NCBI RefSeq assembly: GCF_049337375.1
Contig: NZ_JBMPIV010000001.1
Length of the DNA stretch: 64,000 bases
Direction: 5' to 3' (one strand)
From: Nannocystis pusilla
GTDB lineage: Bacteria > Myxococcota_A > Polyangia > Nannocystales > Nannocystaceae
Shown one piece after another: positions 1 to 64,000 of this stretch. Numbering within the stretch: position 1 is the first letter of the stretch; each line of letters begins with the position of its first letter. The notes beneath the pieces are model-generated. The model was not told the DNA's origin. It made no database searches and was given only the letters and a program-made list of their open reading frames with translations. The position numbers were made by a program, and so were the translations under genes.

Positions 1-198
1 CGGGTCCGACTGGGGGAAGAACGCCGGCGCGAAGTACAGCGCGGCGAAGGCGTAGACGTAGAAGTCGAACCACTCGACCAGGTTGCCGGACGACGCCGCC
101 ATGATGGCGAAGATGCGGTGTCGTCGATCCGCGGCGATGTCCTGCGGCGGCGGCGAGGCGGCCGGGGGGCCTCCGGAGGTCGACGTGACTGCGTTCAT
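1..198 (-). CDS. MFS transporter of the KgtP/ProP metabolite:H+ symporter family, N-terminal part only; the gene continues past the window start
   Basis: The reverse translation gives ...[38 protein letters not shown], which closely matches the KgtP/ProP N-terminus ([16 protein letters not shown]...). The start is ATG at 198, with an alternative at 102. Confidence 0.55.
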
Positions 199-494
199 GG
201 TGCTCGGGCGCGCGACGCTGCGGCCGCTCAGGGTGCCACAGCCGACAGCGCGCGAACCATAGACAGGTCACATCACAATGCACGTCGCGGGCAGCGCCGC
301 GGTCGGCGAGCTCGACCGAAGCGAGCGAGCGCGTCGCGCCGACCACCGGGTCGCGCAACGGCGCCGCGCTCGCGGCCCACCCAATGTCCGCGCCGCGCGA
401 CCGCGTCCGCTCTCAAGGCCGGCCGCTCGTCACCGGGGCGCGGCACGTCGAGGCGACGCACCCGGCGGGCGGCCCGCGCCGCCGCGATCCGACC

Positions 495-1502
495 TCAGAT
501 CGACGCGTCGATCTTGGTCCAGAACAGCGCGTCCGTGTAGGTCGTCATGCTCGTGGAGCTCGAGCAGATCGGCAGGGTCTGGCCGCCGCACACCACCTGC
601 GGCGCCGTGAAGGTGGCGTTGCGCGGCGTGTTGATGCAGCGGACCCCGGACTTGGACCACACCGCCTCGGTCGGATCGTCCGCGCGCAGGAAGGTGTTGA
701 TCTTGTACTTGTCCTGGATCTGCAGGTGGGTGCCGGTCTGCGTGAACGAGGTGCCGTCGAAGCAGTAGTCGGCGCGGACCATGCGGGTGGCCACCTCGAA
801 CTCGTCGATCGGCCGCTCCCACGGCTTGTAGCCCCACTGCACCGCCTTGCCGACCGCGCCCGAGGTACACGCGAGGTAGAGCGTGTTGCTGCGCTTGCCC
901 ATCCGCCCGGTGACCTCGTTCACGGTGAGGTCCTTGATCGGCACCATCGTGTGGACGCCGTCGGTGTCGGCGTCGCACACCGGGACGACGTTGCCCAGCT
1001 CGTCGACGGTCTCGAAGGTGTAGTGGGCCTCCTTCGGCGAGATCTGCTGGAACGAGGCGATCCGCAGCTCGACGTCCACTTCGGGCTCGTCGTCGGCGTC
1101 GTGGTCGCCGTCGCCGTCGGTGTCGGCGTTGAAGAGCGTGAGCTCCCAGCGCGAGCCGACCAGGTCGGCGCCCCGGTAGATCGTGGTCCCGACCTTCGCC
1201 TCGAGCGTGCCGTCCTTGACCGAGCCGCTGGTGACGTTCACCCACACGTTGCCGGGGCGCAGCAGCTTGGCGCCCGTGAATTGCGCCCCCTTGTGGACCA
1301 CGCCCGAGAGGTCGAGCTCGGAGAAGGCGGTCGAGCCGATCGAGCTGGTGTTCAGCCACACGCCGCCCGCGGGGCCGCTGCCCGGGCGCAGCGCAACCTC
1401 GCCGAGGTCCTCATCGGCGGCGTCGTACTGGTCCATATCGTCACAGGCAGTGACACAGGCGACGCTCAGGATCACGAAGGGAACAAGGTTGCGGATGTTC
1501 AT
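495..1502 (-). CDS. Hypothetical secreted lipoprotein
   Basis: 335 aa ORF. The N-terminus MNIRNLVPFVILSVACVTAC is a signal peptide with a lipobox Cys, and the composition is coding-like. Confidence 0.55.
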   Translation of the reverse strand: MNIRNLVPFVILSVACVTACDDMDQYDAADEDLGEVALRPGSGPAGGVWLNTSSIGSTAFSELDLSGVVHKGAQFTGAKLLRPGNVWVNVTSGSVKDGTLEAKVGTTIYRGADLVGSRWELTLFNADTDGDGDHDADDEPEVDVELRIASFQQISPKEAHYTFETVDELGNVVPVCDADTDGVHTMVPIKDLTVNEVTGRMGKRSNTLYLACTSGAVGKAVQWGYKPWERPIDEFEVATRMVRADYCFDGTSFTQTGTHLQIQDKYKINTFLRADDPTEAVWSKSGVRCINTPRNATFTAPQVVCGGQTLPICSSSTSMTTYTDALFWTKIDASI

Positions 1503-1834
1503 GGCGGCTCTCAGCTCCGGCTCGTGGCTTGTGCATGTGGCGTCCCTGAAGCTCGGCCAGCGAAAATCGGTGGTCCGACGACTCTTTTTTCTAAACTGTT
1601 TAAACGTACATTCTTTAGATGGTTTAACGAGATGTGGTACTTTATTTTCAAGACTATTTTCGGTTTAGCTACTGAAAGTTAGGTTATTTAAAACATTTTT
1701 TAGCCAGCGCGAGAACGCGCCGAAATATTACCGCATTGCCCGCCGACAAAACGGGGAGGCGAACGGAAAGAGGTTCCTGGCGAACCTTCCCACGTCCTCT
1801 ATCCTCGGGACGCGCCCACCGGCGCCTGCCCTCC
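1503..1834. promoter_or_regulatory. AT-rich divergent promoter region between the lipoprotein gene and the kinase gene
   Basis: Positions 1560-1740 are about 70% AT (ttttttctaaactgtttaaacgtacattctttagatggtttaacgag...) in a roughly 70% GC background, lying between divergently oriented genes. Confidence 0.4.
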
Positions 1835-4800
1835 ATGGCGACGCCGAAGACCGCACTCGACCAAACCGTCATCGCGCCTCCGGCCACTCAGGTCGCGCCA
1901 CCTCGGCCGCCCGGGTCCTCCGAACTCGCCGACCTCGTCGTCACGCAGCGCGCCGAGCCGCCGGTCCGCGATCAACCCGCGCGCCCCATCACCGGCCCGA
2001 TCCCCTCGCTGCTGGCCCACATCGGTCGCTTCACCATCCTGGAGCGGCTCGGCGAGGGCGCGATGGGCATCGTCTACGCCGCGTACGACGACCGGCTCGA
2101 TCGCAAGGTCGCCGTCAAGATCCTGCGCAACGACTCGAGCCAGCGCGAGCCGCAGGCGCGCGAACGCCTGCTGCGCGAGGCCCAGGCGATGGCCCGCGTC
2201 TCGCATCCCAACATCGTCGCGGTCCACGAGGTCGGCTACCACGACGGCGAGGTGTTCATCGCCATGGAGTTCGTGCGCGGGCAGAACCTCGCCAACTGGT
2301 TGAAGGCGGCCCGGCCCTGGCGCGCGCGCGTCGAGACGCTGCTGCAGGCCGGTCGTGGCCTCGCGGTGGCTCACGCCGCCGGCCTGGTCCACCGCGACTT
2401 CAAGCCGGCCAACGTGATCGTCGGTAGCGACGGCGTGGTCAAGGTCCTCGACTTCGGCCTCGCTCGCTCCGTCGACCGCGAGGTCGAAGAGGAGCCGCCG
2501 CCGGCGCTGCACACCACCCTGACGAGCTCGCTCGACAACCACCTCACGCACACCGGCGCGGTCGTCGGAACCCCGGCGTACATGGCCCCCGAGCAGCTCC
2601 TCGGCCAGCCTGCGACCGAGAAGAGCGACCAGTTCAGCTTCTGCGTCAGCCTCTACGAGGCGCTCTACGATGTCTCGCCGTTCGACACCAGCAGCCTCCT
2701 CGCGCTGACCGACACCGTGACGCGCGGGGCCATCCGCGAGCCGCCCTCGGGCAGCCACGTGCCCGCGGCGCTGCTGCAGATCGTCACCCGCGGCCTCGCG
2801 GTCGATCCGAAGCGCCGGTTCCCGTCGATGCCCGCTCTGCTGGCGGCGCTCGAGCGCACGCTCGAGCGGCGGAGCGTCCCGTGGATCGCGACCCTCGGCC
2901 TCGCCGGCCTGCTCACCGCCGCCGGCGTCACCGCGGCCGCGTACTACCCGGCGAGCGACGCCTGCGAGGGCGCCGACGACGAGCTCGCCGGGCTGTGGGA
3001 CGGGCCCGCCGCTGCGGCCGCGCGCGCGGGCTTGCTGGCCACCGGCGTGCCGTACGCCGAGGACACCTGGACGCGCGTGAAGGCTCGCCTCGACACCTAC
3101 GCGGGCGAGCTCGTCGGCATGCGCGTCGACGCCTGTCGCGCCCACCAGCAGGGCCGCGCCTCGACGCATTTGTTCGACCTGCGGACCGCCTGCCTCGACC
3201 AGCGGCACAAGAGCCTGGCCGCGTTCGTGGCGATCCTCCAGCGCGCCGACGCCGAGGTGGTCGGCAACGCCGGCGCGGCGGCGGCGAACCTGCCGGCGCT
3301 GGTCGGCTGCGACGACACGCGCGCCCTCACCGAGGCCGTCCCGCCGCCCGACGATCCCGCCAGCGCCGCGCGCGTCGCCGGCCTGCGCGGCGTGCTGGCC
3401 GAGGCCCAGGCGCACGAGCTCGCGGGCCAGTTCACCCAGGGCCTCGCGCTGGTCGACGGCATCGAGCTCGGCGACCTCGCCTATCCGCCGCTGGTGGCCG
3501 AGATCGGCCTGCGCCGCGGCAGCCTGCTCAGCGAGGCCGGGCGCCACACCGAGGCCCTCGACCTGCTCACCGGTGCCTTGCAGACCGCGCTCGCCAGCGG
3601 CCACGACGTCGTCGCCGCCGCGCTCGCCACCCGCCGCGACTTCGTCCGCGCCGCCCGCCTGCAGCAGAGCCGCGAGGTGCTGAGCGACGCGCCGCTGATC
3701 GACGGCCTCGTCGCGCGCGTCGAGACGACCCGCGAGGGCCGCGAGCTGCGCGGCGACCACCTCAACAACATCGGCATCGCCTACGCGGTGCTCGGCCAGA
3801 TCCAGCGGGCGAGCGAGTACTTCGTCGCCTCGATCGACGCGCGCCGGGCGGTCCTCGGCGAGGACCACCCGCAGGTCGTCTACGCGCTCGGCAACCTCGG
3901 CCTGGCCCTGGTCGGCAGCGACAACGCCCTCGAGGGCGTCCGCCAGCTGCGCGCGGCCTTCACCGCCGCCGAGTCGAGCCTCGGGCCCAAGCACCCGCAC
4001 GTCGCCCTGCTGGCGATCAACCTCGGCATCGGCTTCACCGGGCTGCACCGCTTCCGCGAGGCCGCCGGCTACTTCCAGCGCGCCCTGGCCCTGCAGAGCG
4101 AGCTGCTCGGGCCCGACGCCCCGGACCTGCACTGGGTGCTGTCGGGCATCGGCGATCTGGCGGTGGACCAGCGCCGCTGCGACGACGCGGACGCCAGCTA
4201 CCGCCGCGCGTTGCAGGTGCTGGGCGCGAGCGAGACCTCGCTCGACCCCGCGGCCCTGATGCCCGTGCTCGGCCTCGGCAAGGCGGCCACCTGCCGGGGC
4301 GACCTCGCCGCCGCCGAGCGCCACTTCCGGCACGCGCACCTGCTGGCCGAGCAGAGCTTCGGCGCCGACGCGCTGCGCAGCGCCGACGTCGACGACCAGC
4401 ACGGGGACATGCTGCTGCGCGCCGGCGACCCCGAGGGCGCGCTGGCGCAGTACCAGCGCGCCCTCGAGATCCGCAAGGCCCGCATGCGGCCCGACGTCCC
4501 GCTGCTGGCCGACTCGCTGCGCCGGATCGCCGAGGCCCACCGGGTCGCCGGGCGCCTCGAGGAGGCGGCCAGCTACCTGCAACAGGCCCAGGGCCTGCGC
4601 GAGCGCGACCCCAAGGTCGAGAGCAGCGAGGCCGCCTTCATCCGCCTCCGCCTCGGCGACCTCGCCCTCGCGCGGAGCGACCCGAGGACGGCCATCGGCC
4701 ACTACGAGCGCGCCATCGCCATCTATTCGGCGGTGAGCGACAGCGACATCCTCGAGCTCGCGTTGGCCCGCTTCGGCCTCGCCCGCGCCCGCGCCGCGGT

Positions 4801-4930
4801 GTCCGGCGCGCTCGCCCCGGAGGGCCGCGCCCTGGTCGACCAGGCCCTGCTCACCCTGGAGAGCCTCGGCCCCGCCTACCTGCCCGAGCAGGCGACGGTG
4901 CGCGTCTGGCTGGCCGGCCACCCGAAGTAG
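1835..4930 (+). CDS. Hanks-type Ser/Thr protein kinase with a C-terminal TPR-repeat domain
   Basis: Kinase motifs are present: GEGAMGIVY, HRDFKPANVIV, DFGLAR and GTPAYMAPE. The C-terminal roughly 600 aa are TPR-like. The start was moved from 1736 to ATG 1835 because codons before 1835 are rare and have low GC3. Confidence 0.85.
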   Translation: MATPKTALDQTVIAPPATQVAPPRPPGSSELADLVVTQRAEPPVRDQPARPITGPIPSLLAHIGRFTILERLGEGAMGIVYAAYDDRLDRKVAVKILRNDSSQREPQARERLLREAQAMARVSHPNIVAVHEVGYHDGEVFIAMEFVRGQNLANWLKAARPWRARVETLLQAGRGLAVAHAAGLVHRDFKPANVIVGSDGVVKVLDFGLARSVDREVEEEPPPALHTTLTSSLDNHLTHTGAVVGTPAYMAPEQLLGQPATEKSDQFSFCVSLYEALYDVSPFDTSSLLALTDTVTRGAIREPPSGSHVPAALLQIVTRGLAVDPKRRFPSMPALLAALERTLERRSVPWIATLGLAGLLTAAGVTAAAYYPASDACEGADDELAGLWDGPAAAAARAGLLATGVPYAEDTWTRVKARLDTYAGELVGMRVDACRAHQQGRASTHLFDLRTACLDQRHKSLAAFVAILQRADAEVVGNAGAAAANLPALVGCDDTRALTEAVPPPDDPASAARVAGLRGVLAEAQAHELAGQFTQGLALVDGIELGDLAYPPLVAEIGLRRGSLLSEAGRHTEALDLLTGALQTALASGHDVVAAALATRRDFVRAARLQQSREVLSDAPLIDGLVARVETTREGRELRGDHLNNIGIAYAVLGQIQRASEYFVASIDARRAVLGEDHPQVVYALGNLGLALVGSDNALEGVRQLRAAFTAAESSLGPKHPHVALLAINLGIGFTGLHRFREAAGYFQRALALQSELLGPDAPDLHWVLSGIGDLAVDQRRCDDADASYRRALQVLGASETSLDPAALMPVLGLGKAATCRGDLAAAERHFRHAHLLAEQSFGADALRSADVDDQHGDMLLRAGDPEGALAQYQRALEIRKARMRPDVPLLADSLRRIAEAHRVAGRLEEAASYLQQAQGLRERDPKVESSEAAFIRLRLGDLALARSDPRTAIGHYERAIAIYSAVSDSDILELALARFGLARARAAVSGALAPEGRALVDQALLTLESLGPAYLPEQATVRVWLAGHPK

Positions 4931-4936
4931 CGATCT

Positions 4937-5018
4937 GGGGCATGTCGCTGCGGACATGCCCTTTTTCGCATGCTCGAAGGGACATGCCCGCAAGGGCATG
5001 TCCCGAAGCGCATGTAGA
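4937..5018. repeat. Cluster of 5-6 CATG-centred palindromic repeats (GGRCATGYCC), including a perfect 11+5+11 hairpin GGGACATGCCCgcaaGGGCATGTCCC
   Basis: Read directly: ggggcatgtcg, cggacatgccc, gggacatgcccgcaagggcatgtccc, gcgcatgtag. The cluster sits between convergent genes. Confidence 0.8.
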
Positions 5019-5087
5019 TCGTGGATGCGTCCCCGGCGGGCCTCGTCGAGGCGCCGCCGGGGACGTTCGCGCGCGAGAGCCGCTGGC

Positions 5088-7187
5088 TCAACCCGGCTGG
5101 ATCGAGCAGTAGCCGGCGATGCAGGTGCCTTCGCCCTCGCAGCAGGCGGCGTCGACCTCGCAGGAGTCGCCGATGTGCGAGCAGGTGTCGGGCTTGTCGG
5201 AGCACACGGCCGGGTCGCCGTAGCAGAAGCCGTCGCAGCAGTCGAAGCCGGCGTTACAGCCCTCGCCGAGCTGCTTGCACGGCGACAGCGCCCACTCGCC
5301 GCGCATGTTCGAGTTGTTCAGCTCCTGGCCGGGCAGCCAGAAGGCCGGGTGGCTCGGGTCGGTGCCGGGGGTGATGTTGCCGTCGATGGCGGTCACCCAC
5401 AGCTGCTTGCGCCGGGTGTTGGGGTTCGTGTCGGTGAGCGTGTTGCCGTACTTGCGCTCGGAGCCGATGATGAGCCACGAGTAGCCGCCGACCGAGACGG
5501 GCAGGAAGGTCGGCTCGTAGGTGGTCTGGTCCTGGCCCGGCTCGACGATGCCGAAGCCGTTGGCCTTGTCGAGGCGCACCACCGCGGAGCCGTCGAGGGA
5601 GGTCAGCCAGACCTCGGTGACCGCGGCGCGGGTGCGGGCCTGGTTGAGGCGGTTGAAGGCGATCCACTGCGAGTCGGGCGAGAAGGTCGGGAACGTCGTG
5701 GTCGTGAGCCCGGGGATCTTGTCGACGATCTGGTGGGCGTTGGCGAACGAGTTGGTCATCAGGTCGATGTCGACCAGCCACAGCTCGCTGTTGTTGAAGT
5801 CGAGCCAGTTGCCGTCGGTCTTGCGCGCGAACGCCAGCTTGGTCCCGTCGCTCGACCACACCGGGTGCTGCGGCTTGCCGCCGGGCACCGTGAGCTGCGC
5901 GAGCACGGTCGAGCTGTCGAAGGTGGTCAGCTTGAGCGCGCCGCTCTCGTCGGACTGGCCCCACACCACGTGCGAGCCGTTGGGGGCGATCGCCTGGAAG
6001 CCGGAGGCGATGTCGGGGAAGTACAGGACGTTGCCGGACGCGGCGTCGATGGTGCTCCACGGGCTGTAGCCGCCGTGGAAGCTGGCGGCGATCCGCGAGC
6101 CGTCCTTCGACACGCTGTGACAGGCGACGCACGTGACGCCCGGCGGCTTCTGCACGAACGGCTCGGGCGCGGTGGCGCCGATGTTGAGGCGCACGACGTT
6201 GCCGTTGTTGACCTCCCAGTAATAGACGGTGCCGGTCAGGTTGGCCGGGGCGATCGTCCACGTCTGGGTCTTGGCGAGGTAGGCCTTCTGACCGTCGAAG
6301 CGGGCGATGTCGACCTTGACGTCGCCCTCGGTCGAGGCGGTCAGCTTGAGCCAGATGTCGGTCGGCAGCTTCGGGAAGTCGAAGCGCGACGGCGGCGGCA
6401 CGTTGTGCCAGCCCTTGTACTCGAAGAACTCGCTGTAGGCGTGGATGTAATAGAGGTCGTTGGCGCCGCCGCCGTCCCACTGAATGGTGGGACCGATGAG
6501 GCCGCGCGGGAACACGGTCTTGTCGTACGGGTAGAGCAGGACCATCGACGGGTCGGGGTCGACCGCCATCGGGAACAGGTCCTTGGTCTCCGGCGGGACC
6601 GGGTTCGGCTCGGCGTTGAACAGCAGCTTGACGGTGGCCGTGGTGGTGGCCGCGGGCAGCTCGCCGGCGCCCTCGAAGGTGACGGTGCCGACGCCGCCGG
6701 CGAAGCCGGTCGCGGTGAAGGTGCCCGAGAGATCGCCGATGCCGGCGAGGTCGAGCTTGTCGTACGACCAGGTGCCGGTGACGGGGATCTTGATGCCCTT
6801 GTCGGTGACGCCGACGGCGCTGTACTGGGTGCTCGGCGGGATCACGCCGTCGACGACGGTGATGATCGCGTCGAGCGGATCGATCTCGATCGACACGACC
6901 ATGCCGGGGTCTTCGCCCGTGGTCGCAGTGGTCGCCGGATCGACCGTGGTGCCGTTCGTGGTGCCCGTGACCGGTCCGTCGGTCGGGTCGCCCATCGTGC
7001 CGCTGCCGCTCGGATCGGTGCTCGTCGGCGTCGAGGTGTCGGTGGTGTCGCTGCCGTTGCCGGTGTTGCCGGTGCTCAGCGAGGTGGAGGCGGAGATGAC
7101 GGAGCTGTCGCTTTCGGCCGGACGATCGGGGTTGCCGCAGGCGAGCAGGCCGGCGGCCGAGAGGAGCGCCACAAAGTTCCAACGCAT
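5088..7187 (-). CDS. Large secreted lipoprotein with a Thr/Ser-rich linker, TolB-like PD40 repeats, one CxxCH motif and a C-terminal Cys-rich module
   Basis: The true start is MRWNFVALLSAAGLLACG, ATG at 7187. The upstream 570 aa of the listed 1272-aa ORF are antisense of other genes. Motifs: CVACH, SPDSQWIAF / SSDGTKLAF (PD40-like), and C-terminal CNAGFDCCDGFCYGD...CCEGEGTC. Confidence 0.65.
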   Translation of the reverse strand: MRWNFVALLSAAGLLACGNPDRPAESDSSVISASTSLSTGNTGNGSDTTDTSTPTSTDPSGSGTMGDPTDGPVTGTTNGTTVDPATTATTGEDPGMVVSIEIDPLDAIITVVDGVIPPSTQYSAVGVTDKGIKIPVTGTWSYDKLDLAGIGDLSGTFTATGFAGGVGTVTFEGAGELPAATTTATVKLLFNAEPNPVPPETKDLFPMAVDPDPSMVLLYPYDKTVFPRGLIGPTIQWDGGGANDLYYIHAYSEFFEYKGWHNVPPPSRFDFPKLPTDIWLKLTASTEGDVKVDIARFDGQKAYLAKTQTWTIAPANLTGTVYYWEVNNGNVVRLNIGATAPEPFVQKPPGVTCVACHSVSKDGSRIAASFHGGYSPWSTIDAASGNVLYFPDIASGFQAIAPNGSHVVWGQSDESGALKLTTFDSSTVLAQLTVPGGKPQHPVWSSDGTKLAFARKTDGNWLDFNNSELWLVDIDLMTNSFANAHQIVDKIPGLTTTTFPTFSPDSQWIAFNRLNQARTRAAVTEVWLTSLDGSAVVRLDKANGFGIVEPGQDQTTYEPTFLPVSVGGYSWLIIGSERKYGNTLTDTNPNTRRKQLWVTAIDGNITPGTDPSHPAFWLPGQELNNSNMRGEWALSPCKQLGEGCNAGFDCCDGFCYGDPAVCSDKPDTCSHIGDSCEVDAACCEGEGTCIAGYCSIQPG

Positions 7188-7300
7188 GCGGCGATTACAG
7201 CGAAGTTCGCCGGCCGCGGCTACACCGGAGATCCCCGGTGCGACGCGAGCCCACGCAAGGCCCCGGGGCCGGCGCCGTCTGCAGGCGCGCAGACGGCTGC

Positions 7301-8173
7301 TCAGGACTTCAGCGGCTCGCGCGGAGCGACGATGTCGCGCGCGAGGCCGACGAGCGCGAGGCCGCGGATCATGAGGTAGGTGACATCGAGCTCGAACCAC
7401 CGCCGGCCGTGGGCCGCGGCGCGCTGGTGGGCGTGGTGGTTGTTGTGCCAGCCCTCGCCGAAGGTCAAAAGGGCCACCCACCAATTGTTGCGCGAGTCGT
7501 CGCGGGTCTCGTAGTTGCGGTATCCCCACCGGTGCGCGGCGGAGTTGACGAGCCAGGTCGCGTGATACGTGAAGACCAGGCGCACCGGGATGCCCCACAC
7601 GACCCAGCTCCAGCCCTGGCCGAGCCACGCCTCGCCGACGACGTAGAGCAGGACGGCCAGCACGAACTGCGGGATGTAGTGCCAGCGGTCGAACCACCGC
7701 ATCACCGGGTCGCGCAGGAGGTCGCGGGCGAACCCGCGCTCGGCGTCCTCGTCGGCGCGCATGAAGACCCACAACATGTGGGCCCACAACAGGCCGCGCC
7801 GCGGCGAGTGCGGGTCGTGCTCCTGGTCGGACCAGCGGTGGTGCAGGCGATGCTTGCCGACCCACAGCACCGGGCTGCCCTGCCAGCTCAAGGTGCCGAG
7901 CAGGACGATGACGTACGTCAAAAGGCGCGGGACCGCGAAGCTGCGGTGACACAACAGTCGGTGATACCCGAGGCAGATGCCGACGCCGCCGGCGAGCCAC
8001 CAGAGCGCGGCCGCGACGCCGAGGCCGCTCCACGAGAAGGTGAAGGGGGCCGCGACGCAGGCCAAGTGCATCAGCCCGGCGCCGATCACGTGACTCCACA
8101 TGAGTCCGCCGACTTCGGGCGAGCTGGTGGCCGGCGGAAGGACGGTATCTTCGACTTCGACTGCCGTGGACAA
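7301..8173 (-). CDS. Membrane fatty-acid (acyl-CoA/acyl-lipid) desaturase
   Basis: Three His boxes are present (HRLLCH, HRLHH, HNNHH) with hydrophobic segments, in a 290 aa protein. Confidence 0.85.
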   Translation of the reverse strand: MSTAVEVEDTVLPPATSSPEVGGLMWSHVIGAGLMHLACVAAPFTFSWSGLGVAAALWWLAGGVGICLGYHRLLCHRSFAVPRLLTYVIVLLGTLSWQGSPVLWVGKHRLHHRWSDQEHDPHSPRRGLLWAHMLWVFMRADEDAERGFARDLLRDPVMRWFDRWHYIPQFVLAVLLYVVGEAWLGQGWSWVVWGIPVRLVFTYHATWLVNSAAHRWGYRNYETRDDSRNNWWVALLTFGEGWHNNHHAHQRAAAHGRRWFELDVTYLMIRGLALVGLARDIVAPREPLKS

Positions 8174-8361
8174 GGCCTCCAGAGGCTACCAGCGGTGAGC
8201 GCAGGTCACAGCGGCCGGCCCGGGAGCGACGGTGCGCGTCGACGCACGTCGCCTCCTCCGCCCCTGCACCGAGGCCCGGGCTCGGCAGTGATGAGAGACC
8301 TCCGCCGGTCCCGCCGCCGATCGGGCCAGGTGGGCCGCGCCGGCGGGTTATTCTGCCGTCC

Positions 8362-9558
<1,197 letters not shown>

Positions 9559-9562
9559 GCCG

Positions 9563-10204
9563 ATGACCGACGCGAAGCAGCGGGCGGCCCGGGCGGCGCT
9601 GGAGCACGTGCCCGAAGGGGCCGTGATCGGGGTGGGCACCGGCTCGACCGTGGCCCACTTCATCGACGCGCTCGACCCGGCGCGCGTCGCTGGCGCGGTG
9701 GCCAGCTCGGAGCAGACGGCGGCGCGCCTGCGGGCCCGCGGGATCGCGGTGCTCGACCTCAACACCACCGGGCCGCTGCCGCTCTACGTCGACGGCGCCG
9801 ACGCCTGCGACCCGCAGCGCCGCCTGGTCAAGGGGGGAGGGGCGGCGCTGACGCGCGAGAAGATCGTGGCGGCGGCGGCGGAGCGGTTCGTGTGCATCAT
9901 CGATCCGGGCAAGCGGGTGCCGCGGCTCGGCGGCGTCCCGCTGCCGGTCGAGGTCATCCCGATGGCGCGCGAGCTGGTGGCCCGCACGATCGCGGCGATG
10001 ACCGGCGGCACCCCCGTGTGGCGCGAGGGCGTGGTCACCGACAACGGCGGCTGGATCGTCGACGTCCACGGCCTCGTGCTCGACGAGCCCGAGGCGCTCG
10101 AGGCGGCGCTGAATCAGGTCGCCGGGGTCGTCAGCGTCGGCCTGTTCGCCCGCCGGCCGGCCGACCTCGTGATCGTCGGCGACGATCCGCCGTGGTCGTG
10201 GTGA
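9563..10204 (+). CDS. rpiA: Ribose-5-phosphate isomerase A
   Basis: [27 protein letters not shown] matches the RpiA signature (VGVGTGSTAAHFIDAL). The protein is 213 aa. Confidence 0.85.
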
Positions 10205-10212
10205 AGTCCGAA

Positions 10213-10252
10213 TGGACATGTTCTCGAGGACATGCTCCATGCGGCATGTCCT
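10213..10252. repeat. GGRCATGYCC palindromic repeat cluster, 3 copies
   Basis: Read directly: tggacatgttc, aggacatgctcc, cggcatgtcct. The cluster sits between the convergent rpiA and a lipoprotein gene. Confidence 0.75.
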
Positions 10253-10262
10253 ACGGGCCACG

Positions 10263-11195
10263 TCACTCGGGGTTGGCCTTGAGCCAGCGCTCGTAGGCCT
10301 TGAGGTCGACCTCGCAGACCTTGGCGTACTCGGCGGCGACCGTCTTGCGCTCGTAGGCGCGGTCGCTGGCGGCGCGGTTCTGCTGCTCGCGCAGGGCGTC
10401 GAGGGCCTCGAGCACGTTGCGGAAGTAGACCCACCGCTTGGGCTGCTCGGCCGTCGGCGTCGGGGTGCCGCCGCAGTAGCGGGCGAGCCAGCCGTGGGCC
10501 TCCTCGACCTTGCCCTGCTCGCGCAGGGCCGTGGGCATGGCCGGCAGGCAGCTCTGCAGCATCAGCGACACGCGGTCGGGGCCGCGGGCCTGCTCGGCGA
10601 AGCAGCGCTCGCTGAAGCGGGCGTGGTCGCCGGCGAGGAAGGCGTCGCGCACGTAGGTGTCGCGCTCGAACTCGGAGCGCGACGGCTGGGCGCGGTCGCA
10701 GGCGTACATGTCGACGAAGATCTTCTGCGGGCCTTCGGGACATGGCACTTCGTACAGGTCGATGACGTGGCCGTCCTTGTTGGCGCCGACGTTGCCGCGG
10801 CGGGCCTTCATGCCGCTGGGGATGTCGCCGTCGAACGGGCGGGTGCCGTCCTCGCACTCGGCGTCGGCGACGGCGACGTAGGAGCCGGTGGTGCCGCAGG
10901 CCAGGAGCGGGCGGTCCTTGGCGGAGCCGGGCGGCCCGAGCGGCGCGCCGCTCTCGGGGGCGCGCACGTCGCCGATCCGCTCGCGCTCGCCGGTGCGACC
11001 GGGCCGCGGGCCCCCCGGGTTGGCGAAGGCGCCCGACGAGGTGGTGGCCGGATCGAGCGGCGAGGCGTCCGCCCCGGCGATCGGGGTGCCGAAGGCGCCG
11101 GACTCGGTCGCCGCGGGGGCCTTGGCCCGGCCCGACGTGGCGGTCTTGCAGGCGGGCAGGCAAGCGAGGGCGAGGAGCAGGAGCGGAAGGCGCAT
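10263..11195 (-). CDS. Hypothetical lipoprotein
   Basis: The N-terminus MRLPLLLLALACLPACKTA is a signal peptide with lipobox, in a 310 aa protein. Confidence 0.55.
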   Translation of the reverse strand: MRLPLLLLALACLPACKTATSGRAKAPAATESGAFGTPIAGADASPLDPATTSSGAFANPGGPRPGRTGERERIGDVRAPESGAPLGPPGSAKDRPLLACGTTGSYVAVADAECEDGTRPFDGDIPSGMKARRGNVGANKDGHVIDLYEVPCPEGPQKIFVDMYACDRAQPSRSEFERDTYVRDAFLAGDHARFSERCFAEQARGPDRVSLMLQSCLPAMPTALREQGKVEEAHGWLARYCGGTPTPTAEQPKRWVYFRNVLEALDALREQQNRAASDRAYERKTVAAEYAKVCEVDLKAYERWLKANPE

Positions 11196-11243
11196 GCGCG
11201 AGTCAACGTAGCACGGGGCTCGCCGCCCACGCTCGTGATGCCG

Positions 11244-11624
11244 TCAATGCGGGTGCTGCGGCAGGTCGTCGGTGATGTCGTAGTAGTCGCCCTTGTCGGC
11301 CACGTGGATGTGCATGGCCAGGCGAGCGTGCGTCGGCGGATCGAAGGCGCCCATGGCGACGGCGATCTTCGGGGCGAAGATCGGGTCCCAGAACAGCCAC
11401 GAGCCGCAGGTCGAGCAGAAGCCGCGGCGCACCTTGTCCGAGGAGCGGAACCAGGTCAGGCGGTCCTCGCCGCGGATCGTCAGCGCTTCGCGGGGGACGT
11501 CGGTCGAGGCCCAGTAATGGCCCGACTGTTTGCGGCACTGCGAGCAATGGCACGCGTTCGGCGGGGGCAGCGGGCCGGTGACCTCGAAGGTCACGGCGCC
11601 GCAGAGGCAAGATCCCTGGGGCAT
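11244..11624 (-). CDS. GFA family protein (glutathione-dependent formaldehyde-activating enzyme / CENP-V-like Zn-binding)
   Basis: Cys pattern SCLCGAV...CHCSQC...CSTCGS. The start is probably MPQGSC. Confidence 0.7.
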   Translation of the reverse strand: MPQGSCLCGAVTFEVTGPLPPPNACHCSQCRKQSGHYWASTDVPREALTIRGEDRLTWFRSSDKVRRGFCSTCGSWLFWDPIFAPKIAVAMGAFDPPTHARLAMHIHVADKGDYYDITDDLPQHPH

Positions 11625-11656
11625 GGCGCTCCTGTTGGCGGCGACGATAGCAGCGA

Positions 11657-13744
<2,088 letters not shown>

Positions 13745-13955
13745 GGCCCAGAATACGCCGGGCTCGCGCGCGGGCCCAGGGGTGGCCGTGAGGGGCCGAG
13801 CGCGGCGAGTCAGCGCGAGGACGGTCCTCCGGTCCATGTCGCAGGGGCGTCGATGCATCGCCGGTCGTATCGGCGGACCTTTGTCCACGCCGCGGACATC
13901 GATGATGCCGATGGAGAGGGGGGCGACGGTCGTCGCGTCGATTGCGCGGCTGGTC

Positions 13956-14615
13956 ATGCGGGCCTCGTTTTTCTATGTTCCGCGACCCGTGACCCTCCGC
14001 GATCTCATCCCCCCATGCATCGCTCTGGCCGCTTGCCTGAGCCTGGCCTGCTCCGACGACAAGGACCCGCTCGACTCGGCGACCAGCCCGACGGCGGCGA
14101 CGACGACGAATCCGAGCAACGGTTCGAACGCGAGCAACGCCTCCAACGCGTCCAACCCCAGCAACGCCACCGACGACTCCGACGGCACCGACGGCACCGA
14201 CGGCACCGCCACGACCGCGGCGACGGACACCGGCGTCGACGAGACGACCGGGCCGACCACGGGCGAGCCGACGGCCGGTACGACGGCGGCCGAGACGACC
14301 GCGGCCGAGACCACGAGCACGAGCGAGCCGCCGCCGACCGACGGACCGGGCGTACTGCCCGGCGAGGACGGCATGCAGGCGTTCTGCCGCCGCTACAAGG
14401 AGTGCGGCGGGACCTACTACGGCGACCAGCAGGAGTGCCTCGACGCGACCTACGACTACTGGGGCGACTGCCCGTCGCGCAAGGCGGCGCTCGACGAGTT
14501 CGGCGCCTGCATGTCGGAGCTCGACTGCGGCGAGTGGAGCCCCGACGCCTACAACCCGAACAGCACCCCGTGCGCCGAGCAGTGGGGCGGGGTCCAGTCG
14601 GCCGAGCCCTGCTGA
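13956..14615 (+). CDS. Hypothetical lipoprotein with a Thr/Asn-rich linker and a Cys-rich C-terminal domain
   Basis: Start is MRASFFYV...LSLACSDD, lipoprotein-like. The start at 13956 is divergent from the dehydrogenase gene. Confidence 0.5.
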   Translation: MRASFFYVPRPVTLRDLIPPCIALAACLSLACSDDKDPLDSATSPTAATTTNPSNGSNASNASNASNPSNATDDSDGTDGTDGTATTAATDTGVDETTGPTTGEPTAGTTAAETTAAETTSTSEPPPTDGPGVLPGEDGMQAFCRRYKECGGTYYGDQQECLDATYDYWGDCPSRKAALDEFGACMSELDCGEWSPDAYNPNSTPCAEQWGGVQSAEPC

Positions 14616-14624
14616 CGGACCGAA

Positions 14625-14679
14625 GGGACATGTCCCCCGAGACCGGTGCTCAAGGGCATGGCTCCGGGGACATGTCCGA
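14625..14679. repeat. GGRCATGYCC palindromic repeats, 3 copies including the perfect GGGACATGTCCC
   Basis: Read directly: gggacatgtccc, gggcatggctcc, ggggacatgtccg. The last copy overlaps the 3' end of the methyltransferase gene. Confidence 0.75.
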
Positions 14680-15924
14680 CGCGTCAGCCTCGATCCGGAA
14701 GTAGCGGAAGCCGCCGCCGCCGGTCCAGCCGGCCGCCGCGGTGACGCCGCTGGGATCGCGGCCGTCGACGACCGCGCGCAGGCGCGGGGCGATCAGGGTG
14801 TCGCAGTGCTCGCCGCGCTCGACGAGGATCCACCGCCGCCGCAGCTTGTGGGCGACCGCGCCGGTGGTGCCCGAGCCGGCGTAGACGTCGAGGACCCAGT
14901 CGCCCGGGCGCGTCGACAGCTCGAGCACGCGGCGCAGCAGGGCCTCGGGCTTCTTGCCCTTGGGGAAGGCGACGCCGCCCTCGTTGTGCAGGTTGTTGGA
15001 CAGCAGGTCGTCCCAGATGGTGGTGAGCGGCTCGCCGGCGACCCGCTGGCCGTCGATGAGCTTGAGCTTGGCGGCGTAGAAGAGGAGCCGCTCGCCGCGG
15101 ACGAAGTAGAAGTCGTCGTGGTCGTCGCGCTCCAAGCGGAGCACGACGTCGGGCTCGGCCTTCGAGCGGTCGATCATGGCCCGCGCGGCCGCGCTGACGG
15201 CGTTGTAGTCGGGCCGCGCGAGGCGGACGACGGCGTCGGCGTGGGCGAGCACGAATTCGTCGAGGCGCTCCGGCTCGGCCCGCGCGAGCCGCTGGGCCGC
15301 GCGCTCGCCCAGGCCGCAGGCGTCGGCGAAGGCGCGCATCAGGGTGACGAGCCGCCACTCGGCGTGCGGCGCGGCGCGGTCGACGATGAACTGGGCGTAC
15401 CGCGGGTCGCGCTCGCGGGCGGTGTACAGCCGCTGCGGGGCCCAATGCGCGCGGTCCTTGCAGTAGACGAGGACGAAGTTGGAGGTCGTGACGCAGCCGG
15501 GGTTTATCGCCTTGTGGCCGGTGGGCGCGCCCTGCTTGAAGGTGACGACCGAAACGCGGTTGGCCCGGCCGAAGATGTCGTCGAGCAATACGATCAGGTA
15601 GCCGAGCTCGTTGTCGTCGATGTGGACGAACAGGGTGCCGTCGGCGGCCAGCAGGTCGCGCAGGACCGTGAGGCGCGCGCGCATGTCGGCCAGCCAGCGC
15701 GCATGCTCGATGCCGTCGTCGTAGTGGGCGAAGGCGCGGCCGGTGTTGTACGGCGGGTCGATGTAGACGCAGCGGATCTTGCCGGCGAACTCGGGCCCCA
15801 GCGCGCGCAGGGCCGCGAGGTTGTCGCCGCGGATCAGGCGGTTGTCGTAATGGTCGCCCGCCACCTCGGGGCCGGCCGCGCGGTGGGACAGCGCGGGTGC
15901 CTCGACGAGGGGGCGCGGGTCCAC
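14650..15924 (-). CDS. Solitary beta-class DNA methyltransferase (N6-adenine or N4-cytosine; Type III Mod-like architecture)
   Basis: Motif IV (DPPYN) lies near the N-terminus and motif I (VLDVYAGSGTTGAVA) near the C-terminus, with a roughly 280-aa target-recognition spacer between them. No res or other restriction gene is adjacent. Confidence 0.8.
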   Translation of the reverse strand: MDPRPLVEAPALSHRAAGPEVAGDHYDNRLIRGDNLAALRALGPEFAGKIRCVYIDPPYNTGRAFAHYDDGIEHARWLADMRARLTVLRDLLAADGTLFVHIDDNELGYLIVLLDDIFGRANRVSVVTFKQGAPTGHKAINPGCVTTSNFVLVYCKDRAHWAPQRLYTARERDPRYAQFIVDRAAPHAEWRLVTLMRAFADACGLGERAAQRLARAEPERLDEFVLAHADAVVRLARPDYNAVSAAARAMIDRSKAEPDVVLRLERDDHDDFYFVRGERLLFYAAKLKLIDGQRVAGEPLTTIWDDLLSNNLHNEGGVAFPKGKKPEALLRRVLELSTRPGDWVLDVYAGSGTTGAVAHKLRRRWILVERGEHCDTLIAPRLRAVVDGRDPSGVTAAAGWTGGGGFRYFRIEADASDMSPEPCP

Positions 15925-15977
15925 TGCCCGACGCTAGCGCAGGCCGGCGGCGACGACAAGCTGGCCTTCGGGCCAGG

Positions 15978-16490
15978 TCAGGGGAACGTCAGCGCCACCT
16001 GGGCGGAGGCGCCGCGGCAGACCGGCTCGCAGCCGGGGCCGTTGGGCCGCGACTCGACGTAGGTGGGGCTGATGTTGCCGGAATAGAGGGTCTCCTCGCC
16101 GCGCAGGATCTTCAAATCGACCGCGGCGGGGCTGCTCGGGATCTGGATGTCCGCGAAGCCGTGCTGCTCGGGCGGAAGAGCGCAGCCGGACTCGCCGATC
16201 TGCACGCGGTCGGGGACGTCGCAGGTGAGCGAGGGGCCGGCGTCGCAGGCCTTGAGCGGCAGGGCGCCCTTGCAGGTGACGGGGACGCCGTCGAGCGCGA
16301 AGGCGAACGTGTAGTCGCCCGCCGGCCAGCCGGCGTTCGGCTGCAGCTCGATCCGCAGGCCGCCGATGCAGCCGATCTCGGTGCACACCTTGCCGCCGCC
16401 GCCGGGGTCGGTGGGCTCCACCTGGCCTTTGGAACATGCGCTGAGGAGCAGGCCGACGAGGAGGGGGACAGGGGCGCGGAGCCAGGGCAT
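15978..16490 (-). CDS. Hypothetical lipoprotein
   Basis: MPWLRAPVPLLVGLLLSACSKG is a signal peptide with lipobox. The listed start at 16520 is an alternative. Confidence 0.5.
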   Translation of the reverse strand: MPWLRAPVPLLVGLLLSACSKGQVEPTDPGGGGKVCTEIGCIGGLRIELQPNAGWPAGDYTFAFALDGVPVTCKGALPLKACDAGPSLTCDVPDRVQIGESGCALPPEQHGFADIQIPSSPAAVDLKILRGEETLYSGNISPTYVESRPNGPGCEPVCRGASAQVALTFP

Positions 16491-16570
16491 GCCGGAGCTT
16501 GGCACGAGTCGCGGCGTCACGCACGCGCGCGAGGCTTTACAGCCGCCGGCCCGGCCCGTAGCCTGCGGGC

Positions 16571-17641
16571 GTGTCGCCCGTGTTCGCGCTGATCGCCCTG
16601 TACGGGCTGGTGTTCGTGCTCCACCTGATCGTGCCGGCCCGCCGCGTGACCGGCTACGTGCGCGACGAGGCCACCGGCGCGCCGCTCCGCTACCGCCTCA
16701 ACGGGGTGCGAGTGATGGCGCTGACTGTGGCGCTGTACTTCGTGGCGGGGGCGACCGGCCTCGTGCCGTGGGACTGGCTGTACGTCCACCGGGTGGAGAC
16801 GCTGGCGACCGCGTGCGGGCTGGGGCTCCTGTTCACTCTGGCGATCGTGCTGCCGGCGGCGCCGCGGCGCGGGCTCCTGGCCGATCTGTACCTCGGGCGG
16901 CTGGCCAACCCGCAATGGCTGGAGGGCCACGTCGACGCCAAGATGTTCCTGTATTTGATCGGGGCGGTGATGCTGCAGCTGAACCTGCTGTCGTTCGCGG
17001 CCCACCACCTGCTGCTGTACCCGAACGATCCGTCGCCGGGGGTGCTGCTGCACGTGGCGCTGTTCTCGTTCTTCCTGTGGGAGTACCTCAACTTCGAAGA
17101 GGTCCACCTGTACACCTACGACTTCGTGGCGGAGCGCGTCGGCTTCAAGCTCGGGTGGGGCTGCCTGACGTTCTACCCGTTCTTCTACGCGGTCGGGCTG
17201 TGGATGACGGCCGCGCTGCCGAACCCGCACACGCCGGCGCCGCTGCTGGGCCTGTGCGCGCTGCTGTTCTTCACCGGCTGGATGCTGGCCCGCGGGGCCA
17301 ACATGCAGAAGTTCTGGTTCAAGACGCAGCCGGAGAAATTTGCGTTCGGCACCATCCAGCCGGAGGTGCTGAGCGACGGGGAGAAGCAGATCCTGGTGAA
17401 CGGCTTCTGGGGGCTGTCGCGGCACATCAACTATCTGGGCGAGATCACGATGGCGACGGCGCTGGCGCTGTCGCTCGGCCACCCGGGCGAGCTGGGGCCG
17501 TGGCTGTACCCGCTGTATTACCTGGTGCTGCTGGTGCCGCGGCAGATCGACGACGACCGCCGCTGCCGCGCGAAGTACGGGGCGCTGTGGCAGCAATACG
17601 AGCGACGGGTGCGCTGGCGGATCGTGCCCGGGATCTATTGA
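16571..17641 (+). CDS. Sterol reductase family protein (ERG4/ERG24/DHCR7/LBR family)
   Basis: The C-terminal signature LVNGFWGLSRHINYLGE...RCRAKYGALWQQYERRVRWRIVPGIY closely parallels the DHCR7/ERG24 C-terminus (GFWG..RH.NY.G....RC..KYG..W..Y...VPYRLLPGIF). It is a polytopic membrane protein of 356 aa. Confidence 0.8.
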   Translation: MSPVFALIALYGLVFVLHLIVPARRVTGYVRDEATGAPLRYRLNGVRVMALTVALYFVAGATGLVPWDWLYVHRVETLATACGLGLLFTLAIVLPAAPRRGLLADLYLGRLANPQWLEGHVDAKMFLYLIGAVMLQLNLLSFAAHHLLLYPNDPSPGVLLHVALFSFFLWEYLNFEEVHLYTYDFVAERVGFKLGWGCLTFYPFFYAVGLWMTAALPNPHTPAPLLGLCALLFFTGWMLARGANMQKFWFKTQPEKFAFGTIQPEVLSDGEKQILVNGFWGLSRHINYLGEITMATALALSLGHPGELGPWLYPLYYLVLLVPRQIDDDRRCRAKYGALWQQYERRVRWRIVPGIY

Positions 17642-17668
17642 ATCGATGCAGCCTCGGACGGCGGGCGC

Positions 17669-18109
17669 TCACCTGCCGGGCAGGCAGGTGCCGGCTGGCA
17701 GCCAGCCGTCCGCATTCGCCGTCAGATCGCCGAGCTCGCGGCCGTCGAGCGTGAGGCGCACGCGCTCGCCGGGCGCCATGCGATCGAGGGCGCAGGTGGT
17801 CCGGCTCGGGAAGCATTCGTCGCAGATCGCCGTGCTGGGCATTCGCTCGAAGGCGAGCCCTATCGCGTCACCGCGGCGAGAGATCTGGCAGGCGAATGGC
17901 TCGCCGCAGGTGCAGTCGAACTCCGCCATCAGCCCGTGACGCTCCGAGGTGGCGACGACGCACAGGCGCTCGGGCTGGGTGGTGTTCGGCGGGAGCGGCG
18001 ATGCAGGCCGCTCGGGGGTGGTGTTCGGCGGAGGGGCCGCGGTCGCGGGCGGCTCCGGGGTTTCGGGGCGGCACGCGAGGAGGAGCAGGGCGATGAAGCA
18101 GGGGCGCAT
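17669..18109 (-). CDS. Hypothetical Cys-containing lipoprotein
   Basis: MRPCFIALLLLACRPETPEPP is a signal peptide with lipobox, in a 146 aa protein. Confidence 0.45.
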   Translation of the reverse strand: MRPCFIALLLLACRPETPEPPATAAPPPNTTPERPASPLPPNTTQPERLCVVATSERHGLMAEFDCTCGEPFACQISRRGDAIGLAFERMPSTAICDECFPSRTTCALDRMAPGERVRLTLDGRELGDLTANADGWLPAGTCLPGR

Positions 18110-18244
18110 CGCCGACTTTACGTCTGCGACGCGCCCGGCTTACAGCTGCGTCGCGAGGGCGGTCGCCCGCTCGACCGACCGGCGCTCGCTCCTCGTGCGA
18201 TTCGCAGCGCCGAAGTCGACGGCTCCTCGGAGCGGCTGTATCGC

Positions 18245-18766
18245 TCAGGGGGCCTGCAGCTGGCCCATGAGCCAGTAAGGGCCGACGCAGGCGGCGTCGA
18301 GCGGCGCCTTCAATTGCTTGCGCAGCGCGTCGGTCAGCTGGACCTGGCCGCCGCCGGTGCGCAGCGGCTCGCCGACGCGGGCGACCACCTTGCCGGTGCT
18401 GTCGACGATCTCGAGGCGGTCGCCAGTGCGACGCGCGCTGTAACCCGGCTGCCAGATCAGCAGGTGACCCGGCTGCTTGCCGTCGGGGCTGACGCGCAGG
18501 CAGCCGGACTGCTCGATCAAGGTGCCCGAGAGCAGGGCTTCCATGAACGCGTTGCTGGGCTCGCGCAGCTCCGTCAGGACGGGGATCGATCCGGCCGATG
18601 CGGGGGGCTGCGCGGCGGGCTCGGGCGCGGCTGCGGGCGCAGGTGCGGATGTGGGTGCGGGAGCTGGCGCGGGCGCGGGCGCGGGCGCGGGCGCCGCGGG
18701 CGTCGGCCCTGCTGTATCGGGGTGGCAAGCGAAGAGGGACAAGCAAAGAGCGAACAGGCGCATCGG
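18245..18766 (-). CDS. Hypothetical lipoprotein with a (PA)n low-complexity linker
   Basis: The start is MRLFALCLSLFACHPD, followed by APAPAPAPAPAP. The upstream part of the listed ORF is discarded. Confidence 0.5.
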   Translation of the reverse strand, partial: PMRLFALCLSLFACHPDTAGPTPAAPAPAPAPAPAPAPTSAPAPAAAPEPAAQPPASAGSIPVLTELREPSNAFMEALLSGTLIEQSGCLRVSPDGKQPGHLLIWQPGYSARRTGDRLEIVDSTGKVVARVGEPLRTGGGQVQLTDALRKQLKAPLDAACVGPYWLMGQLQAP

Positions 18767-19255
18767 CGACCGTACGCTGGCGATGCGCCCGGGCTTACAC
18801 CCTCGTCGGTGCAGGGACACGCGATCGCAGTCTCGTCAGGGGCCCACGGATGATCCACGTCGGGCTTCGCCGCGTGACGGACGAGGTCGCGAGGGTCGCC
18901 CAATGTTCGCGGGGAAGATTGGCATGAGCGTGGAATCAGCGAGGCTCCTTGTCTCGCTCGCATCATCGGTAATTTTTTGCGGAGCCCAGGCGGCTTCGTG
19001 AACGCGCGGTGAAGTTGCGCTTTCGCAGCGGGGCCGAGCCCTGAAGGCCTTCGCGCGGGGCTCGGGCCGGGGAACCCCGCGCGGAGGCGCGGGTGCTCGC
19101 GCGGACCGCGTGTGTCGTGACGAGGTTCGGCGGCCTCGTCACGGGGCGATGCGCAGTGCGCCGCCGGGCGCAGGCAGGTCGTCACGCGGAGCGATCGATC
19201 GCGGCAGCGCGGCGCGAACACGTCGGCTTGACGCCCGCGATCGGGCCTGGATAGC

Positions 19256-20800
19256 GTGACCGACGGGATGGAAGCTTTCGTGAGAGACCTCGTATTTCGC
19301 CGCTTCGCGCGGCTCTGTCTGCTCTTGTCGGTGAGCGGTTGCGTGTGGACGCCGAACAGCCGCACGTCGCACGAATCCAGCGCCGCGATCTCGATGCAGG
19401 GCTATTCGGGCGGGTCGGGCTCGACGGTGCGGATCCTGGCGAGGAACTGGGACACCGGGGCGTTCGACGAGCTGGCGACGACGACGGCGAGCACCACCGC
19501 GTCGTTCACCGACCCGGCGCTCTACTCGTGGGCCAAGTCGCTGACGCCGCTGGCGAAGTACTGGCGGCCGACGCAGGCCGGTTGCTCGGCGGGGCGCGCC
19601 GAGCTGCGCGTGACCATCGATGACGATCAGCTCAAGACGTTCACGACGCCGGCCGGGCAGTGCGCGTTCGATCGCGTCCTCGGCGGCGAGCACCCGGTCT
19701 CGGCCGGCAACGCGTGCTCGGACGGCGACGAGGTGATCCTGTTCGACAACAACGGCACCTGCGGGACGGCCGAGACGGGCGGGCTGACGACGGTTTTGGG
19801 GCCGATCACGGGCCCTTACAACGGCGCGTCGGTGACGTGGGAGGTCGTCAGCTATCCGGTGCAGGGCAACACGATCTACGGGCTCATCTGTCGCCCGAGC
19901 GCAGCCGGGGCGCATCCGGTGCAGATCTTCAACCACGGCGGGTGGTTCGGCCTCGGTTGGGGCAACGAACCGCAGGGCTGCATGGCGTCGGCGGCGAAGG
20001 GATGGGTCGTGGCGATGTCGACCTACCGCGGCGAGCGGCTGTACCTCGGGCCAGGTTATGAGTGGGTCTCGGGCGGCAGCGTCGAGCTGTGCAACGGCGA
20101 GGTGACCGATGTCCTGCGGCTGACCGATCTGGTGCTGGCCAAGTCGTACGCCGATTCGTCGAAGGTGCTGATGCACGGGCTGTCGCACGGCGGCTGCATC
20201 ACGACGCGGGCGGTGCAGCGCGGGGCGCCGGTGCAGGCGGCGATCGACGTCGCCGGGCCGAGCGAGTGGGCGTCGCTGCACGCGCTGCTCGGCGGCTGGC
20301 TGGTCGGCGAGCTGCCGACCGATCCGGCGACGACGCCGTTCCCCGATTTGATGGAGGATTGGGTCGGCGACCCGGCTTCGGTGCCGCACGCGTACGAGTG
20401 GCGCTCGAGCAAGTTCGTCGCCGAGGACCTGGCGGTGCGCACCGACGTCAAGTACCTGCGCATGCAAGGAGTGGCCGATACGATCGTGCCGCCGGGCCAC
20501 GCGTGCAAGCTCATGAAGGCGGCGTTCGGCGCCTCCGGCAGCCAGAACTGGCACTTCAACAATGCCGCCGGGGTCACCGCGACGGCGCCGGTCGGCTGCA
20601 CGGCCACCGACGCGAGCCTGTCGTGGCAGAGCGCCGCCAAGCCGACGACGAGCTGGCCGGGCAACCATTACGTGTTCGTCTACGACGCATTGCCCCACGC
20701 GGTGGTGCCGGGCGACGGCACGCCGGTCGCGGTGGTGAACGCGTTCGTGGCCGACTACAACAACTTCGTGAATGCGCTCGGCTGGGGCGTGGTGTACTGA
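19256..20800 (+). CDS. Secreted alpha/beta-hydrolase (S9 peptidase / dienelactone-hydrolase-like) lipoprotein
   Basis: Nucleophile elbow GLSHGG, signal and lipobox LLLSVSGC, 514 aa. Confidence 0.65.
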   Translation: MTDGMEAFVRDLVFRRFARLCLLLSVSGCVWTPNSRTSHESSAAISMQGYSGGSGSTVRILARNWDTGAFDELATTTASTTASFTDPALYSWAKSLTPLAKYWRPTQAGCSAGRAELRVTIDDDQLKTFTTPAGQCAFDRVLGGEHPVSAGNACSDGDEVILFDNNGTCGTAETGGLTTVLGPITGPYNGASVTWEVVSYPVQGNTIYGLICRPSAAGAHPVQIFNHGGWFGLGWGNEPQGCMASAAKGWVVAMSTYRGERLYLGPGYEWVSGGSVELCNGEVTDVLRLTDLVLAKSYADSSKVLMHGLSHGGCITTRAVQRGAPVQAAIDVAGPSEWASLHALLGGWLVGELPTDPATTPFPDLMEDWVGDPASVPHAYEWRSSKFVAEDLAVRTDVKYLRMQGVADTIVPPGHACKLMKAAFGASGSQNWHFNNAAGVTATAPVGCTATDASLSWQSAAKPTTSWPGNHYVFVYDALPHAVVPGDGTPVAVVNAFVADYNNFVNALGWGVVY

Positions 20801-20806
20801 TTCGCG

Positions 20807-21613
20807 TCAGTCCCGGGCGTGGAGGCGGGCGGTCTGCGAGCCCATGAGGGCGACCGCCCGCCGGCGCGGGAACAGGCGCCCGAGGACGAACGCGGCCAGC
20901 TTGTTGAGGCCGCCCGGGACGGCGCTCGGCGGGCCGCCCAGCGCCTGCAGGGCCTCGGCGACGACGGCGTCGGGCGTCATGGCGCGCGGGCCGTCGGGGC
21001 CGCTCGAGCGCTCGAAGCCGGGTGTCCTGGTGGCGCCGGCGCAGCAGACGAGGACGTCGACGCCGCGCGGGCCGAGCTCGTACCACAGCGCCTCGCCCAG
21101 CGAGAGGTTGAAGGCCTTGGTGGCGCCGTAGGTGGCGACCAGCGGCGAGCCCCAGAAGGCGGTGAGCGAGGACATGAGCAGCAGGCCGCCGCGGCCGCGC
21201 CGCACGAGGCGCTCGCCGAACACGTGGGCGGCGATCAGCGGGCCGCGGCAATTGACGTCGACGATCTTGAGCTTGTCGGCCAGCGGGACGTCGAGGAACG
21301 GGCCGATCCGCGAGAGCGCGGCGTTGTAGACGCAGAGGCCGACGTCGAGGCCGTCGCTGACGCGCGCGAGCTGCTCGGCGAGGTCGGGGGCGGCGAGGTC
21401 GAGGGCGGCGGTGCGGACGTCGACGCGCGCGCGCAGCGGGGCGGCGACGGCCTCGAGGGCGTCGGCCCGGCGCGCGAGCAGGAGGAGGTTGAGGCCGCGA
21501 TCGGCGAGGCCGCGCGCGAAGGCGGCGCCGAGGCCCTCGGAGGCGCCGGCGACGACCGCCCAGGGGCCGTACTTGTGGACGAAGGCGGTGCGATCGGAGG
21601 TGCTGGTCACGCG
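20807..21613 (-). CDS. Short-chain dehydrogenase/reductase (SDR)
   Basis: Rossmann motif VVAGASEGLG, YxxxK (YGATK) and NAALS. The start was trimmed to GTG at about 21613. The longer ORF runs into an intergenic palindrome and yields the artefact 'MSFKTCPERH'. Confidence 0.7.
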   Translation of the reverse strand, partial: RVTSTSDRTAFVHKYGPWAVVAGASEGLGAAFARGLADRGLNLLLLARRADALEAVAAPLRARVDVRTAALDLAAPDLAEQLARVSDGLDVGLCVYNAALSRIGPFLDVPLADKLKIVDVNCRGPLIAAHVFGERLVRRGRGGLLLMSSLTAFWGSPLVATYGATKAFNLSLGEALWYELGPRGVDVLVCCAGATRTPGFERSSGPDGPRAMTPDAVVAEALQALGGPPSAVPGGLNKLAAFVLGRLFPRRRAVALMGSQTARLHARD

Positions 21614-21698
21614 TGCCCAGGAGACCACGAGGGGCCGCCGCGGGCAAGGGGGCGCGGCCCTCGACCGCGCCGGGGAGCGGCGGCGAGGATGCCTCTCA

Positions 21699-21722
21699 GG
21701 GCATGTCTTGAAAGACATGTGT
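21699..21722. repeat. Perfect palindrome CATGTCTTgaAAGACATG of the GGRCATGYCC family
   Basis: Read directly: gggcatgtcttgaaagacatgtgt. Confidence 0.75.
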
Positions 21723-22004
21723 ACGCCGACGCGACGGTCCGAGGCGACCGTCAGTCGCTTCATGGAAGTCACACCGGAATAGCGACGGCTACCCGGGGCC
21801 GCTTGAGTTGAACGCGGTCGGAGGCGCGGACCGGCGAGGTCTCGCGGCGCTCGTCGCCGGGGCGCGCAGGAGCGAGGCGTCCGCCCAGGGGCCCGTGGTC
21901 ATGTGAGGGCCGGGGAGCGAGAGGCGCGGGCGGCCACGAGAGGACGGATGGGCAGGAGAGGGGGCCAGCGACCGTCGCGCTCGCTCTCGCCTGGCTCTCG
22001 GGAC

Positions 22005-22026
22005 ATGTCCCGAGAGGGTTGTACCG
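22005..22026. repeat. Perfect 22-bp palindrome CTCTCGGGACATGTCCCGAGAG
   Basis: Read directly and self-complementary over 22 nt. It lies downstream of the beta-propeller lipoprotein gene. Confidence 0.85.
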
Positions 22027-22054
22027 AAGAGGTGGCGGCCGCGCGGCGTCCTGC

Positions 22055-23476
22055 TCACGCGGAGACGACGACCAGGGTGAACATCTGCTCGGTGACGCCG
22101 CCGTGGCCGTCGTCGACGCTGAGGACCACGGGGTGCTCGCCGATGTCCTCGCTGGTGACCGACCACGACAGGACGTTGCTGACCGGGTCGAGGAGCATGT
22201 CGGGCGGGCCGGAGACGAGCGCGTAGGTGAGGGCGTCGCCGTCGGGGTCGGTGGCGACGAGCTGGTAGAACCACGCGACGGGCGGGTCGCCGGCGAGGAC
22301 GGTGCCGGAGATGGCGAGGCCGAACGGGCCGAACAGGCCGGGGTCGTTGGCCGAGGTCAGGGGCTGGCCGTCGGGCGCGAACTTGAAGATGTCGGCGGGC
22401 GCGGTGCCCTGGCCGTTCTCGTAGTCGGCGGTGTAGATGTTGCCCTCGTTGTCGACGCGCAGCGGCACGGGGAAGGCGTCGTTCGGCTGATCGAAGGTGC
22501 CGAGCTTCATGCCGGTGCCGACGTCGTAGCGCACGAGGTCGCCGGCGGCGGCGACGAGCTCGCCGTTGGCGTTGAACTGCAGGCCCTCGAAGTTGCCGGG
22601 GTTGCCGGCGCCGCTGAGGGTGGCGATCCAGGGGAACTGGGCGAAGTCGTCGAAGTCGGCGACGTGGATGGTGTTGTCGGTCTGGCTGGCGAGGTAGAGC
22701 CGACCCTGGCCGTCGAAGGTGATGCCGGTCAGCTGGCCCGCGCCGGCCGGCAGCGGGATCTGCTGCGCGAACGCGTAGTCCATCGCGTCGTACTGGTTGA
22801 GCTTGTCGGTGCCGCCGGTGGCGGTCGTGGTGTAGAGATTGCCGCGCGGGTCGAAGATGACGTTCTCGGTCGCCTCGCTGGCGATCTTGGGGTACACCGC
22901 GTATTCGACGCCGTAGTCGCTGAACTCGACGAAGCTGCTGTAACCGGCGACGACGAGGTTGCCGCGCGAATTGAAGGAGGCGCCGTTGGGGCCGTAGGTG
23001 TAGAGCGGCGAGTCGACCTCGCTGAACACCGGGTGCGTGAAGGCCTGGATGAACGCGAGGCTGTTGCCGTCGTAGACGCGGATCTCGTCGGTGCGCGAGG
23101 AGGCGAGGAAGATCTGGCCGGGGGCGAAGTTGCTCTTGAAGAGCTCCTCGATGACGATCTCGGTGCCGGGTTCGGACTCCCACGTCGGCGGTTGATTGAC
23201 GCCCGGGCCGGTGGTGGTGCTGGTGTCGGTGGCGACGTCGGTGGTGGACGTCGCGTCGCTGGTGCCGGTCATCGTCTCGCCGGCGGTGCCGGTCGGGGCG
23301 GTGGTGGTCGGCTCGTCGGTGGCGCCGCCGGTGGTGGTCGTCGTCGGGCTGGTGGTCGTGGTGGTCGCCTGCGTCGCCGAGCCGCCGTCGCTGGTGCGCC
23401 CACCGTCGTCGCCGCAGCCGCCGAGCACCACGCCGAACCACACGAACATGCCGATCTTTCGCGTCACCATCGCCAT
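22055..23476 (-). CDS. Secreted lipoprotein with a Thr-rich linker and a probable beta-propeller (NHL/SMP-30-like) repeat domain
   Basis: The start is MAMVTRKIGMFVWFGVVLGGCGDDG, preceded by GGAGGAGG; ATG at 23476. Repeated motifs such as GNLY.../GRLYLA... are present. Confidence 0.6.
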   Translation of the reverse strand: MAMVTRKIGMFVWFGVVLGGCGDDGGRTSDGGSATQATTTTTSPTTTTTGGATDEPTTTAPTGTAGETMTGTSDATSTTDVATDTSTTTGPGVNQPPTWESEPGTEIVIEELFKSNFAPGQIFLASSRTDEIRVYDGNSLAFIQAFTHPVFSEVDSPLYTYGPNGASFNSRGNLVVAGYSSFVEFSDYGVEYAVYPKIASEATENVIFDPRGNLYTTTATGGTDKLNQYDAMDYAFAQQIPLPAGAGQLTGITFDGQGRLYLASQTDNTIHVADFDDFAQFPWIATLSGAGNPGNFEGLQFNANGELVAAAGDLVRYDVGTGMKLGTFDQPNDAFPVPLRVDNEGNIYTADYENGQGTAPADIFKFAPDGQPLTSANDPGLFGPFGLAISGTVLAGDPPVAWFYQLVATDPDGDALTYALVSGPPDMLLDPVSNVLSWSVTSEDIGEHPVVLSVDDGHGGVTEQMFTLVVVSA

Positions 23477-23565
23477 CCTCCTCCGCGGTCGCGCAGGGTA
23501 CCGCATCGCGGCGGGCAGCGTCTGCGCAGCGGCTTGCGCGTCTGCAGGCGACGCCTGGGGAGCGC

Positions 23566-23949
23566 CTAGGACGCGGGCGGCGAGAGGTCGCCGAGCGGGG
23601 CGTTCACGAGCCACCTCTCGATGCAGGCGAGCAGCTCGACGAAGCTCTCGGTGGTGAAGCTGGCGAGCACGTGATCCCAGTCGGGGTCGAGCAGGTCGAC
23701 GCGGAAGGCGGTGCGGTAGAAGCCGGCGTCGAGGTGGAGCTCGCGCCACGGGCTGTCCGGCCCCGGGCGGTACTCGCCGCCGGGCGGGGGCAGCTTGACG
23801 AGCCACAGCAAGTCCTCGCTGTCGTTGAAGTCGAGGCTGCCGTCGGGCAGGCGACGGGCGTCCAGGCCGTTCTGTCGCACGGCCCATCCGCCGGGGATCC
23901 GCAGGGGGACGAGCTGCCAGTCGGGGCCGACGAGGTCGAGGACGTGCAT
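23566..23949 (-). CDS. Hypothetical small cytoplasmic protein (127 aa)
   Basis: Composition is coding-like with no signal peptide. It is divergent from the next small gene. Confidence 0.4.
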   Translation of the reverse strand: MHVLDLVGPDWQLVPLRIPGGWAVRQNGLDARRLPDGSLDFNDSEDLLWLVKLPPPGGEYRPGPDSPWRELHLDAGFYRTAFRVDLLDPDWDHVLASFTTESFVELLACIERWLVNAPLGDLSPPAS

Positions 23950-24053
23950 GGCGCCGAGAGTAGGGCAGGGAGCGCGGCAATTCGAGCCGCGCCAGCCGGT
24001 CGGCGCGGGGGTGCGCGCGGCGGGCGAATGGGCGACACTGCGTCGGAGCTCCG

Positions 24054-24404
24054 ATGACGCTCATCACGCACGCCTATGTGCGCACGGCCGACGGCGAGCT
24101 GCGGACGCTGGACGCGGCGCCGCCGCGCAACGACCTCGCGGGGCCGGAGAGCTGGCGGGTGAAGGTGTACGGCTCGGCCGCCGCGCGGGCGCTGGGGCTG
24201 ACGCTGCTGCCGACGCTGGCGACGTACGACATCCACGCCGAGGACGAGGACCTCGACGTGCTCGAGCGCGAGGTGCAGGTGCTGCTGGGCAACACGGTCC
24301 GCTGGCCGGAGATCGGGCTCGACCAGCTGCGCTTCCGCCTGCTCAACATCCTCGAGGCGGTCCGCCTGGCGCGCGCCGAGGGCGGCGGGGTGTACCTCGG
24401 CTGA
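24054..24404 (+). CDS. Hypothetical small protein (116 aa)
   Basis: Composition is coding-like. It is followed by the densest palindrome cluster. Confidence 0.4.
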   Translation: MTLITHAYVRTADGELRTLDAAPPRNDLAGPESWRVKVYGSAAARALGLTLLPTLATYDIHAEDEDLDVLEREVQVLLGNTVRWPEIGLDQLRFRLLNILEAVRLARAEGGGVYLG

Positions 24405-24550
24405 CCGAGGACGTGGATGGTCACCGGTCCAAGGACTGGAGCCGCTCCACTCAAGCGGCCCATCGGGTAGCCGTCGCCAATTCCGGTGTGAATTCCATGA
24501 AGCGCCCGCGCGAGGCCACGGACGAGCCGCGCGGGGTGGCGGCCAGCGCG

Positions 24551-24680
24551 GTGATTGAAACCCCGAGACATGTTTTAATGGACATGTCTTGATGGATATT
24601 AATCACCGAACACCTGCGACGCACGGCTCGAGGTCGTTCGGGGCATGTCCGAAGGGACAGTGTCCATTCGGACATGTAAT
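24551..24680. repeat. Dense cluster of at least 5 GGRCATGYCC-family palindromes within a locally AT-rich core, flanked by the inverted repeat GTGATT...AATCAC
   Basis: Read directly: gagacatgtttt, tggacatgtcttg, ggggcatgtccg, gggacagtgtcc, cggacatgtaat. gtgattgaaa (24551) pairs with ttaatcac (24600). Confidence 0.8.
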
Positions 24681-24681
24681 G

Positions 24682-26385
24682 TCATTGCGCGAGGAACCAC
24701 GGAGTGGCCACGGCGGAGCGGCACTGCCAGTTGAAGCTGCGCATGTGCGGGACCTCGCCGAGGTCGCCGAAGCCGGCGGCCAGGTCCTCGGCGGTCTGGC
24801 GCAGCTCGGGGTCGGCGGCGCCGTCGTGGTAGTAGGCCATGGCGACGACGTAGGCGCTCTCGCCCCAGTGCTCGTCGTAGTCGTCGACGGCGCCGTTGCC
24901 GTCGCCGACGCCCATCCAGTAGAAGGGCTTGCCGTCGGGGTCGAGGCCGTCGCGGGCGATGACGCGGCCGAGCTTGACGATCGAGGCGCGCGCGGCGTCG
25001 GCCTGGGCGCCGGGCGACTCGGTGGCGTACTGGTCGAGGCCGTCGGCCAGGATGGCGCTGAGCCACGGCGAGCAGCCCCAGAAGCCGAACTCCTCGTCGG
25101 CGGCGACGTCGGTGTGGGCGAAGCAGCGGGCGTCGGGATCGTCGTAGCCGGGCGGGTAGCTGGCCTGCACGTCGAGGTAGGCGGTGACCGCCGCGTCGGC
25201 GAGGTCGCGGAACTGCTGGGCCTGATCGTCGGAGACGTTCATCGCCCACACGTAGGCGAGCAGGCCGAAGCCGGCGTGGCGCTCGGTCCAGAAGCTGGCG
25301 CCGCCCTCGTAGACGGGGTCCCACAGGTCGGCGTAGGCCTCGGCGACGTCCTCGGCGCTCTCGCGGAAGCGGTCGTCGCCGGTCATGAGGTAATGCAGGG
25401 CCATGTTCTGCGTATAATAGTACTTGGCGTCGCCGGTCTTGCCGGGTACGCCGATGGCGGTGTCGGGGCCCTGACCGCTGAGGCCGTCGCGGTAGATGGT
25501 GGTCTCGAGGTAGGCGGAGCGCAGGGTCGAGAGGTCGCCGCGGCGGGCGTGGCCGCGCCAGTGGGTGGTGCCGCGATCGTACAGCCAGACGTCGGCGGAG
25601 TCGTTGGCGCCGAGGAAGGCCTCGACGTTCCATTCGTCGTAGTCGCACTTGTCGGACCAGGCCTGCCCGGGCGTGCCCTCGGCGGCGGCGGCGGTGCCGA
25701 GCGGACCGGCGAACCCGCTGGTCGTGAGCCACTCGGCCGGCAGCAAGGCCCACACGTTCGGGCCGGTGTCGACGAGGGTGTCGGCGACCGGGACGAGGTT
25801 GACCTCGCCGGCGGCAGGGGCGGCATTGAGGGCGACGTCGAGGTCGGTCTCGCCGTCGATCGCCAGGTCGAGCTGGATCTGGACGCTACGCCAGCTGCCG
25901 TCGGGGTGGCGCGCGAGGCCGCGGAGCGCGGTGGCCAGCTCGGTGCCGGCGTGGTGGACCTGGACCTGGGTGTCGTCGGTGAGGACGCCGGGCGCCAGGG
26001 GGACCGCGAAGTTGATCCGCTGCTCGCCGGTGACGCCCTCTTGTGGGATCAGGTGGACGACGACGTTGACGGTCTGGCCGCCGGTGGTGGTGTCGCCGGT
26101 CTCGGTCTCGTCGGTGGTGGTGGTGCCGTCCGTCGTGGTGACAGGCCCGTCGGTAGGATCCGGGGTCGGGCCGTCGGTGGCGTCCGGAGGCTCGCTCGTG
26201 GTCGAGGAGGTCGGCGCTGGATCGTCGGTGGCGACCCCGGTGGGCGCCCCGGTGGTCGGGCCCGAATCGGTGGTCGGGTCGGTGCCGGCGGCCGTGTCGG
26301 TGGTGTCGCCGGAATCGCCGGGACAGGCCGCACAGAGGCACGCGGCGGCGAGTATCCCCATTGATGGCAGTCGAATCACTGGCAT
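24682..26385 (-). CDS. Hypothetical secreted lipoprotein with a Thr/Pro-rich linker and a large globular domain, possibly polysaccharide-active
   Basis: MPVIRLPSMGILAAACLCAACPGD is a signal peptide. The protein is 567 aa, with a roughly 100-aa T/P/D-rich linker. Confidence 0.55.
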   Translation of the reverse strand: MPVIRLPSMGILAAACLCAACPGDSGDTTDTAAGTDPTTDSGPTTGAPTGVATDDPAPTSSTTSEPPDATDGPTPDPTDGPVTTTDGTTTTDETETGDTTTGGQTVNVVVHLIPQEGVTGEQRINFAVPLAPGVLTDDTQVQVHHAGTELATALRGLARHPDGSWRSVQIQLDLAIDGETDLDVALNAAPAAGEVNLVPVADTLVDTGPNVWALLPAEWLTTSGFAGPLGTAAAAEGTPGQAWSDKCDYDEWNVEAFLGANDSADVWLYDRGTTHWRGHARRGDLSTLRSAYLETTIYRDGLSGQGPDTAIGVPGKTGDAKYYYTQNMALHYLMTGDDRFRESAEDVAEAYADLWDPVYEGGASFWTERHAGFGLLAYVWAMNVSDDQAQQFRDLADAAVTAYLDVQASYPPGYDDPDARCFAHTDVAADEEFGFWGCSPWLSAILADGLDQYATESPGAQADAARASIVKLGRVIARDGLDPDGKPFYWMGVGDGNGAVDDYDEHWGESAYVVAMAYYHDGAADPELRQTAEDLAAGFGDLGEVPHMRSFNWQCRSAVATPWFLAQ

Positions 26386-26717
26386 GATTTAATCTCCGCG
26401 CGGGCACCGTAGCCGATCACGCGGCGAGGCGCGCGGGGCCATAAGCCCCCGGCGCGGATGTGCGCGGCGCCTGCGTGCGCGGACGATCGCCGCGGCGAAT
26501 CACAGCGGATGGCCGGGCTGAGGGCGGGGATGTGGACCACGAGGGTGCGCGGGGCCGAGGCGCGCGCTGGCGAAGCCGGGAGCCGTCGTCGGCAGCACGC
26601 GGGCGGTCGGCGCCGGAACTCGCCGAGGTCGTCCTCGACGGGGGAGCGAGCGGCGGCATCGGTCTTGGATGCCGTTTCCCGGGCGGTGGCTCGGGCGAGC
26701 GGACTGGGAGGCGCGCG

Positions 26718-27224
26718 CTAATCGATCGTGTACGCGGTGCAATACGAGGAGTACAGCGCGCTCTCGCCCGACAGCGGCACGAAGGTGACCGTATTCGGCG
26801 CCATCCACGCCGACAGGCCATTGCGCGGCGCGTACCCGCCGGTGTGATACACCGTCCACGCCACGCGCGCCGTGACGGACGGGGGCCAATTGTACACGCT
26901 GCAGCCCTCCGCGCTCATCGTCGACAGGCGGACGCGCGGCTGGAACAGGATCTGCCAGTCGATCGAGCAGCACACCGATTGAGGCGGATAGAGCGACGGT
27001 TCGTCGGCCGCGGCGAGAGCGAGCTCGTCGCGGGCCGCCCCCGCGGGCACGTCCTCGGCGTCTTCGGCGAGCTCGGCGTCGTCGGCGAGCTCGCCGTCCT
27101 CGGCCGCGAGCTCGGCCTCCAGCGCGGGGTCGTCACACCCGGCGATCGCCACGGCGAACAGCCCGGCGAGCGTGGAAGCCCGGGCACGCCGAGCAGATCC
27201 GATGAGAAGTACATGTCGTTGCAT
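26718..27224 (-). CDS. Small hypothetical lipoprotein
   Basis: The start is MQRHVLLIGSARRARASTLAGLFAVAIAGCDDP, preceded by GGAG; ATG at 27224. Confidence 0.45.
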   Translation of the reverse strand: MQRHVLLIGSARRARASTLAGLFAVAIAGCDDPALEAELAAEDGELADDAELAEDAEDVPAGAARDELALAAADEPSLYPPQSVCCSIDWQILFQPRVRLSTMSAEGCSVYNWPPSVTARVAWTVYHTGGYAPRNGLSAWMAPNTVTFVPLSGESALYSSYCTAYTID

Positions 27225-27527
27225 GGGTAAACTCCTGAGATCGATGAGTGCAGGGCGCCTGGACCGGCGACACGCGCCGACCCCATGATGACGAGCGCCT
27301 TTGTTCGGTAGGTGCTCGGCCGGCGCCAAACAATTGCCGGGGAAGCACATTTCCGCCGTTGCGCCGCAGGTCGAGCGGACCTGCGGCAACCGTGCTGACG
27401 CTTCAGGGCCCCAACGTTCGCGCGACCGGCCTCGTTCCATTCACGCGCGCGGGCCAGCAGCAGCTCCGACAGCACGCGCACGCGCGGCGAGTGGTCGGGT
27501 CCGCGGAGCCGGTCTATGGTGACGCGC

Positions 27528-28160
27528 ATGAAGCTCCACGGATTTTGGCGCAGCACGGCGACCTGGCGGGTGCGGATCGCCCTGGCGTACAAAGGCCTGA
27601 CCTACGAATACGTGGCGGTCGACCTGCTGACCGGTGCGGGGGCGCAGCACTCGCCCGAGCACCGCCGGCTCAACCCGATGGCGCAGGTGCCGGTGCTCGA
27701 GGTCGAAGAGGGGCTGTACCTCACGCAGTCGATCGCGATCCTGGAATACCTCGAGGAGCGCTGGCCGACGCCGCCGCTGCTGCCGCGCGATCCGCTGGCG
27801 CGCGCGCGGGTGCGGCAATTGACGGAGGTGATCAACGCGGGGATCCAGCCGCTGCAGAACACGGGGGTGCAGCGGCACGTGGAGTCGCTCGGGGCCGATG
27901 CGAGGGCGTGGATCCACCGGTTCGTCGGCCCGGGGCTGGCGGCGCTCGAGGCGATGACGCGGCCCCTGGCCGGGCGGTTCAGCGTGGGCGACGCGCTGTC
28001 GTTCGCCGATCTGACGCTGGTGCCCCAGATGGCGTTCGCCCGCCGGTTCGGCGTCGACGTGACGGGGCTGCCGACGCTGCTGCGCGTCGAGGCCAACTGC
28101 GTCGAGCTCGAGTTTTTTAAGAAGAGCCACGCGGATCTGCAGCCGGACGCGCCGCGGTAG
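27528..28160 (+). CDS. maiA: Maleylacetoacetate isomerase / zeta-class glutathione S-transferase
   Basis: MKLHGFWRSTATWRVRIALAYKG matches the zeta GST signature (SSCSWRVRIAL). It has GST N- and C-terminal domains. 27516 is an alternative start. Confidence 0.7.
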   Translation: MKLHGFWRSTATWRVRIALAYKGLTYEYVAVDLLTGAGAQHSPEHRRLNPMAQVPVLEVEEGLYLTQSIAILEYLEERWPTPPLLPRDPLARARVRQLTEVINAGIQPLQNTGVQRHVESLGADARAWIHRFVGPGLAALEAMTRPLAGRFSVGDALSFADLTLVPQMAFARRFGVDVTGLPTLLRVEANCVELEFFKKSHADLQPDAPR

Positions 28161-28163
28161 ATC

Positions 28164-28232
28164 GGGATATGTTCTTGGGGGCATGTCCGTGGTGACATGT
28201 TCATTCGGGCATGTCTATAGGGTCATGTCTGG
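28164..28232. repeat. GGRCATGYCC-family repeat cluster, 5 copies in about 70 bp
   Basis: Read directly: gggatatgttctt, ggggcatgtccg, gtgacatgttcat, gggcatgtctat, gggtcatgtctgg. The cluster sits between the convergent maiA and TetR genes. Confidence 0.8.
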
Positions 28233-28996
28233 GCGCGGCGGGCGACGAGGGCGGCGATGCCGTCGAGGACGACGCCGAGGCCGAACTCGAGGCCGTCGCC
28301 GTCGCCGGGGCCGGGGCCGGCGCTCAGGACCTCCTGCAGGGCGGGGAAGCGGGCCGGGTCGCGGGCGACGAGGGTCGCGGTGGCGGCGGCCCACTGCGGG
28401 CCGGACAGGCTGCGAGCGCGGTCGCTGCGGACGCTGAACTGGGCGGCGCTGCGGACGTGGCCGAGGACGACGAGGAAGGCGCGGTGGCGTTCGGCGGGGG
28501 GCAGGCCGGTGTCGGCGAGGGCGCCGAGGGCGGCGTCGGCCCACGCGAGCTCGAGCGGGCCCATGACGCGCAGGCGGTTGGTGGCGGCGAGCGACCAGGG
28601 GTGGCGGTGAAACACGGCCCACAGCGCGCGGGCCCAGGCGGCCAGGCGCTCGCGCCAGCCGGGCAGGGCGGCGAGGTCCGGCGGGGGGCCGATGCCGGTG
28701 TCGACCATGAGGTCGACGAGCTCGTCCTTGCCCGGGACGTGGCGGTACAGCGCCATGGTGGTGAAGCCGAGCTCCGAGGCGACGCGCTGCATCGAGACCG
28801 CGTCGAGGCCCTCGGCGTCGGCGACCGCGATGGCGGCGCGAGCGATGCTCTCGGCGCTGAGGCCCGGCCGCGGGCCCCGGGTCGGGCGCAGGCGCTCGCC
28901 CCACAGGAGGTCGACGCTGCGCGCCTGCTCGCCGAACGGCTCGGGCAGGCGGCGGGGGCGAGGAGCGGGCTTGCGGGCGGGCTTGTTGACGGACAC
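28223..28996 (-). CDS. TetR/AcrR family transcriptional regulator
   Basis: The HTH sequence AVSMQRVASELGFTTMALYRHVPGKDEL is present. The gene is divergent from the hydrolase gene. The start is uncertain, GTG at about 28996 versus ATG at 29041. Confidence 0.7.
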   Translation of the reverse strand: MSVNKPARKPAPRPRRLPEPFGEQARSVDLLWGERLRPTRGPRPGLSAESIARAAIAVADAEGLDAVSMQRVASELGFTTMALYRHVPGKDELVDLMVDTGIGPPPDLAALPGWRERLAAWARALWAVFHRHPWSLAATNRLRVMGPLELAWADAALGALADTGLPPAERHRAFLVVLGHVRSAAQFSVRSDRARSLSGPQWAAATATLVARDPARFPALQEVLSAGPGPGDGDGLEFGLGVVLDGIAALVARRAQT

Positions 28997-29058
28997 GAGC
29001 GGACTGTGTATAGCATACACAAAATTGTGTACGTGATACACAATGAAGGAGAGGCGCG
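28997..29058. promoter_or_regulatory. Divergent promoter with two perfect palindromic operator-like sites, likely TetR binding
   Basis: Read directly: GTGTATagcATACAC and TTGTGTAcgtgaTACACAA, in an AT-rich stretch directly upstream of the RBS GAAGGAGAGG of the hydrolase. Confidence 0.55.
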
Positions 29059-30141
29059 ATGATCGGGAGCATCTTGGCGGGCGCGGCGGGGGTGACCGCG
29101 GCGTCGCTGGTCGCGGGGCTGGGCTGGCGGCGACGGGCGCAGCGGCGGGCGGCGGCGGGGCTGGCGATCGCCGGGCCCGGGGGGATCGTCGAGGAGGGGT
29201 TCGTGCGGATCGGGTCCATCGACCAGTGGATCGGGATCCGCGGCGAGGACCGCACGAACCCCGCGCTGCTGGTGCTGCACGGCGGGCCGGGGGCGCCGTT
29301 CTCGATGTTCACGCCGGTGATGCGGGCGTGGGAGCGCGAGTTCACGATCGTGCAGTGGGACCAGCCGGGGGCCGGCAAGACGTTCGGGCGCAACGGGGCG
29401 GGGGGCTGCGCTCCGCTGAGCTTCGCGCGGTTGATCGAGGACGCGGCCCGGGTGGCGGAGCACGTGCGCGCGCGTCTGCAGGTGCCGCAGGTGCTGTTGG
29501 CAGGCTCGATGGGCAACATGATCGGGGCGCCGCTGGCCCGGCGCCGGCCCGACCTGTTCGCGGCCTACGTGGCGACCGACTTCGGGGTCGGGCGGGACAA
29601 CGAGGTCCGCTCGTACGCGCAGACGCTGGCGCGCCTGCGCGAGGCGGGGAACCGTCGCGGGGGGGCGGAGCTGGAGGCGATCGGGGCCGAGCCGTGGCGC
29701 TGGGACCTGCGAGCGTGGCAGCGCAAGCAGCGATGGCTGCTGAAGACGGACCCGCGCATGCGCGAGGTCGGGCGGACGCTGCTGATGCCGTCGATCTTGA
29801 CGGCGCCGGGCTACACGCTGCGCGACGTGATCGATCTGCAGCGCGGGATGACATTCTCGGCGGCGCAGCTGTACGCCGAGTTCATCCGCTACGACGTGCG
29901 ACGCGAGGGGACGCGCTTCGAACTGCCGTTCTTCCTGCTGCAGGGCGAGGACGACGTGTTCACGCAGATCGAGCCGGCGCAGGCGTTCTTCGCCGAGGTG
30001 GAGGCGCCGCACAAGGATCTTGCGATCATCCGCGACGCGGGGCACTTCGCGGCGTTCACCCGGCCGCAGGAATTTTTGAAGGAGCTGCGGGCGCGGGTGC
30101 TGCCGCGGGTGGTGCCGGCGGCGAATCAGCGGCGCGCCTGA
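29059..30141 (+). CDS. Alpha/beta hydrolase (proline iminopeptidase / epoxide hydrolase-like)
   Basis: LHGGPGA, the nucleophile motif GSMGN, and a C-terminal Asp/His. Probably TetR-controlled. Confidence 0.7.
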   Translation: MIGSILAGAAGVTAASLVAGLGWRRRAQRRAAAGLAIAGPGGIVEEGFVRIGSIDQWIGIRGEDRTNPALLVLHGGPGAPFSMFTPVMRAWEREFTIVQWDQPGAGKTFGRNGAGGCAPLSFARLIEDAARVAEHVRARLQVPQVLLAGSMGNMIGAPLARRRPDLFAAYVATDFGVGRDNEVRSYAQTLARLREAGNRRGGAELEAIGAEPWRWDLRAWQRKQRWLLKTDPRMREVGRTLLMPSILTAPGYTLRDVIDLQRGMTFSAAQLYAEFIRYDVRREGTRFELPFFLLQGEDDVFTQIEPAQAFFAEVEAPHKDLAIIRDAGHFAAFTRPQEFLKELRARVLPRVVPAANQRRA

Positions 30142-30400
30142 ATGGCGTCAGGGGGCACGAGGATGCGGCCGCGCTGCTGGACGGCGAGCTGCTGGCGACG
30201 CGGGAGGAATGGCGTCAGGGGCACGAGGATGCGGCCGCGCTGCTGGACGGCGGGCTGCCGGCGACGCGGGAGGATGGCGTCAGGGGCACGAGGATGCGGC
30301 CGCGCTGCTGCTGGACGGCGGGCTGCCGGCGACGCGGGAGGAATGGCGTCAGCGGGCCGGGCCGCGCACAAGGACGCGGCCGCGCGGGGGCTCGGCGCCG
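30142..30400. repeat. GC-rich tandem minisatellite, about 3.5 copies of a roughly 63-66 bp unit
   Basis: Read directly: ATGGCGTCAGGGGCACGAGGATGCGGCCGCGCTGCTGGACGGCGGGCTGCCGGCGACGCGGGAGGA is repeated head-to-tail. The last partial copy overlaps the 3' end of nei. Confidence 0.75.
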
Positions 30401-31188
30401 GCTCCTACTTGCTGGCAGCGCGGGCAATAATAGGTGGTGCGGCCGAGGGTGCCCTGGCGGCGCATGGCGATCGGGGTGCTGCAGCGCGGGCACAGCTCGC
30501 CGGAGCGGTTGTAGACCCAGGTGTCGGCGCGGCCGACGTCCCACCGGGTCTTGCGCGGGCCGGCGCCGACGAGGTTGCGGCGCAGCCACTTGCGGCCGGC
30601 TGCGAGCAATCGCAGGAGCGTCGAATCGTCGTAGTCGCCGACCGGCTTGAACGGGTCGAGGCGCTCCATGAAGAGCAGCTCGCTCTTGTAGACGTTGCCG
30701 AGGCCGGCGACGAGGCGCTGATCGAGGATGGCCTCGCCGAGCGGCCGCCGCGGGTCGACGCGCAGGCGCTTCAGGGCCTCGGCGATGGGCTGGTCCGATT
30801 CGTCGGGGCCGAGCAGGTCGGGGCCGAGGGCGGAGAGGACGGGGTGATGCTCGATCTCCCAGGCGCTGAGCCACTCGACGGTGGGGGCGTAAAAGCAGAC
30901 CGCGAGCCACGATTCGGTGGCGATCACCGCGCGGGCGGCGGTGGCGGGTTTGCGCCACGCGCTGTTCGGCTGATACAGGTGCCAGCTGCCCTCCATGCGC
31001 AAATGGGTGTAGAGCGCGTGGGTGCCGTCGAACCAGATCAGGAGGTTCTTGCCGCGGGCCTCGACCGCGGTGATCGTGCGACCGACGAGGACGAGCTCGG
31101 GGATCACCGATTCGAACCGGGTGACGGCCTGGCCGACCATCACCTGCAGGCGGGCGGCGACTTTGTGGAGGGTGTCGCCCTCGGGCAT
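30349..31188 (-). CDS. nei: Fpg/Nei family DNA glycosylase (endonuclease VIII-like, Nei2-type)
   Basis: The N-terminus is MPEGDT (catalytic Pro2/Glu3). The C-terminal zinc finger is CPRC...CPRC. It is immediately downstream of lhr. Confidence 0.85.
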   Translation of the reverse strand: MPEGDTLHKVAARLQVMVGQAVTRFESVIPELVLVGRTITAVEARGKNLLIWFDGTHALYTHLRMEGSWHLYQPNSAWRKPATAARAVIATESWLAVCFYAPTVEWLSAWEIEHHPVLSALGPDLLGPDESDQPIAEALKRLRVDPRRPLGEAILDQRLVAGLGNVYKSELLFMERLDPFKPVGDYDDSTLLRLLAAGRKWLRRNLVGAGPRKTRWDVGRADTWVYNRSGELCPRCSTPIAMRRQGTLGRTTYYCPRCQQVGAGAEPPRGRVLVRGPAR

Positions 31189-31191
31189 GGA

Positions 31192-34100
31192 TCAGCGCCT
31201 CCTCGCGCCGAGGCGCGGCTCGTCGCGGCGCAGGATCAGGCCGTCGTGGGTCGGGCGGAAGCCGGCGGCGGTCAAGGCTGCGACCTGCGGCCAGGCGGGG
31301 GCCGGTTGATTGTCGATCTGCTCGAGCAGGACGTAGCGCTGGCCGGTGACCTCGGGCAGCAGCGCGAGGGCCTCGGCGAGCGCCGCGGTGGCGCGGCCGC
31401 GCTCGGGCTCGGCGTCGGGGAGGTGGGTGACGAGGGAGCGAGCGCCGCGGCTCAGGAAGCCGATGAGCCGGCCGTCGCGCAGGACCACGCGCGCGCCGGC
31501 GGCGCGTTCGAACCTGGCCTCGGGGACATCCGGCCACGGCAGCGCGGCGCCGTACGGGTTGGCGGGATCGGTGGCGGCGAGCAGGACCGTGAAGGGCGCG
31601 TCCTCGTCGATGTCCCGGACGTCGCGCAGGCGATCCTCGGCGCCGGGCAGGGCGAACTGGGTCGCGCCCAGGCCGGCGACGAAGTAGCCGCGGCGCACCC
31701 GGCCGGCCTCCTCCATGGCCTTGAGGACAGGATAGACGGCCGCGAAGCCGCCGTCGTGATCCTCGGCGGCGACCGCCTCGCGGGTGAGGACGCCGTGGCG
31801 CGCGAGCAGCTGGCGGGCGCGCGCGGCCCGGCGCTCGGTCTCGTCGACGGGGCGCGGAGTGACGAGCGACCAGCGACCTTCGCTGCCCGGCGGGCCGCTG
31901 CGCCGGCCGCGGCCGTCGACGCCGAAGCGCAGCTGCGGACGCGGGGCTCGATCGCCGCCGGCGAGGCGGCTGCGCAGACAGGTGAGGGTGTCGTTGGTGA
32001 CCTCGCCGGCCCACACGAGGTCCCACAGGGCCTCGAGCAGCTCGTCGACCGGGGCGCGCACCTGGGTGACGAGCTCGGCGAAGAAGGAGGCGCCGCGGGC
32101 CTGCAGGGCCTCGCGCACGCGCGCCGCGAGCTCGCCCGCGGCCGGGGTGGGATCGGGGGTGAGCCAGGCGGCGTCGTCGGCGAGGTAGAGCGCGACGTAG
32201 CCGTCGGCCTGGCCGAGCGGCCGGACGCCGCGCCAGACGACGTCGCCGGCGCCGCACAAGACGTCGAGATCGGTGGCGCGATAGTTGGCGACCCGCGCCG
32301 GCAAGACCTCGCCCTCGAGCACGGAGGCGGGGATCGCAACTCCTTGCAATTGCTCGATCGCCTGCAGCACCGCCTCGGGGCCCTCGCGCTCGCCGCCGAC
32401 GCCCTGCCACGCGAGCGAGAAGCGGCCGAGCACCGCCTGCTCGACCGGCTCGACCTCCTCGCGCAGGCGCGCCAGCGACATGCGCTTGAGCCGGCGCAGG
32501 ACCTCGTCGTCGCACCACTCGAGGCCCGCGCCGCGGGGGATGAACTCGCCCTCGACGACCTTGCCGCGGGCGGCGAGCCGGCGCAGGGCGCCGATGACGA
32601 GCGCGGTGCCGACGGCGAAGCGCTGGGCCAACCACTCGGCGCGGAACGGGCCGTGCGTGCGCGCGTGGCGGGCGACGAGGTCGGCCAGCGGATCTTCCAC
32701 GGACTCGAGGAACACCGCCGGGAGGCCGGGCGGCGAGACGACGCCGAGGGCGTCGCGGTAGCGGCCGGCGTCCTCGGCGGCGATGTAGCGCCAGCGACCG
32801 CCGAGCTTGACCTTGACGATCCGGCGGGTATGCGTGAGCTCGGCCAGCCAGCGATCGATGTCGTCTTCGGGGACGCCGGCGCGGGCGACGAGGTCGTCGC
32901 GGTCCTGATCGCCGAGGGCGAGCAGGAGGTCGTGGATCTCGTCGGGATGGTTCAGCTTGCGAGCGCGTCGCTGCAGGGTCGCCTCGAGCTCGGCGATCGC
33001 GTCGGCGTCGAGCAGGTCGCGCAGGGCGGCCTCGCCGAGCAGCGCCTTGAGGCGCGCGTGGTCGATCGTCAGGGCCTGGGCGCGCCGCTCGGCCAGCGGG
33101 GCGTCGCCCTCGTACATGAAGTTGCCGACGTAGGAGAACAGCAGGGCCGCGGCGAACGGGCTCGGGCTGCGCGTCTCGACGTCGACGACCTTGATCGCGC
33201 GCTGCTCGACGCGACGCAGCAGGTCGACGCAGCCGGGCAGGTCGAACACGTCCTTCAGGCACTCGCGGTAGGTCTCGAGCACGACCGGGAAGTCGCGGAA
33301 GCGCGAGGCGGCGGCCAGCAGGTCGGCCGACTTGCGCCGCATGGCCCACAGCGGGGTGCGCTGGCCGGGCCTTCGCTTGACCAGCAGCAGCGCCCGGCCG
33401 GCGTTCTCGCGGAAGCGGGTGGCGAACAGCGAGGTCTCGGCGAGGCGCGCGACCACGCGATCCTCGAGCTCGTCGGCGCGCGGGAAGAACTGCGTCGGGT
33501 CGGGCGCGCGCTCGGCCTCGGGCAAGCGGAACACGATGCCGTCGTCGGACCAGACGACGTCGAGCTCGGCGGCGTAGCGCTCGAGCAGGGCGCTGCGCAC
33601 CGCCATGGCCCACGGGGCGTGCACGGCGGCGCCGAACGGCGAGAGGATGCAGACGCGCCAGTCGCCGATCTCGTCGCGGAAGCGCTCGACGACGATCGTG
33701 CGATCGGTCGGCAAGGTCTTGGCCGCCTCCTGCTCCTCGCGCACGTACTGCAGGAGGCTATGGGCCGCGGCCGGATCGAGGCAGTGCTGCTGGACGAGGC
33801 GCGCCTCGGCGTCGGCGTCGGACAGCGCTCCGAGCTCGCGGATCAGGGCGCCGATCGCCTGGCCGAACTCGAGCGGGCGCCCGGGGCCGTCGCCGCGCCA
33901 GAACGGCAGCTTGCCGGGCTCGCCCGGGGCCGGCGAGACGAGCACGCGGTCGTGGGTGATCTCTTCGATGCGCCACGACGAGGCGCCGAGCACGAACACG
34001 TCGCCGATCCGCGACTCGAACACCATCTCCTCGTCGAGCTCGCCGACGCGGCGGCCGCCCTCGCCGCTGCCGGCGAGGAAGACGCCGAACAGGCCGCGGT

Positions 34101-35700
34101 CGGGGATGCTGCCGGCGTTGCCGATCGCCACCCGACGCGCGCCGTGGCGCGCCGACAGCTGGCCGGTGACGCGGTCGTAGTTGACGCGCGGGCGCAGGTC
34201 GGCGAAGTCCTCGCTCGGGTAGCGGCCGCTCAGCATGTCGAGCACGCCCTCGAAGGCGTCGCGCGGCAGCTCGGCGTACGGGGCGGCGGCCCGCAGCTTG
34301 TCGTACAGCGCCTCGGCGCCCCAGTCGTCCATCGCCACCGCGGCGACGACCTGCTGGGCGAGGATGTCGAGCGGGTTGCGAGGGTAACGCGACGACTCGA
34401 CCTCGCCGGCGAGCATGGCCCGCGCCGCGGCGGCGCACGGCAGCAGGTCGCCGCGGAACTTGGGGATGATGACGCCGCGCGAGCGCCCGCCGACGTGGTG
34501 ATTGGCCCGACCGACGCGCTGCATGCCGGCGGCGATCGACGGCGGCGAGGCCAGCTGGATCACGAGGTCGACCGCGCCCATGTCGATGCCGAGCTCGAGC
34601 GAGGAGGTGGCGACGATCGCCGGCAAGGTGCCGCGCTTGAGCTGCTCCTCGACGCCGGCGCGCACGTCCTTGGCCATCGAGCCGTGGTGCGCGAGCGCCA
34701 GCGGCTCGCCCGCGGCCTCGTTGAGCGCCGCAGCGAGCCGCTCGGCGAGGCGGCGGCTGTTGACGAACAGCATGGTCGAGCGGTGGGCGCGGATCAGCTC
34801 GACGAGGCGCGGGTGCAGGGCGGTGAGGTTGGAGCGCGGGAGCCCCGAGATCGCGGTGGGCCCCTCGTTCGCGGCCGGCGGGACGTCCTCGATGCTCGCG
34901 CCGGGCTCCTCGACGGGCAGCTCGATCCGCAGGTCGAGCTGCTTGACCTGGCCGGCGTCGACGATCGTCACCGGCCGGGGCGCGACCGCGTCGCCTTCGA
35001 CGACCGAACCGCCGAGGAAGCGCGCCACTTCGGTGAGCGGGCGCTGGGTCGCGGACAGGCCGATCCGCTGCAGCGGCCGCGCGCCGGCGCGGAGCCACTC
35101 GAGGCGCTCGAGCGAGAGCGCGAGGTGGCTGCCGCGCTTGCTGGCGACGAGGCTGTGGATCTCGTCGACGATCACGGTGTCGACCGATCGCAGCATCGCC
35201 CGCGATTCGCTGGTGAGCAGCATGTACAGCGATTCGGGCGTGGTGATGAGAATGTCGGGCGGGTGGCGCTGCATGTGCGCCCGCGCCTTTTGCGGGGTGT
35301 CGCCGCTGCGGATCGCCACGGTCGGCGTGTGGACGGTCATGCCGAGCCGGTCCGCGGTGGCGGCGATGCCGGCCAGCGGCGAGCGCAGGTTCTGCTCGAC
35401 GTCGACCCCGAGGGCCTTGATCGGCGAGACGTAGACCACGCGGCAGCGCTCCGCCGGCGGCGGCACCGGCGCGAACATGACGCGGTTGATGGCGCCGAGG
35501 AACGCCGCCAGCGTCTTGCCCGAGCCCGTGGGCGCCAGCAGCAGCGTCGATTCGCCGGCCTCGATCGCCGGCCAGCCTGCTACCTGCGCCGAGGTCGGCG
35601 CGTCGAAGCAGGCCTCGAACCACGCGCGGGCGGCCGGGTGGAGGAATCCGAGCGGATCGCCGGTCACGCCTGAAGATGGCCGAGATGGCTGCACATGCAA
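31192..35700 (-). CDS. lhr: Lhr-type large ATP-dependent helicase (superfamily 2, DEAH)
   Basis: LLLAPTGSGKT (Walker A), VIVDEIHSL (DEIH), SAT-like motifs, about 1500 aa. The lhr-nei arrangement is as in mycobacteria. Confidence 0.85.
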   Translation of the reverse strand: MHVQPSRPSSGVTGDPLGFLHPAARAWFEACFDAPTSAQVAGWPAIEAGESTLLLAPTGSGKTLAAFLGAINRVMFAPVPPPAERCRVVYVSPIKALGVDVEQNLRSPLAGIAATADRLGMTVHTPTVAIRSGDTPQKARAHMQRHPPDILITTPESLYMLLTSESRAMLRSVDTVIVDEIHSLVASKRGSHLALSLERLEWLRAGARPLQRIGLSATQRPLTEVARFLGGSVVEGDAVAPRPVTIVDAGQVKQLDLRIELPVEEPGASIEDVPPAANEGPTAISGLPRSNLTALHPRLVELIRAHRSTMLFVNSRRLAERLAAALNEAAGEPLALAHHGSMAKDVRAGVEEQLKRGTLPAIVATSSLELGIDMGAVDLVIQLASPPSIAAGMQRVGRANHHVGGRSRGVIIPKFRGDLLPCAAAARAMLAGEVESSRYPRNPLDILAQQVVAAVAMDDWGAEALYDKLRAAAPYAELPRDAFEGVLDMLSGRYPSEDFADLRPRVNYDRVTGQLSARHGARRVAIGNAGSIPDRGLFGVFLAGSGEGGRRVGELDEEMVFESRIGDVFVLGASSWRIEEITHDRVLVSPAPGEPGKLPFWRGDGPGRPLEFGQAIGALIRELGALSDADAEARLVQQHCLDPAAAHSLLQYVREEQEAAKTLPTDRTIVVERFRDEIGDWRVCILSPFGAAVHAPWAMAVRSALLERYAAELDVVWSDDGIVFRLPEAERAPDPTQFFPRADELEDRVVARLAETSLFATRFRENAGRALLLVKRRPGQRTPLWAMRRKSADLLAAASRFRDFPVVLETYRECLKDVFDLPGCVDLLRRVEQRAIKVVDVETRSPSPFAAALLFSYVGNFMYEGDAPLAERRAQALTIDHARLKALLGEAALRDLLDADAIAELEATLQRRARKLNHPDEIHDLLLALGDQDRDDLVARAGVPEDDIDRWLAELTHTRRIVKVKLGGRWRYIAAEDAGRYRDALGVVSPPGLPAVFLESVEDPLADLVARHARTHGPFRAEWLAQRFAVGTALVIGALRRLAARGKVVEGEFIPRGAGLEWCDDEVLRRLKRMSLARLREEVEPVEQAVLGRFSLAWQGVGGEREGPEAVLQAIEQLQGVAIPASVLEGEVLPARVANYRATDLDVLCGAGDVVWRGVRPLGQADGYVALYLADDAAWLTPDPTPAAGELAARVREALQARGASFFAELVTQVRAPVDELLEALWDLVWAGEVTNDTLTCLRSRLAGGDRAPRPQLRFGVDGRGRRSGPPGSEGRWSLVTPRPVDETERRAARARQLLARHGVLTREAVAAEDHDGGFAAVYPVLKAMEEAGRVRRGYFVAGLGATQFALPGAEDRLRDVRDIDEDAPFTVLLAATDPANPYGAALPWPDVPEARFERAAGARVVLRDGRLIGFLSRGARSLVTHLPDAEPERGRATAALAEALALLPEVTGQRYVLLEQIDNQPAPAWPQVAALTAAGFRPTHDGLILRRDEPRLGARRR

Positions 35701-35829
35701 GCAGCGCCGCCAGCGAGCCCAGCCGTGAATGTCATGAGCGACGGGCCGCGCGGCGGGGAGGCCGAGCGCGCGCGGGCCGTCGTGATCCTCACTCGCGCGG
35801 CGCGGCGATCCAGCGCACGCGCGGCGAGC

Positions 35830-36978
35830 TTACGTCTTGCGGCCGGTCTTGTAGCGCGGGTTGCTGTCGTGCCACTCGAACGCGCCGCCCATCCAGGCCC
35901 GCAGGGCGCGCAGGAACCGCTGCAGCTCGACGCTGGGGACGGCCTGCAGCTCGCGGTGGCTGGCCTCGAAGTCGCGGACGAGGTCGTTGTGCAGCTGGAC
36001 GGTGACCTCGGTCGCCTCGTCGATCGAGCAGCCGCGATCGGCCTTGACCTGCAGGACCATGTTGCACGGCGGCTTCGCGTCCTCGAGGTCCTTGGCCACC
36101 GAATAGAGGTCGTTGACGAGGACGACCGCGGTGCCGGCCAGGAACGCGGCGCGGCGGATCCGCGCGTCGTAGAAGAGCTCGGCGGGCAGGCGGTAGCCGC
36201 CGATGACGTCGCACAGCGTCATCGAGGTGTAAAAGCTGTCGTGCTGGCGCGCGGCCAGGTACTTCCACGCGGGCGGGTACTCGCCGGTGTGCCGCCACGC
36301 CGCGTAGGCGCTCCACGACACGAACATGGCGAAGGTCGCGTAGCAGGTGCGCTGGACCTGCTCGTGCGTGGCGTAGCGGCCCATGTGCTCGAGGCCCGAG
36401 CGCAGGGCGACGAGCACGCGCTCGGCGTCGATCGCCTGCTCGAGCGGGACGCTGAACTCGCCGGCGCGCGGCAGCGGATCCATGGCCGCCATCGCCAGGA
36501 CGAGGCGCGGCGGCAGCTGCTCAGGGACCGCCCCGAGGGCGCTGTCGTCGGCGTAGTAGTCGTCGGCGGCCCACCACGCGGCGTTCATCTTGGCGCCGAT
36601 GAGCAGCCGATCCGGGTCGTCGCAATCGGCGTGGGTGAGCATCACCAGGCGGCCGAACCGGGTCTTGCGGATCTTGACGATCTCGTCGTCGTCGAAGCCG
36701 CACTCGCTCGCCCAGGCCGCGAGCCGATCGTCGACCTCGTCGGCCAGCGGCTCGTTGATGCGCTCGGTGATGGGGCAGTACAGCGGCGACGCGCTGCCGT
36801 CGCCCCACGACCGCCAGGCGTAGGCGGGATCGATCGCCGGCTGCGGCGGGTCGAGGTCGCCGGCGCGGGCCCGATTGAGCAGCTGCGCGAGGCGAGCGGC
36901 GTGCGTCCCCAGGCCGGTCGGTCCGGCGAGGAGGGCGGATACATCGTTCGGGTCCGTCTTGCGCTTGGCCTCAGTCAT
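35830..36978 (-). CDS. Type I terpene synthase, probably 2-methylisoborneol synthase (the cargo enzyme)
   Basis: DDYYADD is a DDxxD-type motif (compare DDCYCED in 2-MIBS). NDLYSVAKDLE is the NSE/DTE motif (compare NDLYSYTKE in 2-MIBS). The protein is 382 aa with a roughly 55-aa Pro-rich, disordered N-terminus. The adjacent GPP C-methyltransferase supports the MIB assignment. Confidence 0.8.
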   Translation of the reverse strand: MTEAKRKTDPNDVSALLAGPTGLGTHAARLAQLLNRARAGDLDPPQPAIDPAYAWRSWGDGSASPLYCPITERINEPLADEVDDRLAAWASECGFDDDEIVKIRKTRFGRLVMLTHADCDDPDRLLIGAKMNAAWWAADDYYADDSALGAVPEQLPPRLVLAMAAMDPLPRAGEFSVPLEQAIDAERVLVALRSGLEHMGRYATHEQVQRTCYATFAMFVSWSAYAAWRHTGEYPPAWKYLAARQHDSFYTSMTLCDVIGGYRLPAELFYDARIRRAAFLAGTAVVLVNDLYSVAKDLEDAKPPCNMVLQVKADRGCSIDEATEVTVQLHNDLVRDFEASHRELQAVPSVELQRFLRALRAWMGGAFEWHDSNPRYKTGRKT

Positions 36979-37069
36979 CGCTCGCCTCTGTTGCAGCGGC
37001 CGCCGAGATCCGGCGGAAAATTACGCAGGGCGGGAGGTATGATCATACCTCCCGCCGATGCCGTCATTC

Positions 37070-37936
37070 TCAGCGGACGATGCGGTCCGCGACGATGAGG
37101 AGGTAGTGGAAGCTGCCCTCCTTGTAGGCCCGCAGGAACGGATCCTCGACGCCGGTGGCCACCGAGCAGCGGGTCCGCAGCTCCCAGTACGGGATCGTGT
37201 CGGGGGTCAGGTCGGTGACCTCGATCGGCACGAGGTTGTTGGCCGCCATCGCCTTGAAGTACTCGCTGCGCGGGTGGATGTTGCAGATGTACTTGGCGTC
37301 GATCTCGCTGACCGCGCGCGAGCGGCCGCCGGTGATGTCGTTGTAGCAGCCGGTGATGCAGACGTAGCGCCCGCCGTCCTTCAGCAGCCGCGAGAACTCC
37401 GCGTACAGCTTGAACAGGTCGACGTACATCGTGGTCTCGTTGGTCCAGATGGCGTCGATCGAGCCGGTCTCGAAGCCGGTGTCGAGCATGTTGCGGAAGT
37501 GGTACTTCAGCTTGTCGGTGTAGCCGCGCTTGGCGGCCTGCTCGTTGGCGAAGCCGACCTGGTACTCCGAGATCGACACGCCGTCGACCTGGCACTTGAA
37601 TTTCTCGTGGGCCATGAGGCTGGTGCCGCCGCGGCCGGAGCCGGCGTCGAGCAGGCGGCTCTCGGGCTTGATCGGGCCGAGCTTCTTGAGCAGGTGCTCC
37701 GCCTGCGCGTGCTCGAGCCGGTGGAGCTCGCGGATGATCGCGTCGTCGCGCGTGGCCTCGGGCTGCTCCAGCACCGACCAATTGACGGCGCCGATCCCGT
37801 AGTGGTGGTGGTAGTAGCCGTCGACGTGGCCGAGCAGCAGATTGACGGGGTCGTTCTGGTTGGTGTTCCAGTAGTTGGCGACCGACTTCTGGTATTCGCT
37901 GCGCAGGACGCTATTGGCCGTGGTGGGCGTGTTCAT
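37070..37936 (-). CDS. Geranyl diphosphate 2-C-methyltransferase (SAM-dependent)
   Basis: The SAM motif LDAGSGRGGTS is present, the protein is 288 aa, and it sits immediately upstream of the terpene synthase in the canonical cnb-mtf-mibs arrangement. Confidence 0.8.
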   Translation of the reverse strand: MNTPTTANSVLRSEYQKSVANYWNTNQNDPVNLLLGHVDGYYHHHYGIGAVNWSVLEQPEATRDDAIIRELHRLEHAQAEHLLKKLGPIKPESRLLDAGSGRGGTSLMAHEKFKCQVDGVSISEYQVGFANEQAAKRGYTDKLKYHFRNMLDTGFETGSIDAIWTNETTMYVDLFKLYAEFSRLLKDGGRYVCITGCYNDITGGRSRAVSEIDAKYICNIHPRSEYFKAMAANNLVPIEVTDLTPDTIPYWELRTRCSVATGVEDPFLRAYKEGSFHYLLIVADRIVR

Positions 37937-38005
37937 GATCGTTGGTTCTCTTTCGTTGCACTGTGACGAGGCGCCCCAAGGTGGCGCCTGCCTCGGCGGG
38001 GGCGC

Positions 38006-39409
38006 TCAGCGCCCGATCTCGATGTTCTCCAGGATCCCGAGCGCGTCCGGGATCAGGACCGCTGCGGAGTAATACGTGCTGACGAGGTACGAGGCGACGG
38101 CTCGCTCGTTGGTGCCCATCCTGCGGACGGACAGGCCGGGCTCGCGCTCGTCGGGGAGGCCGCTGCGATACAGGCCGATGACGCCCTGGGCCTCCTGGCC
38201 GACGCGCATGGCGAGGATCGAGCTGGTCTGGGTGTCGGAGATCGGAATCTTGTCGCACGGCAGGATCGGCACGCCGCGCCAGCCGGCGACGATGGACCCC
38301 TCGTATTCGACGTTCGGCGGATCGAGCCGGCGGCGGGTGCACTCGCGGCGGAAGGCGGCGATCGTCCGCGGGTGGGCCAGGAAGAACCGGGTCTTGCGGC
38401 GCCGGCACAGCAGCTCGTCCATGTCGTCGGGCGTCGGCGGGCCGCTGCGGGTGCTGATCCGCTGCTTGTAGTCGGCGTTGTGCAGGAGGCCGAAGTCGCG
38501 GTTGTTGACGAGCTCGTGCTCCTGCCGCTCGCGCAGGGCGTCGATGGTCAGGCGCAGCTGCTCCTCGAGCTGGTCCATCGGGTCGTTGAACAGGTCCGAC
38601 ACCCGTGAATGGAGCTGCAGGATGGTCTGCGCGAGGCTCAACTCGTACTCGCGCGGCGAGGCCTCGTAGTCGACGAAGGTGCCCGGCAAGGTGACCTCGC
38701 CGTGGTGGCCCGCGGTCAAGCGGATGGCGGCCTGGCCGTGCTTGTCCTGCGGGGTCTTCAGCAGCTCCTTGTAGCGCTCGACGTGGGCGCGCAGCGCGGC
38801 CGAGCGGCCGATCAGCTCCTCGAACACGGCCTGGGGCAGGGCGAGGACGATGCACGGGGTGATCGCCTTGACGCTGTAGTCCCAGGCGTCGTCGTCCTGC
38901 ACGAGGGCCTGATCGCCGAAGTGCGCGCCGTCGGCGAGCACCTCGAGCCTGGCCTCCTCGCCGTAGGGGCCCTGGCCCAGCTTGTCGGCCTTGCCGTGGA
39001 CCAGCAAGTACACGTGGTCGGCCGGCTTGCCGCGCTCGGCGATGAGCTGGCCCGGCTTGAACTCGCTCTGCACGAACCGGCTGGCCAGGTGCGAGAGCAC
39101 CTCGTCGTCGGCAAATCCGCGCAGGAGCGGCAGCTCGCCGAGCTCGGCCGGGATCACCTGAGCTTTGGCGCCGATGTTGGTAAATTCGATCCGCCCGTCC
39201 CCGACCGCGACGCTCATGCGGCGATTGACGCGGAACGTGCCACCGGTGACGTCGACCCAGGGCAGCGAGCGGAGCAGCCAGCGAGGCGTGCGCCCCTGGT
39301 TCTGCGGCGGCGTCTTGGTGGTGGTCGCCAGCTGCCGCGCGGCCCGGGTCCCGAGGCTCATCGGCTGCTGCCCGTCGTCGTCACGGCCGGACTTCTCGAA
39401 AATCGACAT
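38006..39409 (-). CDS. Cyclic-nucleotide-binding-domain protein of the Family 2B encapsulin shell type ('cnb'), paralog 1
   Basis: 467 aa. The N-terminal half contains a cNMP-binding-like domain ([15 protein letters not shown]...). The C-terminal half is homologous to the upstream paralog, with long identical blocks such as TFVDYE.SPRE.ELS.AQT.LQ.H.RV.DLFNDPM and [13 protein letters not shown]. It lies in an operon with the GPPMT and terpene synthase genes. Confidence 0.7.
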
Positions 39410-39488
39410 GTCATCGTCTCCAGGCTGGCATCACGGACGGAGGCGCCCCGGGCCGCGAGGACCGGAGCGCCCATGGTGCGACGAGGCG

Positions 39489-40886
39489 TCAGTCGGCGCG
39501 GCCGATCTCGACGCTCTCGAGGATGCCGAGCGCGTCCGGGATCTGGACGGCGGCCGAGTAATAGAGGCTGACCAGGTACGAGATGATCGCCTTCTCGTTG
39601 ATGCCCATGAAGCGCACCGACAGGCTCGGCTCGATCTCGTCGGGGATGCCCTTGTGGTGCAGGCCGATGACGCCCTGGTTCTTCTCGCCGACGCGCATCA
39701 GCAGGATCGAGGTGGTGCGCGTGTCGGAGATCGGGATCTTGTTGCAGGGGAAGATCGGGACGCCGCGCCACGACGGGACGTGATGGCCGCCCAGGTCGAT
39801 CGGCGTCGGGTAGATGCCCGCGCGGTTGCACTCGTGGCCGAACGCCGCGATGGTCCGCGGGTGGGCGAGGAAGAAGGCCGGCTCCTTCCACACCAGCGCC
39901 AGCAGGTTGTCCATGTCGTCCGGCGTCGGCGGGCCGCTGCGGGTGTGGATCCGCTGCTTCAGGTCGGCGTTGTGAAGCAGGCCGAACTCGTGGTTGTTGA
40001 TGAGCTCGTGCTCCTGGCGCTCCTTCAGCGCCTCGACGGTCAGGCGCAGCTGCTCCTGCGTCTGGTTCATCGGGTCGTTGAACAGGTCGGCCACGCGCGT
40101 GTGGACCTGCAGGACGGTCTGGGCGACGCTGAGCTCGAACTCCCGCGGCGAGGTCTCGTAGTCGACGAAGGTGCCGGGCAGCACGGGCTCGCCCGAGTGG
40201 CCGGAGGCGACCTCGATCGCGGCCTGGCCGCTGTTGTCCTGCTTCTTCTGCGAGCGCGCCTTGAACTCGTCGACGTGCTTGCGCAGCGACGGGTGCTGGG
40301 CGACGAGCTCCTCGAAGGACGCCTGCGACAGCGTCAGGACGGTGCCGGCGGTCACCGCCTTGGCGGTGAAGTCCCAGTAGTCCTGCGACTCGAGGATCGC
40401 CTGGTACGAGTAATGGTCACCGTCGGCCAGGGTCTCGAGGACGCTCTCGTCGCCGTACTTGCCGGTGCCGATCTTGTTGACCTTGCCGTGGGCGATGAGG
40501 ACCATCTCGTTGGCCTCGTTGCCCTTCTGCGTCAGGACGTCGCCCGCCTTGAACTCCTTCTGCACGAATCGACCGGCGAGGACGTTCAGCACCTCGAGGT
40601 CCTCGTAGCCGCGGAACAGCGGCAGCTCGGTCAGCTCCAGCGGCACGACCTGGATCTTGGCGCCGGTGTTGTAGAAGGTGACGCGGCCGTCGCCGACGGC
40701 GTAGCTCAGGCGACGATTGAGGCGGAAGACGCCGTTGACGTGCACCCAGGGCAACAATTTGAGCAGCCAGCGGGACGAGATTCCCTGCATCTGCGGCGGG
40801 GACTTCGTCGTCGTGGCGAGCTGGCGCGCTGCAGCCGTCGAGAGGCTGGTCTGCTGATCATTTCCCGGCTTTCCTGCGATCGACAT
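39489..40886 (-). CDS. Cyclic-nucleotide-binding-domain protein of the Family 2B encapsulin shell type ('cnb'), paralog 2
   Basis: The start was re-set to MSIAGKPG (ATG at 40886) by alignment with the paralog's N-terminus MSIFEKSG...[15 protein letters not shown]. The protein is 465 aa with a cNMP-binding-like region ([18 protein letters not shown]). Confidence 0.7.
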
Positions 40887-41900
40887 GACTATCCTTTTCA
40901 CGGGCAGCTCTGCTGCCGTTTCCAAATTCTGCTCGACGGAGGGCCGTGTCGGCGAAAATCGGCCCTTCGCGGTTCGAGCTCGCGGGCGGAGGTTACGCTC
41001 CGTGATCGCGAGGCGTCAAGACAATTTCGGGGAACGAAGATTAATTAAACGATGCATTCGTGGCTGTGGAATGCGCGACCCAGCGCGCGGAGGGCCAGGA
41101 GAACCGCGCTGCGCCGGGTCGCGCGATTCGAAGCGAGTCCCGCACTGCCATGCAGGAAATGATGCGTGTTCTATTCGCGACCCGGTGCTGCGATGTAACC
41201 CGGAGTGCGCAGAGGGCAAGAGGAGCGGCGGAAAGTGGCGATTCCGATCGGCGACTGATTCGCAGCGCCGGTGAAATGCACATGGTCGGCGGCGCCGCGG
41301 GAGAGTTCGGAAAAGGCGTGACGGCGGTCTGCGGCGATTCCCGCGCCGCGCAAACCCGCACGCGGCCCGCGGGCAGGCAATGGCCATTATCGTCGCGCGG
41401 CAATGCACCGTCCGTGGAATGCGACGGCGCGGGCCCGCGCTGTCGCATCGCTGCGCAACGCCGCGCCAGGGCGCGTGAGCACCGGCAGTACGCTGTTCCC
41501 GCGGCGGTCGCGATCTCCTTTATTAAGGTCGCGGGCAGGTGCGACGAGACGCGGGCGCGGGCGAGCCGGGCGCGGGTCCGCAAGTCGGCCGGAGGGCCGG
41601 GTGCGCATTTGCGAGGCCGACGCGACGGGCGCCCCGCCGATGGGCCCGCGGGCCGGGCGCGTGGTCGAGGGCCGCTGCGGCGCGGCGAGTGCGGGCGCAC
41701 GGACCCGGAGGGCGAGGTCGACAGGCTATCATTGCAATCGGGCAAGGGCCGCCGACCTCGACCGCGAGGCCCCATTGGCAATGGGCGGATCGCGGCCGGC
41801 GAGGAATGCGTCATCGCTGCGATGGGGGCGCGGCGCGAGGCCGATTGCGGGGAGCGGCCGAACGCCGCACGGTACGGCGTTCGGCAGGAAGGACGGGCGA
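40887..41900. other. About 1 kb non-coding leader/promoter region upstream of the encapsulin-MIB operon, with lower GC, short direct repeats and palindromes
   Basis: Only Arg-rich spurious ORFs are found here. Features: an AT-rich core (aagattaattaaacgatgcattcg), GGAATGCG x3, the palindrome CCATTGgCAATGG, and a terminator-like hairpin GCCGAACGCCGcacggtaCGGCGTTCGGC at 41858-41887, just downstream of the gene ending at 41901. Confidence 0.35.
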
Positions 41901-43562
41901 TCAGCGGACCATCAGCCAGCGGGCGGCGCCGGGCTTGTGACAGTCGTGGACGGGGTTGACCGCGTCGAGGGTGTTGGGGTCGGTGGCGAAGGTGTCGGCG
42001 GAGGGGCTGACGACCGCGGCGCCCTTCCACGGGTAGTTGACGAGGCCGCAGCCGTACTGGTTCTGGGCGACCTCGTCGATGTGCCAGGCGCCGGCGCAGC
42101 CCTCGGAGGTGCCGACGTGCCAGGTGCAGATGGTCTTGTTCTGCACGAAGTTGCCCTTGAGGCGGGCCTCCTTGTAGAGCACCTGCGACCAATTGAAGCA
42201 GCTGTTCGGTCCGCCTTGACCGTTGAACAGGTTGCCGGCAGCGGTCAGCAGGTAGTCCTCGCCGCGGCAGTCGATGCGCATGTCGGTCGAGAGGTCGCGC
42301 AGGGCGGTCATCTGCGCCTTGGACAGGCGATGGCGGGCGTTGGCAGGGTCGGCGGCGTTGACGGGGAGGTCGTTGTAGAGCGCCTTGCCGATGGTCTGGG
42401 CGCCGAGCGGGCTGCGCTCGAGCAGGGTCCAGCCGCCGCCGGCGGTGACCATGTCGCAGAAGACGGAGTAGCCGGCCTGGCCACCGACGCCGTCGGGATC
42501 GACGACGTAGACGCCGCTCGGGAGCATCGGGACGACCGCTTGCAGGTCCTCGCAGGTGGTGGGGACGGTGCAGGCGCTGCTGCAGCCGTCGCCGTCGATG
42601 TCGTTGCCGTCGTCGCACTGCTCGACGCCGGTGTGGATGACGCCGTCGCCGCAGGTGGCGGCCTTGCAATCGGCGAGGCAGGCGTCATTGTCGTCGGCGT
42701 CGGCGTCGTCGCATTCCTCGACGCCGGCCTGCACCTCGCCGTCGCCGCAAATGGCGGCCTTGCAATCGGCGAGGCAGGCGTCGCTGTCGTCGGCGTTGCC
42801 GTCGTCGCACTGCTCGACGCCGTCCTGGACGTGGCCGTCGCCGCAGCTGGCGGTATGGCAGGTGGAGAGGCAAGCGTCGCCGTCGTCGGGGTTGCCGTCG
42901 TCGCACTGTTCGACGCCGGCCTGGACGTGGCCGTCGCCGCAACTGGCCGCGAGACAGGTGGAGAGGCATGCGTCGGTGTCGTCGGCGTCGGCGTCGTCGC
43001 AGGCCTCGCCGTTCTGGACCGCTCCGTCGCCGCAGGTGGCGAGGGCGCAGGTGTTGCTGCAAGCGTCGTCGTCGACGTCGTTGGCGTCGTCGCAGGCCTC
43101 GACTCCGGCGTGGACGAGGCCGTCGCCGCACACGGCCTCGGCGCAAGCGAGGGTGCAGTTGCCGTCGTCGGCGTTGCCCGGGCCGTCGTCGCAGGCCTCG
43201 CCGTCGTCGACCTCGCCGTCGCCGCAGAAGGGGGCGGGGCCGGTGCTGGTGGCGTCGGTGGTGGTGGTGGTGTCGCCGTCGGTCGTGGTGGTGGTGGTGT
43301 CGCCGTCGGTCGTGGTGGTGGTGGTGGTGGTGTCGCCGTCGGTCGCCACGGTCGCGCTGTCGGTGCCGACCGTCGAGGTGCCGCTCGTGGTCGGCGCGCC
43401 GGTGGTCGGCGCCGGTTCGCTCGTGCTGTCACCGCTGCTCGTCGCCTGCGTCTCCATGCCGGTCGCGTCCGTCTCGCTGGCCGCGACGCCGCTGTCCCCA
43501 CACGCCGCCGCGGCCATCGCCGCCGCGAATGCACCCCTGCTCGCCCATACACACAGTTTCAT
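41901..43562 (-). CDS. Lipoprotein with a Thr-rich linker, 8 tandem 'Myxococcus cysteine-rich repeats' (TIGR02232-like, CGDGxVxxGEECDDGN) and a C-terminal fibrinogen-related domain
   Basis: The start is [28 protein letters not shown] at 43562. Repeats such as [24 protein letters not shown] occur 8 times. The C-terminus has [17 protein letters not shown], a fibrinogen C-domain motif. Confidence 0.7.
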
Positions 43563-43741
43563 GGCGGCATGGTACGCGAGCGGATCGCCGGCGGGCGAGC
43601 GTCGGGGATCGCAGAGGCCGGCGGCCCCGACGCGGCGGCGAGTCGATCCACGTGGTGCATGCGGCTGCACGGTGACGTCGCGGCGGTGTGGGCCGCGCGA
43701 CCACTCGCGAGGGCGCGCGCGGGGGCGACGCGGCGCGGAAT

Positions 43742-43755
43742 CGGGACATGTCCTG
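43742..43755. repeat. GGRCATGYCC palindrome copy (CGGGACATGTCCTG)
   Basis: Read directly, between the SDR gene's 3' end and the next gene's start. Confidence 0.7.
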
Positions 43756-43778
43756 CTGTCGAGGCATGAAGTCGGCGC

Positions 43779-44549
43779 TCACCAGGGAGTCTCGCCGCTC
43801 GCTTCCACGAACCGGCCGGAGACGGCGTCGGGGCCGCGCAGCACGTGCTCGACCGGCAACCTCGCGCCTTGCTCGGCGGTCAGGAAACCATTGTGCCCGG
43901 TCAAGTCGGTCTTGACGTAGCCCGGGCTCACCGAGGTCACGACGATCGGCGTGCCGCGCAGCTCCTGGGCGAGCTGGACGGTGAGCATGTTGAGGGCCGC
44001 CTTGGAGGCGTTATAGCCGATCAGTCGCGCCGAATAATAGGGCGACTTCGGATCGCCGTTGAGGGTGAGCGAACCGAGGGAGCTGGACAAATTGACGATC
44101 CGCGCAGCCGGCGAATTTCGCAGCAGAGGGAGCATCGCCTGCGTCACCGCCAGGGTGCCGACGAAGTTGGTGTTCATGATCCTGCGGACGGCCGCGGGCG
44201 AGGCGGCGCCGGGCGGACCGTCCTCGGCGTCGACGATGCCGGCGTTGTTGACGAGGATGTCGAGCCGACCGTGCTCGGCGGTGATCGATGCGGCAGCGGC
44301 CGCGATGCTCGCCTCGTCGTCGAGGTCGATCCGGACCGCCTGTGCTGCCAATCCCTGGCGCGCCAGATCGGCGACCGCTGCGCTCGCCCGGCCGCGATCG
44401 CGAGCGCCGAGGATGACGAAGACGCCGGCTTGGGCGAGCTGGCGGGCGATCTCGAGGCCGATGCCCTTGTTCGCGCCGGTGACGAGCGCGACGCGCGTCG
44501 TCGTTCGCTGCGGATGGATTGTGTCGTTCCCAGGAATCTCGTCGGTCAT
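43779..44549 (-). CDS. SDR family oxidoreductase
   Basis: ALVTGANKGIGLEIA (TGxxxGIG), NNAG and YxxxK (YNASK). The start was set at MTDEIPG. It is divergent from the LysR gene. Confidence 0.75.
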   Translation of the reverse strand: MTDEIPGNDTIHPQRTTTRVALVTGANKGIGLEIARQLAQAGVFVILGARDRGRASAAVADLARQGLAAQAVRIDLDDEASIAAAAASITAEHGRLDILVNNAGIVDAEDGPPGAASPAAVRRIMNTNFVGTLAVTQAMLPLLRNSPAARIVNLSSSLGSLTLNGDPKSPYYSARLIGYNASKAALNMLTVQLAQELRGTPIVVTSVSPGYVKTDLTGHNGFLTAEQGARLPVEHVLRGPDAVSGRFVEASGETPW

Positions 44550-44642
44550 GGGCGGAGTTCTAGGGCGCTGCGACGTGACGACCAAGGCCGATCGGCGCAC
44601 GACTCTGTTGCTTGCCGGTCAACAATCGCCGAGACTCGCGCG

Positions 44643-45578
44643 ATGGATCCGCTCAGCGAGATCGGCGTGTTCGTCCGCGTGGTCGAGAAGCGGAGCTTCA
44701 CGCTCGCGGCCCGGGCGATGGGCCTCACCGCGTCCGGTGTCAGCCGTGCGATCGCGCGGCTCGAGGGGCGCCTGGGCGTTCGACTGCTGGAGCGGACGAC
44801 CCGCAGCGTCGGGCTCACCGCGGACGGGGCCGTCTACTACGAGCGCTGCACTCGCATCCTCCGCGAGCTCGAGGAGGCCGACAGGGCCGTCGCCAGCACC
44901 CGCAGCGCCCCCCGCGGGAGGCTCCGCGTCGACGCCCCCTCGATGTTCGGGAGCTACGTGCTCGGCCCGGCGATCGGGCGCTTCCTCGCGGCGTACCCCG
45001 AGCTCTCCGTCGATCTCAGCCTCCGCGATCATCTCGTCGATCCCATCGCCGAGGGGATCGACGTCGTGCTGCGAATGGCGAAGCTGCGCGAGAGCGAGCT
45101 CGTGCACAAGCACCTGGGGACGATGCCGCTGGTGATCGTCGGCACGCCGGACTACTTCGCGCGCCGCGGTCGGCCGGCCTCCGTCGAGGAGCTCCGAGGG
45201 CATGACACGCTGGGCTTCCTGGTCGGCTCGATGCCCCTTCCGTGGAAGCTCCGGCACGAGGACGGCGATGTCGCGCTCGTGCCGACGGGACGGTTCTACT
45301 CGAACGGTATCGGGGCGATCCTCGAAGCGGCGCGCGCGGGCCAGGGCATCGTTCAGGTGTTCGAGCACGTGGTGCGCGAGGACCTCGCTCGCGGCACGTT
45401 CGAAAGGGTCCTGCGACCCGAGCTGCAGCAAGAGGTGCCGGTCGCCGCCCTCTTCGCGAAGGAGAAGGCGCAGCTCCCGAAGGTGCGCGTCTTCCTCGAA
45501 TTCATGGCCGAGCTGATGCGTGCGACCGTGAAGCGCGCGGGCCCGGCGAGGCGGCGCGAAGGGGGGCGGCGGTCGTAG
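44643..45578 (+). CDS. LysR family transcriptional regulator
   Basis: The N-terminal wHTH is FTLAARAMGLTASGVSRAIARLEGRLGVRLLERTTR, with a C-terminal LysR substrate-binding domain. ATG at 44643. Confidence 0.85.
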   Translation: MDPLSEIGVFVRVVEKRSFTLAARAMGLTASGVSRAIARLEGRLGVRLLERTTRSVGLTADGAVYYERCTRILRELEEADRAVASTRSAPRGRLRVDAPSMFGSYVLGPAIGRFLAAYPELSVDLSLRDHLVDPIAEGIDVVLRMAKLRESELVHKHLGTMPLVIVGTPDYFARRGRPASVEELRGHDTLGFLVGSMPLPWKLRHEDGDVALVPTGRFYSNGIGAILEAARAGQGIVQVFEHVVREDLARGTFERVLRPELQQEVPVAALFAKEKAQLPKVRVFLEFMAELMRATVKRAGPARRREGGRRS

Positions 45579-45590
45579 GGGGGCTTGGGG

Positions 45591-46529
45591 TCAGCCGGGG
45601 ACGATGAAGCAATTGATGCTGGTGTCGATGCGGAAGTTCGACTGCGTGGTGTGACGCTCGGCGTGGAAGATGTCCATCGAGTAGGTGCCGTTCAGCTGGA
45701 TGCCGAAGTAGCCGGCGTTGCTGTCGATGTCGATGGTCTCGCTGAGGGCGCCGTGGACGCCGCCGAGGTCGATGGCGAGCTTGCCGTTGATGAACAGCCA
45801 CAGATCGTCGTCACCGGTGAAGGTGAAGACCTCGCCGCCCGAATAGGTGAACTCGGTGTGGATCTCGGTGGTGAAGTGGAAATTGTGGTTGTTGCCCTGG
45901 TTGCCCCAGCCCTGATCGTCGATCGGGAAGAAGTCGTTGTTCTGGTAGGTGTATTGCCCGGGCGACACCTCGGTCAGCATGATCTCGATCTCGAACGATT
46001 GATTGACGTCGGCGATGTCGTTGTACCACTGGGCGAACTCCGCGGGGCCGGTGGTGACCGAGGTGCCGCCGGCGTGGGCGTAGACCGGCTTCTTGTCGGG
46101 GCCGAGGTCGGCCTGGACGATGCCGTCGACGGTGCCGCCGAAGCTCTCGAAGTCGGGGTGGCTCTCCTTGAAGTCGCGCACGGTGGCCTTGAGCAGGGAG
46201 ACGCACTCCGGCGGCCGCTCGCCGGTGGTGGTGGTGGTGGTCTCCGTGGTGGTGGTCGTCGTCGTGCCGGGCTCGGTGGTGGTGGTGGTGGTCGAGGGAT
46301 CGACGGGGCCGGTGGTGGGCTCGGCGGTGGTGGGCTCGGCGGTGGTCGCCGCGGTGCCCGGCTCGGTGGTGCCGGGGTCGGTGGTGCCGGGGTCGGTGGT
46401 GCCGGGCTCGGTGGTGCCGGCGCTCAGGCTGGTGATGGTGGTCGCGTCGGTGGCAGTGCTGCCTTGCACGGCCCCGGAGTCGCCGCAGGCGGAGGCGGTG
46501 AGGACGAGGGCGGAGAGGGTGAAGCTGTA
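45591..46529 (-). CDS. Fibro-slime domain lipoprotein (PA14-like) with a Thr/Pro-rich linker
   Basis: The start is MRHVFKYSFTLSALVLTASACGDSG, ATG at 46529. The C-terminal domain has GDDDLWLFINGKLAIDLGGVHG, the fibro-slime signature. Confidence 0.7.
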   Translation of the reverse strand, partial: YSFTLSALVLTASACGDSGAVQGSTATDATTITSLSAGTTEPGTTDPGTTDPGTTEPGTAATTAEPTTAEPTTGPVDPSTTTTTTEPGTTTTTTTETTTTTTGERPPECVSLLKATVRDFKESHPDFESFGGTVDGIVQADLGPDKKPVYAHAGGTSVTTGPAEFAQWYNDIADVNQSFEIEIMLTEVSPGQYTYQNNDFFPIDDQGWGNQGNNHNFHFTTEIHTEFTYSGGEVFTFTGDDDLWLFINGKLAIDLGGVHGALSETIDIDSNAGYFGIQLNGTYSMDIFHAERHTTQSNFRIDTSINCFIVPG

Positions 46530-46788
46530 CTTGAAGACATGTCGCATGGGACTCCCGCGCGGGCTGGGCCGGTCTACGTTCTCATACCACGCGAGGCGCC
46601 GCGCGGCGCCCGGGGATGCCCGGGCGGGGCTCGCCCCGGTCGGCCCGAGAGCCACGCGGCGCCCCTAGCGACGCGCGCGGTGTCGGGCCGACCGGTGAGC
46701 CGGAAATCGGGGGGTGACTGCGCCCGGTGCTGCGCGCGCCGGCCCGAAAAAGGGCCTGGGCGCGGCCGTGGGAGGCTTCGGGGCGTGC

Positions 46789-46811
46789 GGATGTCCTTCG
46801 AGACATGCCCG
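46789..46811. repeat. Degenerate GGRCATGYCC-family pair (GGATGTCCttcgaGACATGCCC) in a divergent promoter region
   Basis: Read directly. Confidence 0.5.
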
Positions 46812-46856
46812 CCGCCGGTGGACACGGCGCAGCAGGGGCACTAGCCTTCGCAGCCG

Positions 46857-47858
46857 ATGTTCGCTCGCGCGCTTCAGCTCGTCACCCTCGCGTCGCTCGT
46901 CACCTCGGGGCTCGCCTGCGTGAGCCACTCGTCGACGCCGATGACGGGCCGGGTGGAGGTGCCGCTGTCGGAGCGGCGGATCGGGCAGTACATCTCGTCG
47001 GGGTGGTCGTTCGATACGTCGAGCTTCTGGATCGAAGGGCCCGAGGGAGTGGTGGTGATCGATGTGCAGTTCCTGCCGTCGGTCGCGGCGGAGGTCATCG
47101 CGGCGGCCGAGCGCGTGACCCGTAAGAAGGTGGTGGCGGCGATCGTGCTGCACGCGAACCCCGACAAGTTCAACGGCACCGCGACGTTCCAGGCCCGCGG
47201 GATCGAGGTGTGGACCGCCGAGCAGGTGCTGGCGCGGATCCCCGAGGTGTTTGCGAAGCGCACGGAGGCGTTCGCCGAGCGCTACGCGCCCGACTGGCCG
47301 ACGTCGGTGCCGCAGCCGCGCAGCTTCGGCGCGGCGACGACGACGCTGAAGCTGGCCGGCCTCGAGCTGAAGGCGCACGTGCTCGGGCCGGGCTGCAGCC
47401 CGGCCCACGTGGTGATCCAGTGGGAAGACCACGTGTTCGTCGGCGACCTGGTGGCCAACAAGGCCCACGCGTGGCTCGAGATCGGCGAGCCCGAGGCGTG
47501 GCTGCAGCGGCTGGCGGAGATCGAGGCGATGCAGCCGAAGCACGTGCACCCGGGCCGCGGCCGCTCGGGCGGGCCGGAGCTGGTGGCGGATCAGCGCGAG
47601 TACCTGCAGACGGTGCTGTCGCTGGTGGCGGCCGAGAAGCCGACGCTGCCGCCCGATCCGGCCGCGGTGCTGCGGGTCCGCGCGGCGCTCGAGCGCCGCT
47701 ACGAGGGCTATCGCTTCCCGGTGTTCCTCGAGATCGGACTGCCGGCGGTGTGGCGCCGAATGGCGTCGGGGAACGCGACGGAGAGCGCGCCGGAGGGGCC
47801 GGCGGAGGTGCCGGGCGAGGAGCAATCGGCGGGGCCCGGCCCGACGTCGCGGCCGTAG
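46857..47858 (+). CDS. Lipoprotein with a probable MBL-fold metallo-hydrolase domain
   Basis: MFARALQLVTLASLVTSGLAC is a signal peptide with lipobox. There is a VLHANPDKF-type metal-binding region and a later His/Asp. The family assignment is tentative. Confidence 0.5.
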   Translation: MFARALQLVTLASLVTSGLACVSHSSTPMTGRVEVPLSERRIGQYISSGWSFDTSSFWIEGPEGVVVIDVQFLPSVAAEVIAAAERVTRKKVVAAIVLHANPDKFNGTATFQARGIEVWTAEQVLARIPEVFAKRTEAFAERYAPDWPTSVPQPRSFGAATTTLKLAGLELKAHVLGPGCSPAHVVIQWEDHVFVGDLVANKAHAWLEIGEPEAWLQRLAEIEAMQPKHVHPGRGRSGGPELVADQREYLQTVLSLVAAEKPTLPPDPAAVLRVRAALERRYEGYRFPVFLEIGLPAVWRRMASGNATESAPEGPAEVPGEEQSAGPGPTSRP

Positions 47859-47861
47859 CGG

Positions 47862-48190
47862 ACGGCGAAGCGCGGAGGTCCGACCGGCGGGGTCGAATCC
47901 GACGTCGCAGCCGTGGCGGACGTCGAAGCTCGGAGCGATCGATCAGCAGGGTCGAAGCCGACGTCGCAGCGGTCGCGGACGGCGAAGTTCGGAGGTCCAA
48001 CCGGCCGTGGTCGTAGCCGACGTCGCAGCCGTGGTGGACGTCGAGCTCGGGCCGATGGAGGCTCAGCCGGCGCGAGCCCGACGCCGCAGCCGTAGCGGAC
48101 GTCGGAGCTCGGGCCGATGGAGGCTCAGCCGGCGGGGTCGAAACCGACGTCGCAGCCGTAGCGGACGTCGAGCTTGGCGGCAGGGTCGGC
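47862..48190. repeat. GC-rich tandem minisatellite, about 5.5 copies of a roughly 60-bp unit, each containing two CGACGTCG palindromes; the last copies encode the C-terminus of the downstream vWA gene
   Basis: Read directly: units of the form CGGACGkCGAAGCkCGGAG..GGGTCGAAnCCGACGTCGCAGCCGTrG are repeated head-to-tail from the MBL gene stop to 48190. Confidence 0.75.
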
Positions 48191-49384
48191 CTGCACCTGG
48201 GCGCAGGCGTCGGGGCAGAGGATGACCGTGGCGTTCTCGATGTAGAAGGCGTCGGCCTCGCAGGCGGCGAGATCGACGACCTGATGGAATGCCTTGACCG
48301 GCGGGACGCCGCCGACCTGGTAGTCGATCTCGATGGTGTTCGGATCGATGGTGCCCATCGGCGGCTCGGGGATCGGGAAGGAGCAGGCGATCGGGGTGGT
48401 CATGACGACGTCCTTGGCGATCTCCTGGAAGAGGACGTCGAAGGCATCGGTCTGCGACAGCGGGAAGCGCCAGCCACCGCTGATGACGCTGACGCGCTGG
48501 ATCGAGTCGCCCTCGCCCTGCAGCGGGTCGCCCGGCAACCACGGGGCGTCGGGCGGGTTGTTGGCGCCCATGGTGATGATGGTGTGGAAGACGTAGTCGC
48601 GCGCGCCGGGGGTGCCGAAGTGCGGCGGGTCGAGGGCGAGCAGGGCGGCGTCGAAGGCGTCGCCGTCGGCGTCGGTGTTCGAGGCGCTGGTGCCGTCGGT
48701 CATGGCGAGGATGACCTTGCGCGTGCCGTCGCGCAGGAAGTCGCGGTAGCCGTTGGGGGCGAGGCCGTGCGGATCGGGGGCGGTGTACCAGGCGAGGATG
48801 CTGGCGAGGAAGCCGCCCGAGCCGGTGATGCCGTCGTAGTGCTTGTAGCGCTCGGTGACCGCGGGGACGGCGGGCGGCGGGTTGCAGTCGGTGCCGGACA
48901 GCGGGGCGCTGATGCAGATGTCGAGCTGCTCGCCGGGCGGGTAGTCGCCCATGACGATGACGCGGTAGTCGACGTTGCTGGCGCCGAGGATGGCGGCAAA
49001 GTCGTTGTTGATGCTGGTCTCGACGGCGGCGATCGCCGCCTGCATGGAATTGGAGGTGTCGACGACGACGACGATGTCGACGCCGATCGACTGGACCTGC
49101 GGCTCCAACATCTGGGCGGCGCACTCGCCGGTGGTGGCCATCTCGCCCTGATCCGGCTGAGCGCCGAGGTCGAGCTTGGGCAGGCCCGAGGTGGAGGTGG
49201 TGGAGGTGGTCGGCTCGCCGGTGGTGGTGCCGTCGGTGACGGCGCCGTCGGTGGGGTCGACGGTCGAGGTCGGGCCGGGACCGCTGGTGGTCAGGGTGGC
49301 GTTCGCGGTGTCCTGGGGCCGCCCGCTGTCGCCGCAGGCTGCCAGCAAGGGGGCACACAGGAGGAGCGCTTCGAGGCGAGACAT
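48125..49384 (-). CDS. von Willebrand factor type A (vWA) domain lipoprotein
   Basis: The start is MSRLEALLLCAPLLAACGD. The MIDAS motif DIVVVVDTSNSM is present. A Thr-rich linker follows the signal peptide. Confidence 0.7.
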   Translation of the reverse strand: MSRLEALLLCAPLLAACGDSGRPQDTANATLTTSGPGPTSTVDPTDGAVTDGTTTGEPTTSTTSTSGLPKLDLGAQPDQGEMATTGECAAQMLEPQVQSIGVDIVVVVDTSNSMQAAIAAVETSINNDFAAILGASNVDYRVIVMGDYPPGEQLDICISAPLSGTDCNPPPAVPAVTERYKHYDGITGSGGFLASILAWYTAPDPHGLAPNGYRDFLRDGTRKVILAMTDGTSASNTDADGDAFDAALLALDPPHFGTPGARDYVFHTIITMGANNPPDAPWLPGDPLQGEGDSIQRVSVISGGWRFPLSQTDAFDVLFQEIAKDVVMTTPIACSFPIPEPPMGTIDPNTIEIDYQVGGVPPVKAFHQVVDLAACEADAFYIENATVILCPDACAQVQADPAAKLDVRYGCDVGFDPAG

Positions 49385-49589
49385 CGCGCGATGGTACTGC
49401 ATGACAGGGACGGCGGCAGCGCGCGCGAGGCTGCGCGCCACGGCCGGCGATCGCGGATGGTCCGGTTCCCGATGAGATGGCCGATGGGACAGGTGCGAGC
49501 GCGGCGAGGATGAGCGGTGCCCGGATGTCGGCGACGATGCCCCTCGCTTCGACGAGAGGTGCTGCGTGGGAGCCCGCCTCGGCGCGCGG

Positions 49590-50057
49590 CTATGCCGGCG
49601 GCGGGAACACTTTGGACTCGTCGACCTCGGTGCATGTCGCGTACCCGAGGTCCTGCCCGCTCGCGTACTCCTGGACGCGACGCGCGCGTTCGACCTCGCA
49701 CGCCTCCACGGTCTCCGCGCACATCCAGTTGTTACTGAAGCCCTGGGTGCAGTAGATGGTCGAGGTCGGGTGGCAAGCGCCGAGCAGACCTTGCCCGGCC
49801 TCTTGCCAGGTGTCGAGCAAGCCGGCGCAGGTGTCCGGGGTCCCCTGGCAGCGGGAGGTCTCGGTCCCGAGCGGCGTGACGCCGCCGAAACAGAAGTACG
49901 GGCCCGCTTGCGGGTGAATCAGGTACTCACCGCGAAAGATCGGCCGACCGTCCGGCCCTCGTACGATCGGCGGCGGGAGGAAGCAACCCGGCCCGGACGC
50001 GATCGCCAGAGCGAATGGCAAGACAAGGCCGAGCCCGCGTGAAGATGCGTGTTTCAT
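49590..50057 (-). CDS. Small secreted Cys-rich protein
   Basis: MKHASSRGLGLVLPFALAIASGPGC is a signal peptide. The 155-aa protein has 12 Cys. Confidence 0.5.
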   Translation of the reverse strand: MKHASSRGLGLVLPFALAIASGPGCFLPPPIVRGPDGRPIFRGEYLIHPQAGPYFCFGGVTPLGTETSRCQGTPDTCAGLLDTWQEAGQGLLGACHPTSTIYCTQGFSNNWMCAETVEACEVERARRVQEYASGQDLGYATCTEVDESKVFPPPA

Positions 50058-50146
50058 ACGTCACTTTCAAAACATGCGAGTCTGCAGGAGGCAGATCGCG
50101 GGTGGAGGTCGAAAGGTCCACACACGGCTCCGGGCCGCCGCTCCGG

Positions 50147-50863
50147 TCATTCCGGGTAGCAGAGGCCGCGGCTCGTCGGGGCGCCGCCTTCGCAGGTGCA
50201 CGCCTCGCCGACGCATTCGAGGTCGCCGCCCTGGCAGGCGCACTTCTGGCCGGCGTCGCAGTTCGCCTGCTTGCCGAGCTTGTCGGCGCAGTCGCCCTCG
50301 CTGTCGCAGCAGACCGGGCCCCGGCAGGTGCCGGCGTCGTCGCCGGAGCCGACGCAGACGAGGCCCGCGGCGCAGATGTCGGAGCCGGAGCACTCCCATT
50401 CGCCGCTCGTCATGCCGCAGGTGCAGGGGTCGCCGAATCCGCCGGCGGTGGGGCCTCCGGTGTCGGTGGGGCCGTCCGATTCGCTGGACCCGCCCGGCGG
50501 GTTCTCGCTCACGCACGCGTCGAGCTCGTCCTCGCCGGCGGTGCAGGGCAGCGCCTCGATGCATCGAATGGCGGCCTCGGTGAGCGAATCGGCGCAGATG
50601 TTGCCGCAGAGCTGCGAGACCATGGCCTCGGGCACGTCGCACGCGGTCGCGTGCGCCTCGCAGCGCGACGTGCAGTCGGCCTGCGGGATCGGCTCGTCGC
50701 CAGTGCCGCTGCCCGGGCCCGGGTTCGTGGCCCCGCCGGTGCCCGGGCTCGCGGTGCTGGCGTCGCCGCCGCTGTCGCCGCAGGCCGCCGACGCCAGGGC
50801 GACGGCGAACCCGAGGTAGATTGTCTTCACGTGGGCGCTCCTGAGATGCTCCAGATATCGCAT
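50147..50863 (-). CDS. Cys-rich lipoprotein
   Basis: The start is MRYLEH...IYLGFAVALASAACGDSG, or alternatively GTG at about 50829. There are many paired Cys. Confidence 0.5.
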   Translation of the reverse strand: MRYLEHLRSAHVKTIYLGFAVALASAACGDSGGDASTASPGTGGATNPGPGSGTGDEPIPQADCTSRCEAHATACDVPEAMVSQLCGNICADSLTEAAIRCIEALPCTAGEDELDACVSENPPGGSSESDGPTDTGGPTAGGFGDPCTCGMTSGEWECSGSDICAAGLVCVGSGDDAGTCRGPVCCDSEGDCADKLGKQANCDAGQKCACQGGDLECVGEACTCEGGAPTSRGLCYPE

Positions 50864-50916
50864 GGGTACTCGATCGGTCGAAAAAGGAAGAAGCACGTAT
50901 GGGCCGCCAGCGCGAG

Positions 50917-51603
50917 CTAGCAGCCGGTCCAGTGAGGGATGCCCTGCAGATCGACGTCGCACGGCTCGACGGCGATGCCGCCCTCGCACTGCCTCGATTC
51001 ACCCGGCTCGCAGGCGATGTCCTGCTCGCGGAGGCAGGCGCCCCACTCGAGCGTCGGCAGGTCCTCGATGTCGTCGATCCACACGTCGTGGAGGTTGCAG
51101 AATTGCCGGCCCGGCCCGCCGCGGGCGTCACAGGCCCGCTGCTGCCCGGGCTCGCAGGTGCCGCAGGTCGTCCACCGGGTGTGGGTGAAGACGACGGCGT
51201 CCTGGGCGAGGCAGACGCTGACGCGGCCGTCGCCGCACGGTTGAACGTCGCCCTCGGTGCACTCGCACCAGTACGCCTCGTTGAACTCCGAGAGGCACTT
51301 CTCGGCGGGGCCGCCCGGAGCGCCGCCCGGGCAGCCGTCCGCGCACGTGGTCGGATCGCTCGTGGTCGGGTCGCCGGTCACCACGCCGGTGCTCGTGGTC
51401 TGCTCGCCGGTCTCCACGCCGGTGCTCGCGGCGGGGCCCTGGCTCGAGGCGCTCGCGGTGATGATGTCTTCGGTGGTGGATCCGCCGTCGGTCGGCTCCT
51501 CGCCGAGGAACTTCGGATACGTGCAGGCCGGCGCGGCGAGCGTGAGCGCAGCTGCGAGCGCAGCGCGAATGCAGGGAGATGCGACGCGGATGCCGGAATG
51601 CAT
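50917..51603 (-). CDS. Cys-rich lipoprotein
   Basis: MHSGIRVASPCIRAALAAALTLAAPAC is followed by a Thr/Ser linker and a Cys-rich domain. Confidence 0.5.
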   Translation of the reverse strand: MHSGIRVASPCIRAALAAALTLAAPACTYPKFLGEEPTDGGSTTEDIITASASSQGPAASTGVETGEQTTSTGVVTGDPTTSDPTTCADGCPGGAPGGPAEKCLSEFNEAYWCECTEGDVQPCGDGRVSVCLAQDAVVFTHTRWTTCGTCEPGQQRACDARGGPGRQFCNLHDVWIDDIEDLPTLEWGACLREQDIACEPGESRQCEGGIAVEPCDVDLQGIPHWTGC

Positions 51604-51653
51604 GAACAGGCTGGGGCTCTACTGCTGCCAGTCTCCGCCTCGAACGATTCGTC

Positions 51654-52799
51654 TCACTCGGGGCACGAATAATTTTCGAACCGCTGCGCGGCGGCGGAGC
51701 GCGGGTACGCGACGACCAGCGCGGCTGCTCGGGCGGCGGCCTCGTCCCGCCGGCCGTCGCGGCACAGGAGCTCGATCGCAAGGACGCCGCGCAGGTCGCC
51801 GAAGGCGCCGACGGGGAAGCGGCGCGCGTGCTCGGCGAGGCGGGCCCGCACGGCCTCGAGGTCGCCGCGCGCGAGCTCGGCCTGGGCGCGCTCCAGCACC
51901 GCGACCTCGGCGGCCAGGCGGTCGGCATCCTCCAGCCGCGGCGAGGCGACGGGCGGCGAGGGGACGGGCGGCGTCGGCGAGGGCGAGACCGCCTCGACGA
52001 CGACGGCCGTGGCAGGCCGCTCGGCGACGCTCGCCGCGACCGGTGCGGCGTCGGACGGGGGAGCGCCCGGCCGAACGGCCCCCGGCGGGCGCGACCCGGC
52101 GACGGCGACGACGCCCGCGGCGAGTACGAGGGTGGTCATGACCGCCGCGCGGGCGGTGACGAGGGTGGCGAGGCCGACGCCGGCGTGGGTCGACATCAGG
52201 CCCGGGGCCAGGGCGGCCCACGAGCGCTGGGCGGCGGCGGGCGGCGGGGCGTCGCGCTCGCGCGCGCCGGCGAACTCGCGCTCGAGTCTCGCCTCGCCGA
52301 ACTCGCGGATGAGCTGCTCGCGCGCCAGGCGAACCCGCGAATAGACGGTCTTGACGGGGATCCCCAGCTCGCTGGCGATCTCGGGGCCGCTCATGCCGAA
52401 CAGCTCGGACATCTCGAAGGCGGCGCGGGTGTTCGCGCCGAGCTGGGCGAGGAGCCGCTCGAGCTGCTCCGCGGAGTCGACGCGCGCCTGCGGCGGGTCG
52501 GCGAGGCCGTGCGAGACGGCAGCGACCGCGGCGAGCCGCCGCGACCGGCGCTCGGCCGAGCGGTGGTAACGCGAGGCGATCCTGCGGGTCACGCCGTAGA
52601 GCCAGGCGCGCGCGGAGACCTCGAAACGGACCTGGTCGAGGCGACGGTAGGCGGTGAGGAACACGTCCTGGACCGCGTCCTCGACCAGCGGCGGCGGGAC
52701 GCCGAGGCGGCGAGCGACGGTCCAGACGAACGTGAATTCGCTGCGGTAGAGCTCACGAAAGGCGCGTTTGCGCGCGTCGTCCTCGGGTTCGGAGTGCAT
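51654..52799 (-). CDS. ECF (sigma-70 family) RNA polymerase sigma factor with a fused C-terminal extension: one TM helix plus an extracytoplasmic domain, anti-sigma-like
   Basis: Region 2 is FRELYRSEFTFVWTVARRLGV...EDAVQDVFLTAYRRL and region 4 is ELGIPVKTVYSRVRLAREQL. These are followed by a TM segment LATLVTARAAVMTTLVLAAGVVAVAG and roughly 170 aa more. Confidence 0.75.
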   Translation of the reverse strand: MHSEPEDDARKRAFRELYRSEFTFVWTVARRLGVPPPLVEDAVQDVFLTAYRRLDQVRFEVSARAWLYGVTRRIASRYHRSAERRSRRLAAVAAVSHGLADPPQARVDSAEQLERLLAQLGANTRAAFEMSELFGMSGPEIASELGIPVKTVYSRVRLAREQLIREFGEARLEREFAGARERDAPPPAAAQRSWAALAPGLMSTHAGVGLATLVTARAAVMTTLVLAAGVVAVAGSRPPGAVRPGAPPSDAAPVAASVAERPATAVVVEAVSPSPTPPVPSPPVASPRLEDADRLAAEVAVLERAQAELARGDLEAVRARLAEHARRFPVGAFGDLRGVLAIELLCRDGRRDEAAARAAALVVAYPRSAAAQRFENYSCPE

Positions 52800-52844
52800 G
52801 GCGGTCGCCGGCCTCGGTGTTGTCTCCGGATGCCCTCGATAGTC

Positions 52845-53969
52845 TCACCGCGGCTCGCCGAGGCGCACCTCGACGCCGAGGGCGAGCCGGGCCGAGGCGA
52901 CGCCGGGGTCGAAGAGGACGACGTCGGTCCCGGCTCGGCGGACGACGAAGGTCCCGCGCTGAAGCGCCGCGAGGCCCTGCAGCATGGCGAACAGGGCGAC
53001 CCGCGGGTGCACGCGCACGGCCGCGCCGACGCCCACGGTGCCGGCGAGCCAGCGCCCGATCGCGGTCTTGTGCCCGACGGGCCCGTCGGCGGCCAGCGGA
53101 ATGCCGCCGGCCTCGAGCCCGAGACACAGCGGGAGCTCGAAGACGCGCCGGTCGCCCAGGCGGACGCAGCCGAGCGCGGCGCCGGCGAGGAGGGAGGCGC
53201 GGACCTCGGTCCCCGAGCGGTCGGCGGTCCTCGGGGCCAGGTAGGTGGCGTGCAGCTCGAGGCGGAATCTCGGCCAGAGGAGGCCGCCGGCGAGTCCGAG
53301 GCCGCCGGTCGGGCCGGGCAAGGCGCCGAGCTCCCCGAGCCCGTGGAGGCGGAGGAAGCCGCCGGGGTGGTGCCGCGGGGCCGGCGGCGCGAGCTCGGGT
53401 GCGGGAGCGGCCGCGCGCGCGCGAGCGAGGGGCGCGGGGGTACCGGTGCTTTGTGGAGCGCCGGCGACGGGCGCGGGGGGGCCGGTGCTTTGTGGAGCGC
53501 CGGCGACGGGCGGGGCGGGCTCCAGCGAAGCTCCAGGCGCCGGCGCGGGCTCGACCGGTGCGGTGGGCTCGGGCACGGTCGCGTCCGGGGTCGGCTCGCG
53601 GGCCGGTGACTCCGGTGAGCCCGCGGCGGGCTGGCGGTCGGCGTCGAGGGCGAGGGTGATGACCAGGACGGCCGCGTCGACCAGCGCCTCGCAGCTGTGC
53701 GCGAACAGGGCCCGGTGGTCGCGCCGTCCGCGGACTTCGAGGTCGAGGTCGAGCCGGTAGCGGCGCGGTCCGACGACGGTCGCGTGCCCGACGACGCGCG
53801 CCTGTCCGGGCTCGAGGGCGCGGCCTCGACGGGCGACGACCTCGGCGAGCAGGGCATCTCGCCCGGGGCAGCCTGCCGGAGCGCTCCAGAGCACGTCGTC
53901 GGCGGGCGGCCCGGGCACCTGCGCGAGCGCGCCGAGGAGGAGCAGCACGCTCGGCCCGCTCACGCTCAC
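52845..53969 (-). CDS. Hypothetical secreted protein (signal peptide, Pro/Ala-rich middle region)
   Basis: MSVSGPSVLLLLGALAQVPGP is signal-like. The gene is directly upstream of the ECF sigma gene and co-oriented with it. The call is tentative in this high-GC region. Confidence 0.4.
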   Translation of the reverse strand: MSVSGPSVLLLLGALAQVPGPPADDVLWSAPAGCPGRDALLAEVVARRGRALEPGQARVVGHATVVGPRRYRLDLDLEVRGRRDHRALFAHSCEALVDAAVLVITLALDADRQPAAGSPESPAREPTPDATVPEPTAPVEPAPAPGASLEPAPPVAGAPQSTGPPAPVAGAPQSTGTPAPLARARAAAPAPELAPPAPRHHPGGFLRLHGLGELGALPGPTGGLGLAGGLLWPRFRLELHATYLAPRTADRSGTEVRASLLAGAALGCVRLGDRRVFELPLCLGLEAGGIPLAADGPVGHKTAIGRWLAGTVGVGAAVRVHPRVALFAMLQGLAALQRGTFVVRRAGTDVVLFDPGVASARLALGVEVRLGEPR

Positions 53970-54295
53970 TCCGCTCCCGCCGCGACGGCATCCACGCCCC
54001 GAGCGCCCGAGCTCGCGGGCGTACGCGTCAGAGCGTGGTGGTGCATGGCGAGGCCCTCGCTACCATGTCCGCCGGCGATTGTGGGCCCGGCGAGCGCGCG
54101 GCTGGACGCGGATTCTCTCGCGCCGACCGCCTTGCTCCCGGTAGGCGACGTGCATGCGCTCGACGGCCGCGGCGACGCGCGCCGGCCACTGCTGCGAGAT
54201 GCGAGCGCGGGCGAGAGGTCGGCGCTGAATGGGAGCGCGGTCTTGCGGGGTTCCCCTGCCGCGCCGGAAGCGTGCGGTCGCATGCTGCGTCATGC

Positions 54296-54320
54296 TGTCT
54301 CTCGGGACATGTCATCGGAG
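54296..54320. repeat. Degenerate copy of the 22-bp CTCTCGGGACATGTCCCGAGAG palindrome (TCTCTCGGGACATGTCATCGGAGAG)
   Basis: Read directly, inside a roughly 700-bp apparently non-coding region. Confidence 0.6.
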
Positions 54321-54690
54321 AGCGCGGCGCCCATGCCCGCGAGGGACGAATGATGCATGTCGGGGGCTCGACGCGGGACGTGGGTCCGCGCCGCGGCCCG
54401 CATGGCGCTGGCACATGTCGTCGTCGCAGTCGCGCTGGCGCTGCTGGCGATCTGGACCGTGCGCGAGGCATGAGCGCGGCGTCTCATTCCAGAAACGCGG
54501 CGCGCAAGCGAAGCGGAGCGGCGCGCTCATGACCTCGTGGAGACGGCGGTGCACGACCTCGGGGGCGCGCGAGGGACGGCCGCCAAAGCGCCCCGCGGAC
54601 CCCGCGGGCGGGCAAAATAGCCCGTCCGGGTCGCTGGCGCCGTTCCGCTCGACTGACTATTCTCCCGCCTTCGAACAGGGGGGAGGCGTC

Positions 54691-55323
54691 ATGAAGCAGG
54701 GGACGCAGATCGTGGTGGGCATCGTCGCCAGCCTCGCTGTGATCGCGATCGGGGGCGCGGTGCTGGTGATGACCGGCAACGTGAAGTTGCCGGCGCAGTT
54801 TTATCCGCCGAAGATGCCCGGCGATCGGTCCAACCCCAAGATCGTGGCGCTGTTCAACGAGCGGATCGACGGGCTCGAGAAGGGCCACGGCAACGAGACG
54901 GGCGAGCTCGACTCGAGCTGGTGGCCCGGGATCATCCCCCAGGCCGCCGCCAACGCGCGCCTGTGGTTCGGCGAGGTGCGCGAGGTCGTGACGCACTGCC
55001 GCTACGGAGCCTCCAACAAGTACAACTGGTTCGAGTTCGACCTCACGCTCGTGGACGGCCGGGTCTTCCCCAACCAGATCGCCGGCCCCGAGAAATGCAA
55101 CGACGAGTACGACACGGCCATGCGCGTGACCTTCGAGGGCGGCCGGGTCGTCGACGTGAAGACCGACGGCTCGGAGCTCACGCGCCCGCTCGACAACACT
55201 CGCCGCGGCGTCAAGGCCACCGTGACCGGGGTGCTCCGCCTCGACATGACCGCGCGCCCCGACCGCTACTACTGGCCCACGGCCCCCGCGCCGACGCCCG
55301 CCGAGGAGTGGAGCAAGCTGTGA
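54691..55323 (+). CDS. Hypothetical membrane-anchored protein
   Basis: The start is MKQGTQIVVGIVASLAVIAIGGAVLVMTG, with N-terminal TM preceded by the RBS GGGGGAGG. The protein is 210 aa, and the upstream part of the listed ORF is discarded. Confidence 0.5.
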   Translation: MKQGTQIVVGIVASLAVIAIGGAVLVMTGNVKLPAQFYPPKMPGDRSNPKIVALFNERIDGLEKGHGNETGELDSSWWPGIIPQAAANARLWFGEVREVVTHCRYGASNKYNWFEFDLTLVDGRVFPNQIAGPEKCNDEYDTAMRVTFEGGRVVDVKTDGSELTRPLDNTRRGVKATVTGVLRLDMTARPDRYYWPTAPAPTPAEEWSKL

Positions 55324-55447
55324 GAACGGCCCGGCTCGTGCCGGTGAGCCACGGCGTCGAGGACGGGGGCGGGGAACGGGCGTAAGCCGTTCTTGAAGAC
55401 AGACGACACCGCCCGCCGCTTCGGCGCAGTCTCATTATATGGCTTCA

Positions 55448-55477
55448 AGGACATGTCGATATGGACATGTCCTTGGC
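55448..55477. repeat. Two GGRCATGYCC palindromes (AAGGACATGTCgatatGGACATGTCCTTGG)
   Basis: Read directly, in an AT-rich spacer between convergent genes. Confidence 0.8.
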
Positions 55478-55483
55478 GACTCG

Positions 55484-57076
55484 TCAGGGCGGGAGCTGGC
55501 TGCAGAGGAAGGCGTCCTCGGCGATCATCGTGCGACCGAGCGCGTCGGTGAGGGTCGCGCGCACCCGCGCCTGGGTGTTCACGGTGCAGGTGCCGTGGGT
55601 GGTCGCGGGGTTGTTGGCGTGGGCCGGGTCGACCGCGGCGTTCAGGACGCCCTGCCAGGTGGCGGTCCACGGTCCGAGGCCGGTCGGCGAGGAGGTGCAG
55701 GTGTAGCCGCCGCCGCCGGTCGACTCGCACGTGATCGACAGGGTGAAGGTAGAGGCCTGCACGGCGCCGAACGCATGGACCATACCGGCGCCGCAGTTCG
55801 TGCACGGGATGGGCTTGGCGGTCTTCACGAGGATCTGCTTGATCTGCGACGCCGTCAGCGCGGGGTTGCGGGCGCGCATCAGGCCGACCACGCCGCTCAC
55901 GTGCGGCGCCGCCATCGAGGTGCCGGCCCAGTGGCGGTGGCACTGCGGGCTGGTCTGGGTGTAGGGGATCCATGTCGACACGACGCCGTGGGTGCCGGTC
56001 TGGGTCGGATCGGTCGGGCAGCCGATGAGGGCGCCGTTGCCGGCCTGGCCGTTCACCGCCGAGCCGCCGGGTGCGGCGATCGTGATGCCGGGGTACTTGG
56101 CGAGGGGGTTGGACTGCAGGGCGTAGGGCTCGGCGTTGCCGAACTCGTCGACGGCGGTGACCACGATCAGATCGGGGTTCTGAGCGTGACACCTCGGCCA
56201 CAGATAATTGGAGGCGTTGAAGTCGGGGCTCGGCGGCCAGGTGGTCCCGCTGTCGCCGTTGCCCGCGGCGACCACCACCACGGTGCCGGCCTCCGAGGCC
56301 TTGTCGATGGCGTCCTTGAGGTCGGCCGGGCAGGGCTGCGCGAGGTTGCCGATGCTGATGTTGATGACATCGGCGCGCGAGCCGGCCTGCACAATCTCGC
56401 CCCGGCCGTTGTCGGTCGGCAGGCCGGCCGCGTAGCGGATCGCGCGGGCGAGCAGCGTGGTGGTCGGCTCGTTCATGCCGGGGTCACCGACCTGGGCGCC
56501 GCCGCCGGACTGCGCGACGCGGAGCGGGCGGAGCTTGCAATTCCAGCAGATGCCCGCGCCGCCGCTGCCGTTGTTGGCGGCCGCGGCGAGGGTGCCGGCG
56601 ACGTGGATGCCGTGGTGAAAGTCCCCGGGGTCGGTCGGGTCGGGGTCGCCGACGAAGAAGTCGTAGCCGCTCGACCAGGTGAGCTCCGAGTGGGGGAGCG
56701 TGCCGCTGTCGGCGATGGCGATGGTGACCGCGGGCGAGCCGGTGGTCAGCCACCAGGCCTCGGGCAAGGAGATGGCGCCGTAGTGCCACTTCTGCCCGGA
56801 GTGGTAGAGCGGATCGTTGGGCTCGAGGGTCAGCGAGCGGGGCTCGATCTCGTCGTCGGACGGATCTGCGATTTCGTCGACGTCGGCCTCGGGCTCGCCG
56901 TCGCAGGCGGCGCCGCCGGCGAGCAGGAGCGGGAGCAGGAACGACCGCGCGCGCAGGGGCGGAGCGAAGGACGCGTGGGGTCTCGCGGTGGAGAGCCGGA
57001 TGTCGGGAGGGTCAGGAGTGCCGGGCGCGAAAGCGAAACCGAGCAGGGTGCGAAGCGAAGGCGGGCGAAGGGGCAT
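55484..57076 (-). CDS. Subtilisin-like serine protease (peptidase S8), secreted
   Basis: The catalytic triad motifs are AIADSG (Asp), HGIHVAG (His) and GTSMAAPHVSG (Ser). There is a long N-terminal leader with a hydrophobic/lipobox segment LLPLLLAGGAAC. The start ATG 57076 lies inside a GGGCATGTCC element, so the start is uncertain. Confidence 0.8.
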   Translation of the reverse strand: MPLRPPSLRTLLGFAFAPGTPDPPDIRLSTARPHASFAPPLRARSFLLPLLLAGGAACDGEPEADVDEIADPSDDEIEPRSLTLEPNDPLYHSGQKWHYGAISLPEAWWLTTGSPAVTIAIADSGTLPHSELTWSSGYDFFVGDPDPTDPGDFHHGIHVAGTLAAAANNGSGGAGICWNCKLRPLRVAQSGGGAQVGDPGMNEPTTTLLARAIRYAAGLPTDNGRGEIVQAGSRADVINISIGNLAQPCPADLKDAIDKASEAGTVVVVAAGNGDSGTTWPPSPDFNASNYLWPRCHAQNPDLIVVTAVDEFGNAEPYALQSNPLAKYPGITIAAPGGSAVNGQAGNGALIGCPTDPTQTGTHGVVSTWIPYTQTSPQCHRHWAGTSMAAPHVSGVVGLMRARNPALTASQIKQILVKTAKPIPCTNCGAGMVHAFGAVQASTFTLSITCESTGGGGYTCTSSPTGLGPWTATWQGVLNAAVDPAHANNPATTHGTCTVNTQARVRATLTDALGRTMIAEDAFLCSQLPP

Positions 57077-57210
57077 GTCCGGGAGTTGCCCGGAGCGGCG
57101 CAACGCTGACAGACGTCGATCGAAAGCGCGGAGGCGGCGCGCTGCGGGGGCCACCCTGCGGGACTCGCCGGGTTCGTCCCTCCTGGGGCTGCTCGGGTAA
57201 TGCTCGCCCT

Positions 57211-57305
57211 GAAGGACACGTGCCGGGGCGAAGTGGGGTCCGGGGCCGAGGCGCGCGATGTCCTATCGAACATGTTTCATGGGGCATGTCCCGAAGGACA
57301 TTCAC
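57211..57305. repeat. GGRCATGYCC-family repeat cluster, 4-5 copies
   Basis: Read directly: gaaggacacgtgccgg, gatgtcctatcgaacatgttt, ggggcatgtcccg, aaggacattcac. Confidence 0.7.
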
Positions 57306-57793
57306 AGGCGCGTCAGGCGGACGATGAGCTGGGCGGTGGCGCCGGCGGCGAACGGGAGGAGGCAGGAGGCGGCGATCCGCAGGAGCGCGAGGCGACCGCC
57401 GTAGATGCCGAGCTCCATGGGCAGGCGCAGGAGCGGGAGGAGGGCCATGCTGGTGAGGTAGGTGACGAGGACGCCGACGCCGGCGCCGGCCTTGAGGAGG
57501 CCGGCCGCGAGGGGCATGCCGAGGAGGCCGCCGCCGGGGGTGAGGGCGCCGGCCACCCACGCGAGGAGGTGGCCGCGGACGCCGGCGCCGTCGGAGAGCC
57601 AGCGCTCGACGAAGCCGGTCGGGAGGAGGGCCTCGGCCATGCCGGCGAGCAGGAAGGCGACGAGGAGGATCGGCATCATCGCCAGGAAGGTCCGGCCGGA
57701 CCGCTGGAGGCCGTCGACGAACACGCCCTGGACGGCCGCGAGGGCGCCGAGGATGACGAGGGCGGCGCCGAGGAGGAGGAGGGCGAGCTTCAC
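57302..57793 (-). CDS. Small polytopic membrane protein (permease-like), translationally coupled to the upstream gene
   Basis: The GTG start overlaps the stop of the upstream gene (GTGA). The protein is about 160 aa and almost entirely hydrophobic (VKLALLLLGAALVILGALAAV...). Confidence 0.5.
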   Translation of the reverse strand: MKLALLLLGAALVILGALAAVQGVFVDGLQRSGRTFLAMMPILLVAFLLAGMAEALLPTGFVERWLSDGAGVRGHLLAWVAGALTPGGGLLGMPLAAGLLKAGAGVGVLVTYLTSMALLPLLRLPMELGIYGGRLALLRIAASCLLPFAAGATAQLIVRLTRL

Positions 57794-60450
57794 GGGGCGG
57801 CCTCCGCGAGGACCTCGACGATGCCGCGGCTGCCGTCGACCCGCAGGCGCTGGCCCGACTTGAGCCGCTTGGTGCCGTCGCCGACGCCGACGACCGCGGG
57901 GATGCCGTACTCGCGGGCGATGACGGAGCCGTGGGTCATCATGCCGCCGACGTCGCACACGAGGCCGGCGGCGTGGACGAACAGCGGGGTCCAGCCGGGA
58001 TCGGTGTACGGGGCGACGAGGATCTCGCCGGCGCGCAGGACCTGGGCGGCGGGATCCAGGACGACGTGGGCGATGCCCTCGACGACGCCGGCGCTGGCGC
58101 CGAGGCCGGCGATGGCACCTTCGGGCAGGTCCTTCGGGACAGGTCGCGCGGGGACCTCGCCCTCGCTGGTGACGACCAGCGGGGGGCTCAAGTGACGGCT
58201 ATGATCATAGTCGGCGCGGCGTGCGAGGATTCGCGGGCGCGGATCGAAGGCGCCCGGGTCGGCGGCGAGCGCGAGCAATTCGTCGTAGGTCAAGAACCAC
58301 ACGTCGCCGCGCGCATCCAGGCGACCGGCGTGCACGAGCGCGTCGGCGGCGGCGAGGACGTTGCTGCGCACGAGCTCGAAGCACTGGATGAAGAGGAACT
58401 TGGGGTGCTCGCGGACGCCGAGGCAGTGACGCACGCACTGGACCTGACGGCGGACGATCCAGCGCGCGAGGGCGGGCGCGGCGGCGACGAGGCGCGAAGC
58501 GGCGGCCTCGGCCTCGGCCTGCAGGTTGGCGAAGTGCCTGCGGTGCTGGCCGGGGGCGTCGCCGTGGGCCGCCATGCCGCGGATGCTGGTGAGCAGGAGG
58601 CCGGGATCGTCGGCCCAGCGCGGGCGGCCGATGTCGATCTCGGCCTGGCCGCGCATGCCGAAGCGGGCGAGGAAGGCGGCGAGGGCGTCGACGAAGGCGG
58701 GGCCGCCGGGGAGCTCGCGGAGGCGGTGGAGCTCGCCGGGGCGGACGCGCTCGAGGGCGGTGCGCAGCTCGGGGTAGGGGCGCGCGAGGTCGGCGAGGTC
58801 GCCGACGCGCAGGTCCATCTCGGTGGTGACGTTGCCGACGAGGCCGCGCTGGAGGGCCTCGACGTCGGCGGCGTGCGGGGTGTCGGCGAAGCGACGGCGC
58901 AGGCGGCCGAGGCTCAGCATGCCGGACACGAGGCGCGGGGCGATCTTCGGCATGACCTGGAAGACGCCGGTGAGCTGGTGCCGGGCGGCGCGCAGGCGGG
59001 CGACGCCGGAGTGCTGTGATTCGACGGCGGCGCGGAATTCGGCGACGCGCTCGGCGACCATGCGATCGGCCCAGGCGGTCTGGATGTCGAGGCGGGCGCC
59101 GAGGAGCAGCCAGGCGAGCTCGAACGGGACGCTCCACATCATCCCGAGGGCCAGGCGCAGGGCCGCGGGGCGGGGCTTGGCGGCGGCCTGGATCTCGGAA
59201 CGATCGACCAGAGTCGCCATGCGTGCCGCCACGTCGGGGTAGACCGCGCGCAAGATCCGGAACATCAGCCGGCGCGTCGGCGCAAAGCGCAGCACCGGCG
59301 TGATGTCGAGGTAGAGCCGGCTGCCGGCGTCGACCATCGTCGTCGCGCCGCGCGGGATCTCCTCGAGGCGGGTCTTGCCGAACGGGAACACCGCGCGCCA
59401 CAGGTCGCGGCCCATCGGCGTGATCGGGTCGATCATGTTCTGGGCGTGGCCGAAGCTGAGGTAGAGGTGGACGCTGCCGTCGTCCGGGCCAGGCGCGGGC
59501 AATGGATAGAGCGAGGTGATCGGGCGCGCCTGGACGAGCCACAATTGTTGGCCCGCGAGGCACCACTCGAGGTCCTGGGGGACGCCGCCGTAGTGGGCCT
59601 CGACGCGGGCGCCGAGGTCGGCCAGGGCGGCGACGGCGGCGTCGTCGAGGACGCGGGCGCGCCGCCTGTCCTCGGGGACATCTTCGGTGACGGTGCCGCC
59701 GCCGGGCACGGGGCGGATGGCGACCTGCTTGTCGCCGACGCGCAGCTCCTTGAGCGCGCCGGTGCGGCGATCGACGCGGTAGAGGTCGGCGGTGACGAGG
59801 CCGCTGACGAGCGCCTCGCCGAGGCCGTAGCCGGCGTCGATGGTGAGGGTGCCGCGGTGGCCGGTGACGGGATCGGCGGTGAAGAGGATCCCGCTGGCCT
59901 CGGGTACCACCATTCGCTGGACGACCACGGCGAGGGCGACGTGGCGGTGGCCGAAGCCGTTGCGGGCGCGGTAGAGGATCGCGCGGTCGGTGAACAGGCT
60001 GGCGAAGCAGCGGCGGACCGCGGCCAGCAATTCGTCGTCGCCGCGGATATTGAGATAGGTGTCCTGCTGGCCGGCGAACGAGGCGCCGGGGAGGTCCTCG
60101 GCGGTGGCGGAGGAGCGCACGGCGTAGGCGTGCTCGCGGCCGAGCTCGTGGTGCGCGGCGGTGATGTCGGCGACCAGCTCCGGGGGCAGCGGGACGGCGA
60201 GCAGGGCGTCCCGCACCGCGGCCCCGAGCTCGCGGGCGCCGGCGACGTCGTCGGGATCGAGGGCGTCGAGCCGGTCGAGCCAGGCCGAGAAGGTCGGACA
60301 GCCGGCGACGAAATGGCGATAGGCGGCCGTGGTGACGCAAAAGCCGGGTGGGACGGGGAAGCCGGCGCGGGTCAAGGCGCCGAGGTTTTGTCCCTTGCCG
60401 CCGACGCGTGCGAGGTCGTCGGGGGCGATTGCGGAGAATGGCACGATCAT
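57790..60450 (-). CDS. PEP-utilising enzyme family protein with rifampicin-phosphotransferase (RPH)-like architecture: N-terminal PPDK-type ATP-grasp plus C-terminal phosphohistidine domain
   Basis: The N-terminus MIVPFSAIAPDDLARVGGKGQNLG resembles the RPH/PpsA N-terminus. The C-terminal mobile His domain is GGMMTHGSVIAREYGIPAVVGV. The protein is about 886 aa. Confidence 0.75.
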   Translation of the reverse strand: MIVPFSAIAPDDLARVGGKGQNLGALTRAGFPVPPGFCVTTAAYRHFVAGCPTFSAWLDRLDALDPDDVAGARELGAAVRDALLAVPLPPELVADITAAHHELGREHAYAVRSSATAEDLPGASFAGQQDTYLNIRGDDELLAAVRRCFASLFTDRAILYRARNGFGHRHVALAVVVQRMVVPEASGILFTADPVTGHRGTLTIDAGYGLGEALVSGLVTADLYRVDRRTGALKELRVGDKQVAIRPVPGGGTVTEDVPEDRRRARVLDDAAVAALADLGARVEAHYGGVPQDLEWCLAGQQLWLVQARPITSLYPLPAPGPDDGSVHLYLSFGHAQNMIDPITPMGRDLWRAVFPFGKTRLEEIPRGATTMVDAGSRLYLDITPVLRFAPTRRLMFRILRAVYPDVAARMATLVDRSEIQAAAKPRPAALRLALGMMWSVPFELAWLLLGARLDIQTAWADRMVAERVAEFRAAVESQHSGVARLRAARHQLTGVFQVMPKIAPRLVSGMLSLGRLRRRFADTPHAADVEALQRGLVGNVTTEMDLRVGDLADLARPYPELRTALERVRPGELHRLRELPGGPAFVDALAAFLARFGMRGQAEIDIGRPRWADDPGLLLTSIRGMAAHGDAPGQHRRHFANLQAEAEAAASRLVAAAPALARWIVRRQVQCVRHCLGVREHPKFLFIQCFELVRSNVLAAADALVHAGRLDARGDVWFLTYDELLALAADPGAFDPRPRILARRADYDHSRHLSPPLVVTSEGEVPARPVPKDLPEGAIAGLGASAGVVEGIAHVVLDPAAQVLRAGEILVAPYTDPGWTPLFVHAAGLVCDVGGMMTHGSVIAREYGIPAVVGVGDGTKRLKSGQRLRVDGSRGIVEVLAEAAP

Positions 60451-60452
60451 GG

Positions 60453-61232
60453 TCACGGAGCACCTCGTTTCACACCGCGGAGGAAGAAGCGGACGATGGT
60501 CCTGGCGTCGCGCTCGGGGTCGGGGTCGGCGGGCAATCCCCACAGGCCGCCGAGCACGCCGAAGCTGAGCAGCATGCCCTGGAAGGCGCGCGCGAGCCGG
60601 TAGGGGTCGTCGTCGACGAGCTCGCCGGATTCGACGTAGCGGCGCATCACCGCGGCGAGGCCGTGGATCGAGCGGTCGGCGGCGTCGGACAGCTCGCCGA
60701 GGATGCTGCTGCCGCGCAGGCGCTCGACGAGGATGATGCGCATGAGGTCGGCGTCGTCGCGCATCTGCGTGAGCGCGGCGACGGCGAGCCGCTCGAGATC
60801 GAGGGCGAGGTCGCCGGAGGGCTCGCGCGCGGTGCCCCAGACGACCTGGCGAATGTTCATACTCTGGGCGAAGGCGCGGAGGAGGCCCTTCTTGTCGCCA
60901 AATTGGCGGTAGACGGTGGCCGTGCCGACGCCGGCGGCCTCGGCGATGGCCTCGACGGTGGCGCCCTCGAGGCCCTGGCGCGAGAAGACGTCGCGCGCGG
61001 CGGCGAGCACCTTCTCGCGCGCGTCTCCGCGCATGGGGGCGTCCACCCCCGCGGCCGCGAGCTGCTGGATGAGGGCCTCGCGGCTGCCGACGAGGCGGTA
61101 GGCCGAACTGCGGGAGATACCCGCAGCCTCGGCCAAACGGTCCATGGTGAGCGCTTCAGGCCCAGCCTCGTCGAGCAGCCGCCGCGCGACTTCGAGCAGC
61201 TCGGGGAGGGTGACCGGTCCTTGGGATGGCAC
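60453..61232 (-). CDS. TetR/AcrR family regulator, possibly with a duplicated N-terminal HTH
   Basis: Two HTH-like segments are present: LTMDRLAEAAGISRSSAYRL and ATVEAIAEAAGVGTATVYRQF. The stop is 2 nt from the start of the RPH-like gene. The start is uncertain: 61034 (MRGDAREK), about 61232 (GTG), or 61334. The first roughly 35 codons of the 61334 option use rare codons. Confidence 0.65.
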   Translation of the reverse strand: MPSQGPVTLPELLEVARRLLDEAGPEALTMDRLAEAAGISRSSAYRLVGSREALIQQLAAAGVDAPMRGDAREKVLAAARDVFSRQGLEGATVEAIAEAAGVGTATVYRQFGDKKGLLRAFAQSMNIRQVVWGTAREPSGDLALDLERLAVAALTQMRDDADLMRIILVERLRGSSILGELSDAADRSIHGLAAVMRRYVESGELVDDDPYRLARAFQGMLLSFGVLGGLWGLPADPDPERDARTIVRFFLRGVKRGAP

Positions 61233-61335
61233 GAGAGATATGTGAATCAATCGTTCCGTTCCGTCAAGGGGCGTCACGGGAGGGCGACGAATCTTGTTCG
61301 CGCAGGGCGGAAGCGCGCGCGACGAATGTGCCACC

Positions 61336-61470
61336 GAGACGAGATGTCCGCGAGGACGGGTGATTGCGCGATTGCAGTGATTCGAGGGGGCCGCGGTGGG
61401 GTCGCGAAATCACGTGTCTCCGAGGACGAGACGTTCGCGGAGGCACGTGATTATTTCGGCTGCAGTGATT
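61336..61470. promoter_or_regulatory. Complex repeat region upstream of the TetR-RPH-like operon: roughly 55-bp imperfect direct repeat x2 and inverted repeat AATCACGTG-N27-CACGTGATT
   Basis: Read directly: GACGAGAtGTcCGCG..GTGATT...GCAGTGATTCGAGG..GCCGCG appears twice, and aaatcacgtg...cacgtgatt. Confidence 0.45.
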
Positions 61471-61498
61471 CGAGGATGCCGCGATTGCGGCGTCGACG

Positions 61499-62761
<1,263 letters not shown>

Positions 62762-62921
62762 TTGTTAGGCGATAACTGAGGCGGGCCACGATCGCGCACG
62801 GGCCGCGTCTCTCGGGACTTCGCGGTCGCGTGTGCTCGCGGGCGCGCTCCGGCGGGCGCGGTTCGGCGCGCTGCGGGGAGGTTCCGGGGCCCGCGCACCG
62901 CCGCGGCGTGGCATGCTCGCC

Positions 62922-63281
62922 GGCATGGCTCGCAACAATCCCGTGCTCGCGTTCTCCATCGTCGGCGCGGCGTTCCTGGCGGTCGGCGTGGGCTGGTGCG
63001 TGGTCGACCAGCTCGATCGGCAGGAGGTCGCGCTCCTGCAGCAGGAGGGGGCGATCGGCACGGCGCGCGTGATCTCGTACGAGGACACGGGCTCGGCGCA
63101 GAACGGAAAGCCGCGGCTTCGGTTCCGCTTCGAGATCCAGCCCGAGGACGGGGGCGCGCCGGTCCAGGTCGAGAAGACGCTGGTGGTGACCGCCATGGAA
63201 GCGCCGCGGCTGCAGGTCGGCTCGCTCCGCAAGGTGCGCTACCTGCCGCGCGACCCGGAGGTGTTCCGTTTGCTGGACTGA
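62922..63281 (+). CDS. Hypothetical small membrane protein (DUF3592-like)
   Basis: MARNNPVLAFSIVGAAFLAVGVGWCVV gives an N-terminal TM followed by a beta-rich domain. The start was chosen inside the longer ORF. Confidence 0.4.
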   Translation, partial: GMARNNPVLAFSIVGAAFLAVGVGWCVVDQLDRQEVALLQQEGAIGTARVISYEDTGSAQNGKPRLRFRFEIQPEDGGAPVQVEKTLVVTAMEAPRLQVGSLRKVRYLPRDPEVFRLLD

Positions 63282-63595
63282 CCCCGCCGTGCGCCGGTGA
63301 ACGCGGGCGCGGCTACGACCGCGTCGAGCTGCGTCACGACGCGACGATGAGCGCGCTGCGAGAGGTGCGGGACCTCGCGGGCTCGGCGTGCGCCGCGGCG
63401 CGCTTGTACTGGGCGAGCTCCGATGCCGCGTGGCGGGCCTTCACTTCGACGCGCACGTCGCTGTCCCGCCTGCGGAAGTGAAGTCGGTCCTGACGGCGTC
63501 GTGGCAGGCGCTGCTCGCAAGCCGCTGAGGCCGCGAGGCGATCGGGTCGCGGCGGCCGAGGCGATGACGGTAGCGACGGCCTCGGGGTACGTCGC

Positions 63596-64000
63596 TCAGG
63601 CGCAGGTGCCCTTGGGTGTGCCGCACTCGCCGGCGTCGGCGCAGGTGCCGCTGACGCACTCGCCGTCGAAGCGGCACGGCTCGCCGGTCTGCAGCGAGGC
63701 CTCGCAGTAGGAGTCGCCGCATTCGGCGGGGAACTCGGCCTCGCGCTGACCGTGCGGCGGCAGGACGACGACGCCGCTCGCGTCGAGGTCGTCGGCCGGA
63801 TCGGCGGGGCCGCTGCGCTCGGCCTCGGCGCGCTCCCACATGCGCACGAAGGCGTCGGCCGAGTCGCGCAGCGGGGTGGTGTCGGTGCCGAGCTGGTCGA
63901 GGTCGGCGAGGAGGTCGGGCAGGAGGCCGATGTGGCCGAGGCCGGCCTCGTCGAAGCCGGTGCCGAGCGGGGCGGGGCCGCCGGCCAGCTCGTCGCGGGC
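63596..64000 (-). CDS. Hypothetical protein, C-terminal part only, with a Cys-rich knottin-like tail; the gene begins beyond the window end
   Basis: The open frame continues to the window edge. The C-terminus is ECGDSYCEASLQTGEPCRFDGECVSGTCADAGECGTPKGTCA. Confidence 0.35.
   Translation of the reverse strand, partial: ARDELAGGPAPLGTGFDEAGLGHIGLLPDLLADLDQLGTDTTPLRDSADAFVRMWERAEAERSGPADPADDLDASGVVVLPPHGQREAEFPAECGDSYCEASLQTGEPCRFDGECVSGTCADAGECGTPKGTCA

Follow-up and report, generated by a model that had tools for sequence, protein, structure and literature searches.

Phased arrays of a 14-bp palindrome with a CATG junction at gene 3′ ends in Nannocystis

Gene 3′ ends in Nannocystis carry gap-free arrays of a 14-bp inverted repeat in rigid register, whose neighbouring units are complementary to each other and can fold together as hairpins. 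The arrays are confined to this one genus, persist at orthologous positions within it, and conserve their CATG core above all else. We give about an even chance to the reading that they are Nannocystis-specific, REP/BIME-like extragenic palindromes, which as 3′-end hairpins would serve termination or mRNA stabilisation.

Results

Motif, unit and register

The window is the whole 64,000-nt stretch of Nannocystis pusilla DNA that was analysed. A first-pass annotation had claimed strong enrichment of the palindrome GGRCATGYCC, with at least 30 copies, and both statements hold. Exact matches number 12 against 0.47 expected from dinucleotide shuffles, or 33 against 11.7 when up to one mismatch is allowed, and a weight matrix trained on other Nannocystis loci only finds 30 units at 12 bits or above, versus 1.8 in shuffles. 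The unit is a 14-bp inverted repeat, TGYCC-N4-GGRCA. Given that neighbouring units abut head to tail without a gap, CATG is the junction between them (GGRCATGYCC).

Successive CATG cores keep a spacing of 14 bp exactly. Pairs in the window number 15 at 14 bp, 8 at 28 bp and 5 at 42 bp, with a background of 1-2; in the Nannocystis sample, 518 pairs are 14 bp apart, versus 12 that are 13 bp and 22 that are 15 bp apart. Furthermore, array ends coincide with complete TG...CA half-sites; neither this nor the spacing had been noticed in the first pass. The spacer is invariably 4 nt, the register is rigid across up to 7 units, and weak units retain both CATG and phase. In 0.9 Mb of Nannocystis DNA there are 271 arrays, a count that would scale to some 2,000 in a genome of 12 Mb. 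Roughly, an array occurs every 5 kb and a unit every 1-2 kb. The following features were found in the window, none with an assigned strand.

4937..5018: six-unit array (CATG at 4941, 4955, 4969, 4983, 4997, 5011) between a convergent Ser/Thr kinase-TPR gene (+, stop 4930) and PD40 gene (-, stop 5088); units 1-2 and 4-5 pair up as two hairpins, with 3 and 6 weak; MFE -58.4, z -7.1; 5 units in the orthologues of N. exedens and N. sp. ILAH1
10205..10260: three phased units with flanking half-sites (CATG at 10217, 10231, 10245; an additional CATG off phase at 10238) between convergent genes, beginning 1 nt past the rpiA stop codon; arrays in the same place in 5/7 Nannocystis species
14624..14679: four unit positions (CATG at 14629, 14657, 14671; 14643 degenerate); unit 1 pairs with unit 4, and units 3-4 overlap the final 30 nt of a methyltransferase coding sequence (14650-15924, -); kept in 7/7 species
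21690..21724: two units (CATG at 21702, 21716) between co-directional genes, on the 3′ side of gene 22055-23476 (-)
21995..22016: single unit within the perfect 22-bp palindrome ctctcgggaCATGtcccgagag, 39 nt past the stop codon of gene 22055-23476 (-)
24564..24603: two AT-rich units and one degenerate (CATG at 24569, 24583) in the convergent region between genes 24054-24404 (+) and 24682-26361 (-); this intergenic region, folded whole, has z -7.2
24640..24683: three units, GGGGCATGTCC-GAAG-GGACAgTGTCC-ATTC-GGACATGTAA, with a 1-nt insertion in the middle junction; directly adjoins the stop of the gene at 24682 (-)
28170..28232: four to five units (CATG at 28182, 28196, 28210, 28224) between a convergent GST gene (+, stop 28160) and TetR gene (-, stop 28223); C-to-T decay, with G.U pairs remaining on the + strand only; fold -34.6 kcal/mol on the + strand, -11.3 on the - strand
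43742..43755: single unit GGGACATGTCC, 24 nt past the stop of SDR gene 43779-44549 (-)
46789..46812: one weak unit on its own, TGTCCTTCGAGACATGCCC; region divergent
54296..54316: likewise one weak unit, TGTCTCTCGGGACATGTCA; the gap is long and apparently divergent
55447..55477: doublet AAGGACATGTCGATATGGACATGTCCTT in a convergent region, a hairpin with a stem of ~12 bp, ending 6 nt before the stop codon of a subtilase gene (55484, -); -22.1 kcal/mol, z -5.9; top weight-matrix score, 19.8 bits
57069..57082: lone unit GGGGCATGTCCG, located at, or immediately upstream of, the 5′ end predicted for the subtilase gene
57205..57300: loose half-unit (GGACAcgTGCC at 57213) plus an array
57259-57300: array proper of the preceding feature, TGTCC-tatc-GAACATGttt-CATG-GGGCATGTCCC-GAAG-GACA, stopping 1 nt short of the stop codon of gene 57302-57793 (-)

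The first-pass annotation had listed 12 sites as arrays of 2-6 copies. All of them are present where it placed them, although those at 43742, 46789 and 54296 are single weak units. A unit at 57071-57080 was absent from its list.

Placement relative to genes

The claimed bias towards intergenic DNA and gene 3′ ends, often between convergent genes, is borne out. Outside coding sequence, the window and six orthologous loci together have 5.4 units per kb, versus 0.42 per kb within it, a density 13 times lower; six arrays of the window lie between convergent genes and three just 3′ of a co-directional gene. After ascertained regions were removed, the share of intergenic regions with an array was 58-69% for convergent ones (≥40 bp), 22% for co-directional ones (≥150 bp) and 0-14% for divergent ones, and at unbiased loci an array is present in 22 of 42 convergent regions. 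Over the 0.9 Mb of Nannocystis DNA, this comes to about half of the convergent regions, ~20% of the long co-directional ones and almost none of the divergent ones. Within co-directional regions, arrays start at a median of 19-25 nt past the upstream stop codon and end 170-210 nt ahead of the next start codon; the median distance of hairpins from the stop is 18-25 nt. The excess in convergent regions is approximately what two independent 3′ ends would give. Given that only about one fifth of long co-directional regions have an array, the arrays are not the universal 3′ signal.

Hairpins and complementarity between units

Hairpins had been claimed for several arrays, and most arrays of the window indeed fold with z-scores of -3.3 to -7.2. 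The 3′ flanks with arrays reach -32.8 kcal/mol versus -21.7 when shuffled (11 kcal/mol more stable), while flanks without arrays reach -30.6 versus -28.2. Adjacent units fold together into hairpins with stems of 10-19 bp and variable loops. Neighbouring units are complementary beyond composition, with 22 AC-GT and 17 GT-AC pairs against 8.9 expected for each; same-orientation pairs are depleted, asymmetric units giving 39 alternating versus 11 same-orientation neighbours. Between-unit covariation (z 3-4) reaches positions outside the conserved core, and units two apart are similar as reverse complements, spacers included (z 4.8). Pairing inside a unit shows no covariation. It should be noted that between-unit complementarity could stem from the way arrays are generated, and not from selection.

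No U-tract follows the arrays, T remaining at or below 35% at every position past the last unit in the sense orientation. In the window, terminators of the canonical hairpin-plus-T-tract type are no more frequent than chance predicts, and the terminator scan flagged no array. Moreover, the excess of G.U over A.C tracks the locally G-rich strand (270 vs 140) and not the sense strand, on which stable tetraloops are not enriched either. Since these RNA-specific tests gave no sense-strand signal, a role at the DNA level may hold.

Spread among species and conservation

When the genomes of 185,579 species were scanned, 120 stretches matched, 107 of them from Nannocystis, and four close relatives (72-79% Lhr identity) have no arrays. 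The family is restricted to the genus Nannocystis, which the first pass had also missed. It had asked whether copy positions are conserved in related genomes; they are, with arrays kept at orthologous 3′ ends in 7/7, 5/7 and 3/3 species, and array positions are stable across the genus. Unit number differs between species and register is constant; some arrays, e.g. L105, contain fresh 14-bp direct duplications. In aligned orthologous arrays, 2.8% of CATG positions differ, against 16% for GG/CC and 30% for spacers, which makes CATG about 10 times more conserved than the spacers.

Discussion

Proposed hairpins at transcript 3′ ends

Among the candidates of the first-pass annotation, a REP-like element or U-tract-less terminator fits best, given the placement ~20 nt past stop codons, the stable hairpins and the missing U-tract. 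A module consists of two strong adjacent junctions with their flanks, foldable into a hairpin with a stem of 10-19 bp and a 4-nt loop, and convergent gene pairs usually have two such modules with a weak unit between them. Placed within the 3′ UTR, a few to ~25 nt past the stop codons, the hairpin would most likely define and protect the transcript 3′ end in either direction, whether as a U-tract-less terminator aided by NusG or Rho or by blocking 3′-to-5′ exonucleases. Judged from sequence, these hairpins probably end most transcripts, and the RNA would be the active form.

A plain hairpin does not account for the invariant 4-nt spacer, for CATG outlasting the more stabilising GG/CC, or for weak units that keep CATG and register. 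We infer that the CATG core has a dedicated reader, either a sequence-specific factor or an amplification enzyme. The further idea that the arrays are the cis-element of a transcription-unit-end system unique to Nannocystis, in which a dedicated protein reads the units in 14-bp register, is one we hold to be rather doubtful. If true, that protein would read duplex DNA or an RNA stem and act by termination, 3′ processing or supercoil insulation, as a bacterial counterpart of mTERF or Reb1, or of the histone stem-loop/SLBP pair.

Other readings

The arrays could instead be duplex-DNA platforms, on which a dimeric protein binds each unit or junction and polymerises along the phased array at gene 3′ ends. 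The candidates are nucleoid or insulator proteins, roadblock terminators and, by analogy with BIME-2, DNA gyrase; such a platform would either ease or contain supercoiling between transcription units that converge, or else prevent read-through. We regard this as unlikely. The fixed spacer, the register rigid over up to 7 units and the complete half-sites at array ends suit it, as do the variable loops and the retention of CATG and phase in weak units; the stem sequence itself is conserved, not pairing alone, the G.U and tetraloop tests gave no sense-strand signal, arrays favour convergent regions, and BIME-2 binds gyrase (PMC2817692). Sites for a dimeric protein had been among the earlier suggestions, and the invariant spacer and ultra-conserved CATG do favour a sequence-specific reader. 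However, units are not preferentially self-symmetric (160 symmetric versus ~186 expected), GGACATGCCC and GGACATGTCC are equally common, and the covariation between neighbours and beyond the core points to base pairing, which protein read-out does not need. Furthermore, the convergent excess is close to that of two independent 3′ ends, co-directional arrays hug the upstream stop codon although a topological element needs no such placement, and no protein emerged as a candidate. A selfish or neutral repeat without host function, i.e. a palindrome mobilised by a transposase (RAYT-like or other) or a self-expanding minisatellite, which spread in the Nannocystis ancestor and survives at 3′ ends as harmless insertions, is in our view improbable. 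Its appeal lies in the absence of arrays from close relatives, in the varying unit number and fresh 14-bp duplications, in a 42-bp super-period and units terminating in TG...CA, and in mismatches that track mutational skew, like neutral decay. However, a dead element would decay uniformly, and here CATG is 97% kept at stable positions while spacers diverge by 30%. Spacers are also diverse, the commonest making up 5.6%, so there is no master copy; orthologue comparisons revealed no target-site duplications, and a conserved head or flank of the GT(A/G)G type is lacking, the flank profile consisting of TGYCC and GGRCA half-sites only. A tblastn search with E. coli RayT gave no RAYT-like ORF at E <0.7 in the 0.9 Mb sampled, a weak test that covers <1% of each genome.

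The suggested relic of a tiny MITE finds no positive support: the arms are 5-bp TG...CA only, comparison of orthologues showed no flanking duplications, positions are stable across species, and no master copy exists. That the motif is a DNA-uptake-type signature (cf. Neisseria DUS, Haemophilus USS), with inverted pairs tolerated in terminators, seems very improbable to us. The very high unit density, taxon specificity and the occurrence in 3′ hairpins, as with DUS pairs, are in keeping with it; DUS and USS, however, are neither palindromic nor tandemly phased as this motif is, the density of the motif is 13 times lower in coding sequence, and the rigid 14-bp arrays would go unexplained. Hardly any credence is due to the notion that RCATGY or CATG is a modification or restriction target of the neighbouring methyltransferase, a link raised in the first pass. 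The core does contain CATG/RCATGY, and an orphan PF01555 methyltransferase gene adjoins array 14624..14679 in conserved synteny in all 7 species. The best matches of this enzyme, however, lie among type III Mod subunits and enzymes of the CcrM type, which do not indicate CATG specificity, and chance adjacency to an array is to be expected when gene 3′ ends bear one every ~5 kb. In addition, CATG outside arrays is not depleted (223 observed versus 163 expected), and methylation leaves the 3′-end placement and between-unit complementarity unexplained.

Comparison with known systems

Neisseria DUS and Haemophilus USS are genus-specific 10-12-mers with thousands of copies, often forming terminator hairpins downstream of genes. 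They differ from the Nannocystis arrays in being asymmetric, unphased, frequent within genes and tied to a competence receptor; over-representation that includes coding sequence is not seen for the Nannocystis motif. In cyanobacteria, STRR form short-period tandem arrays of heptamers outside coding sequence, and the HIP1 element is a short palindrome. Like these two, the Nannocystis repeats are short, lineage-specific and very abundant, but STRR are direct heptamer repeats without a palindromic unit, and HIP1 is dispersed singly and common in coding sequence. The operator arrays of ribbon-helix-helix proteins (MetJ met-boxes, omega heptads) consist of 2-6 short symmetric units, gap-free and in strict register. 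The Nannocystis units share this shortness, close packing and strict register, whereas MetJ and omega operators sit at few promoters or centromeres and not at thousands of 3′ ends, and have no between-unit base-pairing covariation.

The I-shaped terminators proposed for high-GC bacteria resemble the arrays in placing a GC-rich hairpin soon after the stop without a U-tract, but their stem sequences are arbitrary, while the Nannocystis stem is a conserved family motif. Measured against a canonical terminator, the arrays have the hairpin near the stop and lack the 7-9 nt U-tract directly 3′. Termination by U-tract-less hairpins is disputed, and mycobacterial RNA polymerase requires the U-tract at intrinsic terminators (PMC3993855).

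Finally, REP/BIME elements have been assigned roles in mRNA stabilisation, in aiding Rho-dependent termination and in binding gyrase, IHF and Pol I, and RAYT/REP has been proposed as confined to Gammaproteobacteria (PMC2817692). With RAYT they are known from Enterobacteria, Pseudomonas, Stenotrophomonas and Xanthomonas, whereas Nannocystis is a myxobacterium. Unlike REP/BIME (~20-40 nt), the Nannocystis unit measures 14 bp, has no linker and keeps a strict register, and it is without the GT(A/G)G head or other conserved single-stranded flank of REP. Both are taxon-specific, with regularly spaced units of alternating orientation at gene 3′ ends, and REP/BIME are never found in promoters (PMC2817692). 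The Nannocystis arrays, like REP/BIME, are high-copy (>100 per genome by extrapolation), extragenic, imperfect palindromes that form stem-loops.

Motif enrichment and phasing in the window

At a G+C content of 72%, the window contains 12 exact matches to GGRCATGYCC versus 0.47 expected from dinucleotide shuffles, and 33 versus 11.7 when one mismatch is allowed, which bears out the enrichment reported in the first-pass annotation. A weight matrix trained solely on other genomes gives 30 matches of at least 12 bits in the window, compared with 1.8 in shuffles, in agreement with the 30 or more copies claimed. The twelve sites originally named all exist, but those at 43742, 46789 and 54296 are single weak units; a further unit, absent from that list, lies at 57071.

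The feature that had been overlooked is an exact 14-bp CATG spacing. CATGs are found at 4941, 4955, 4969, 4983, 4997 and 5011 in the six-unit array between the convergent Ser/Thr kinase-TPR and PD40 genes (the kinase/PD40 array), and further phased series run through 10217, 10231 and 10245 and through 28182, 28196, 28210 and 28224. When every CATG in the window is listed, spacings of 14, 28 and 42 bp occur 15, 8 and 5 times, respectively, over a background of 1-2. CRISPR was rejected because the period is far too short, and an assembly artefact because the arrays occur in at least nine independent assemblies. Sites of the parS, Noc or SlmA type were set aside, as to our knowledge none matches in sequence.

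Anatomy of the arrays

In a sample of 914 kb (107 loci plus the window), CATG-to-CATG spacings of 14, 28, 42 and 56 bp were counted 518, 286, 189 and 88 times, against 12 times for 13 bp and 22 times for 15 bp, and 271 arrays of two to seven units are present. The unit profile in this sample is v-GG-R-CATG-Y-CC-b followed by two free positions. Given that arrays end in complete half-sites (xxTGTCC on the left, GGACAg on the right) and that TGTCC-N4-GGACA units also occur in isolation, the unit is best written as TGYCC-N4-GGRCA, with CATG as the junction of abutting units.

Strong units are paired, such that a typical five-unit array reads strong-strong-weak-strong-strong and six-unit arrays carry one more weak unit. 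The asymmetric units GGACATGCCC and GGGCATGTCC equal the symmetric ones in frequency, and neighbouring asymmetric units alternate in orientation in 39 cases versus 11 with the same orientation. Complementarity between neighbouring units exceeds the expectation from composition (z 3-4), positions beyond the core included, and a covariation analysis of array units detected no base-pair covariation within a unit. Between units two apart, the similarity is to the reverse complement and takes in the spacers (z 4.8), while between units three apart it is direct (z 3.1); this pattern indicates a 42-bp super-period. Spacers are diverse, the commonest making up just 5.6% of all, and hence there is no master copy.

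Tandem repeats of longer period were also seen. At 3825-4337 of a locus from Nannocystis sp. RBIL2 (L097), each copy of a repeat of about 95 bp consists of one gaaCATGtcc unit followed by ttcgaccacct, and this repeat is a longer-period relative of the CATG family. Two tandem repeats located at or between gene 3' ends in the window, at 30140-30357 (66-bp unit, 3.2 copies) and 47841-48171 (59-62-bp unit, 5.5 copies), share no sequence kinship with it.

Gene context

Gene calls came from a codon model trained on the window and are consistent with the real annotations of six orthologous loci. The earlier placement of arrays at gene 3' ends, often between convergent genes, holds up: once ascertained regions are excluded, an array is present in 58-69% of convergent intergenic regions that are 40 bp or longer. 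For co-directional regions the share is 22% at lengths of 150 bp or more and 2-9% below that, and for divergent ones it is 0-14%. In unbiased loci, a phased pair is present in 22 of 42 convergent, 5 of 70 co-directional and none of 40 divergent regions. Two independent 3' ends, each with a probability near 0.3, would yield roughly the excess seen in convergent regions. Within co-directional regions, arrays start a median of 19-25 nt past the stop codon of the preceding gene, and 170-210 nt separate them from the start codon that follows. The genes beside the arrays are a mixture of housekeeping and accessory genes unrelated to one another.

Adjoining the kinase/PD40 array, 11-48 nt past the PD40 stop codon, is a generic GC-rich hairpin (5038-5077, GTCCCCGGCGG...CCGCCGGGGAC). 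It is kept in N. sp. ILAH1; in other species, isolated TGTCC-N4-GGACA units stand in its place at the 3' end of the PD40 gene.

The first-pass annotation had also considered a link to the methyltransferase gene beside one array. This gene (14650-15924, -) encodes an orphan 424-aa enzyme with a PF01555 domain, closest to type III Mod subunits (6k0w, EcoP15I) and CcrM-type enzymes; the last 30 nt (10 codons) of its CDS overlap units 3-4 of the array, and its synteny is kept in all seven Nannocystis genomes compared. The proposed link finds no support, as nothing connects the enzyme, with these nearest types, to CATG, and with one array per ~5 kb the adjacency is unremarkable.

Distribution and evolution

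Two adjacent units (GGRCATGYCC-N4-GGRCATGYCC) were used as the query in a scan of one genome per species across 185,579 species, which returned at least 120 matches. Nannocystis accounts for 107 of the 120 matches listed (N. exedens, pusilla, punicea, bainbridge, radixulma, sp. RBIL2 and three MAGs); the remaining 13 come from unrelated phyla, each a single hairpin without further units. Viral contigs gave four isolated matches, all single hairpins, and no arrays. Every 20-kb Nannocystis locus holds 4-11 phased CATG pairs. Neither a phased CATG pair nor GGRCATGYCC was found in 24 kb from each of four relatives picked via the Lhr helicase (72-79% amino-acid identity, versus 85-91% within the genus). 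One of these relatives (L133) carries isolated cTGTCCC-N2-4-GGGACAg hairpins within a 61-bp tandem repeat, which sits after the fpg gene; these may be an ancestral form. A literature search on the motif returned p53 papers only, and none on Nannocystis repeats or this element.

In a seven-species orthologous region, the array between a 209-aa gene and the methyltransferase gene is present in all seven species, and that after rpiA in five, its loss going together with a change of the neighbouring gene. Three of three species retain the kinase/PD40 array, with five CATGs identical and the flanks variable. Between species, unit number and spacers vary while the CATG register is constant, and some arrays contain fresh 14-bp direct duplications (e.g. 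L105, a sampled locus). In aligned orthologous arrays, differing positions amount to 2.8% in CATG, 16% in GG/CC, 24% in R/Y and 30% in spacers, although core conservation is inflated because the motif itself served to ascertain part of this set. The contrast between CATG and GG/CC holds nonetheless, as do the unbiased examples.

Folding and RNA-level tests

The hairpins noted earlier were recovered, with the arrays in the window folding at z -3.3 to -7.2. The 70-nt 3' flanks with arrays average -32.8 kcal/mol (63% GC) versus -21.7 when shuffled, compared with -30.6 versus -28.2 for 3' flanks without arrays. No T-tract follows the arrays in sense orientation; terminators made of a hairpin plus a T-tract are about as frequent in the window as expected by chance, and no array coincides with one. 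Stable tetraloops (UUCG, GNRA) show no sense-strand enrichment. An apparent sense-strand bias of G.U over A.C (76 versus 50) vanished after correction for local GC skew, the excess going with the locally G-rich strand (270 versus 140) and not with the sense strand. It should also be noted that the + strand has a strong, uniform positive GC skew over the whole window (cumulative +3.1), although most genes lie on the - strand, and that stem mismatches within arrays go along with it, with G.T pairs on the G-rich strand.

Orthologous arrays show nine double changes that keep Watson-Crick pairs between units and none within units, a weak count given the many single pair-breaking changes and given that double transitions preserve pairing automatically. 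For the array conserved in seven species, RNAalifold was uninformative, the stem being almost invariant and partly coding.

Other features of the window

A group of genes on the - strand at 35830-40790 resembles a cluster of the 2-methylisoborneol type with encapsulins:

35830-36978, - strand: terpene synthase gene
37070-37936, - strand: SAM methyltransferase gene
38006-39409 and 39489-40790, - strand: two paralogues, each with a cNMP-binding domain and a SrpI-like family-2 encapsulin shell domain

Sernc350 was the sole family matched in an Rfam scan (38868-39370 and 40360-40848, + strand); both matches are simply antisense to the two encapsulin-like genes, and neither relates to the arrays. 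RpiA (9563-10204, +) shows 100% identity with a protein of Nannocystis pusilla. Its nearest relatives outside the genus are from Lysobacteraceae (70-74% identity) rather than myxobacterial, which suggests horizontal acquisition of rpiA in Nannocystis. The gene at 41901-43517 (-) contains 96-bp coding repeats and specifies a Cys-rich DUF4215 repeat protein; similar repeats occur in many Nannocystis loci (L018, L049, L064, L079 and L107). An 89-nt tRNA-Val call by ARAGORN at 13071-13159 (+), inside a GSDH-like CDS (11657-13957, -), is probably a false positive.

Interpretation and comparison with known systems

The most likely role of the arrays is to supply 3'-end hairpins, a reading to which we give about even odds. 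They are like U-tract-less terminators in position and shape, a class whose efficacy is disputed (PMC3993855). The main rivals are that the arrays form a DNA-level platform for a protein, which we regard as rather unlikely, or a functionless selfish repeat, which seems quite improbable. The covariation favours base pairing, whether in RNA or in single-stranded DNA, over independent protein sites; the fixed spacer of 4 nt and the pre-eminence of CATG point to a putative sequence-specific reader or a generator/amplification enzyme. Such a putative CATG reader or amplification enzyme could be sought directly with simple DNA or RNA bait. As about half of convergent Nannocystis gene pairs end in a 14-bp phased palindrome, the arrays provide a ready-made operon-end predictor for these 11-13 Mb genomes, in which natural products are sought, and could serve as a terminator part when these high-GC organisms are engineered.

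The suggestion that the repeats are REP-like proved apt: they are abundant, extragenic, palindromic, regularly spaced and alternating in orientation, as REPs and BIMEs are described (PMC2817692). Unlike those elements, the Nannocystis arrays are without a GT(A/G)G head, and no RAYT gene was found in the sampled Nannocystis DNA, which is a small fraction of each genome. Taken together, the arrays are a real, abundant REP/BIME-like family that is specific to the genus and has a 14-bp architecture of unusual compactness and rigidity. They carry the REP/BIME phenomenon into Myxococcota in a far tighter and stricter form.

What the first reader, a model, noticed from the sequence alone, without database searches (positions are those of the whole stretch)
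16571..17641. Bacterial homolog of eukaryotic sterol reductases (ERG4/ERG24/DHCR7 family) as a stand-alone gene
The C-terminal 80 aa (LVNGFWGLSRHINYLGE...RCRAKYGALWQQYERRVRWRIVPGIY) carry the hallmark sterol-reductase signature. Sterol synthesis is rare in bacteria but known in some Myxococcota. A lone Delta14/Delta7/Delta24-type reductase suggests either a sterol pathway elsewhere in the genome or modification of another polyene lipid. It is divergently paired with a lipoprotein gene, and no other sterol genes (oxidosqualene cyclase, C-4/C-14 demethylases) are in the window.
Basis: partly seen in the sequence, partly recalled or inferred. Interest (0 to 1): 0.55.

Follow-up and report, generated by a model that had tools for sequence, protein, structure and literature searches.

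The report
Nannocystis sterol-reductase family gene
This is a real, intact membrane reductase gene of the sterol-reductase (ERG4/ERG24) family in a Nannocystis genome; the genus is already known to make sterols and the gene is already annotated, so the finding is largely ordinary, although the gene belongs to an untested branch of the family that is usually paired with a small dehydrogenase gene.

Summary
The ORF at 16571-17641 (+, 356 aa) is real. It matches Pfam ERG4_ERG24 (E=4.6e-46), and its predicted structure superposes on the bacterial delta14-sterol reductase MaSR1 (TM 0.82). The window comes from Nannocystis (97-98% aa identity to N. pusilla and sp. RBIL2). Nannocystis is a classic sterol producer whose sterol genes are published as scattered across the genome. 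Orthologs are already annotated 'delta14-sterol reductase' or 'ergosterol biosynthesis protein'.

Three points need correcting.
- The gene is not the only family member: N. pusilla has a second paralog that is closer to the eukaryotic enzymes.
- It is not truly stand-alone. A conserved short-chain dehydrogenase (SDR) gene accompanies it in 35 of 58 bacterial loci across six phyla. In this window the SDR lies 3.2 kb downstream.
- It sits in a separate clade (100% bootstrap) from every anchored delta14-reductase. In that clade the proposed catalytic Tyr/Asp pair is Phe/Glu. The clade is common in bacteria with no adjacent sterol genes.

Which double bond the enzyme reduces has never been tested. 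My best guess is the delta14 step of Nannocystis sterol synthesis. Interest is low to moderate.

The parts
16571..17641 (+). ERG4/ERG24-family membrane reductase gene, 356 aa, short 'F/E-type' subfamily
   Evidence: ORF. Pfam PF01222 E=4.6e-46. 4QUV E=7.8e-34. Model pLDDT 88.7 and TM 0.82-0.83 to 4QUV. 92-98% aa identity to six Nannocystis genomes.
16874..16918 (+). Variant of sterol-reductase signature 1 (LLADLYLGRLANPQW). The conserved Asp105 and Asn-Pro are kept; Gln115 replaces the usual Arg.
   Evidence: Alignment to MaSR1. Column table: NPQ in most bacterial short forms, NPR in most others. Coordinates.
17063..17101 (+). Transmembrane segment FSFFLWEYLNFEE. Phe168 occupies the position of the proposed catalytic Tyr241 of MaSR1 (Tyr257 of yeast ERG24). 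An invariant Tyr172 lies one helical turn later.
   Evidence: Gap-free alignment to 4QUV and 9L5R. Residue roles from PMC12489058. Phe168 and Tyr172 are invariant in 25 subfamily members. Clade-wide pattern.
17291..17323 (+). RGANMQKFWFK. Asn244, Gln246, Lys247 and Lys251 align with MaSR1 Asn316, Gln318, Lys319 and Arg323 (cofactor-pocket region).
   Evidence: alignment. These residues are invariant. The equivalent yeast ERG24 residues (Asn332, Lys335, Arg339) are listed as likely cofactor-binding in PMC12489058.
17393..17443 (+). Sterol-reductase signature 2 (LVNGFWGLSRHINYLGE). Asn287 corresponds to the NADPH-contacting MaSR1 Asn359 (LBR Asn547). Glu291 replaces the proposed catalytic Asp363.
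   Evidence: alignment. PMC4951196 for N359 and R395. PMC12489058 for D363. Clade pattern.
17537..17581 (+). C-terminal PRQIDDDRRCRAKYG. Arg324 corresponds to MaSR1 Arg395 (LBR Arg583, NADPH affinity). Asp328, Asp329, Cys332 and Tyr336 are conserved.
20807..21628 (-). Partner classical short-chain dehydrogenase/reductase. It is convergent and lies 3.2 kb downstream. The likely start is GTG at 21628 or 21610, giving 267-273 aa like the orthologs. It has the glycine-rich motif AGASEGLG, the ARR motif after beta-2 and the YxxxK motif.
   Evidence: Pfam adh_short E=2.3e-26. Best NCBIfam matches are below cutoff: 7beta-HSDH and mycolate reductase. An orthologous SDR lies within 3.3 kb of the reductase in 35 of 58 bacterial loci. 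The SDR and reductase overlap by 4 nt in L059 and L060. Start-codon analysis.

Best explanation
The gene encodes an NADPH-dependent integral-membrane reductase with the MaSR1/ERG24 fold. It saturates one carbon-carbon double bond of a sterol made by Nannocystis' own sterol pathway, whose genes are dispersed across the genome. The most likely reaction is reduction of the delta14(15) bond left after CYP51 removes the C-14 methyl group: 4,4-dimethylcholesta-8,14-dienol type to the delta8 sterol. Hydride would come from NADPH held by the conserved Asn244/Lys247/Asn287/Arg324 pocket. Protonation would come from a variant acid pair (Glu291/Tyr172) instead of the usual Asp/Tyr. Shown here: family membership, fold, an intact cofactor pocket, the organism, and conservation of the gene. 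Inferred: that the substrate is a sterol, that the bond is delta14, and that the linked SDR takes part by reducing a keto group on the same lipid.
For: Family and fold. NADPH-pocket residues are conserved and invariant in the subfamily. The closest characterised relatives are all delta14-reductases: MaSR1 at E=7.8e-34, the plant FK cluster at 32-33% identity and the fungal 9L5R chain. Automatic KO-style names on close homologs read 'delta14-sterol reductase'. The organism is Nannocystis. Its reported sterols (cholest-8-enol, cholest-7-enol) lack the C-14 methyl and the delta14 bond, so a delta14 reduction is required (PMC4919349; PMC2817430). CYP51, OSC and other pathway genes are present elsewhere and dispersed. 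The gene is conserved at 92-98% identity with local synteny in six Nannocystis genomes and has native GC3. Lee et al. 2023 list N. exedens DSM 71 gene number 7995 as the 'C-14 reductase'. The ortholog here lies at 10.058 Mb of an 11.27 Mb contig. That fits roughly 1.26-1.28 kb per gene, which matches the roughly 50 genes I count in this 64 kb window. This mapping is an inference.
Against: A second PF01222 paralog in N. pusilla (K7C98_12900) is the better hit to human LBR, human DHCR7 and yeast ERG4, and could be the true C-14 reductase. Two papers name different N. exedens genes for this step. The proposed catalytic Tyr241/Asp363 of MaSR1 are Phe168/Glu291 here and throughout this clade. The clade separates from MaSR1-type, fungal, plant FK and Naegleria reductases with 100% NJ bootstrap. 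Close homologs (55-66% identity) occur in Acidobacteriota, Gemmatimonadota, Bacteroidota, Gammaproteobacteria, Actinomycetota and Spirochaetota MAGs. None of 63 loci has an OSC signature nearby, and the one nearby P450 is not CYP51. By contrast, C-14 reductases of non-myxobacterial sterol producers sit inside sterol gene clusters. No member of this clade has been assayed.
Confidence: 0.45

Rival explanations
1. The enzyme acts on sterols or steroids but is not the delta14 reductase. Together with the linked NADPH-type SDR it forms a two-enzyme module that saturates a double bond next to an oxygenated carbon. That would be an enone route, as in 3beta-HSD / 5alpha-reductase / 3-ketoreductase, or as in DHRSX/SRD5A3. 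Possible outcomes are a stanol or oxo-stanol nucleus in Nannocystis (nannosterols have a cholestanol core with a 7-ketone and a 15-hydroxyl) and modification of scavenged sterols in bacteria that do not make them. The other paralog would perform the delta14 step.
For: The SDR-reductase pairing is conserved in 35 of 58 loci, in six phyla and three gene arrangements, with 4-nt overlaps in two genomes. The SDR's best relatives, all below curated cutoffs, include 7beta-hydroxysteroid dehydrogenase, which is also the top PDB hit 5FYD/5GT9. The catalytic pair is changed to Glu/Tyr with Phe at the usual Tyr position. A second paralog is available for the delta14 step. The nannosterol structure comes from the PMC10152446 abstract. 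The clade is widespread without sterol clusters nearby. The DHRSX/SRD5A3 precedent is from my own knowledge.
Against: No biochemical data exist. All characterised PF01222 enzymes reduce isolated, not conjugated, double bonds (established knowledge of the family). The SDR matches are far below curated cutoffs, and mycolate reductase scores as well or better. The Acidobacteriota lineage and several other loci lack an adjacent SDR. I could not check whether the genomes carrying this gene lack OSC.
Confidence: 0.28
2. The substrate is not a sterol at all. The SDR-reductase module would reduce a keto group and a double bond in some other membrane lipid, such as an isoprenoid alcohol, a hopanoid-like lipid or a long-chain keto lipid. 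That lipid would be shared by many aerobic environmental bacteria, and Nannocystis simply has the module too.
For: The phylogenetic spread is broad in phyla not known for sterol synthesis, and no sterol genes lie nearby. The SDR's top NCBIfam match is mycolate reductase, a lipid beta-keto reductase, below cutoff. Part of the family also matches DUF1295. In one gammaproteobacterial lineage the neighbours are an acyl-CoA dehydrogenase and a CoA-transferase.
Against: Every characterised PF01222 member acts on sterols. The eukaryotic members of this same clade come from sterol-making protists and chytrid fungi. The whole MaSR1 fold is retained. The acyl-CoA neighbours are confined to one lineage.
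Confidence: 0.17
3. It is a DHCR7-type delta7 reductase or an ERG4-type delta24(28) reductase.
For: It belongs to the same Pfam family. The C-terminal '...RIVPGIY' ending resembles DHCR7/DWARF5 as I recall them, which is memory only and not evidence. E. salina is reported to have a separate 7-dehydroreductase homolog.
Against: No DHCR7- or ERG4-named protein appears among the 150 nearest representatives or the 120 best hits of a eukaryotic clade member. Lee et al. list no 7-dehydroreductase or C-5 desaturase for Nannocystis, and its C-24 reduction is assigned to a DHCR24-type gene. Nannocystis accumulates delta7 and delta8 monoenes, so no delta5,7-diene substrate is expected. I had no DHCR7 or ERG4 reference sequences for a direct tree.
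Confidence: 0.06

Closest known systems
MaSR1, the delta14-sterol reductase of Methylotuvimicrobium alcaliphilum (PDB 4QUV)
   Same: Same Pfam family and same fold (TM 0.82-0.83 over the whole protein). The NADPH-pocket residues N359, R395, N316 and K319 are conserved. It is also bacterial.
   Different: Identity is only about 28%. MaSR1 has about 70 more N-terminal residues, one extra transmembrane helix. MaSR1 has Tyr241/Asp363 where this protein has Phe168/Glu291. MaSR1-type proteins form their own large bacterial clade, separated with 100% bootstrap.
Plant FACKEL (FK) C-14 reductase, and eukaryotic ERG24/TM7SF2/LBR
   Same: FK has a similar length (369 aa), and it is the nearest named eukaryotic enzyme at 32-33% identity. 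Desmond & Gribaldo 2009 called the two Plesiocystis homologs 'FK orthologs'.
   Different: FK, the fungal 9L5R chain and the Naegleria protein carry Tyr/Asp at the proposed catalytic positions and fall outside this clade.
Putative 'C-14 reductase' of Nannocystaceae listed by Lee, Wei and Welander 2023, and ERG24 homologs in Wei et al. 2016 and Akone et al. 2023
   Same: Same genus and same family. This gene is probably the N. exedens entry in Lee's table, based on the position inference.
   Different: All those assignments rest on BLAST alone. The three papers point to at least two different loci. None of the papers I read notes the SDR partner or the Phe/Glu substitution.
Sterol reductases of intracellular bacteria (Coxiella, Legionella, Protochlamydia; DHCR7/ERG4-like)
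   Same: They are bacterial members of PF01222 found in organisms that do not make sterols. This shows that the family can act on acquired sterols.
   Different: Those are described as recent transfers from eukaryotes and group with DHCR7/ERG4. This clade is large, mostly bacterial, and linked to an SDR.
Steroid 5alpha-reductases (SRD5A1-3), and the SRD5A3 + DHRSX (SDR) pair of dolichol synthesis
   Same: They share a core of six transmembrane helices and use NADPH. The precedent of a membrane reductase working with an SDR is from my own knowledge.
   Different: They belong to a different Pfam family. The Foldseek match is weak (E=0.014, TM 0.42). They reduce conjugated enones or enals, which has not been shown for any PF01222 enzyme.

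Membership tests
ERG4/ERG24 sterol reductase family (Pfam PF01222) | Profile HMM match above the curated gathering score | tested here: met
   157.9 bits against a cutoff of 27, E=4.6e-46, profile positions 76-432.
ERG4/ERG24 sterol reductase family (Pfam PF01222) | MaSR1-type polytopic membrane fold | tested here: met
   Model pLDDT 88.7, pTM 0.89. Foldseek to 4QUV gives E=4.7e-17 and TM 0.82-0.83 over 359 columns. About nine long helices are predicted, so it lacks the equivalent of MaSR1 TM1.
ERG4/ERG24 sterol reductase family (Pfam PF01222) | NADPH-pocket residues (MaSR1 N359 and R395, equal to LBR N547 and R583; also N316/K319) | tested here: met
   The corresponding residues N287, R324, N244 and K247 are present and invariant in 25 subfamily members.
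ERG4/ERG24 sterol reductase family (Pfam PF01222) | Sterol-reductase signature motifs 1 (…LNPR) and 2 (…GWWGxxRHxNYxGD) | tested here: inconclusive
   Both motifs are recognisable but variant: …ANPQW and …GFWGLSRHINYLGE.
Delta14-sterol reductases (ERG24 / TM7SF2 / LBR / FK / MaSR1) | Proposed catalytic Tyr (MaSR1 Y241, ScERG24 Y257) and Asp (D363 / D374) | tested here: not met
   Phe168 and Glu291 occupy these positions here and across the clade. MaSR1, the 9L5R chain, plant FK and the Naegleria protein have Tyr/Asp. The catalytic roles of these residues are themselves only proposed, from models.
Delta14-sterol reductases (ERG24 / TM7SF2 / LBR / FK / MaSR1) | Groups phylogenetically with experimentally anchored delta14 reductases | tested here: not met
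   In an NJ tree (249 columns, 200 bootstraps), the split separating this clade from MaSR1-type, 9L5R, FK, red-algal and Naegleria sequences has 100% support. Those sequences are still its nearest characterised relatives.
Delta14-sterol reductases (ERG24 / TM7SF2 / LBR / FK / MaSR1) | Reduces the delta14(15) bond of 8,14-diene sterols with NADPH | not testable with these tools
   This needs heterologous expression and GC-MS.
Delta14-sterol reductases (ERG24 / TM7SF2 / LBR / FK / MaSR1) | Occurs in a genome that has OSC and CYP51, so the substrate is available | not tested
   I could not scan the genome. The literature reports OSC, SQMO, CYP51 and SdmA/B in N. exedens and N. pusilla. For the non-myxobacterial carriers of this clade the answer is unknown.
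DHCR7 (delta7) and ERG4 (delta24(28)) reductases | Groups with DHCR7/DWARF5 or with ERG4 orthologs | tested here: inconclusive
   No sequence named DHCR7 or ERG4 appears among the nearest 150 representatives or the 120 hits of a eukaryotic clade member. I had no reference DHCR7 or ERG4 sequences to build an anchored tree.
Bacterial 8,14-sterol reductase (8,14-Bsr) | NTF2-superfamily soluble fold | tested here: not met
   8,14-Bsr is an NTF2-family protein (PMC13277303). This protein is a polytopic PF01222 membrane protein.

The most novel reading that the evidence does not exclude
The short Phe/Glu-type reductase and its linked NADPH-type SDR form a two-gene module that I did not find described. 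The module is spread across at least six bacterial phyla, and relatives of the reductase occur in chytrids, an oomycete, a dinoflagellate and other protists. It would saturate a double bond adjacent to an oxygenated carbon of a sterol-like lipid by a keto/enone route. This would differ from the isolated-alkene protonation used by ERG24, DHCR7 and ERG4. It could account for stanol or oxo-stanol nuclei such as the nannosterol core, and for stenol-to-stanol conversion by environmental bacteria. It would also mean that 'ERG24 homologs' in MAGs are not evidence of sterol synthesis.
Probability: 0.2. Interest if true: 0.65.

Novelty: already known. Interest (0 to 1): 0.27.

Why it matters
Sterol synthesis in Nannocystis has been known since the 1980s, and ERG24-type homologs in this genus are annotated and tabulated. 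The useful by-product is a caution and a lead.

The caution: this gene's subfamily differs from validated delta14-reductases at the proposed catalytic pair, and it is common in bacteria where no sterol genes lie nearby. Counting such homologs as markers of bacterial sterol synthesis, as is done in biomarker and eukaryogenesis studies, may therefore over-call.

The lead: published tables for N. exedens disagree on which paralog is the C-14 reductase. The conserved SDR partner offers a concrete two-gene unit to test in the existing E. coli lanosterol/CYP51 expression system.

Tried and rejected
- Exact look-up of the window protein in public assemblies found nothing. I used the 90%-identity cluster members instead.
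- The Rieske oxygenase next to the gene in a Nannocystaceae MAG (L055) looked like the sterol C-4 demethylase SdmA. It scores only 25.7 bits against the SdmA model (cutoff 600) and resembles carnitine/glycine-betaine monooxygenases. Rejected.
- The 'ERG27 analog' of Desmond & Gribaldo is a succinate-semialdehyde-dehydrogenase-like protein, not the partner SDR. No supplements are held for Hoshino & Gaucher.
- 8,14-Bsr (J Bacteriol 2026) is an NTF2 protein and is unrelated.
- Other recurrent neighbours are generic or confined to one lineage: ABC ATPases, pheS, a luciferase-like monooxygenase, an acyl-CoA dehydrogenase, a CoA-transferase and a nitroreductase.
- I looked for reductase-SDR fusions in long eukaryotic members. 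Only one 785-aa protein has a partial Epimerase/3beta-HSD domain, and it may be a merged gene model.
- The P450 near the pair in an Acidimicrobiales MAG is CYP107/125-like, not CYP51.
- I tried to learn whether the functionally proven Phytophthora DHCR7 belongs to this clade. No sequences or supplements are held.
- A search with MaSR1 did not return a named Nannocystis paralog among the top 120 hits, so I never obtained the sequence of K7C98_12900.
- Literature searches for the SDR-reductase module and for stanol-forming bacterial enzymes found nothing relevant.
- My recollections of human DHCR7, Arabidopsis FK and DWARF5 sequences served only as leads and are not counted as evidence.
Full report
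**Observation.** Its third-position GC content (0.95) matches the surrounding genes. It matches Pfam PF01222 (ERG4_ERG24) at E=4.6e-46 and 157.9 bits, against a gathering score of 27, over profile positions 76-432. No NCBIfam model reaches E<=1. The best solved relative is 4QUV, the delta14-sterol reductase MaSR1 of Methylotuvimicrobium alcaliphilum (E=7.8e-34). A 592-aa eukaryotic delta14-sterol reductase chain (9L5R) follows. An AlphaFold2 model built on 25 homologs is confident (pLDDT 88.7, pTM 0.89). It superposes on 4QUV at TM 0.82-0.83 over the whole length. Steroid 5alpha-reductases are the only other hits, and they are weak. The divergent upstream ORF (15978..16520, -) has a signal peptide and an LSAC lipobox.

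**Organism and what is already known.** A scan of one genome per species found the same protein at 98% identity in Nannocystis sp. RBIL2, 97% in N. pusilla Na p29, and 92-94% in N. punicea, N. exedens, N. bainbridge and N. radixulma. Members of its 90%-identity cluster are already named in public records: 'delta14-sterol reductase [Nannocystis exedens]' (WP_096332577.1) and 'ergosterol biosynthesis protein'. Nannocystis is a long-known sterol producer, making cholest-8-enol and cholest-7-enol (PMC4919349; PMC2817430). Genome mining of N. pusilla Na p20 and N. exedens has reported homologs of squalene monooxygenase, oxidosqualene cyclase, CYP51, SdmA/B/C, EBP and DHCR24. These homologs are explicitly described as scattered over the genome rather than clustered (PMC10152446 and its SI; PMC10202945 Supplementary Data 1). 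My Pfam scans of about 40 ORFs in the window found none of these genes. So the family call is right, and so is the guess of 'a sterol pathway elsewhere in the genome'. Neither is new.

**Not the only paralog.** The nannosterol paper lists one locus, K7C98_12900 on contig JAIRAU010000012, as the best hit for human LBR, human DHCR7 and yeast ERG4. The Na p20 ortholog of the window gene (MBZ5714107.1) lies instead on JAIRAU010000047.1. Nannocystis therefore has at least two PF01222 genes, and this one is the less eukaryote-like. Two other observations fit this:
- Wei et al. 2016 give Ga0008035_01127 as the N. exedens ERG24 homolog, whereas Lee et al. 2023 give Ga0008035_05937 as the 'C-14 reductase'.
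- Desmond & Gribaldo found two FK-type copies in the relative Plesiocystis.

In N. exedens DSM 71, Lee's entry is gene number 7995. The window ortholog lies at 10.058 Mb of an 11.27 Mb contig. That corresponds to about 1.26 kb per gene, close to the roughly 50 genes I count in this 64 kb window. I therefore infer, without proof, that this gene is the one Lee et al. listed. All of these published assignments rest on BLAST only.

**A distinct subfamily.** I mapped published functional residues onto the gap-free HMMER alignment with MaSR1.
- The NADPH-pocket residues are conserved. MaSR1 N359 and R395, equal to LBR N547 and R583 (PMC4951196), correspond to N287 and R324 here. N316/K319 correspond to N244/K247.
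- The proposed catalytic pair is not conserved. MaSR1 Tyr241/Asp363, equal to Tyr257/Asp374 of yeast ERG24 (PMC12489058), is Phe168/Glu291 here. An invariant Tyr172 lies one helical turn after Phe168.

An exhaustive search of 1.84 billion cluster representatives found only 1,684 relatives at E<=0.001. In an alignment of the full-length ones, the Phe/Tyr/Glu pattern characterises a large clade. That clade contains:
- the bacterial forms of about 356 aa;
- forms of 380-450 aa from chytrid fungi, the oomycete Aphanomyces, the dinoflagellate Polarella, the amoebozoan Phalansterium and marine protist transcriptomes;
- a member lying on a eukaryotic contig that also carries COX17, RRM and enolase genes.

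MaSR1, the fungal 9L5R chain, the plant FK cluster (Apium 'delta(14)-sterol reductase', 369 aa) and a Naegleria protein all carry Tyr/Asp. In a neighbour-joining tree (249 columns, 200 bootstraps), the split between these anchored delta14-reductases and the Phe/Glu clade has 100% support. The bacterial short-form clade has 95.5% support. A search started from a chytrid clade member returned no protein named ERG24, TM7SF2, FK, DHCR7 or ERG4. After chytrids and protists it ran straight into the bacterial short forms at 41-43% identity. MaSR1-type proteins form a separate, also large, bacterial family that includes a Myxococcales MAG. I had no DHCR7 or ERG4 reference sequences, so their position relative to this clade is untested.

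**A conserved partner gene.** I compared 58 bacterial short-form loci. An orthologous classical SDR (at least 38% identity to a reference partner over at least 180 aa) lies within 3.3 kb of the reductase in 35 of them.
- In Gammaproteobacteria, Gemmatimonadota, Actinomycetota and Spirochaetota MAGs, and in some unclassified MAGs, the SDR is immediately upstream on the same strand. In two large genomes its stop overlaps the reductase start by 4 nt.
- In Nannocystaceae and other Myxococcota, and in Bacteroidota, it is convergent just downstream.
- In a Sandaracinaceae MAG it is downstream on the same strand.

Within Nannocystis the gap between reductase and SDR ranges from 88 bp to 3.2 kb, because small genes have been inserted. 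In this window the SDR is at about 20807-21628 (-), and 17669-20800 is the inserted material. The SDR has the glycine-rich motif, the YxxxK motif and an Arg-Arg after strand beta-2. From general knowledge of SDR cofactor preference, the Arg-Arg suggests NADPH use. Its best NCBIfam matches are mycolate reductase and 7beta-hydroxysteroid dehydrogenase, both far below their cutoffs. Its best PDB hit is the 5FYD/5GT9 chain, which I recall (not checked here) is the 7beta-HSDH of Collinsella. No other neighbour is conserved beyond single lineages. None of the 63 fetched loci carries an oxidosqualene-cyclase signature near the gene, and the one nearby P450 is not CYP51. By contrast, the C-14 reductases that Lee et al. 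list for cyanobacteria, actinobacteria and sponge-symbiont bins carry locus tags consecutive with OSC, CYP51 and SdmAB.

**Interpretation.** Several things are shown directly: a PF01222 membrane reductase with an intact NADPH pocket and the MaSR1 fold, native to a sterol-making genus, conserved across that genus, and genetically linked to an SDR. The substrate is inferred.

I rank the delta14 step of Nannocystis sterol synthesis first (confidence 0.45), for these reasons:
- the only characterised relatives are delta14-reductases;
- the known sterol products require exactly this one PF01222-type reaction;
- this gene is probably the one already assigned to that step.

The main rival (0.28) is a different sterol or steroid double-bond reduction carried out together with the SDR, with the other paralog performing the delta14 step. 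The changed catalytic pair, the SDR linkage, the second paralog and the wide distribution away from sterol clusters all favour this rival. A non-sterol lipid substrate (0.17) and a DHCR7/ERG4-type role (0.06) remain possible.

**Verdict.** The finding is correct but essentially already known, so its interest is low to moderate (0.27). Two residual points are worth keeping: the subfamily has never been assayed, and the published tables disagree on which paralog is the C-14 reductase. The conserved SDR-reductase module, which I could not find described in the searchable literature, is the most novel reading that the evidence does not exclude.

Noticed in passing
window 35830-41015 (- strand): This stretch encodes a family-2 terpene synthase (35833-37020), a SAM methyltransferase (37073-38005) and two SrpI-like family-2 encapsulin shell proteins that each carry a cNMP-binding domain (38009-39430 and 39492-41015; PF19307, E about 1e-133). 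It looks like a 2-methylisoborneol-type terpene cluster packaged with family 2B encapsulins. From my own knowledge, Nannocystis is a known 2-MIB/geosmin producer.
   Followed up: no
window 17669-20800, compared with L001-L006 and L057: The gap between the reductase and its partner SDR varies from 88 bp (N. radixulma, N. pusilla Na p20) to 3.2 kb (this window, N. pusilla Na p29). Here it holds two small ORFs with no Pfam match that look lipoprotein-like (17669-18109 and 18245-18820, - strand) and an S9-family peptidase (19256-20800, + strand). This points to recent insertions into a formerly tight gene pair.
   Followed up: partly
literature: N. exedens Ga0008035_01127 versus Ga0008035_05937: Wei et al. 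2016 and Lee et al. 2023 name different N. exedens genes as the ERG24/C-14 reductase homolog. Akone et al. 2023 use one N. pusilla locus (K7C98_12900) for ERG24, DHCR7 and ERG4 alike, and that locus is not the ortholog of the window gene.
   Followed up: partly
P0455-P0574 (hits to MaSR1): MaSR1-type reductases (about 400-430 aa, 61-67% identical to MaSR1) are numerous in metagenomes: 1,834 hits at E<=1e-20. They include a Myxococcales MAG and a Terriglobia MAG, so the validated delta14-reductase type is also far more widespread in bacteria than the few cultured sterol producers suggest.
   Followed up: no
P0211 (785 aa, metagenomic representative): In this protein the reductase domain, with a disrupted C-terminus, is followed by a partial Epimerase/3beta-HSD-type extended-SDR domain. 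It is either a real fusion or a merged gene model. It is the only such case among ten long clade members.
   Followed up: no
window 7304-8185 (-) and 14650-15924 (-): A small PF00487 fatty-acid-desaturase-family gene and an N6/N4 DNA methyltransferase lie upstream of the reductase. Both families also occur in the same relative positions in N. pusilla Na p20 (L057), so local synteny is conserved within the genus.
   Followed up: no
L010, L012, L015, L024, L046 (marine Gammaproteobacteria MAGs): In this lineage the SDR-reductase pair sits between an MFS-like membrane protein, an acyl-CoA dehydrogenase and a family-III CoA-transferase upstream, and a nitroreductase downstream. The family names are my reading of the sequences and were not profile-tested. 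This is possibly a lipid-catabolic neighbourhood, but it is confined to one clade.
   Followed up: partly

Follow-up and report, generated by a model that had tools for sequence, protein, structure and literature searches.

Nannocystis pusilla is a soil bacterium, and the 64,000-nucleotide stretch of its genome analysed here (the window) carries, at 35830-40886, four intact minus-strand genes that raise the question of whether the musty odorant 2-methylisoborneol (2-MIB) is made in this organism inside a protein shell. The evidence assembled below makes it very likely that the cluster supports 2-MIB production within a shell built from two proteins. A preliminary description of the locus had put forward such a system as uncharacterised, a claim that fails because RefSeq already names all four proteins and comparable systems have been published: encapsulation of 2-MIB synthase (2-MIBS) in 2024 (PMC11550324), the two-component family 2B shells of Streptomyces lydicus in the same year (PMC11071501), a functional study of the two-cnb 2-MIB cluster of a cyanobacterium in 2025 (PMC12159092), and a myxobacterial two-component 2B shell in 2026 (bioRxiv 10.64898/2026.07.21.739788). 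The kind of system is thus already described, and the sole new detail is a change of Phe to Arg, Lys or Gln in the cargo pocket of one shell protein, Enc2, found only in Nannocystaceae.

The cassette and its flanks

What the analysis establishes directly are the gene identities, their motifs, the orthology of the shell proteins with the Enc1 and Enc2 types, and the conservation of the cassette. According to the open reading frames of the window, the order is Enc1-Enc2-MT-TC (MT, methyltransferase; TC, terpene cyclase), and the gaps from Enc1 to TC measure 79, 69, and 91 bp, so that the four co-oriented genes with 70-90 bp gaps reported earlier are real. All four products exceed the curated NCBIfam cut-offs, and each has a 100% identical RefSeq entry that already bears a shell, geranyl diphosphate 2-C-methyltransferase (GPPMT), or cargo-cyclase name. 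The family assignments first made from motifs were right: two matches to NF041163 and one each to NF041943 and NF041167 lie over their cut-offs, and solved structures agree. Among 80 loci examined, the Enc1-Enc2-MT-TC order was found in four Nannocystis genomes, three Nannocystaceae/Polyangia MAGs, and 23 Amycolatopsis loci. The cnb-cnb-mtf-cyclase architecture that had been ascribed to actinomycete and cyanobacterial clusters alike holds for Nannocystaceae and Amycolatopsis but not for cyanobacteria, in which the order is cnb-mtf-cyclase-cnb.

Upstream of Enc1, a candidate -35 hexamer, TTGACG (41014..41019, minus strand), is the same in all six Nannocystis upstream regions compared, and a candidate -10 hexamer, TAACCT (40990..40995, minus strand), lies within the block GCGTAACCTCCG, invariant in the six Nannocystis species; the 18-nt spacer between the two hexamers varies across these regions. 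On the coding (minus) strand, a consensus scan called neither a promoter, the candidate -35 included, nor a terminator, and the operon boundaries are for this reason putative. Translation of Enc1 is best placed at an ATG preceded at 5 nt by the ribosome-binding site AAGGA (40892..40896, minus strand). Six Nannocystis loci share the surrounding sequence AAAAGGAT.GTCATG without change, an alternative TTG start at 40925, which would yield 478 aa, is not conserved among them, and the RefSeq form of the protein likewise has 465 aa.

The shell proteins

Enc1 (39489..40886, minus strand; 465 aa from the ATG) and Enc2 (38006..39409, minus strand; 467 aa) score 753 and 746 bits against the family 2B shell model NF041163, whose cut-off is 400 bits, and are 100% identical to WP_422883365.1 and WP_422883364.1, respectively. 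On the minus strand, Enc1 contains a cNMP-fold insertion (~40293-40559) and an HK97/SrpI-like domain (~39498-40259), and Enc2 has the corresponding insertion at ~38804-39064 and HK97 domain at ~38009-38758. The SrpI-like HK97 shell domain makes up the C-terminal 250 residues of both proteins (452 and 442 bits); Enc1 matches PF19307 (452 bits) together with PF00027. Alignments of both proteins to three shells solved by cryo-EM, S. lydicus Enc1 (9bje) and Enc2 (9bix) and the 2-MIBS shell of S. griseus (9bhu), run over the full length at E values of 1e-173 to 6e-190, those for the two-component S. lydicus structures being about 1e-184 to 1e-190. Enc1 aligns with 9bje over residues 3-462 (635 bits), and the top PDB match of Enc2 is 9bix (Sl-Enc2, 616 bits), with 9bje at 578. 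The family scores and cryo-EM homologs bear out the earlier view of two paralogous family 2B shells with a cNMP-like domain.

Identity between the paralogs is 62% overall, higher across the HK97 half (71%) and lower across the cNMP-fold region (52%), and the two can be assigned to distinct types. The motifs TVWK/AVDFHGHSLP define Enc1 and RRRK/GAELHGTDVR define Enc2 (PMC11071501). The first window protein has LVWK at aa 331 and motif 2 at aa 362, the second RRRK at aa 336 and motif 2 at aa 366, and in a neighbor-joining (NJ) tree they cluster with actinobacterial Enc1 and Amycolatopsis Enc2, respectively. In both, the phosphate-binding Arg of the cNMP fold is replaced by Trp (W171 in Enc1, W176 in Enc2). 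Because Trp takes the place of this Arg, cAMP is probably not a ligand of the cNMP-fold domains; the S. griseus shell Sg Enc, which has the same replacement, does not bind it (PMC11550324). As a functional label for the two shells, 'cNMP-binding' is probably a misnomer.

The methyltransferase and the terpene cyclase

The third gene (37070..37936, minus strand) codes for a 288-aa GPPMT that scores 497 bits against the equivalog model NF041943 (cut-off 400), is 100% identical to WP_422883363.1, and matches the GPPMT structures 4f84 and 3vc1 over residues 13-286 (E 6e-95 and 2e-92). It carries the SAM motif LDAGSGRGGTS at aa 96; the cargo-loading motif GPxGxGT was not found in its sequence.

The fourth gene (35830..36978, minus strand) encodes a 382-aa class I terpene cyclase of the 2-MIBS family, 100% identical to WP_422883362.1 and a predicted encapsulin cargo. 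Its 465 bits against NF041167 (family 2 encapsulin cargo terpene cyclase, cut-off 400 bits) compare with 486 for the S. coelicolor 2-MIBS and 475 for the Pseudanabaena cinerea FACHB-1277 homolog; it also matches PF19086, and its top PDB matches by both sequence and fold are the 2-MIBS entries 3v1v and 4la6. The Asp-rich metal-binding motif DDYYADD (aa 139-145; 36544..36564, minus strand) aligns with DDCYCED of 3v1v, and D139, D140, D144, and D145 are invariant in the homolog alignment. The second metal-binding motif, NDLYSVAKD (aa 289-297; 36088..36114, minus strand), aligns with NDLYSYTKE of 3v1v; N289, D290, S293, K296, and D297 are invariant, and the third metal-binding position is D297 rather than Glu, giving an N-S-D triad that is invariant in the clade. 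Both motifs, like that of the methyltransferase, had been quoted earlier and are present. The statement that the two metal-binding motifs are near-identical to those of 2-MIBS stands for the motifs but does not extend to the whole cyclase, which is 32% identical to the crystallised S. coelicolor enzyme (about 31% in the cyclase domain).

Cargo loading and a proposed mechanism

The first ~70 residues of the cyclase (36769..36978, minus strand) form a low-confidence, probably disordered cargo-loading domain. AlphaFold2 pLDDT values for its seven successive blocks of ten residues are 37, 37, 45, 59, 55, 70, and 57; a single short helix (23-38) is modelled within it, and those of the cyclase start at residue 76. 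Length and sequence of the domain vary among cyclase homologs save around the peptide GPTGLGTHAAR (aa 19-29; 36892..36924, minus strand), in which 14 homologs all share G22, L23, G24, and T25. The peptide fits the consensus GPxGLGT given for the cargo-loading domains of 2-MIBS (PMC11550324) and is nearly identical to GPN/TGLGTSAAR of Myxococcus xanthus GeoA, for which a minimal GPTGLGTS gave cargo-peptide density in vitro at the three-fold pocket of the shell (bioRxiv 10.64898/2026.07.21.739788). GPTGLGT at residues 19-25 and the low AlphaFold confidence over 1-70 support the N-terminal loading region proposed in the preliminary description, with two corrections: its first 55 residues, with 11 Ala, 6 Pro, and 4 Gly, are rich in Ala instead of Pro, and the stretch reaches ~residue 70 instead of ~55.

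Homology to characterised systems suggests how assembly, encapsulation, pore transit, and product formation might proceed. Together, Enc1 and Enc2 would build a mixed HK97-fold shell of 60 subunits (T=1), about 27 nm in size, that displays its cNMP-fold domains on the exterior. The disordered N-terminal domain would tether the cyclase within the shell, its GPTGLGTHAAR peptide docking in a hydrophobic pocket at the interior three-fold axes. Large two-fold pores would admit 2-methyl-GPP for cyclisation to 2-MIB, which would then diffuse out. Encapsulation is not obligatory for the chemistry, since no shell gene lies close to MT-TC in many Pseudonocardiaceae relatives among the 80 loci and encapsulins are entirely missing from 20% of actinobacterial 2-MIB clusters (PMC11550324).

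Alternative explanations

An older EshA/Crp-Fnr view would make the cnb proteins cyclic-nucleotide-responsive transcription regulators of mtf and the cyclase, with no shell role. It draws on their Pfam cNMP_binding match and on older labels such as 'CRP-like cAMP-binding protein' (JGI) and 'Crp/Fnr family transcriptional regulator' (PDB), but for this family it is effectively refuted: the proteins have no DNA-binding domain, their C-terminal 250 residues are homologous to solved 60-mer shells, and the phosphate-binding Arg has given way to Trp, Sg Enc itself not binding cAMP (PMC11550324). A functional tie to the DNA-repair genes downstream, which had been correctly noted as neighbors (an Fpg/Nei glycosylase at 30349-31191 and an Lhr-type helicase at 31192-35700), is scarcely more credible. 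Cassette and lhr-nei genes lie on one strand, 129 bp apart, with no terminator predicted on the minus strand, which would permit read-through transcription, and the adjacency is kept in four Nannocystis genomes; however, it is missing in Sorangium, Nannocystaceae MAGs, Amycolatopsis, and cyanobacteria. Because it is absent outside Nannocystis, the arrangement looks like genus-level synteny, and we know of no biochemical connection between the two.

Within an encapsulated 2-MIBS-type system, the main product could be another C11 homomonoterpene, e.g. 2-methylenebornane or 2-methyl-2-bornene, although we regard this as unlikely. The low identity to the S. coelicolor 2-MIBS, the Asp in place of Glu as third metal ligand, and a match to the S. 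lydicus terpene synthase 4zq8 (E 4e-39) close behind that to 2-MIBS (3e-41) would fit such an outcome. As described in PMC5908152 and PMC9273983, cyclases of the 2-MIBS family can yield 2-methylenebornane or other C11 products, and 2-methylenebornane and 2-MIB synthases share the substrate 2-methyl-GPP and both release C11 by-products. Against this, Pseudanabaena FACHB-1277, documented as a 2-MIB producer (Zhang et al. 2016, as cited in PMC11352632), has a cyclase of the same clade that is 72% identical to that of the window, along with a 78% identical MT; the mic genes of the cyanobacterial MT-first group belong to verified 2-MIB producers although their last NSE position is likewise not Glu (PMC3072421); and the genus Nannocystis is a known producer, N. 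exedens forming 2-MIB via GPP methylation in labelling work summarised in PMC9273983. Production of 2-MIB in a two-protein shell is therefore preferred, and a division of labour between the shells would refine this explanation without replacing it. Enc1 retains all four pocket residues, L259, L280, F426, and Y437; the Enc2 pocket consists of L264, L285, R430, and Y441. With R430 in place of the pocket F430 of Sg Enc, cargo binding by Enc2 may not follow the model. The position is R, K, or Q in all seven Enc2-bearing Nannocystaceae/Polyangia loci and in no others, the Phe being kept without exception in the Enc1 proteins, the Amycolatopsis Enc2 proteins, and the cyanobacterial shells compared. 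It is tempting to speculate that Enc1 self-assembles and binds cargo while Enc2, its pocket function lost, mainly tunes the load or gates the two-fold pores. In both M. xanthus and S. lydicus, a single member of the pair can assemble by itself (for M. xanthus this is Enc1), and pores in the closed state were observed solely in mixed M. xanthus shells. Yet the proposal, a tentative one, leans on one residue in a four-residue pocket; loading-domain binding is reportedly heterogeneous, with no strict dependence on sequence (PMC11550324), and, with three protomers building each three-fold pocket, mixed pockets may still bind cargo.

Comparison with known systems

The S. griseus Sg Enc (EshA)/2-MIBS system (Andreas and Giessen 2024, PMC11550324; 9bhu) shares with the window a family 2B shell with external cNMP fold and Trp-for-Arg replacement, a 2-MIBS-family cargo with a disordered N-terminal loading domain bearing GPxGLGT, a co-encoded GPP 2-C-methyltransferase devoid of a loading domain, and conserved hydrophobic residues of the three-fold pocket; window Enc2 aligns with Sg Enc free of gaps over residues 16-466. 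The Streptomyces system, however, has one shell gene, listed in the order shell, 2-MIBS, MT, whereas the window has two in the order Enc1-Enc2-MT-TC. The Streptomyces loading domain is about 120 residues long and its triad NSE; in the window the domain is ~70 residues with one motif and the triad NSD. With S. lydicus Sl-Enc1/Sl-Enc2 (Dutcher, Andreas and Giessen 2024, PMC11071501; 9bje, 9bix), the best PDB matches of the window shells, the window shares side-by-side shell genes, Enc1 before Enc2, and both diagnostic motifs (xVWK versus RRRK at motif 1). The S. lydicus shells were characterised without cargo, and Sl-Enc2 retains the pocket Phe (lsvrFmg) where window Enc2 has Arg; the window operon belongs to the TC-type class reported in the same study from Proteobacteria and Cyanobacteria.

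MxEnc1/MxEnc2-GeoA of M. xanthus (Fazal et al. 2026, bioRxiv 10.64898/2026.07.21.739788) is likewise myxobacterial, with a terpene cyclase cargo and two 2B shells about 62-63% identical to each other, as in the window. Its cargo is a two-domain geosmin synthase that carries two loading peptides, one internal and the other C-terminal, unlike the single-domain C11 cyclase of the window with its one N-terminal peptide; in M. xanthus the cargo gene is followed downstream by the shell genes, and the co-encoded methyltransferase is a feature of the window only. The closest non-myxobacterial relatives are the cyanobacterial cnbA-mtf-mtc(mic)-cnbB clusters (Wang et al. 2011, PMC3072421; Dayarathne et al. 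2025, PMC12159092), whose cyclases are 72-74% and methyltransferases 76-78% identical to those of the window. Their product is verified as 2-MIB, and their cnb proteins have been linked to intracellular compartments and 2-MIB retention (PMC3072421; PMC12159092). Both arrangements have two shell genes and place the MT before the cyclase, but the cyanobacterial shell genes flank MT-TC, whereas those of the window precede it. The cyanobacterial shells stem from a separate, more recent duplication, being 81% identical to each other, joined in one NJ-tree clade, and both RRRN at diagnostic motif 1. Finally, the Amycolatopsis clusters (loci L026, L029-L032, and others), although from a different phylum, match the window exactly in the order of the four genes and also in their Enc1 and Enc2 types, with identities of 64-67% for the cyclase, 70-73% for the MT, and 61-66% for the shells, and with the pocket Phe kept in Enc2.

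Gene content and annotation of the cassette

The cassette consists of four intact open reading frames, all on the minus strand and arranged head to tail: Enc1 (39489-40886, 465 aa) and Enc2 (38006-39409, 467 aa), the two shell paralogs; MT (37070-37936, 288 aa), the geranyl diphosphate (GPP) methyltransferase; and TC (35830-36978, 382 aa), the terpene cyclase predicted to serve as cargo. Gaps of 79, 69 and 91 bp separate Enc1 from Enc2, Enc2 from MT, and MT from TC, respectively. The genes listed in the preliminary description are thus real, and all of the motifs quoted there were found. Exact look-up in RefSeq returned WP_422883365.1 for Enc1 and WP_422883364.1 for Enc2, both named 'family 2B encapsulin nanocompartment shell protein', WP_422883363.1 for MT, named 'geranyl diphosphate 2-C-methyltransferase', and WP_422883362.1 for TC, a Nannocystis pusilla protein with 100% identity named 'family 2 encapsulin nanocompartment cargo protein terpene cyclase'. 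The identity first read for the system therefore coincides with its public annotation for all four proteins. The cassette is a typical representative of a class whose description is recent but thorough, and RefSeq annotates it correctly; the mechanism proposed for it as a whole, production of 2-methylisoborneol (2-MIB) within a two-protein Family 2B encapsulin shell, would very probably apply.

The GC content of the cassette is 68-69%, as compared with 71-74% in the flanks. Despite this lower value, GC3 in all four genes (0.94-0.96) is the same as in neighbouring genes, so that a compositional sign of recent horizontal transfer, which we considered, is absent.

Two types of Family 2B shell protein

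Both shell proteins are recognized by the NCBIfam equivalog model for Family 2B encapsulin shells, encap_f2b (NF041163; 753 bits for Enc1 and 746 bits for Enc2, cut-off 400), by the Pfam SrpI-like model PF19307, whose 254 positions are covered in full (452 and 442 bits), and by the Pfam cNMP_binding model PF00027 (51 and 64 bits, cut-off 27.5). In each, the cNMP-binding-fold domain is inserted N-terminal to the HK97 domain, a feature that distinguishes 2B from 2A shells. Enc1 aligns end-to-end with the Family 2B cryo-EM entries 9bje and 9bix, the S. lydicus shells Sl-Enc1 and Sl-Enc2, and 9bhu, the S. griseus EshA shell Sg Enc, at 635, 634 and 621 bits, respectively; for Enc2, also aligned end-to-end, the scores are 616 (9bix), 592 (9bhu) and 578 bits (9bje). 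Both proteins align as well with the 2A shells 6x8m and 8t6r. The preliminary description had made its reading depend on whether the C-terminal halves model as an HK97 fold; with E-values near 1e-190 to same-family cryo-EM structures over end-to-end alignments, this question is settled and the proviso is inapplicable.

Residues 16-466 of Enc2 align to Sg Enc without gaps, so that Sg Enc residue numbers transfer directly to Enc2, and the region of the N-terminal metal-binding subdomain, part of the cNMP fold, likewise aligns without gaps. The external cNMP-fold domain of Sg Enc fails to bind cAMP, which is put down to Trp176 taking the place of the phosphate-binding arginine (Andreas and Giessen, PMC11550324). 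At this position (R82 in Ec CAP), tryptophan is present in Enc2 (W176), in Enc1 (W171) and in every other shell among the 80 loci compared.

Two-component systems are recognized by two 2B shell genes no more than 10 kb apart in a conserved order, and by two diagnostic motifs defined in PMC11071501. Here the shell genes are adjacent (79-bp gap), and their order is the same in Nannocystaceae and Amycolatopsis. At diagnostic motif 1, Enc1 carries LVWK (aa 331) and Enc2 carries RRRK (aa 336). At diagnostic motif 2, located in a luminal A-domain loop, the Enc1 version resembles AVDFHGHSLP of Sl-Enc1; that of Enc2 is unlike Enc1's and stands at the place of GAELHGTDVR of Sl-Enc2, to which its likeness is loose. 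We accordingly read the upstream shell as Enc1-type and the downstream shell as Enc2-type. The bit scores against the PDB entries do not tell the type of Enc1 (635 for 9bje, 634 for 9bix), and its assignment follows from the diagnostic motifs and from a neighbour-joining (NJ) shell tree computed without bootstraps. Among the other loci, both shells of the cyanobacterial 2-MIB clusters (L011-L016, L020 and L021) carry RRRN or RRRD at motif 1.

The methyltransferase, the cyclase and their product

MT scores 497 bits against the NCBIfam equivalog for geranyl diphosphate 2-C-methyltransferase (NF041943, cut-off 400) and matches the crystal structures of this enzyme, 4f84 and 3vc1, over its full length (E = 6e-95 and 2e-92, respectively); the LDAGSGRGGTS motif lies at residue 96. 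No loading motif was found in the MT sequence, and the enzyme presumably, by analogy with S. griseus, acts outside of the shell.

TC matches the NCBIfam model for family 2 encapsulin cargo terpene cyclases (NF041167) at 465 bits, above the cut-off of 400, and the Pfam domain Terpene_syn_C_2. Both metal-binding motifs of a class I cyclase are present, the Asp-rich DDYYADD at residues 139-145 and NDLYSVAKD at residues 289-297, but in the latter Asp297, and not the Glu given initially, serves as the third ligand; the resulting N-S-D triad is invariant across the TC clade. The best PDB fold matches of an AlphaFold2 model of TC are entries of S. coelicolor 2-MIB synthase (2-MIBS), headed by 4la6 with a target-normalised TM-score of 0.85.

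What TC produces is less immediate from these matches. Its motifs had been called near-identical to those of 2-MIB synthase, but overall identity to the crystallised S. coelicolor 2-MIBS is just 32%, and the S. lydicus terpene synthase 4zq8 matches TC almost as well. These values are compatible with the alternative that TC makes another C11 terpene instead of 2-MIB, as is the fact that enzymes of the family also give other C11 terpenes (PMC5908152; PMC9273983). Three lines of evidence nonetheless support 2-MIB as the predicted product. The first is the shared NCBIfam model: S. coelicolor 2-MIBS (486 bits) and a Pseudanabaena homolog (475 bits) score against NF041167 in the same range as TC. 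Cyanobacterial relatives supply another, as TC shares 72-74% identity with the cyclases of Microcoleus, Tolypothrix, Scytonema and Pseudanabaena cinerea FACHB-1277, and MT shares 76-78% with their methyltransferases. The FACHB-1277 cyclase is 72% identical to TC, and this strain is a documented 2-MIB producer, as cited in PMC11352632; the cyanobacterial and Amycolatopsis genes were placed in a separate 'MT-first' group (Wang et al., PMC3072421). Finally, labelling in Nannocystis exedens, in the summary given by PMC9273983, established that 2-MIB arises from GPP via 2-methyl-GPP.

Cargo loading and the pocket of Enc2

The S. griseus 2-MIBS is packaged by way of a disordered N-terminal loading domain in which GPxGLGT / GPxGxGTxxL is the sole conserved element (PMC11550324). 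TC carries GPTGLGT at residues 19-25, and G22, L23, G24 and T25 are invariant among 14 homologs. The AlphaFold2 model has a mean pLDDT of 74; most of residues 1-70 are of low confidence, where six of the seven blocks of ten residues average less than 60, a short helix spans residues 23-38, and the cyclase fold starts at residue 76. A candidate loading N-terminus had been proposed as a Pro-rich stretch of about 55 residues. The motif and low pLDDT bear out such a segment, but it is Ala-rich rather than Pro-rich and extends to about residue 70; Pro, Gly and Ala together account for 38% of residues 1-55 versus 26% of the whole protein.

In Sg Enc, a conserved hydrophobic pocket at the interior three-fold axis is formed by L264, L285, F430 and Y441 (PMC11550324). 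Enc1 retains all four residues (L259, L280, F426 and Y437). Enc2 retains three, with R430 (codon at 38120-38122) where Sg Enc has Phe. Among the 80 loci, R, K or Q occupies position 430 throughout the Nannocystaceae/Polyangia Enc2 proteins (L001-L004 and L007-L009), and Phe is kept there by all Enc1 proteins, by Amycolatopsis Enc2 without exception and by all cyanobacterial shells. This one residue raises the possibility that, in the Nannocystaceae lineage, only Enc1 could contribute a full cargo pocket. A further division of roles, with Enc1 nucleating assembly and holding the 2-MIB synthase and Enc2 serving as a non-loading subunit, is a speculation that we consider improbable. If it were true, the Enc1:Enc2 ratio would set the amount of enzyme packaged and possibly two-fold pore closure, and the substitution would offer the first sequence-level rationale for why two shell genes are kept in two-component encapsulins.

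Distribution and phylogeny

A genome scan yielded 432 relatives, and 80 retrieved loci were compared by tblastn with the four cassette proteins. The order Enc1-Enc2-MT-TC was found in N. pusilla Na p29, N. punicea, N. bainbridge and Nannocystis sp. RBIL2, as well as in three Nannocystaceae/Polyangia metagenome-assembled genomes and 23 Amycolatopsis loci. The architecture had been described as one known from both actinomycete and cyanobacterial odour clusters; it holds for Nannocystaceae and Amycolatopsis, but cyanobacteria have the order Enc-MT-TC-Enc. Many Pseudonocardiaceae carry MT-TC with no shell gene nearby. Within the genus, the cassette is decaying or being remodelled in some congeners, as seen from N. 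radixulma (L005), which has Enc1 followed by TC and lacks Enc2 and MT, and from RBIL2 (L004), whose MT is broken and split into fragments. These altered cassettes fit a remark that the 2-MIB cluster of strain NCELM is organised differently (PMC10435759).

In the NJ shell tree, without bootstraps, Nannocystaceae Enc1 groups with actinobacterial Enc1, Nannocystaceae Enc2 with Amycolatopsis Enc2, and the cyanobacterial shell pairs form a clade of their own. Grouping by Enc type implies that the Enc1/Enc2 duplication would be older than the spread of the cassette across phyla, in line with the proposal of Dutcher et al. (PMC11071501) that duplication preceded spread. The cyanobacterial shells fall outside of the Enc1/Enc2 dichotomy and look like the outcome of a separate duplication.

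Flanking genes and upstream region

As first described, lhr-nei genes adjoin the cassette: 129 bp downstream of TC lies an Lhr-type helicase (Pfam DEAD, Helicase_C, WH_Lhr and DEAD_assoc), followed by an Fpg/Nei glycosylase. The adjacency is conserved only within Nannocystis, and we therefore treat it as synteny and not as a sign of a functional link. Within this minus-strand pair (30349-35700), the helicase frame ends at 31192 and directly abuts the glycosylase frame, which starts at 31191, an arrangement that suggests translational coupling. Both proteins score under their NCBIfam equivalog cut-offs (1318 vs 1496 for the helicase, 154 vs 400 for the glycosylase) and are thus divergent members of their families.

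The upstream neighbour of the cassette (41901-43670, minus strand) encodes a 589-aa protein with myxobacterial cysteine-rich acidic repeats (TIGR02232 / DUF4215) and a bacterial fibrinogen-like GGGWT domain (NF040941), for which the PF00147 match is weak. The gene is kept in three of the four full-cassette Nannocystis loci (L001, L003 and L004), and no homolog was detected in L002. Elsewhere on the minus strand, 45591-46664 encodes a fibro-slime domain protein (TIGR02148, PA14-like), and a 568-aa reading frame at 24682-26388, with a gene-like GC3 of 0.94, gave no match in Pfam and NCBIfam searches.

The region upstream of Enc1 (40887-41900) is an unusually long intergenic stretch of about 1 kb with no called gene. 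Conservation across six Nannocystis species is confined to roughly the 290 bp nearest Enc1, which include an AT-rich TTAATTAAT block. Invariant in the six species are TTGACG (41019-41014) and TAACCT (40995-40990), separated by a variable 18-nt spacer, and AAGGA, 5 nt before the Enc1 ATG at 40886. Consensus scanning across 35500-42000 detected neither a sigma-70-type promoter nor a coding-strand terminator; the only two terminator-like sites lie on the opposite strand, at chance level. TTGACG-N18-TAACCT is a candidate cassette promoter, nominated purely by its cross-species conservation, and would place the start of transcription near 40983. An alternative TTG start for Enc1 at 40925 was discarded, as it is not conserved and the conserved ribosome-binding site falls inside the extension.

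An Rfam scan of the whole window returned nothing beyond two plus-strand matches to RF02735 (Sernc350), a Saccharopolyspora antisense sRNA family. One, at 40360-40848, is antisense to the 5' half of Enc1 (131 bits), and the other, at 38868-39370, is antisense to the 5' half of Enc2 (98 bits; gathering threshold 50 for both). The family probably derives from a transcript running opposite a homologous cnb/encapsulin gene, so that its model captures coding conservation; we therefore set aside a regulatory RNA and read both matches as probably conserved coding sequence.

Significance and comparison with characterised systems

The taste and odour of 2-MIB cause major problems in drinking water and aquaculture, and for recirculating aquaculture systems Nannocystis has been flagged as one of its potential producers (PMC12442409). 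The locus offers a clean, compact myxobacterial example of the pathway, with a short single-motif loading domain and both shell types, and is a handy test case for the roles of Enc2 and of external domains that do not bind cAMP. It opens no new question, as the literature already covers 2-MIBS encapsulation, two-component 2B shells and a two-component terpene system from a myxobacterium. The initial claim of novelty consequently does not stand: earlier studies had dealt with a 2-MIBS encapsulin, with a two-component terpene encapsulin in a myxobacterium and with a cyanobacterial 2-MIB cluster carrying two cnb genes. The one detail absent from the papers cited here is the Enc2 replacement of F430 by R, K or Q.

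The cassette can be set beside three characterised systems. EshA, the Family 2B shell protein of S. griseus, packages 2-MIBS (Andreas and Giessen, PMC11550324); Enc2 shares its W176, with W171 as the equivalent in Enc1. Dutcher et al. (PMC11071501) described 503 two-component 2B operons with two diagnostic motifs, and found that those of the terpene-cyclase type extend to Proteobacteria and Cyanobacteria. The cassette shells carry the Enc1-type and Enc2-type versions of these motifs. In Myxococcus xanthus, a two-component encapsulin with GeoA as cargo has been characterised (Fazal et al., bioRxiv 10.64898/2026.07.21.739788). Its loading peptides are GPN/TGLGTSAAR, and the minimal GPTGLGTS peptide gave cargo-peptide density at the three-fold pocket of the shell in vitro; against these GeoA peptides, TC presents GPTGLGTHAAR at residues 19-29.
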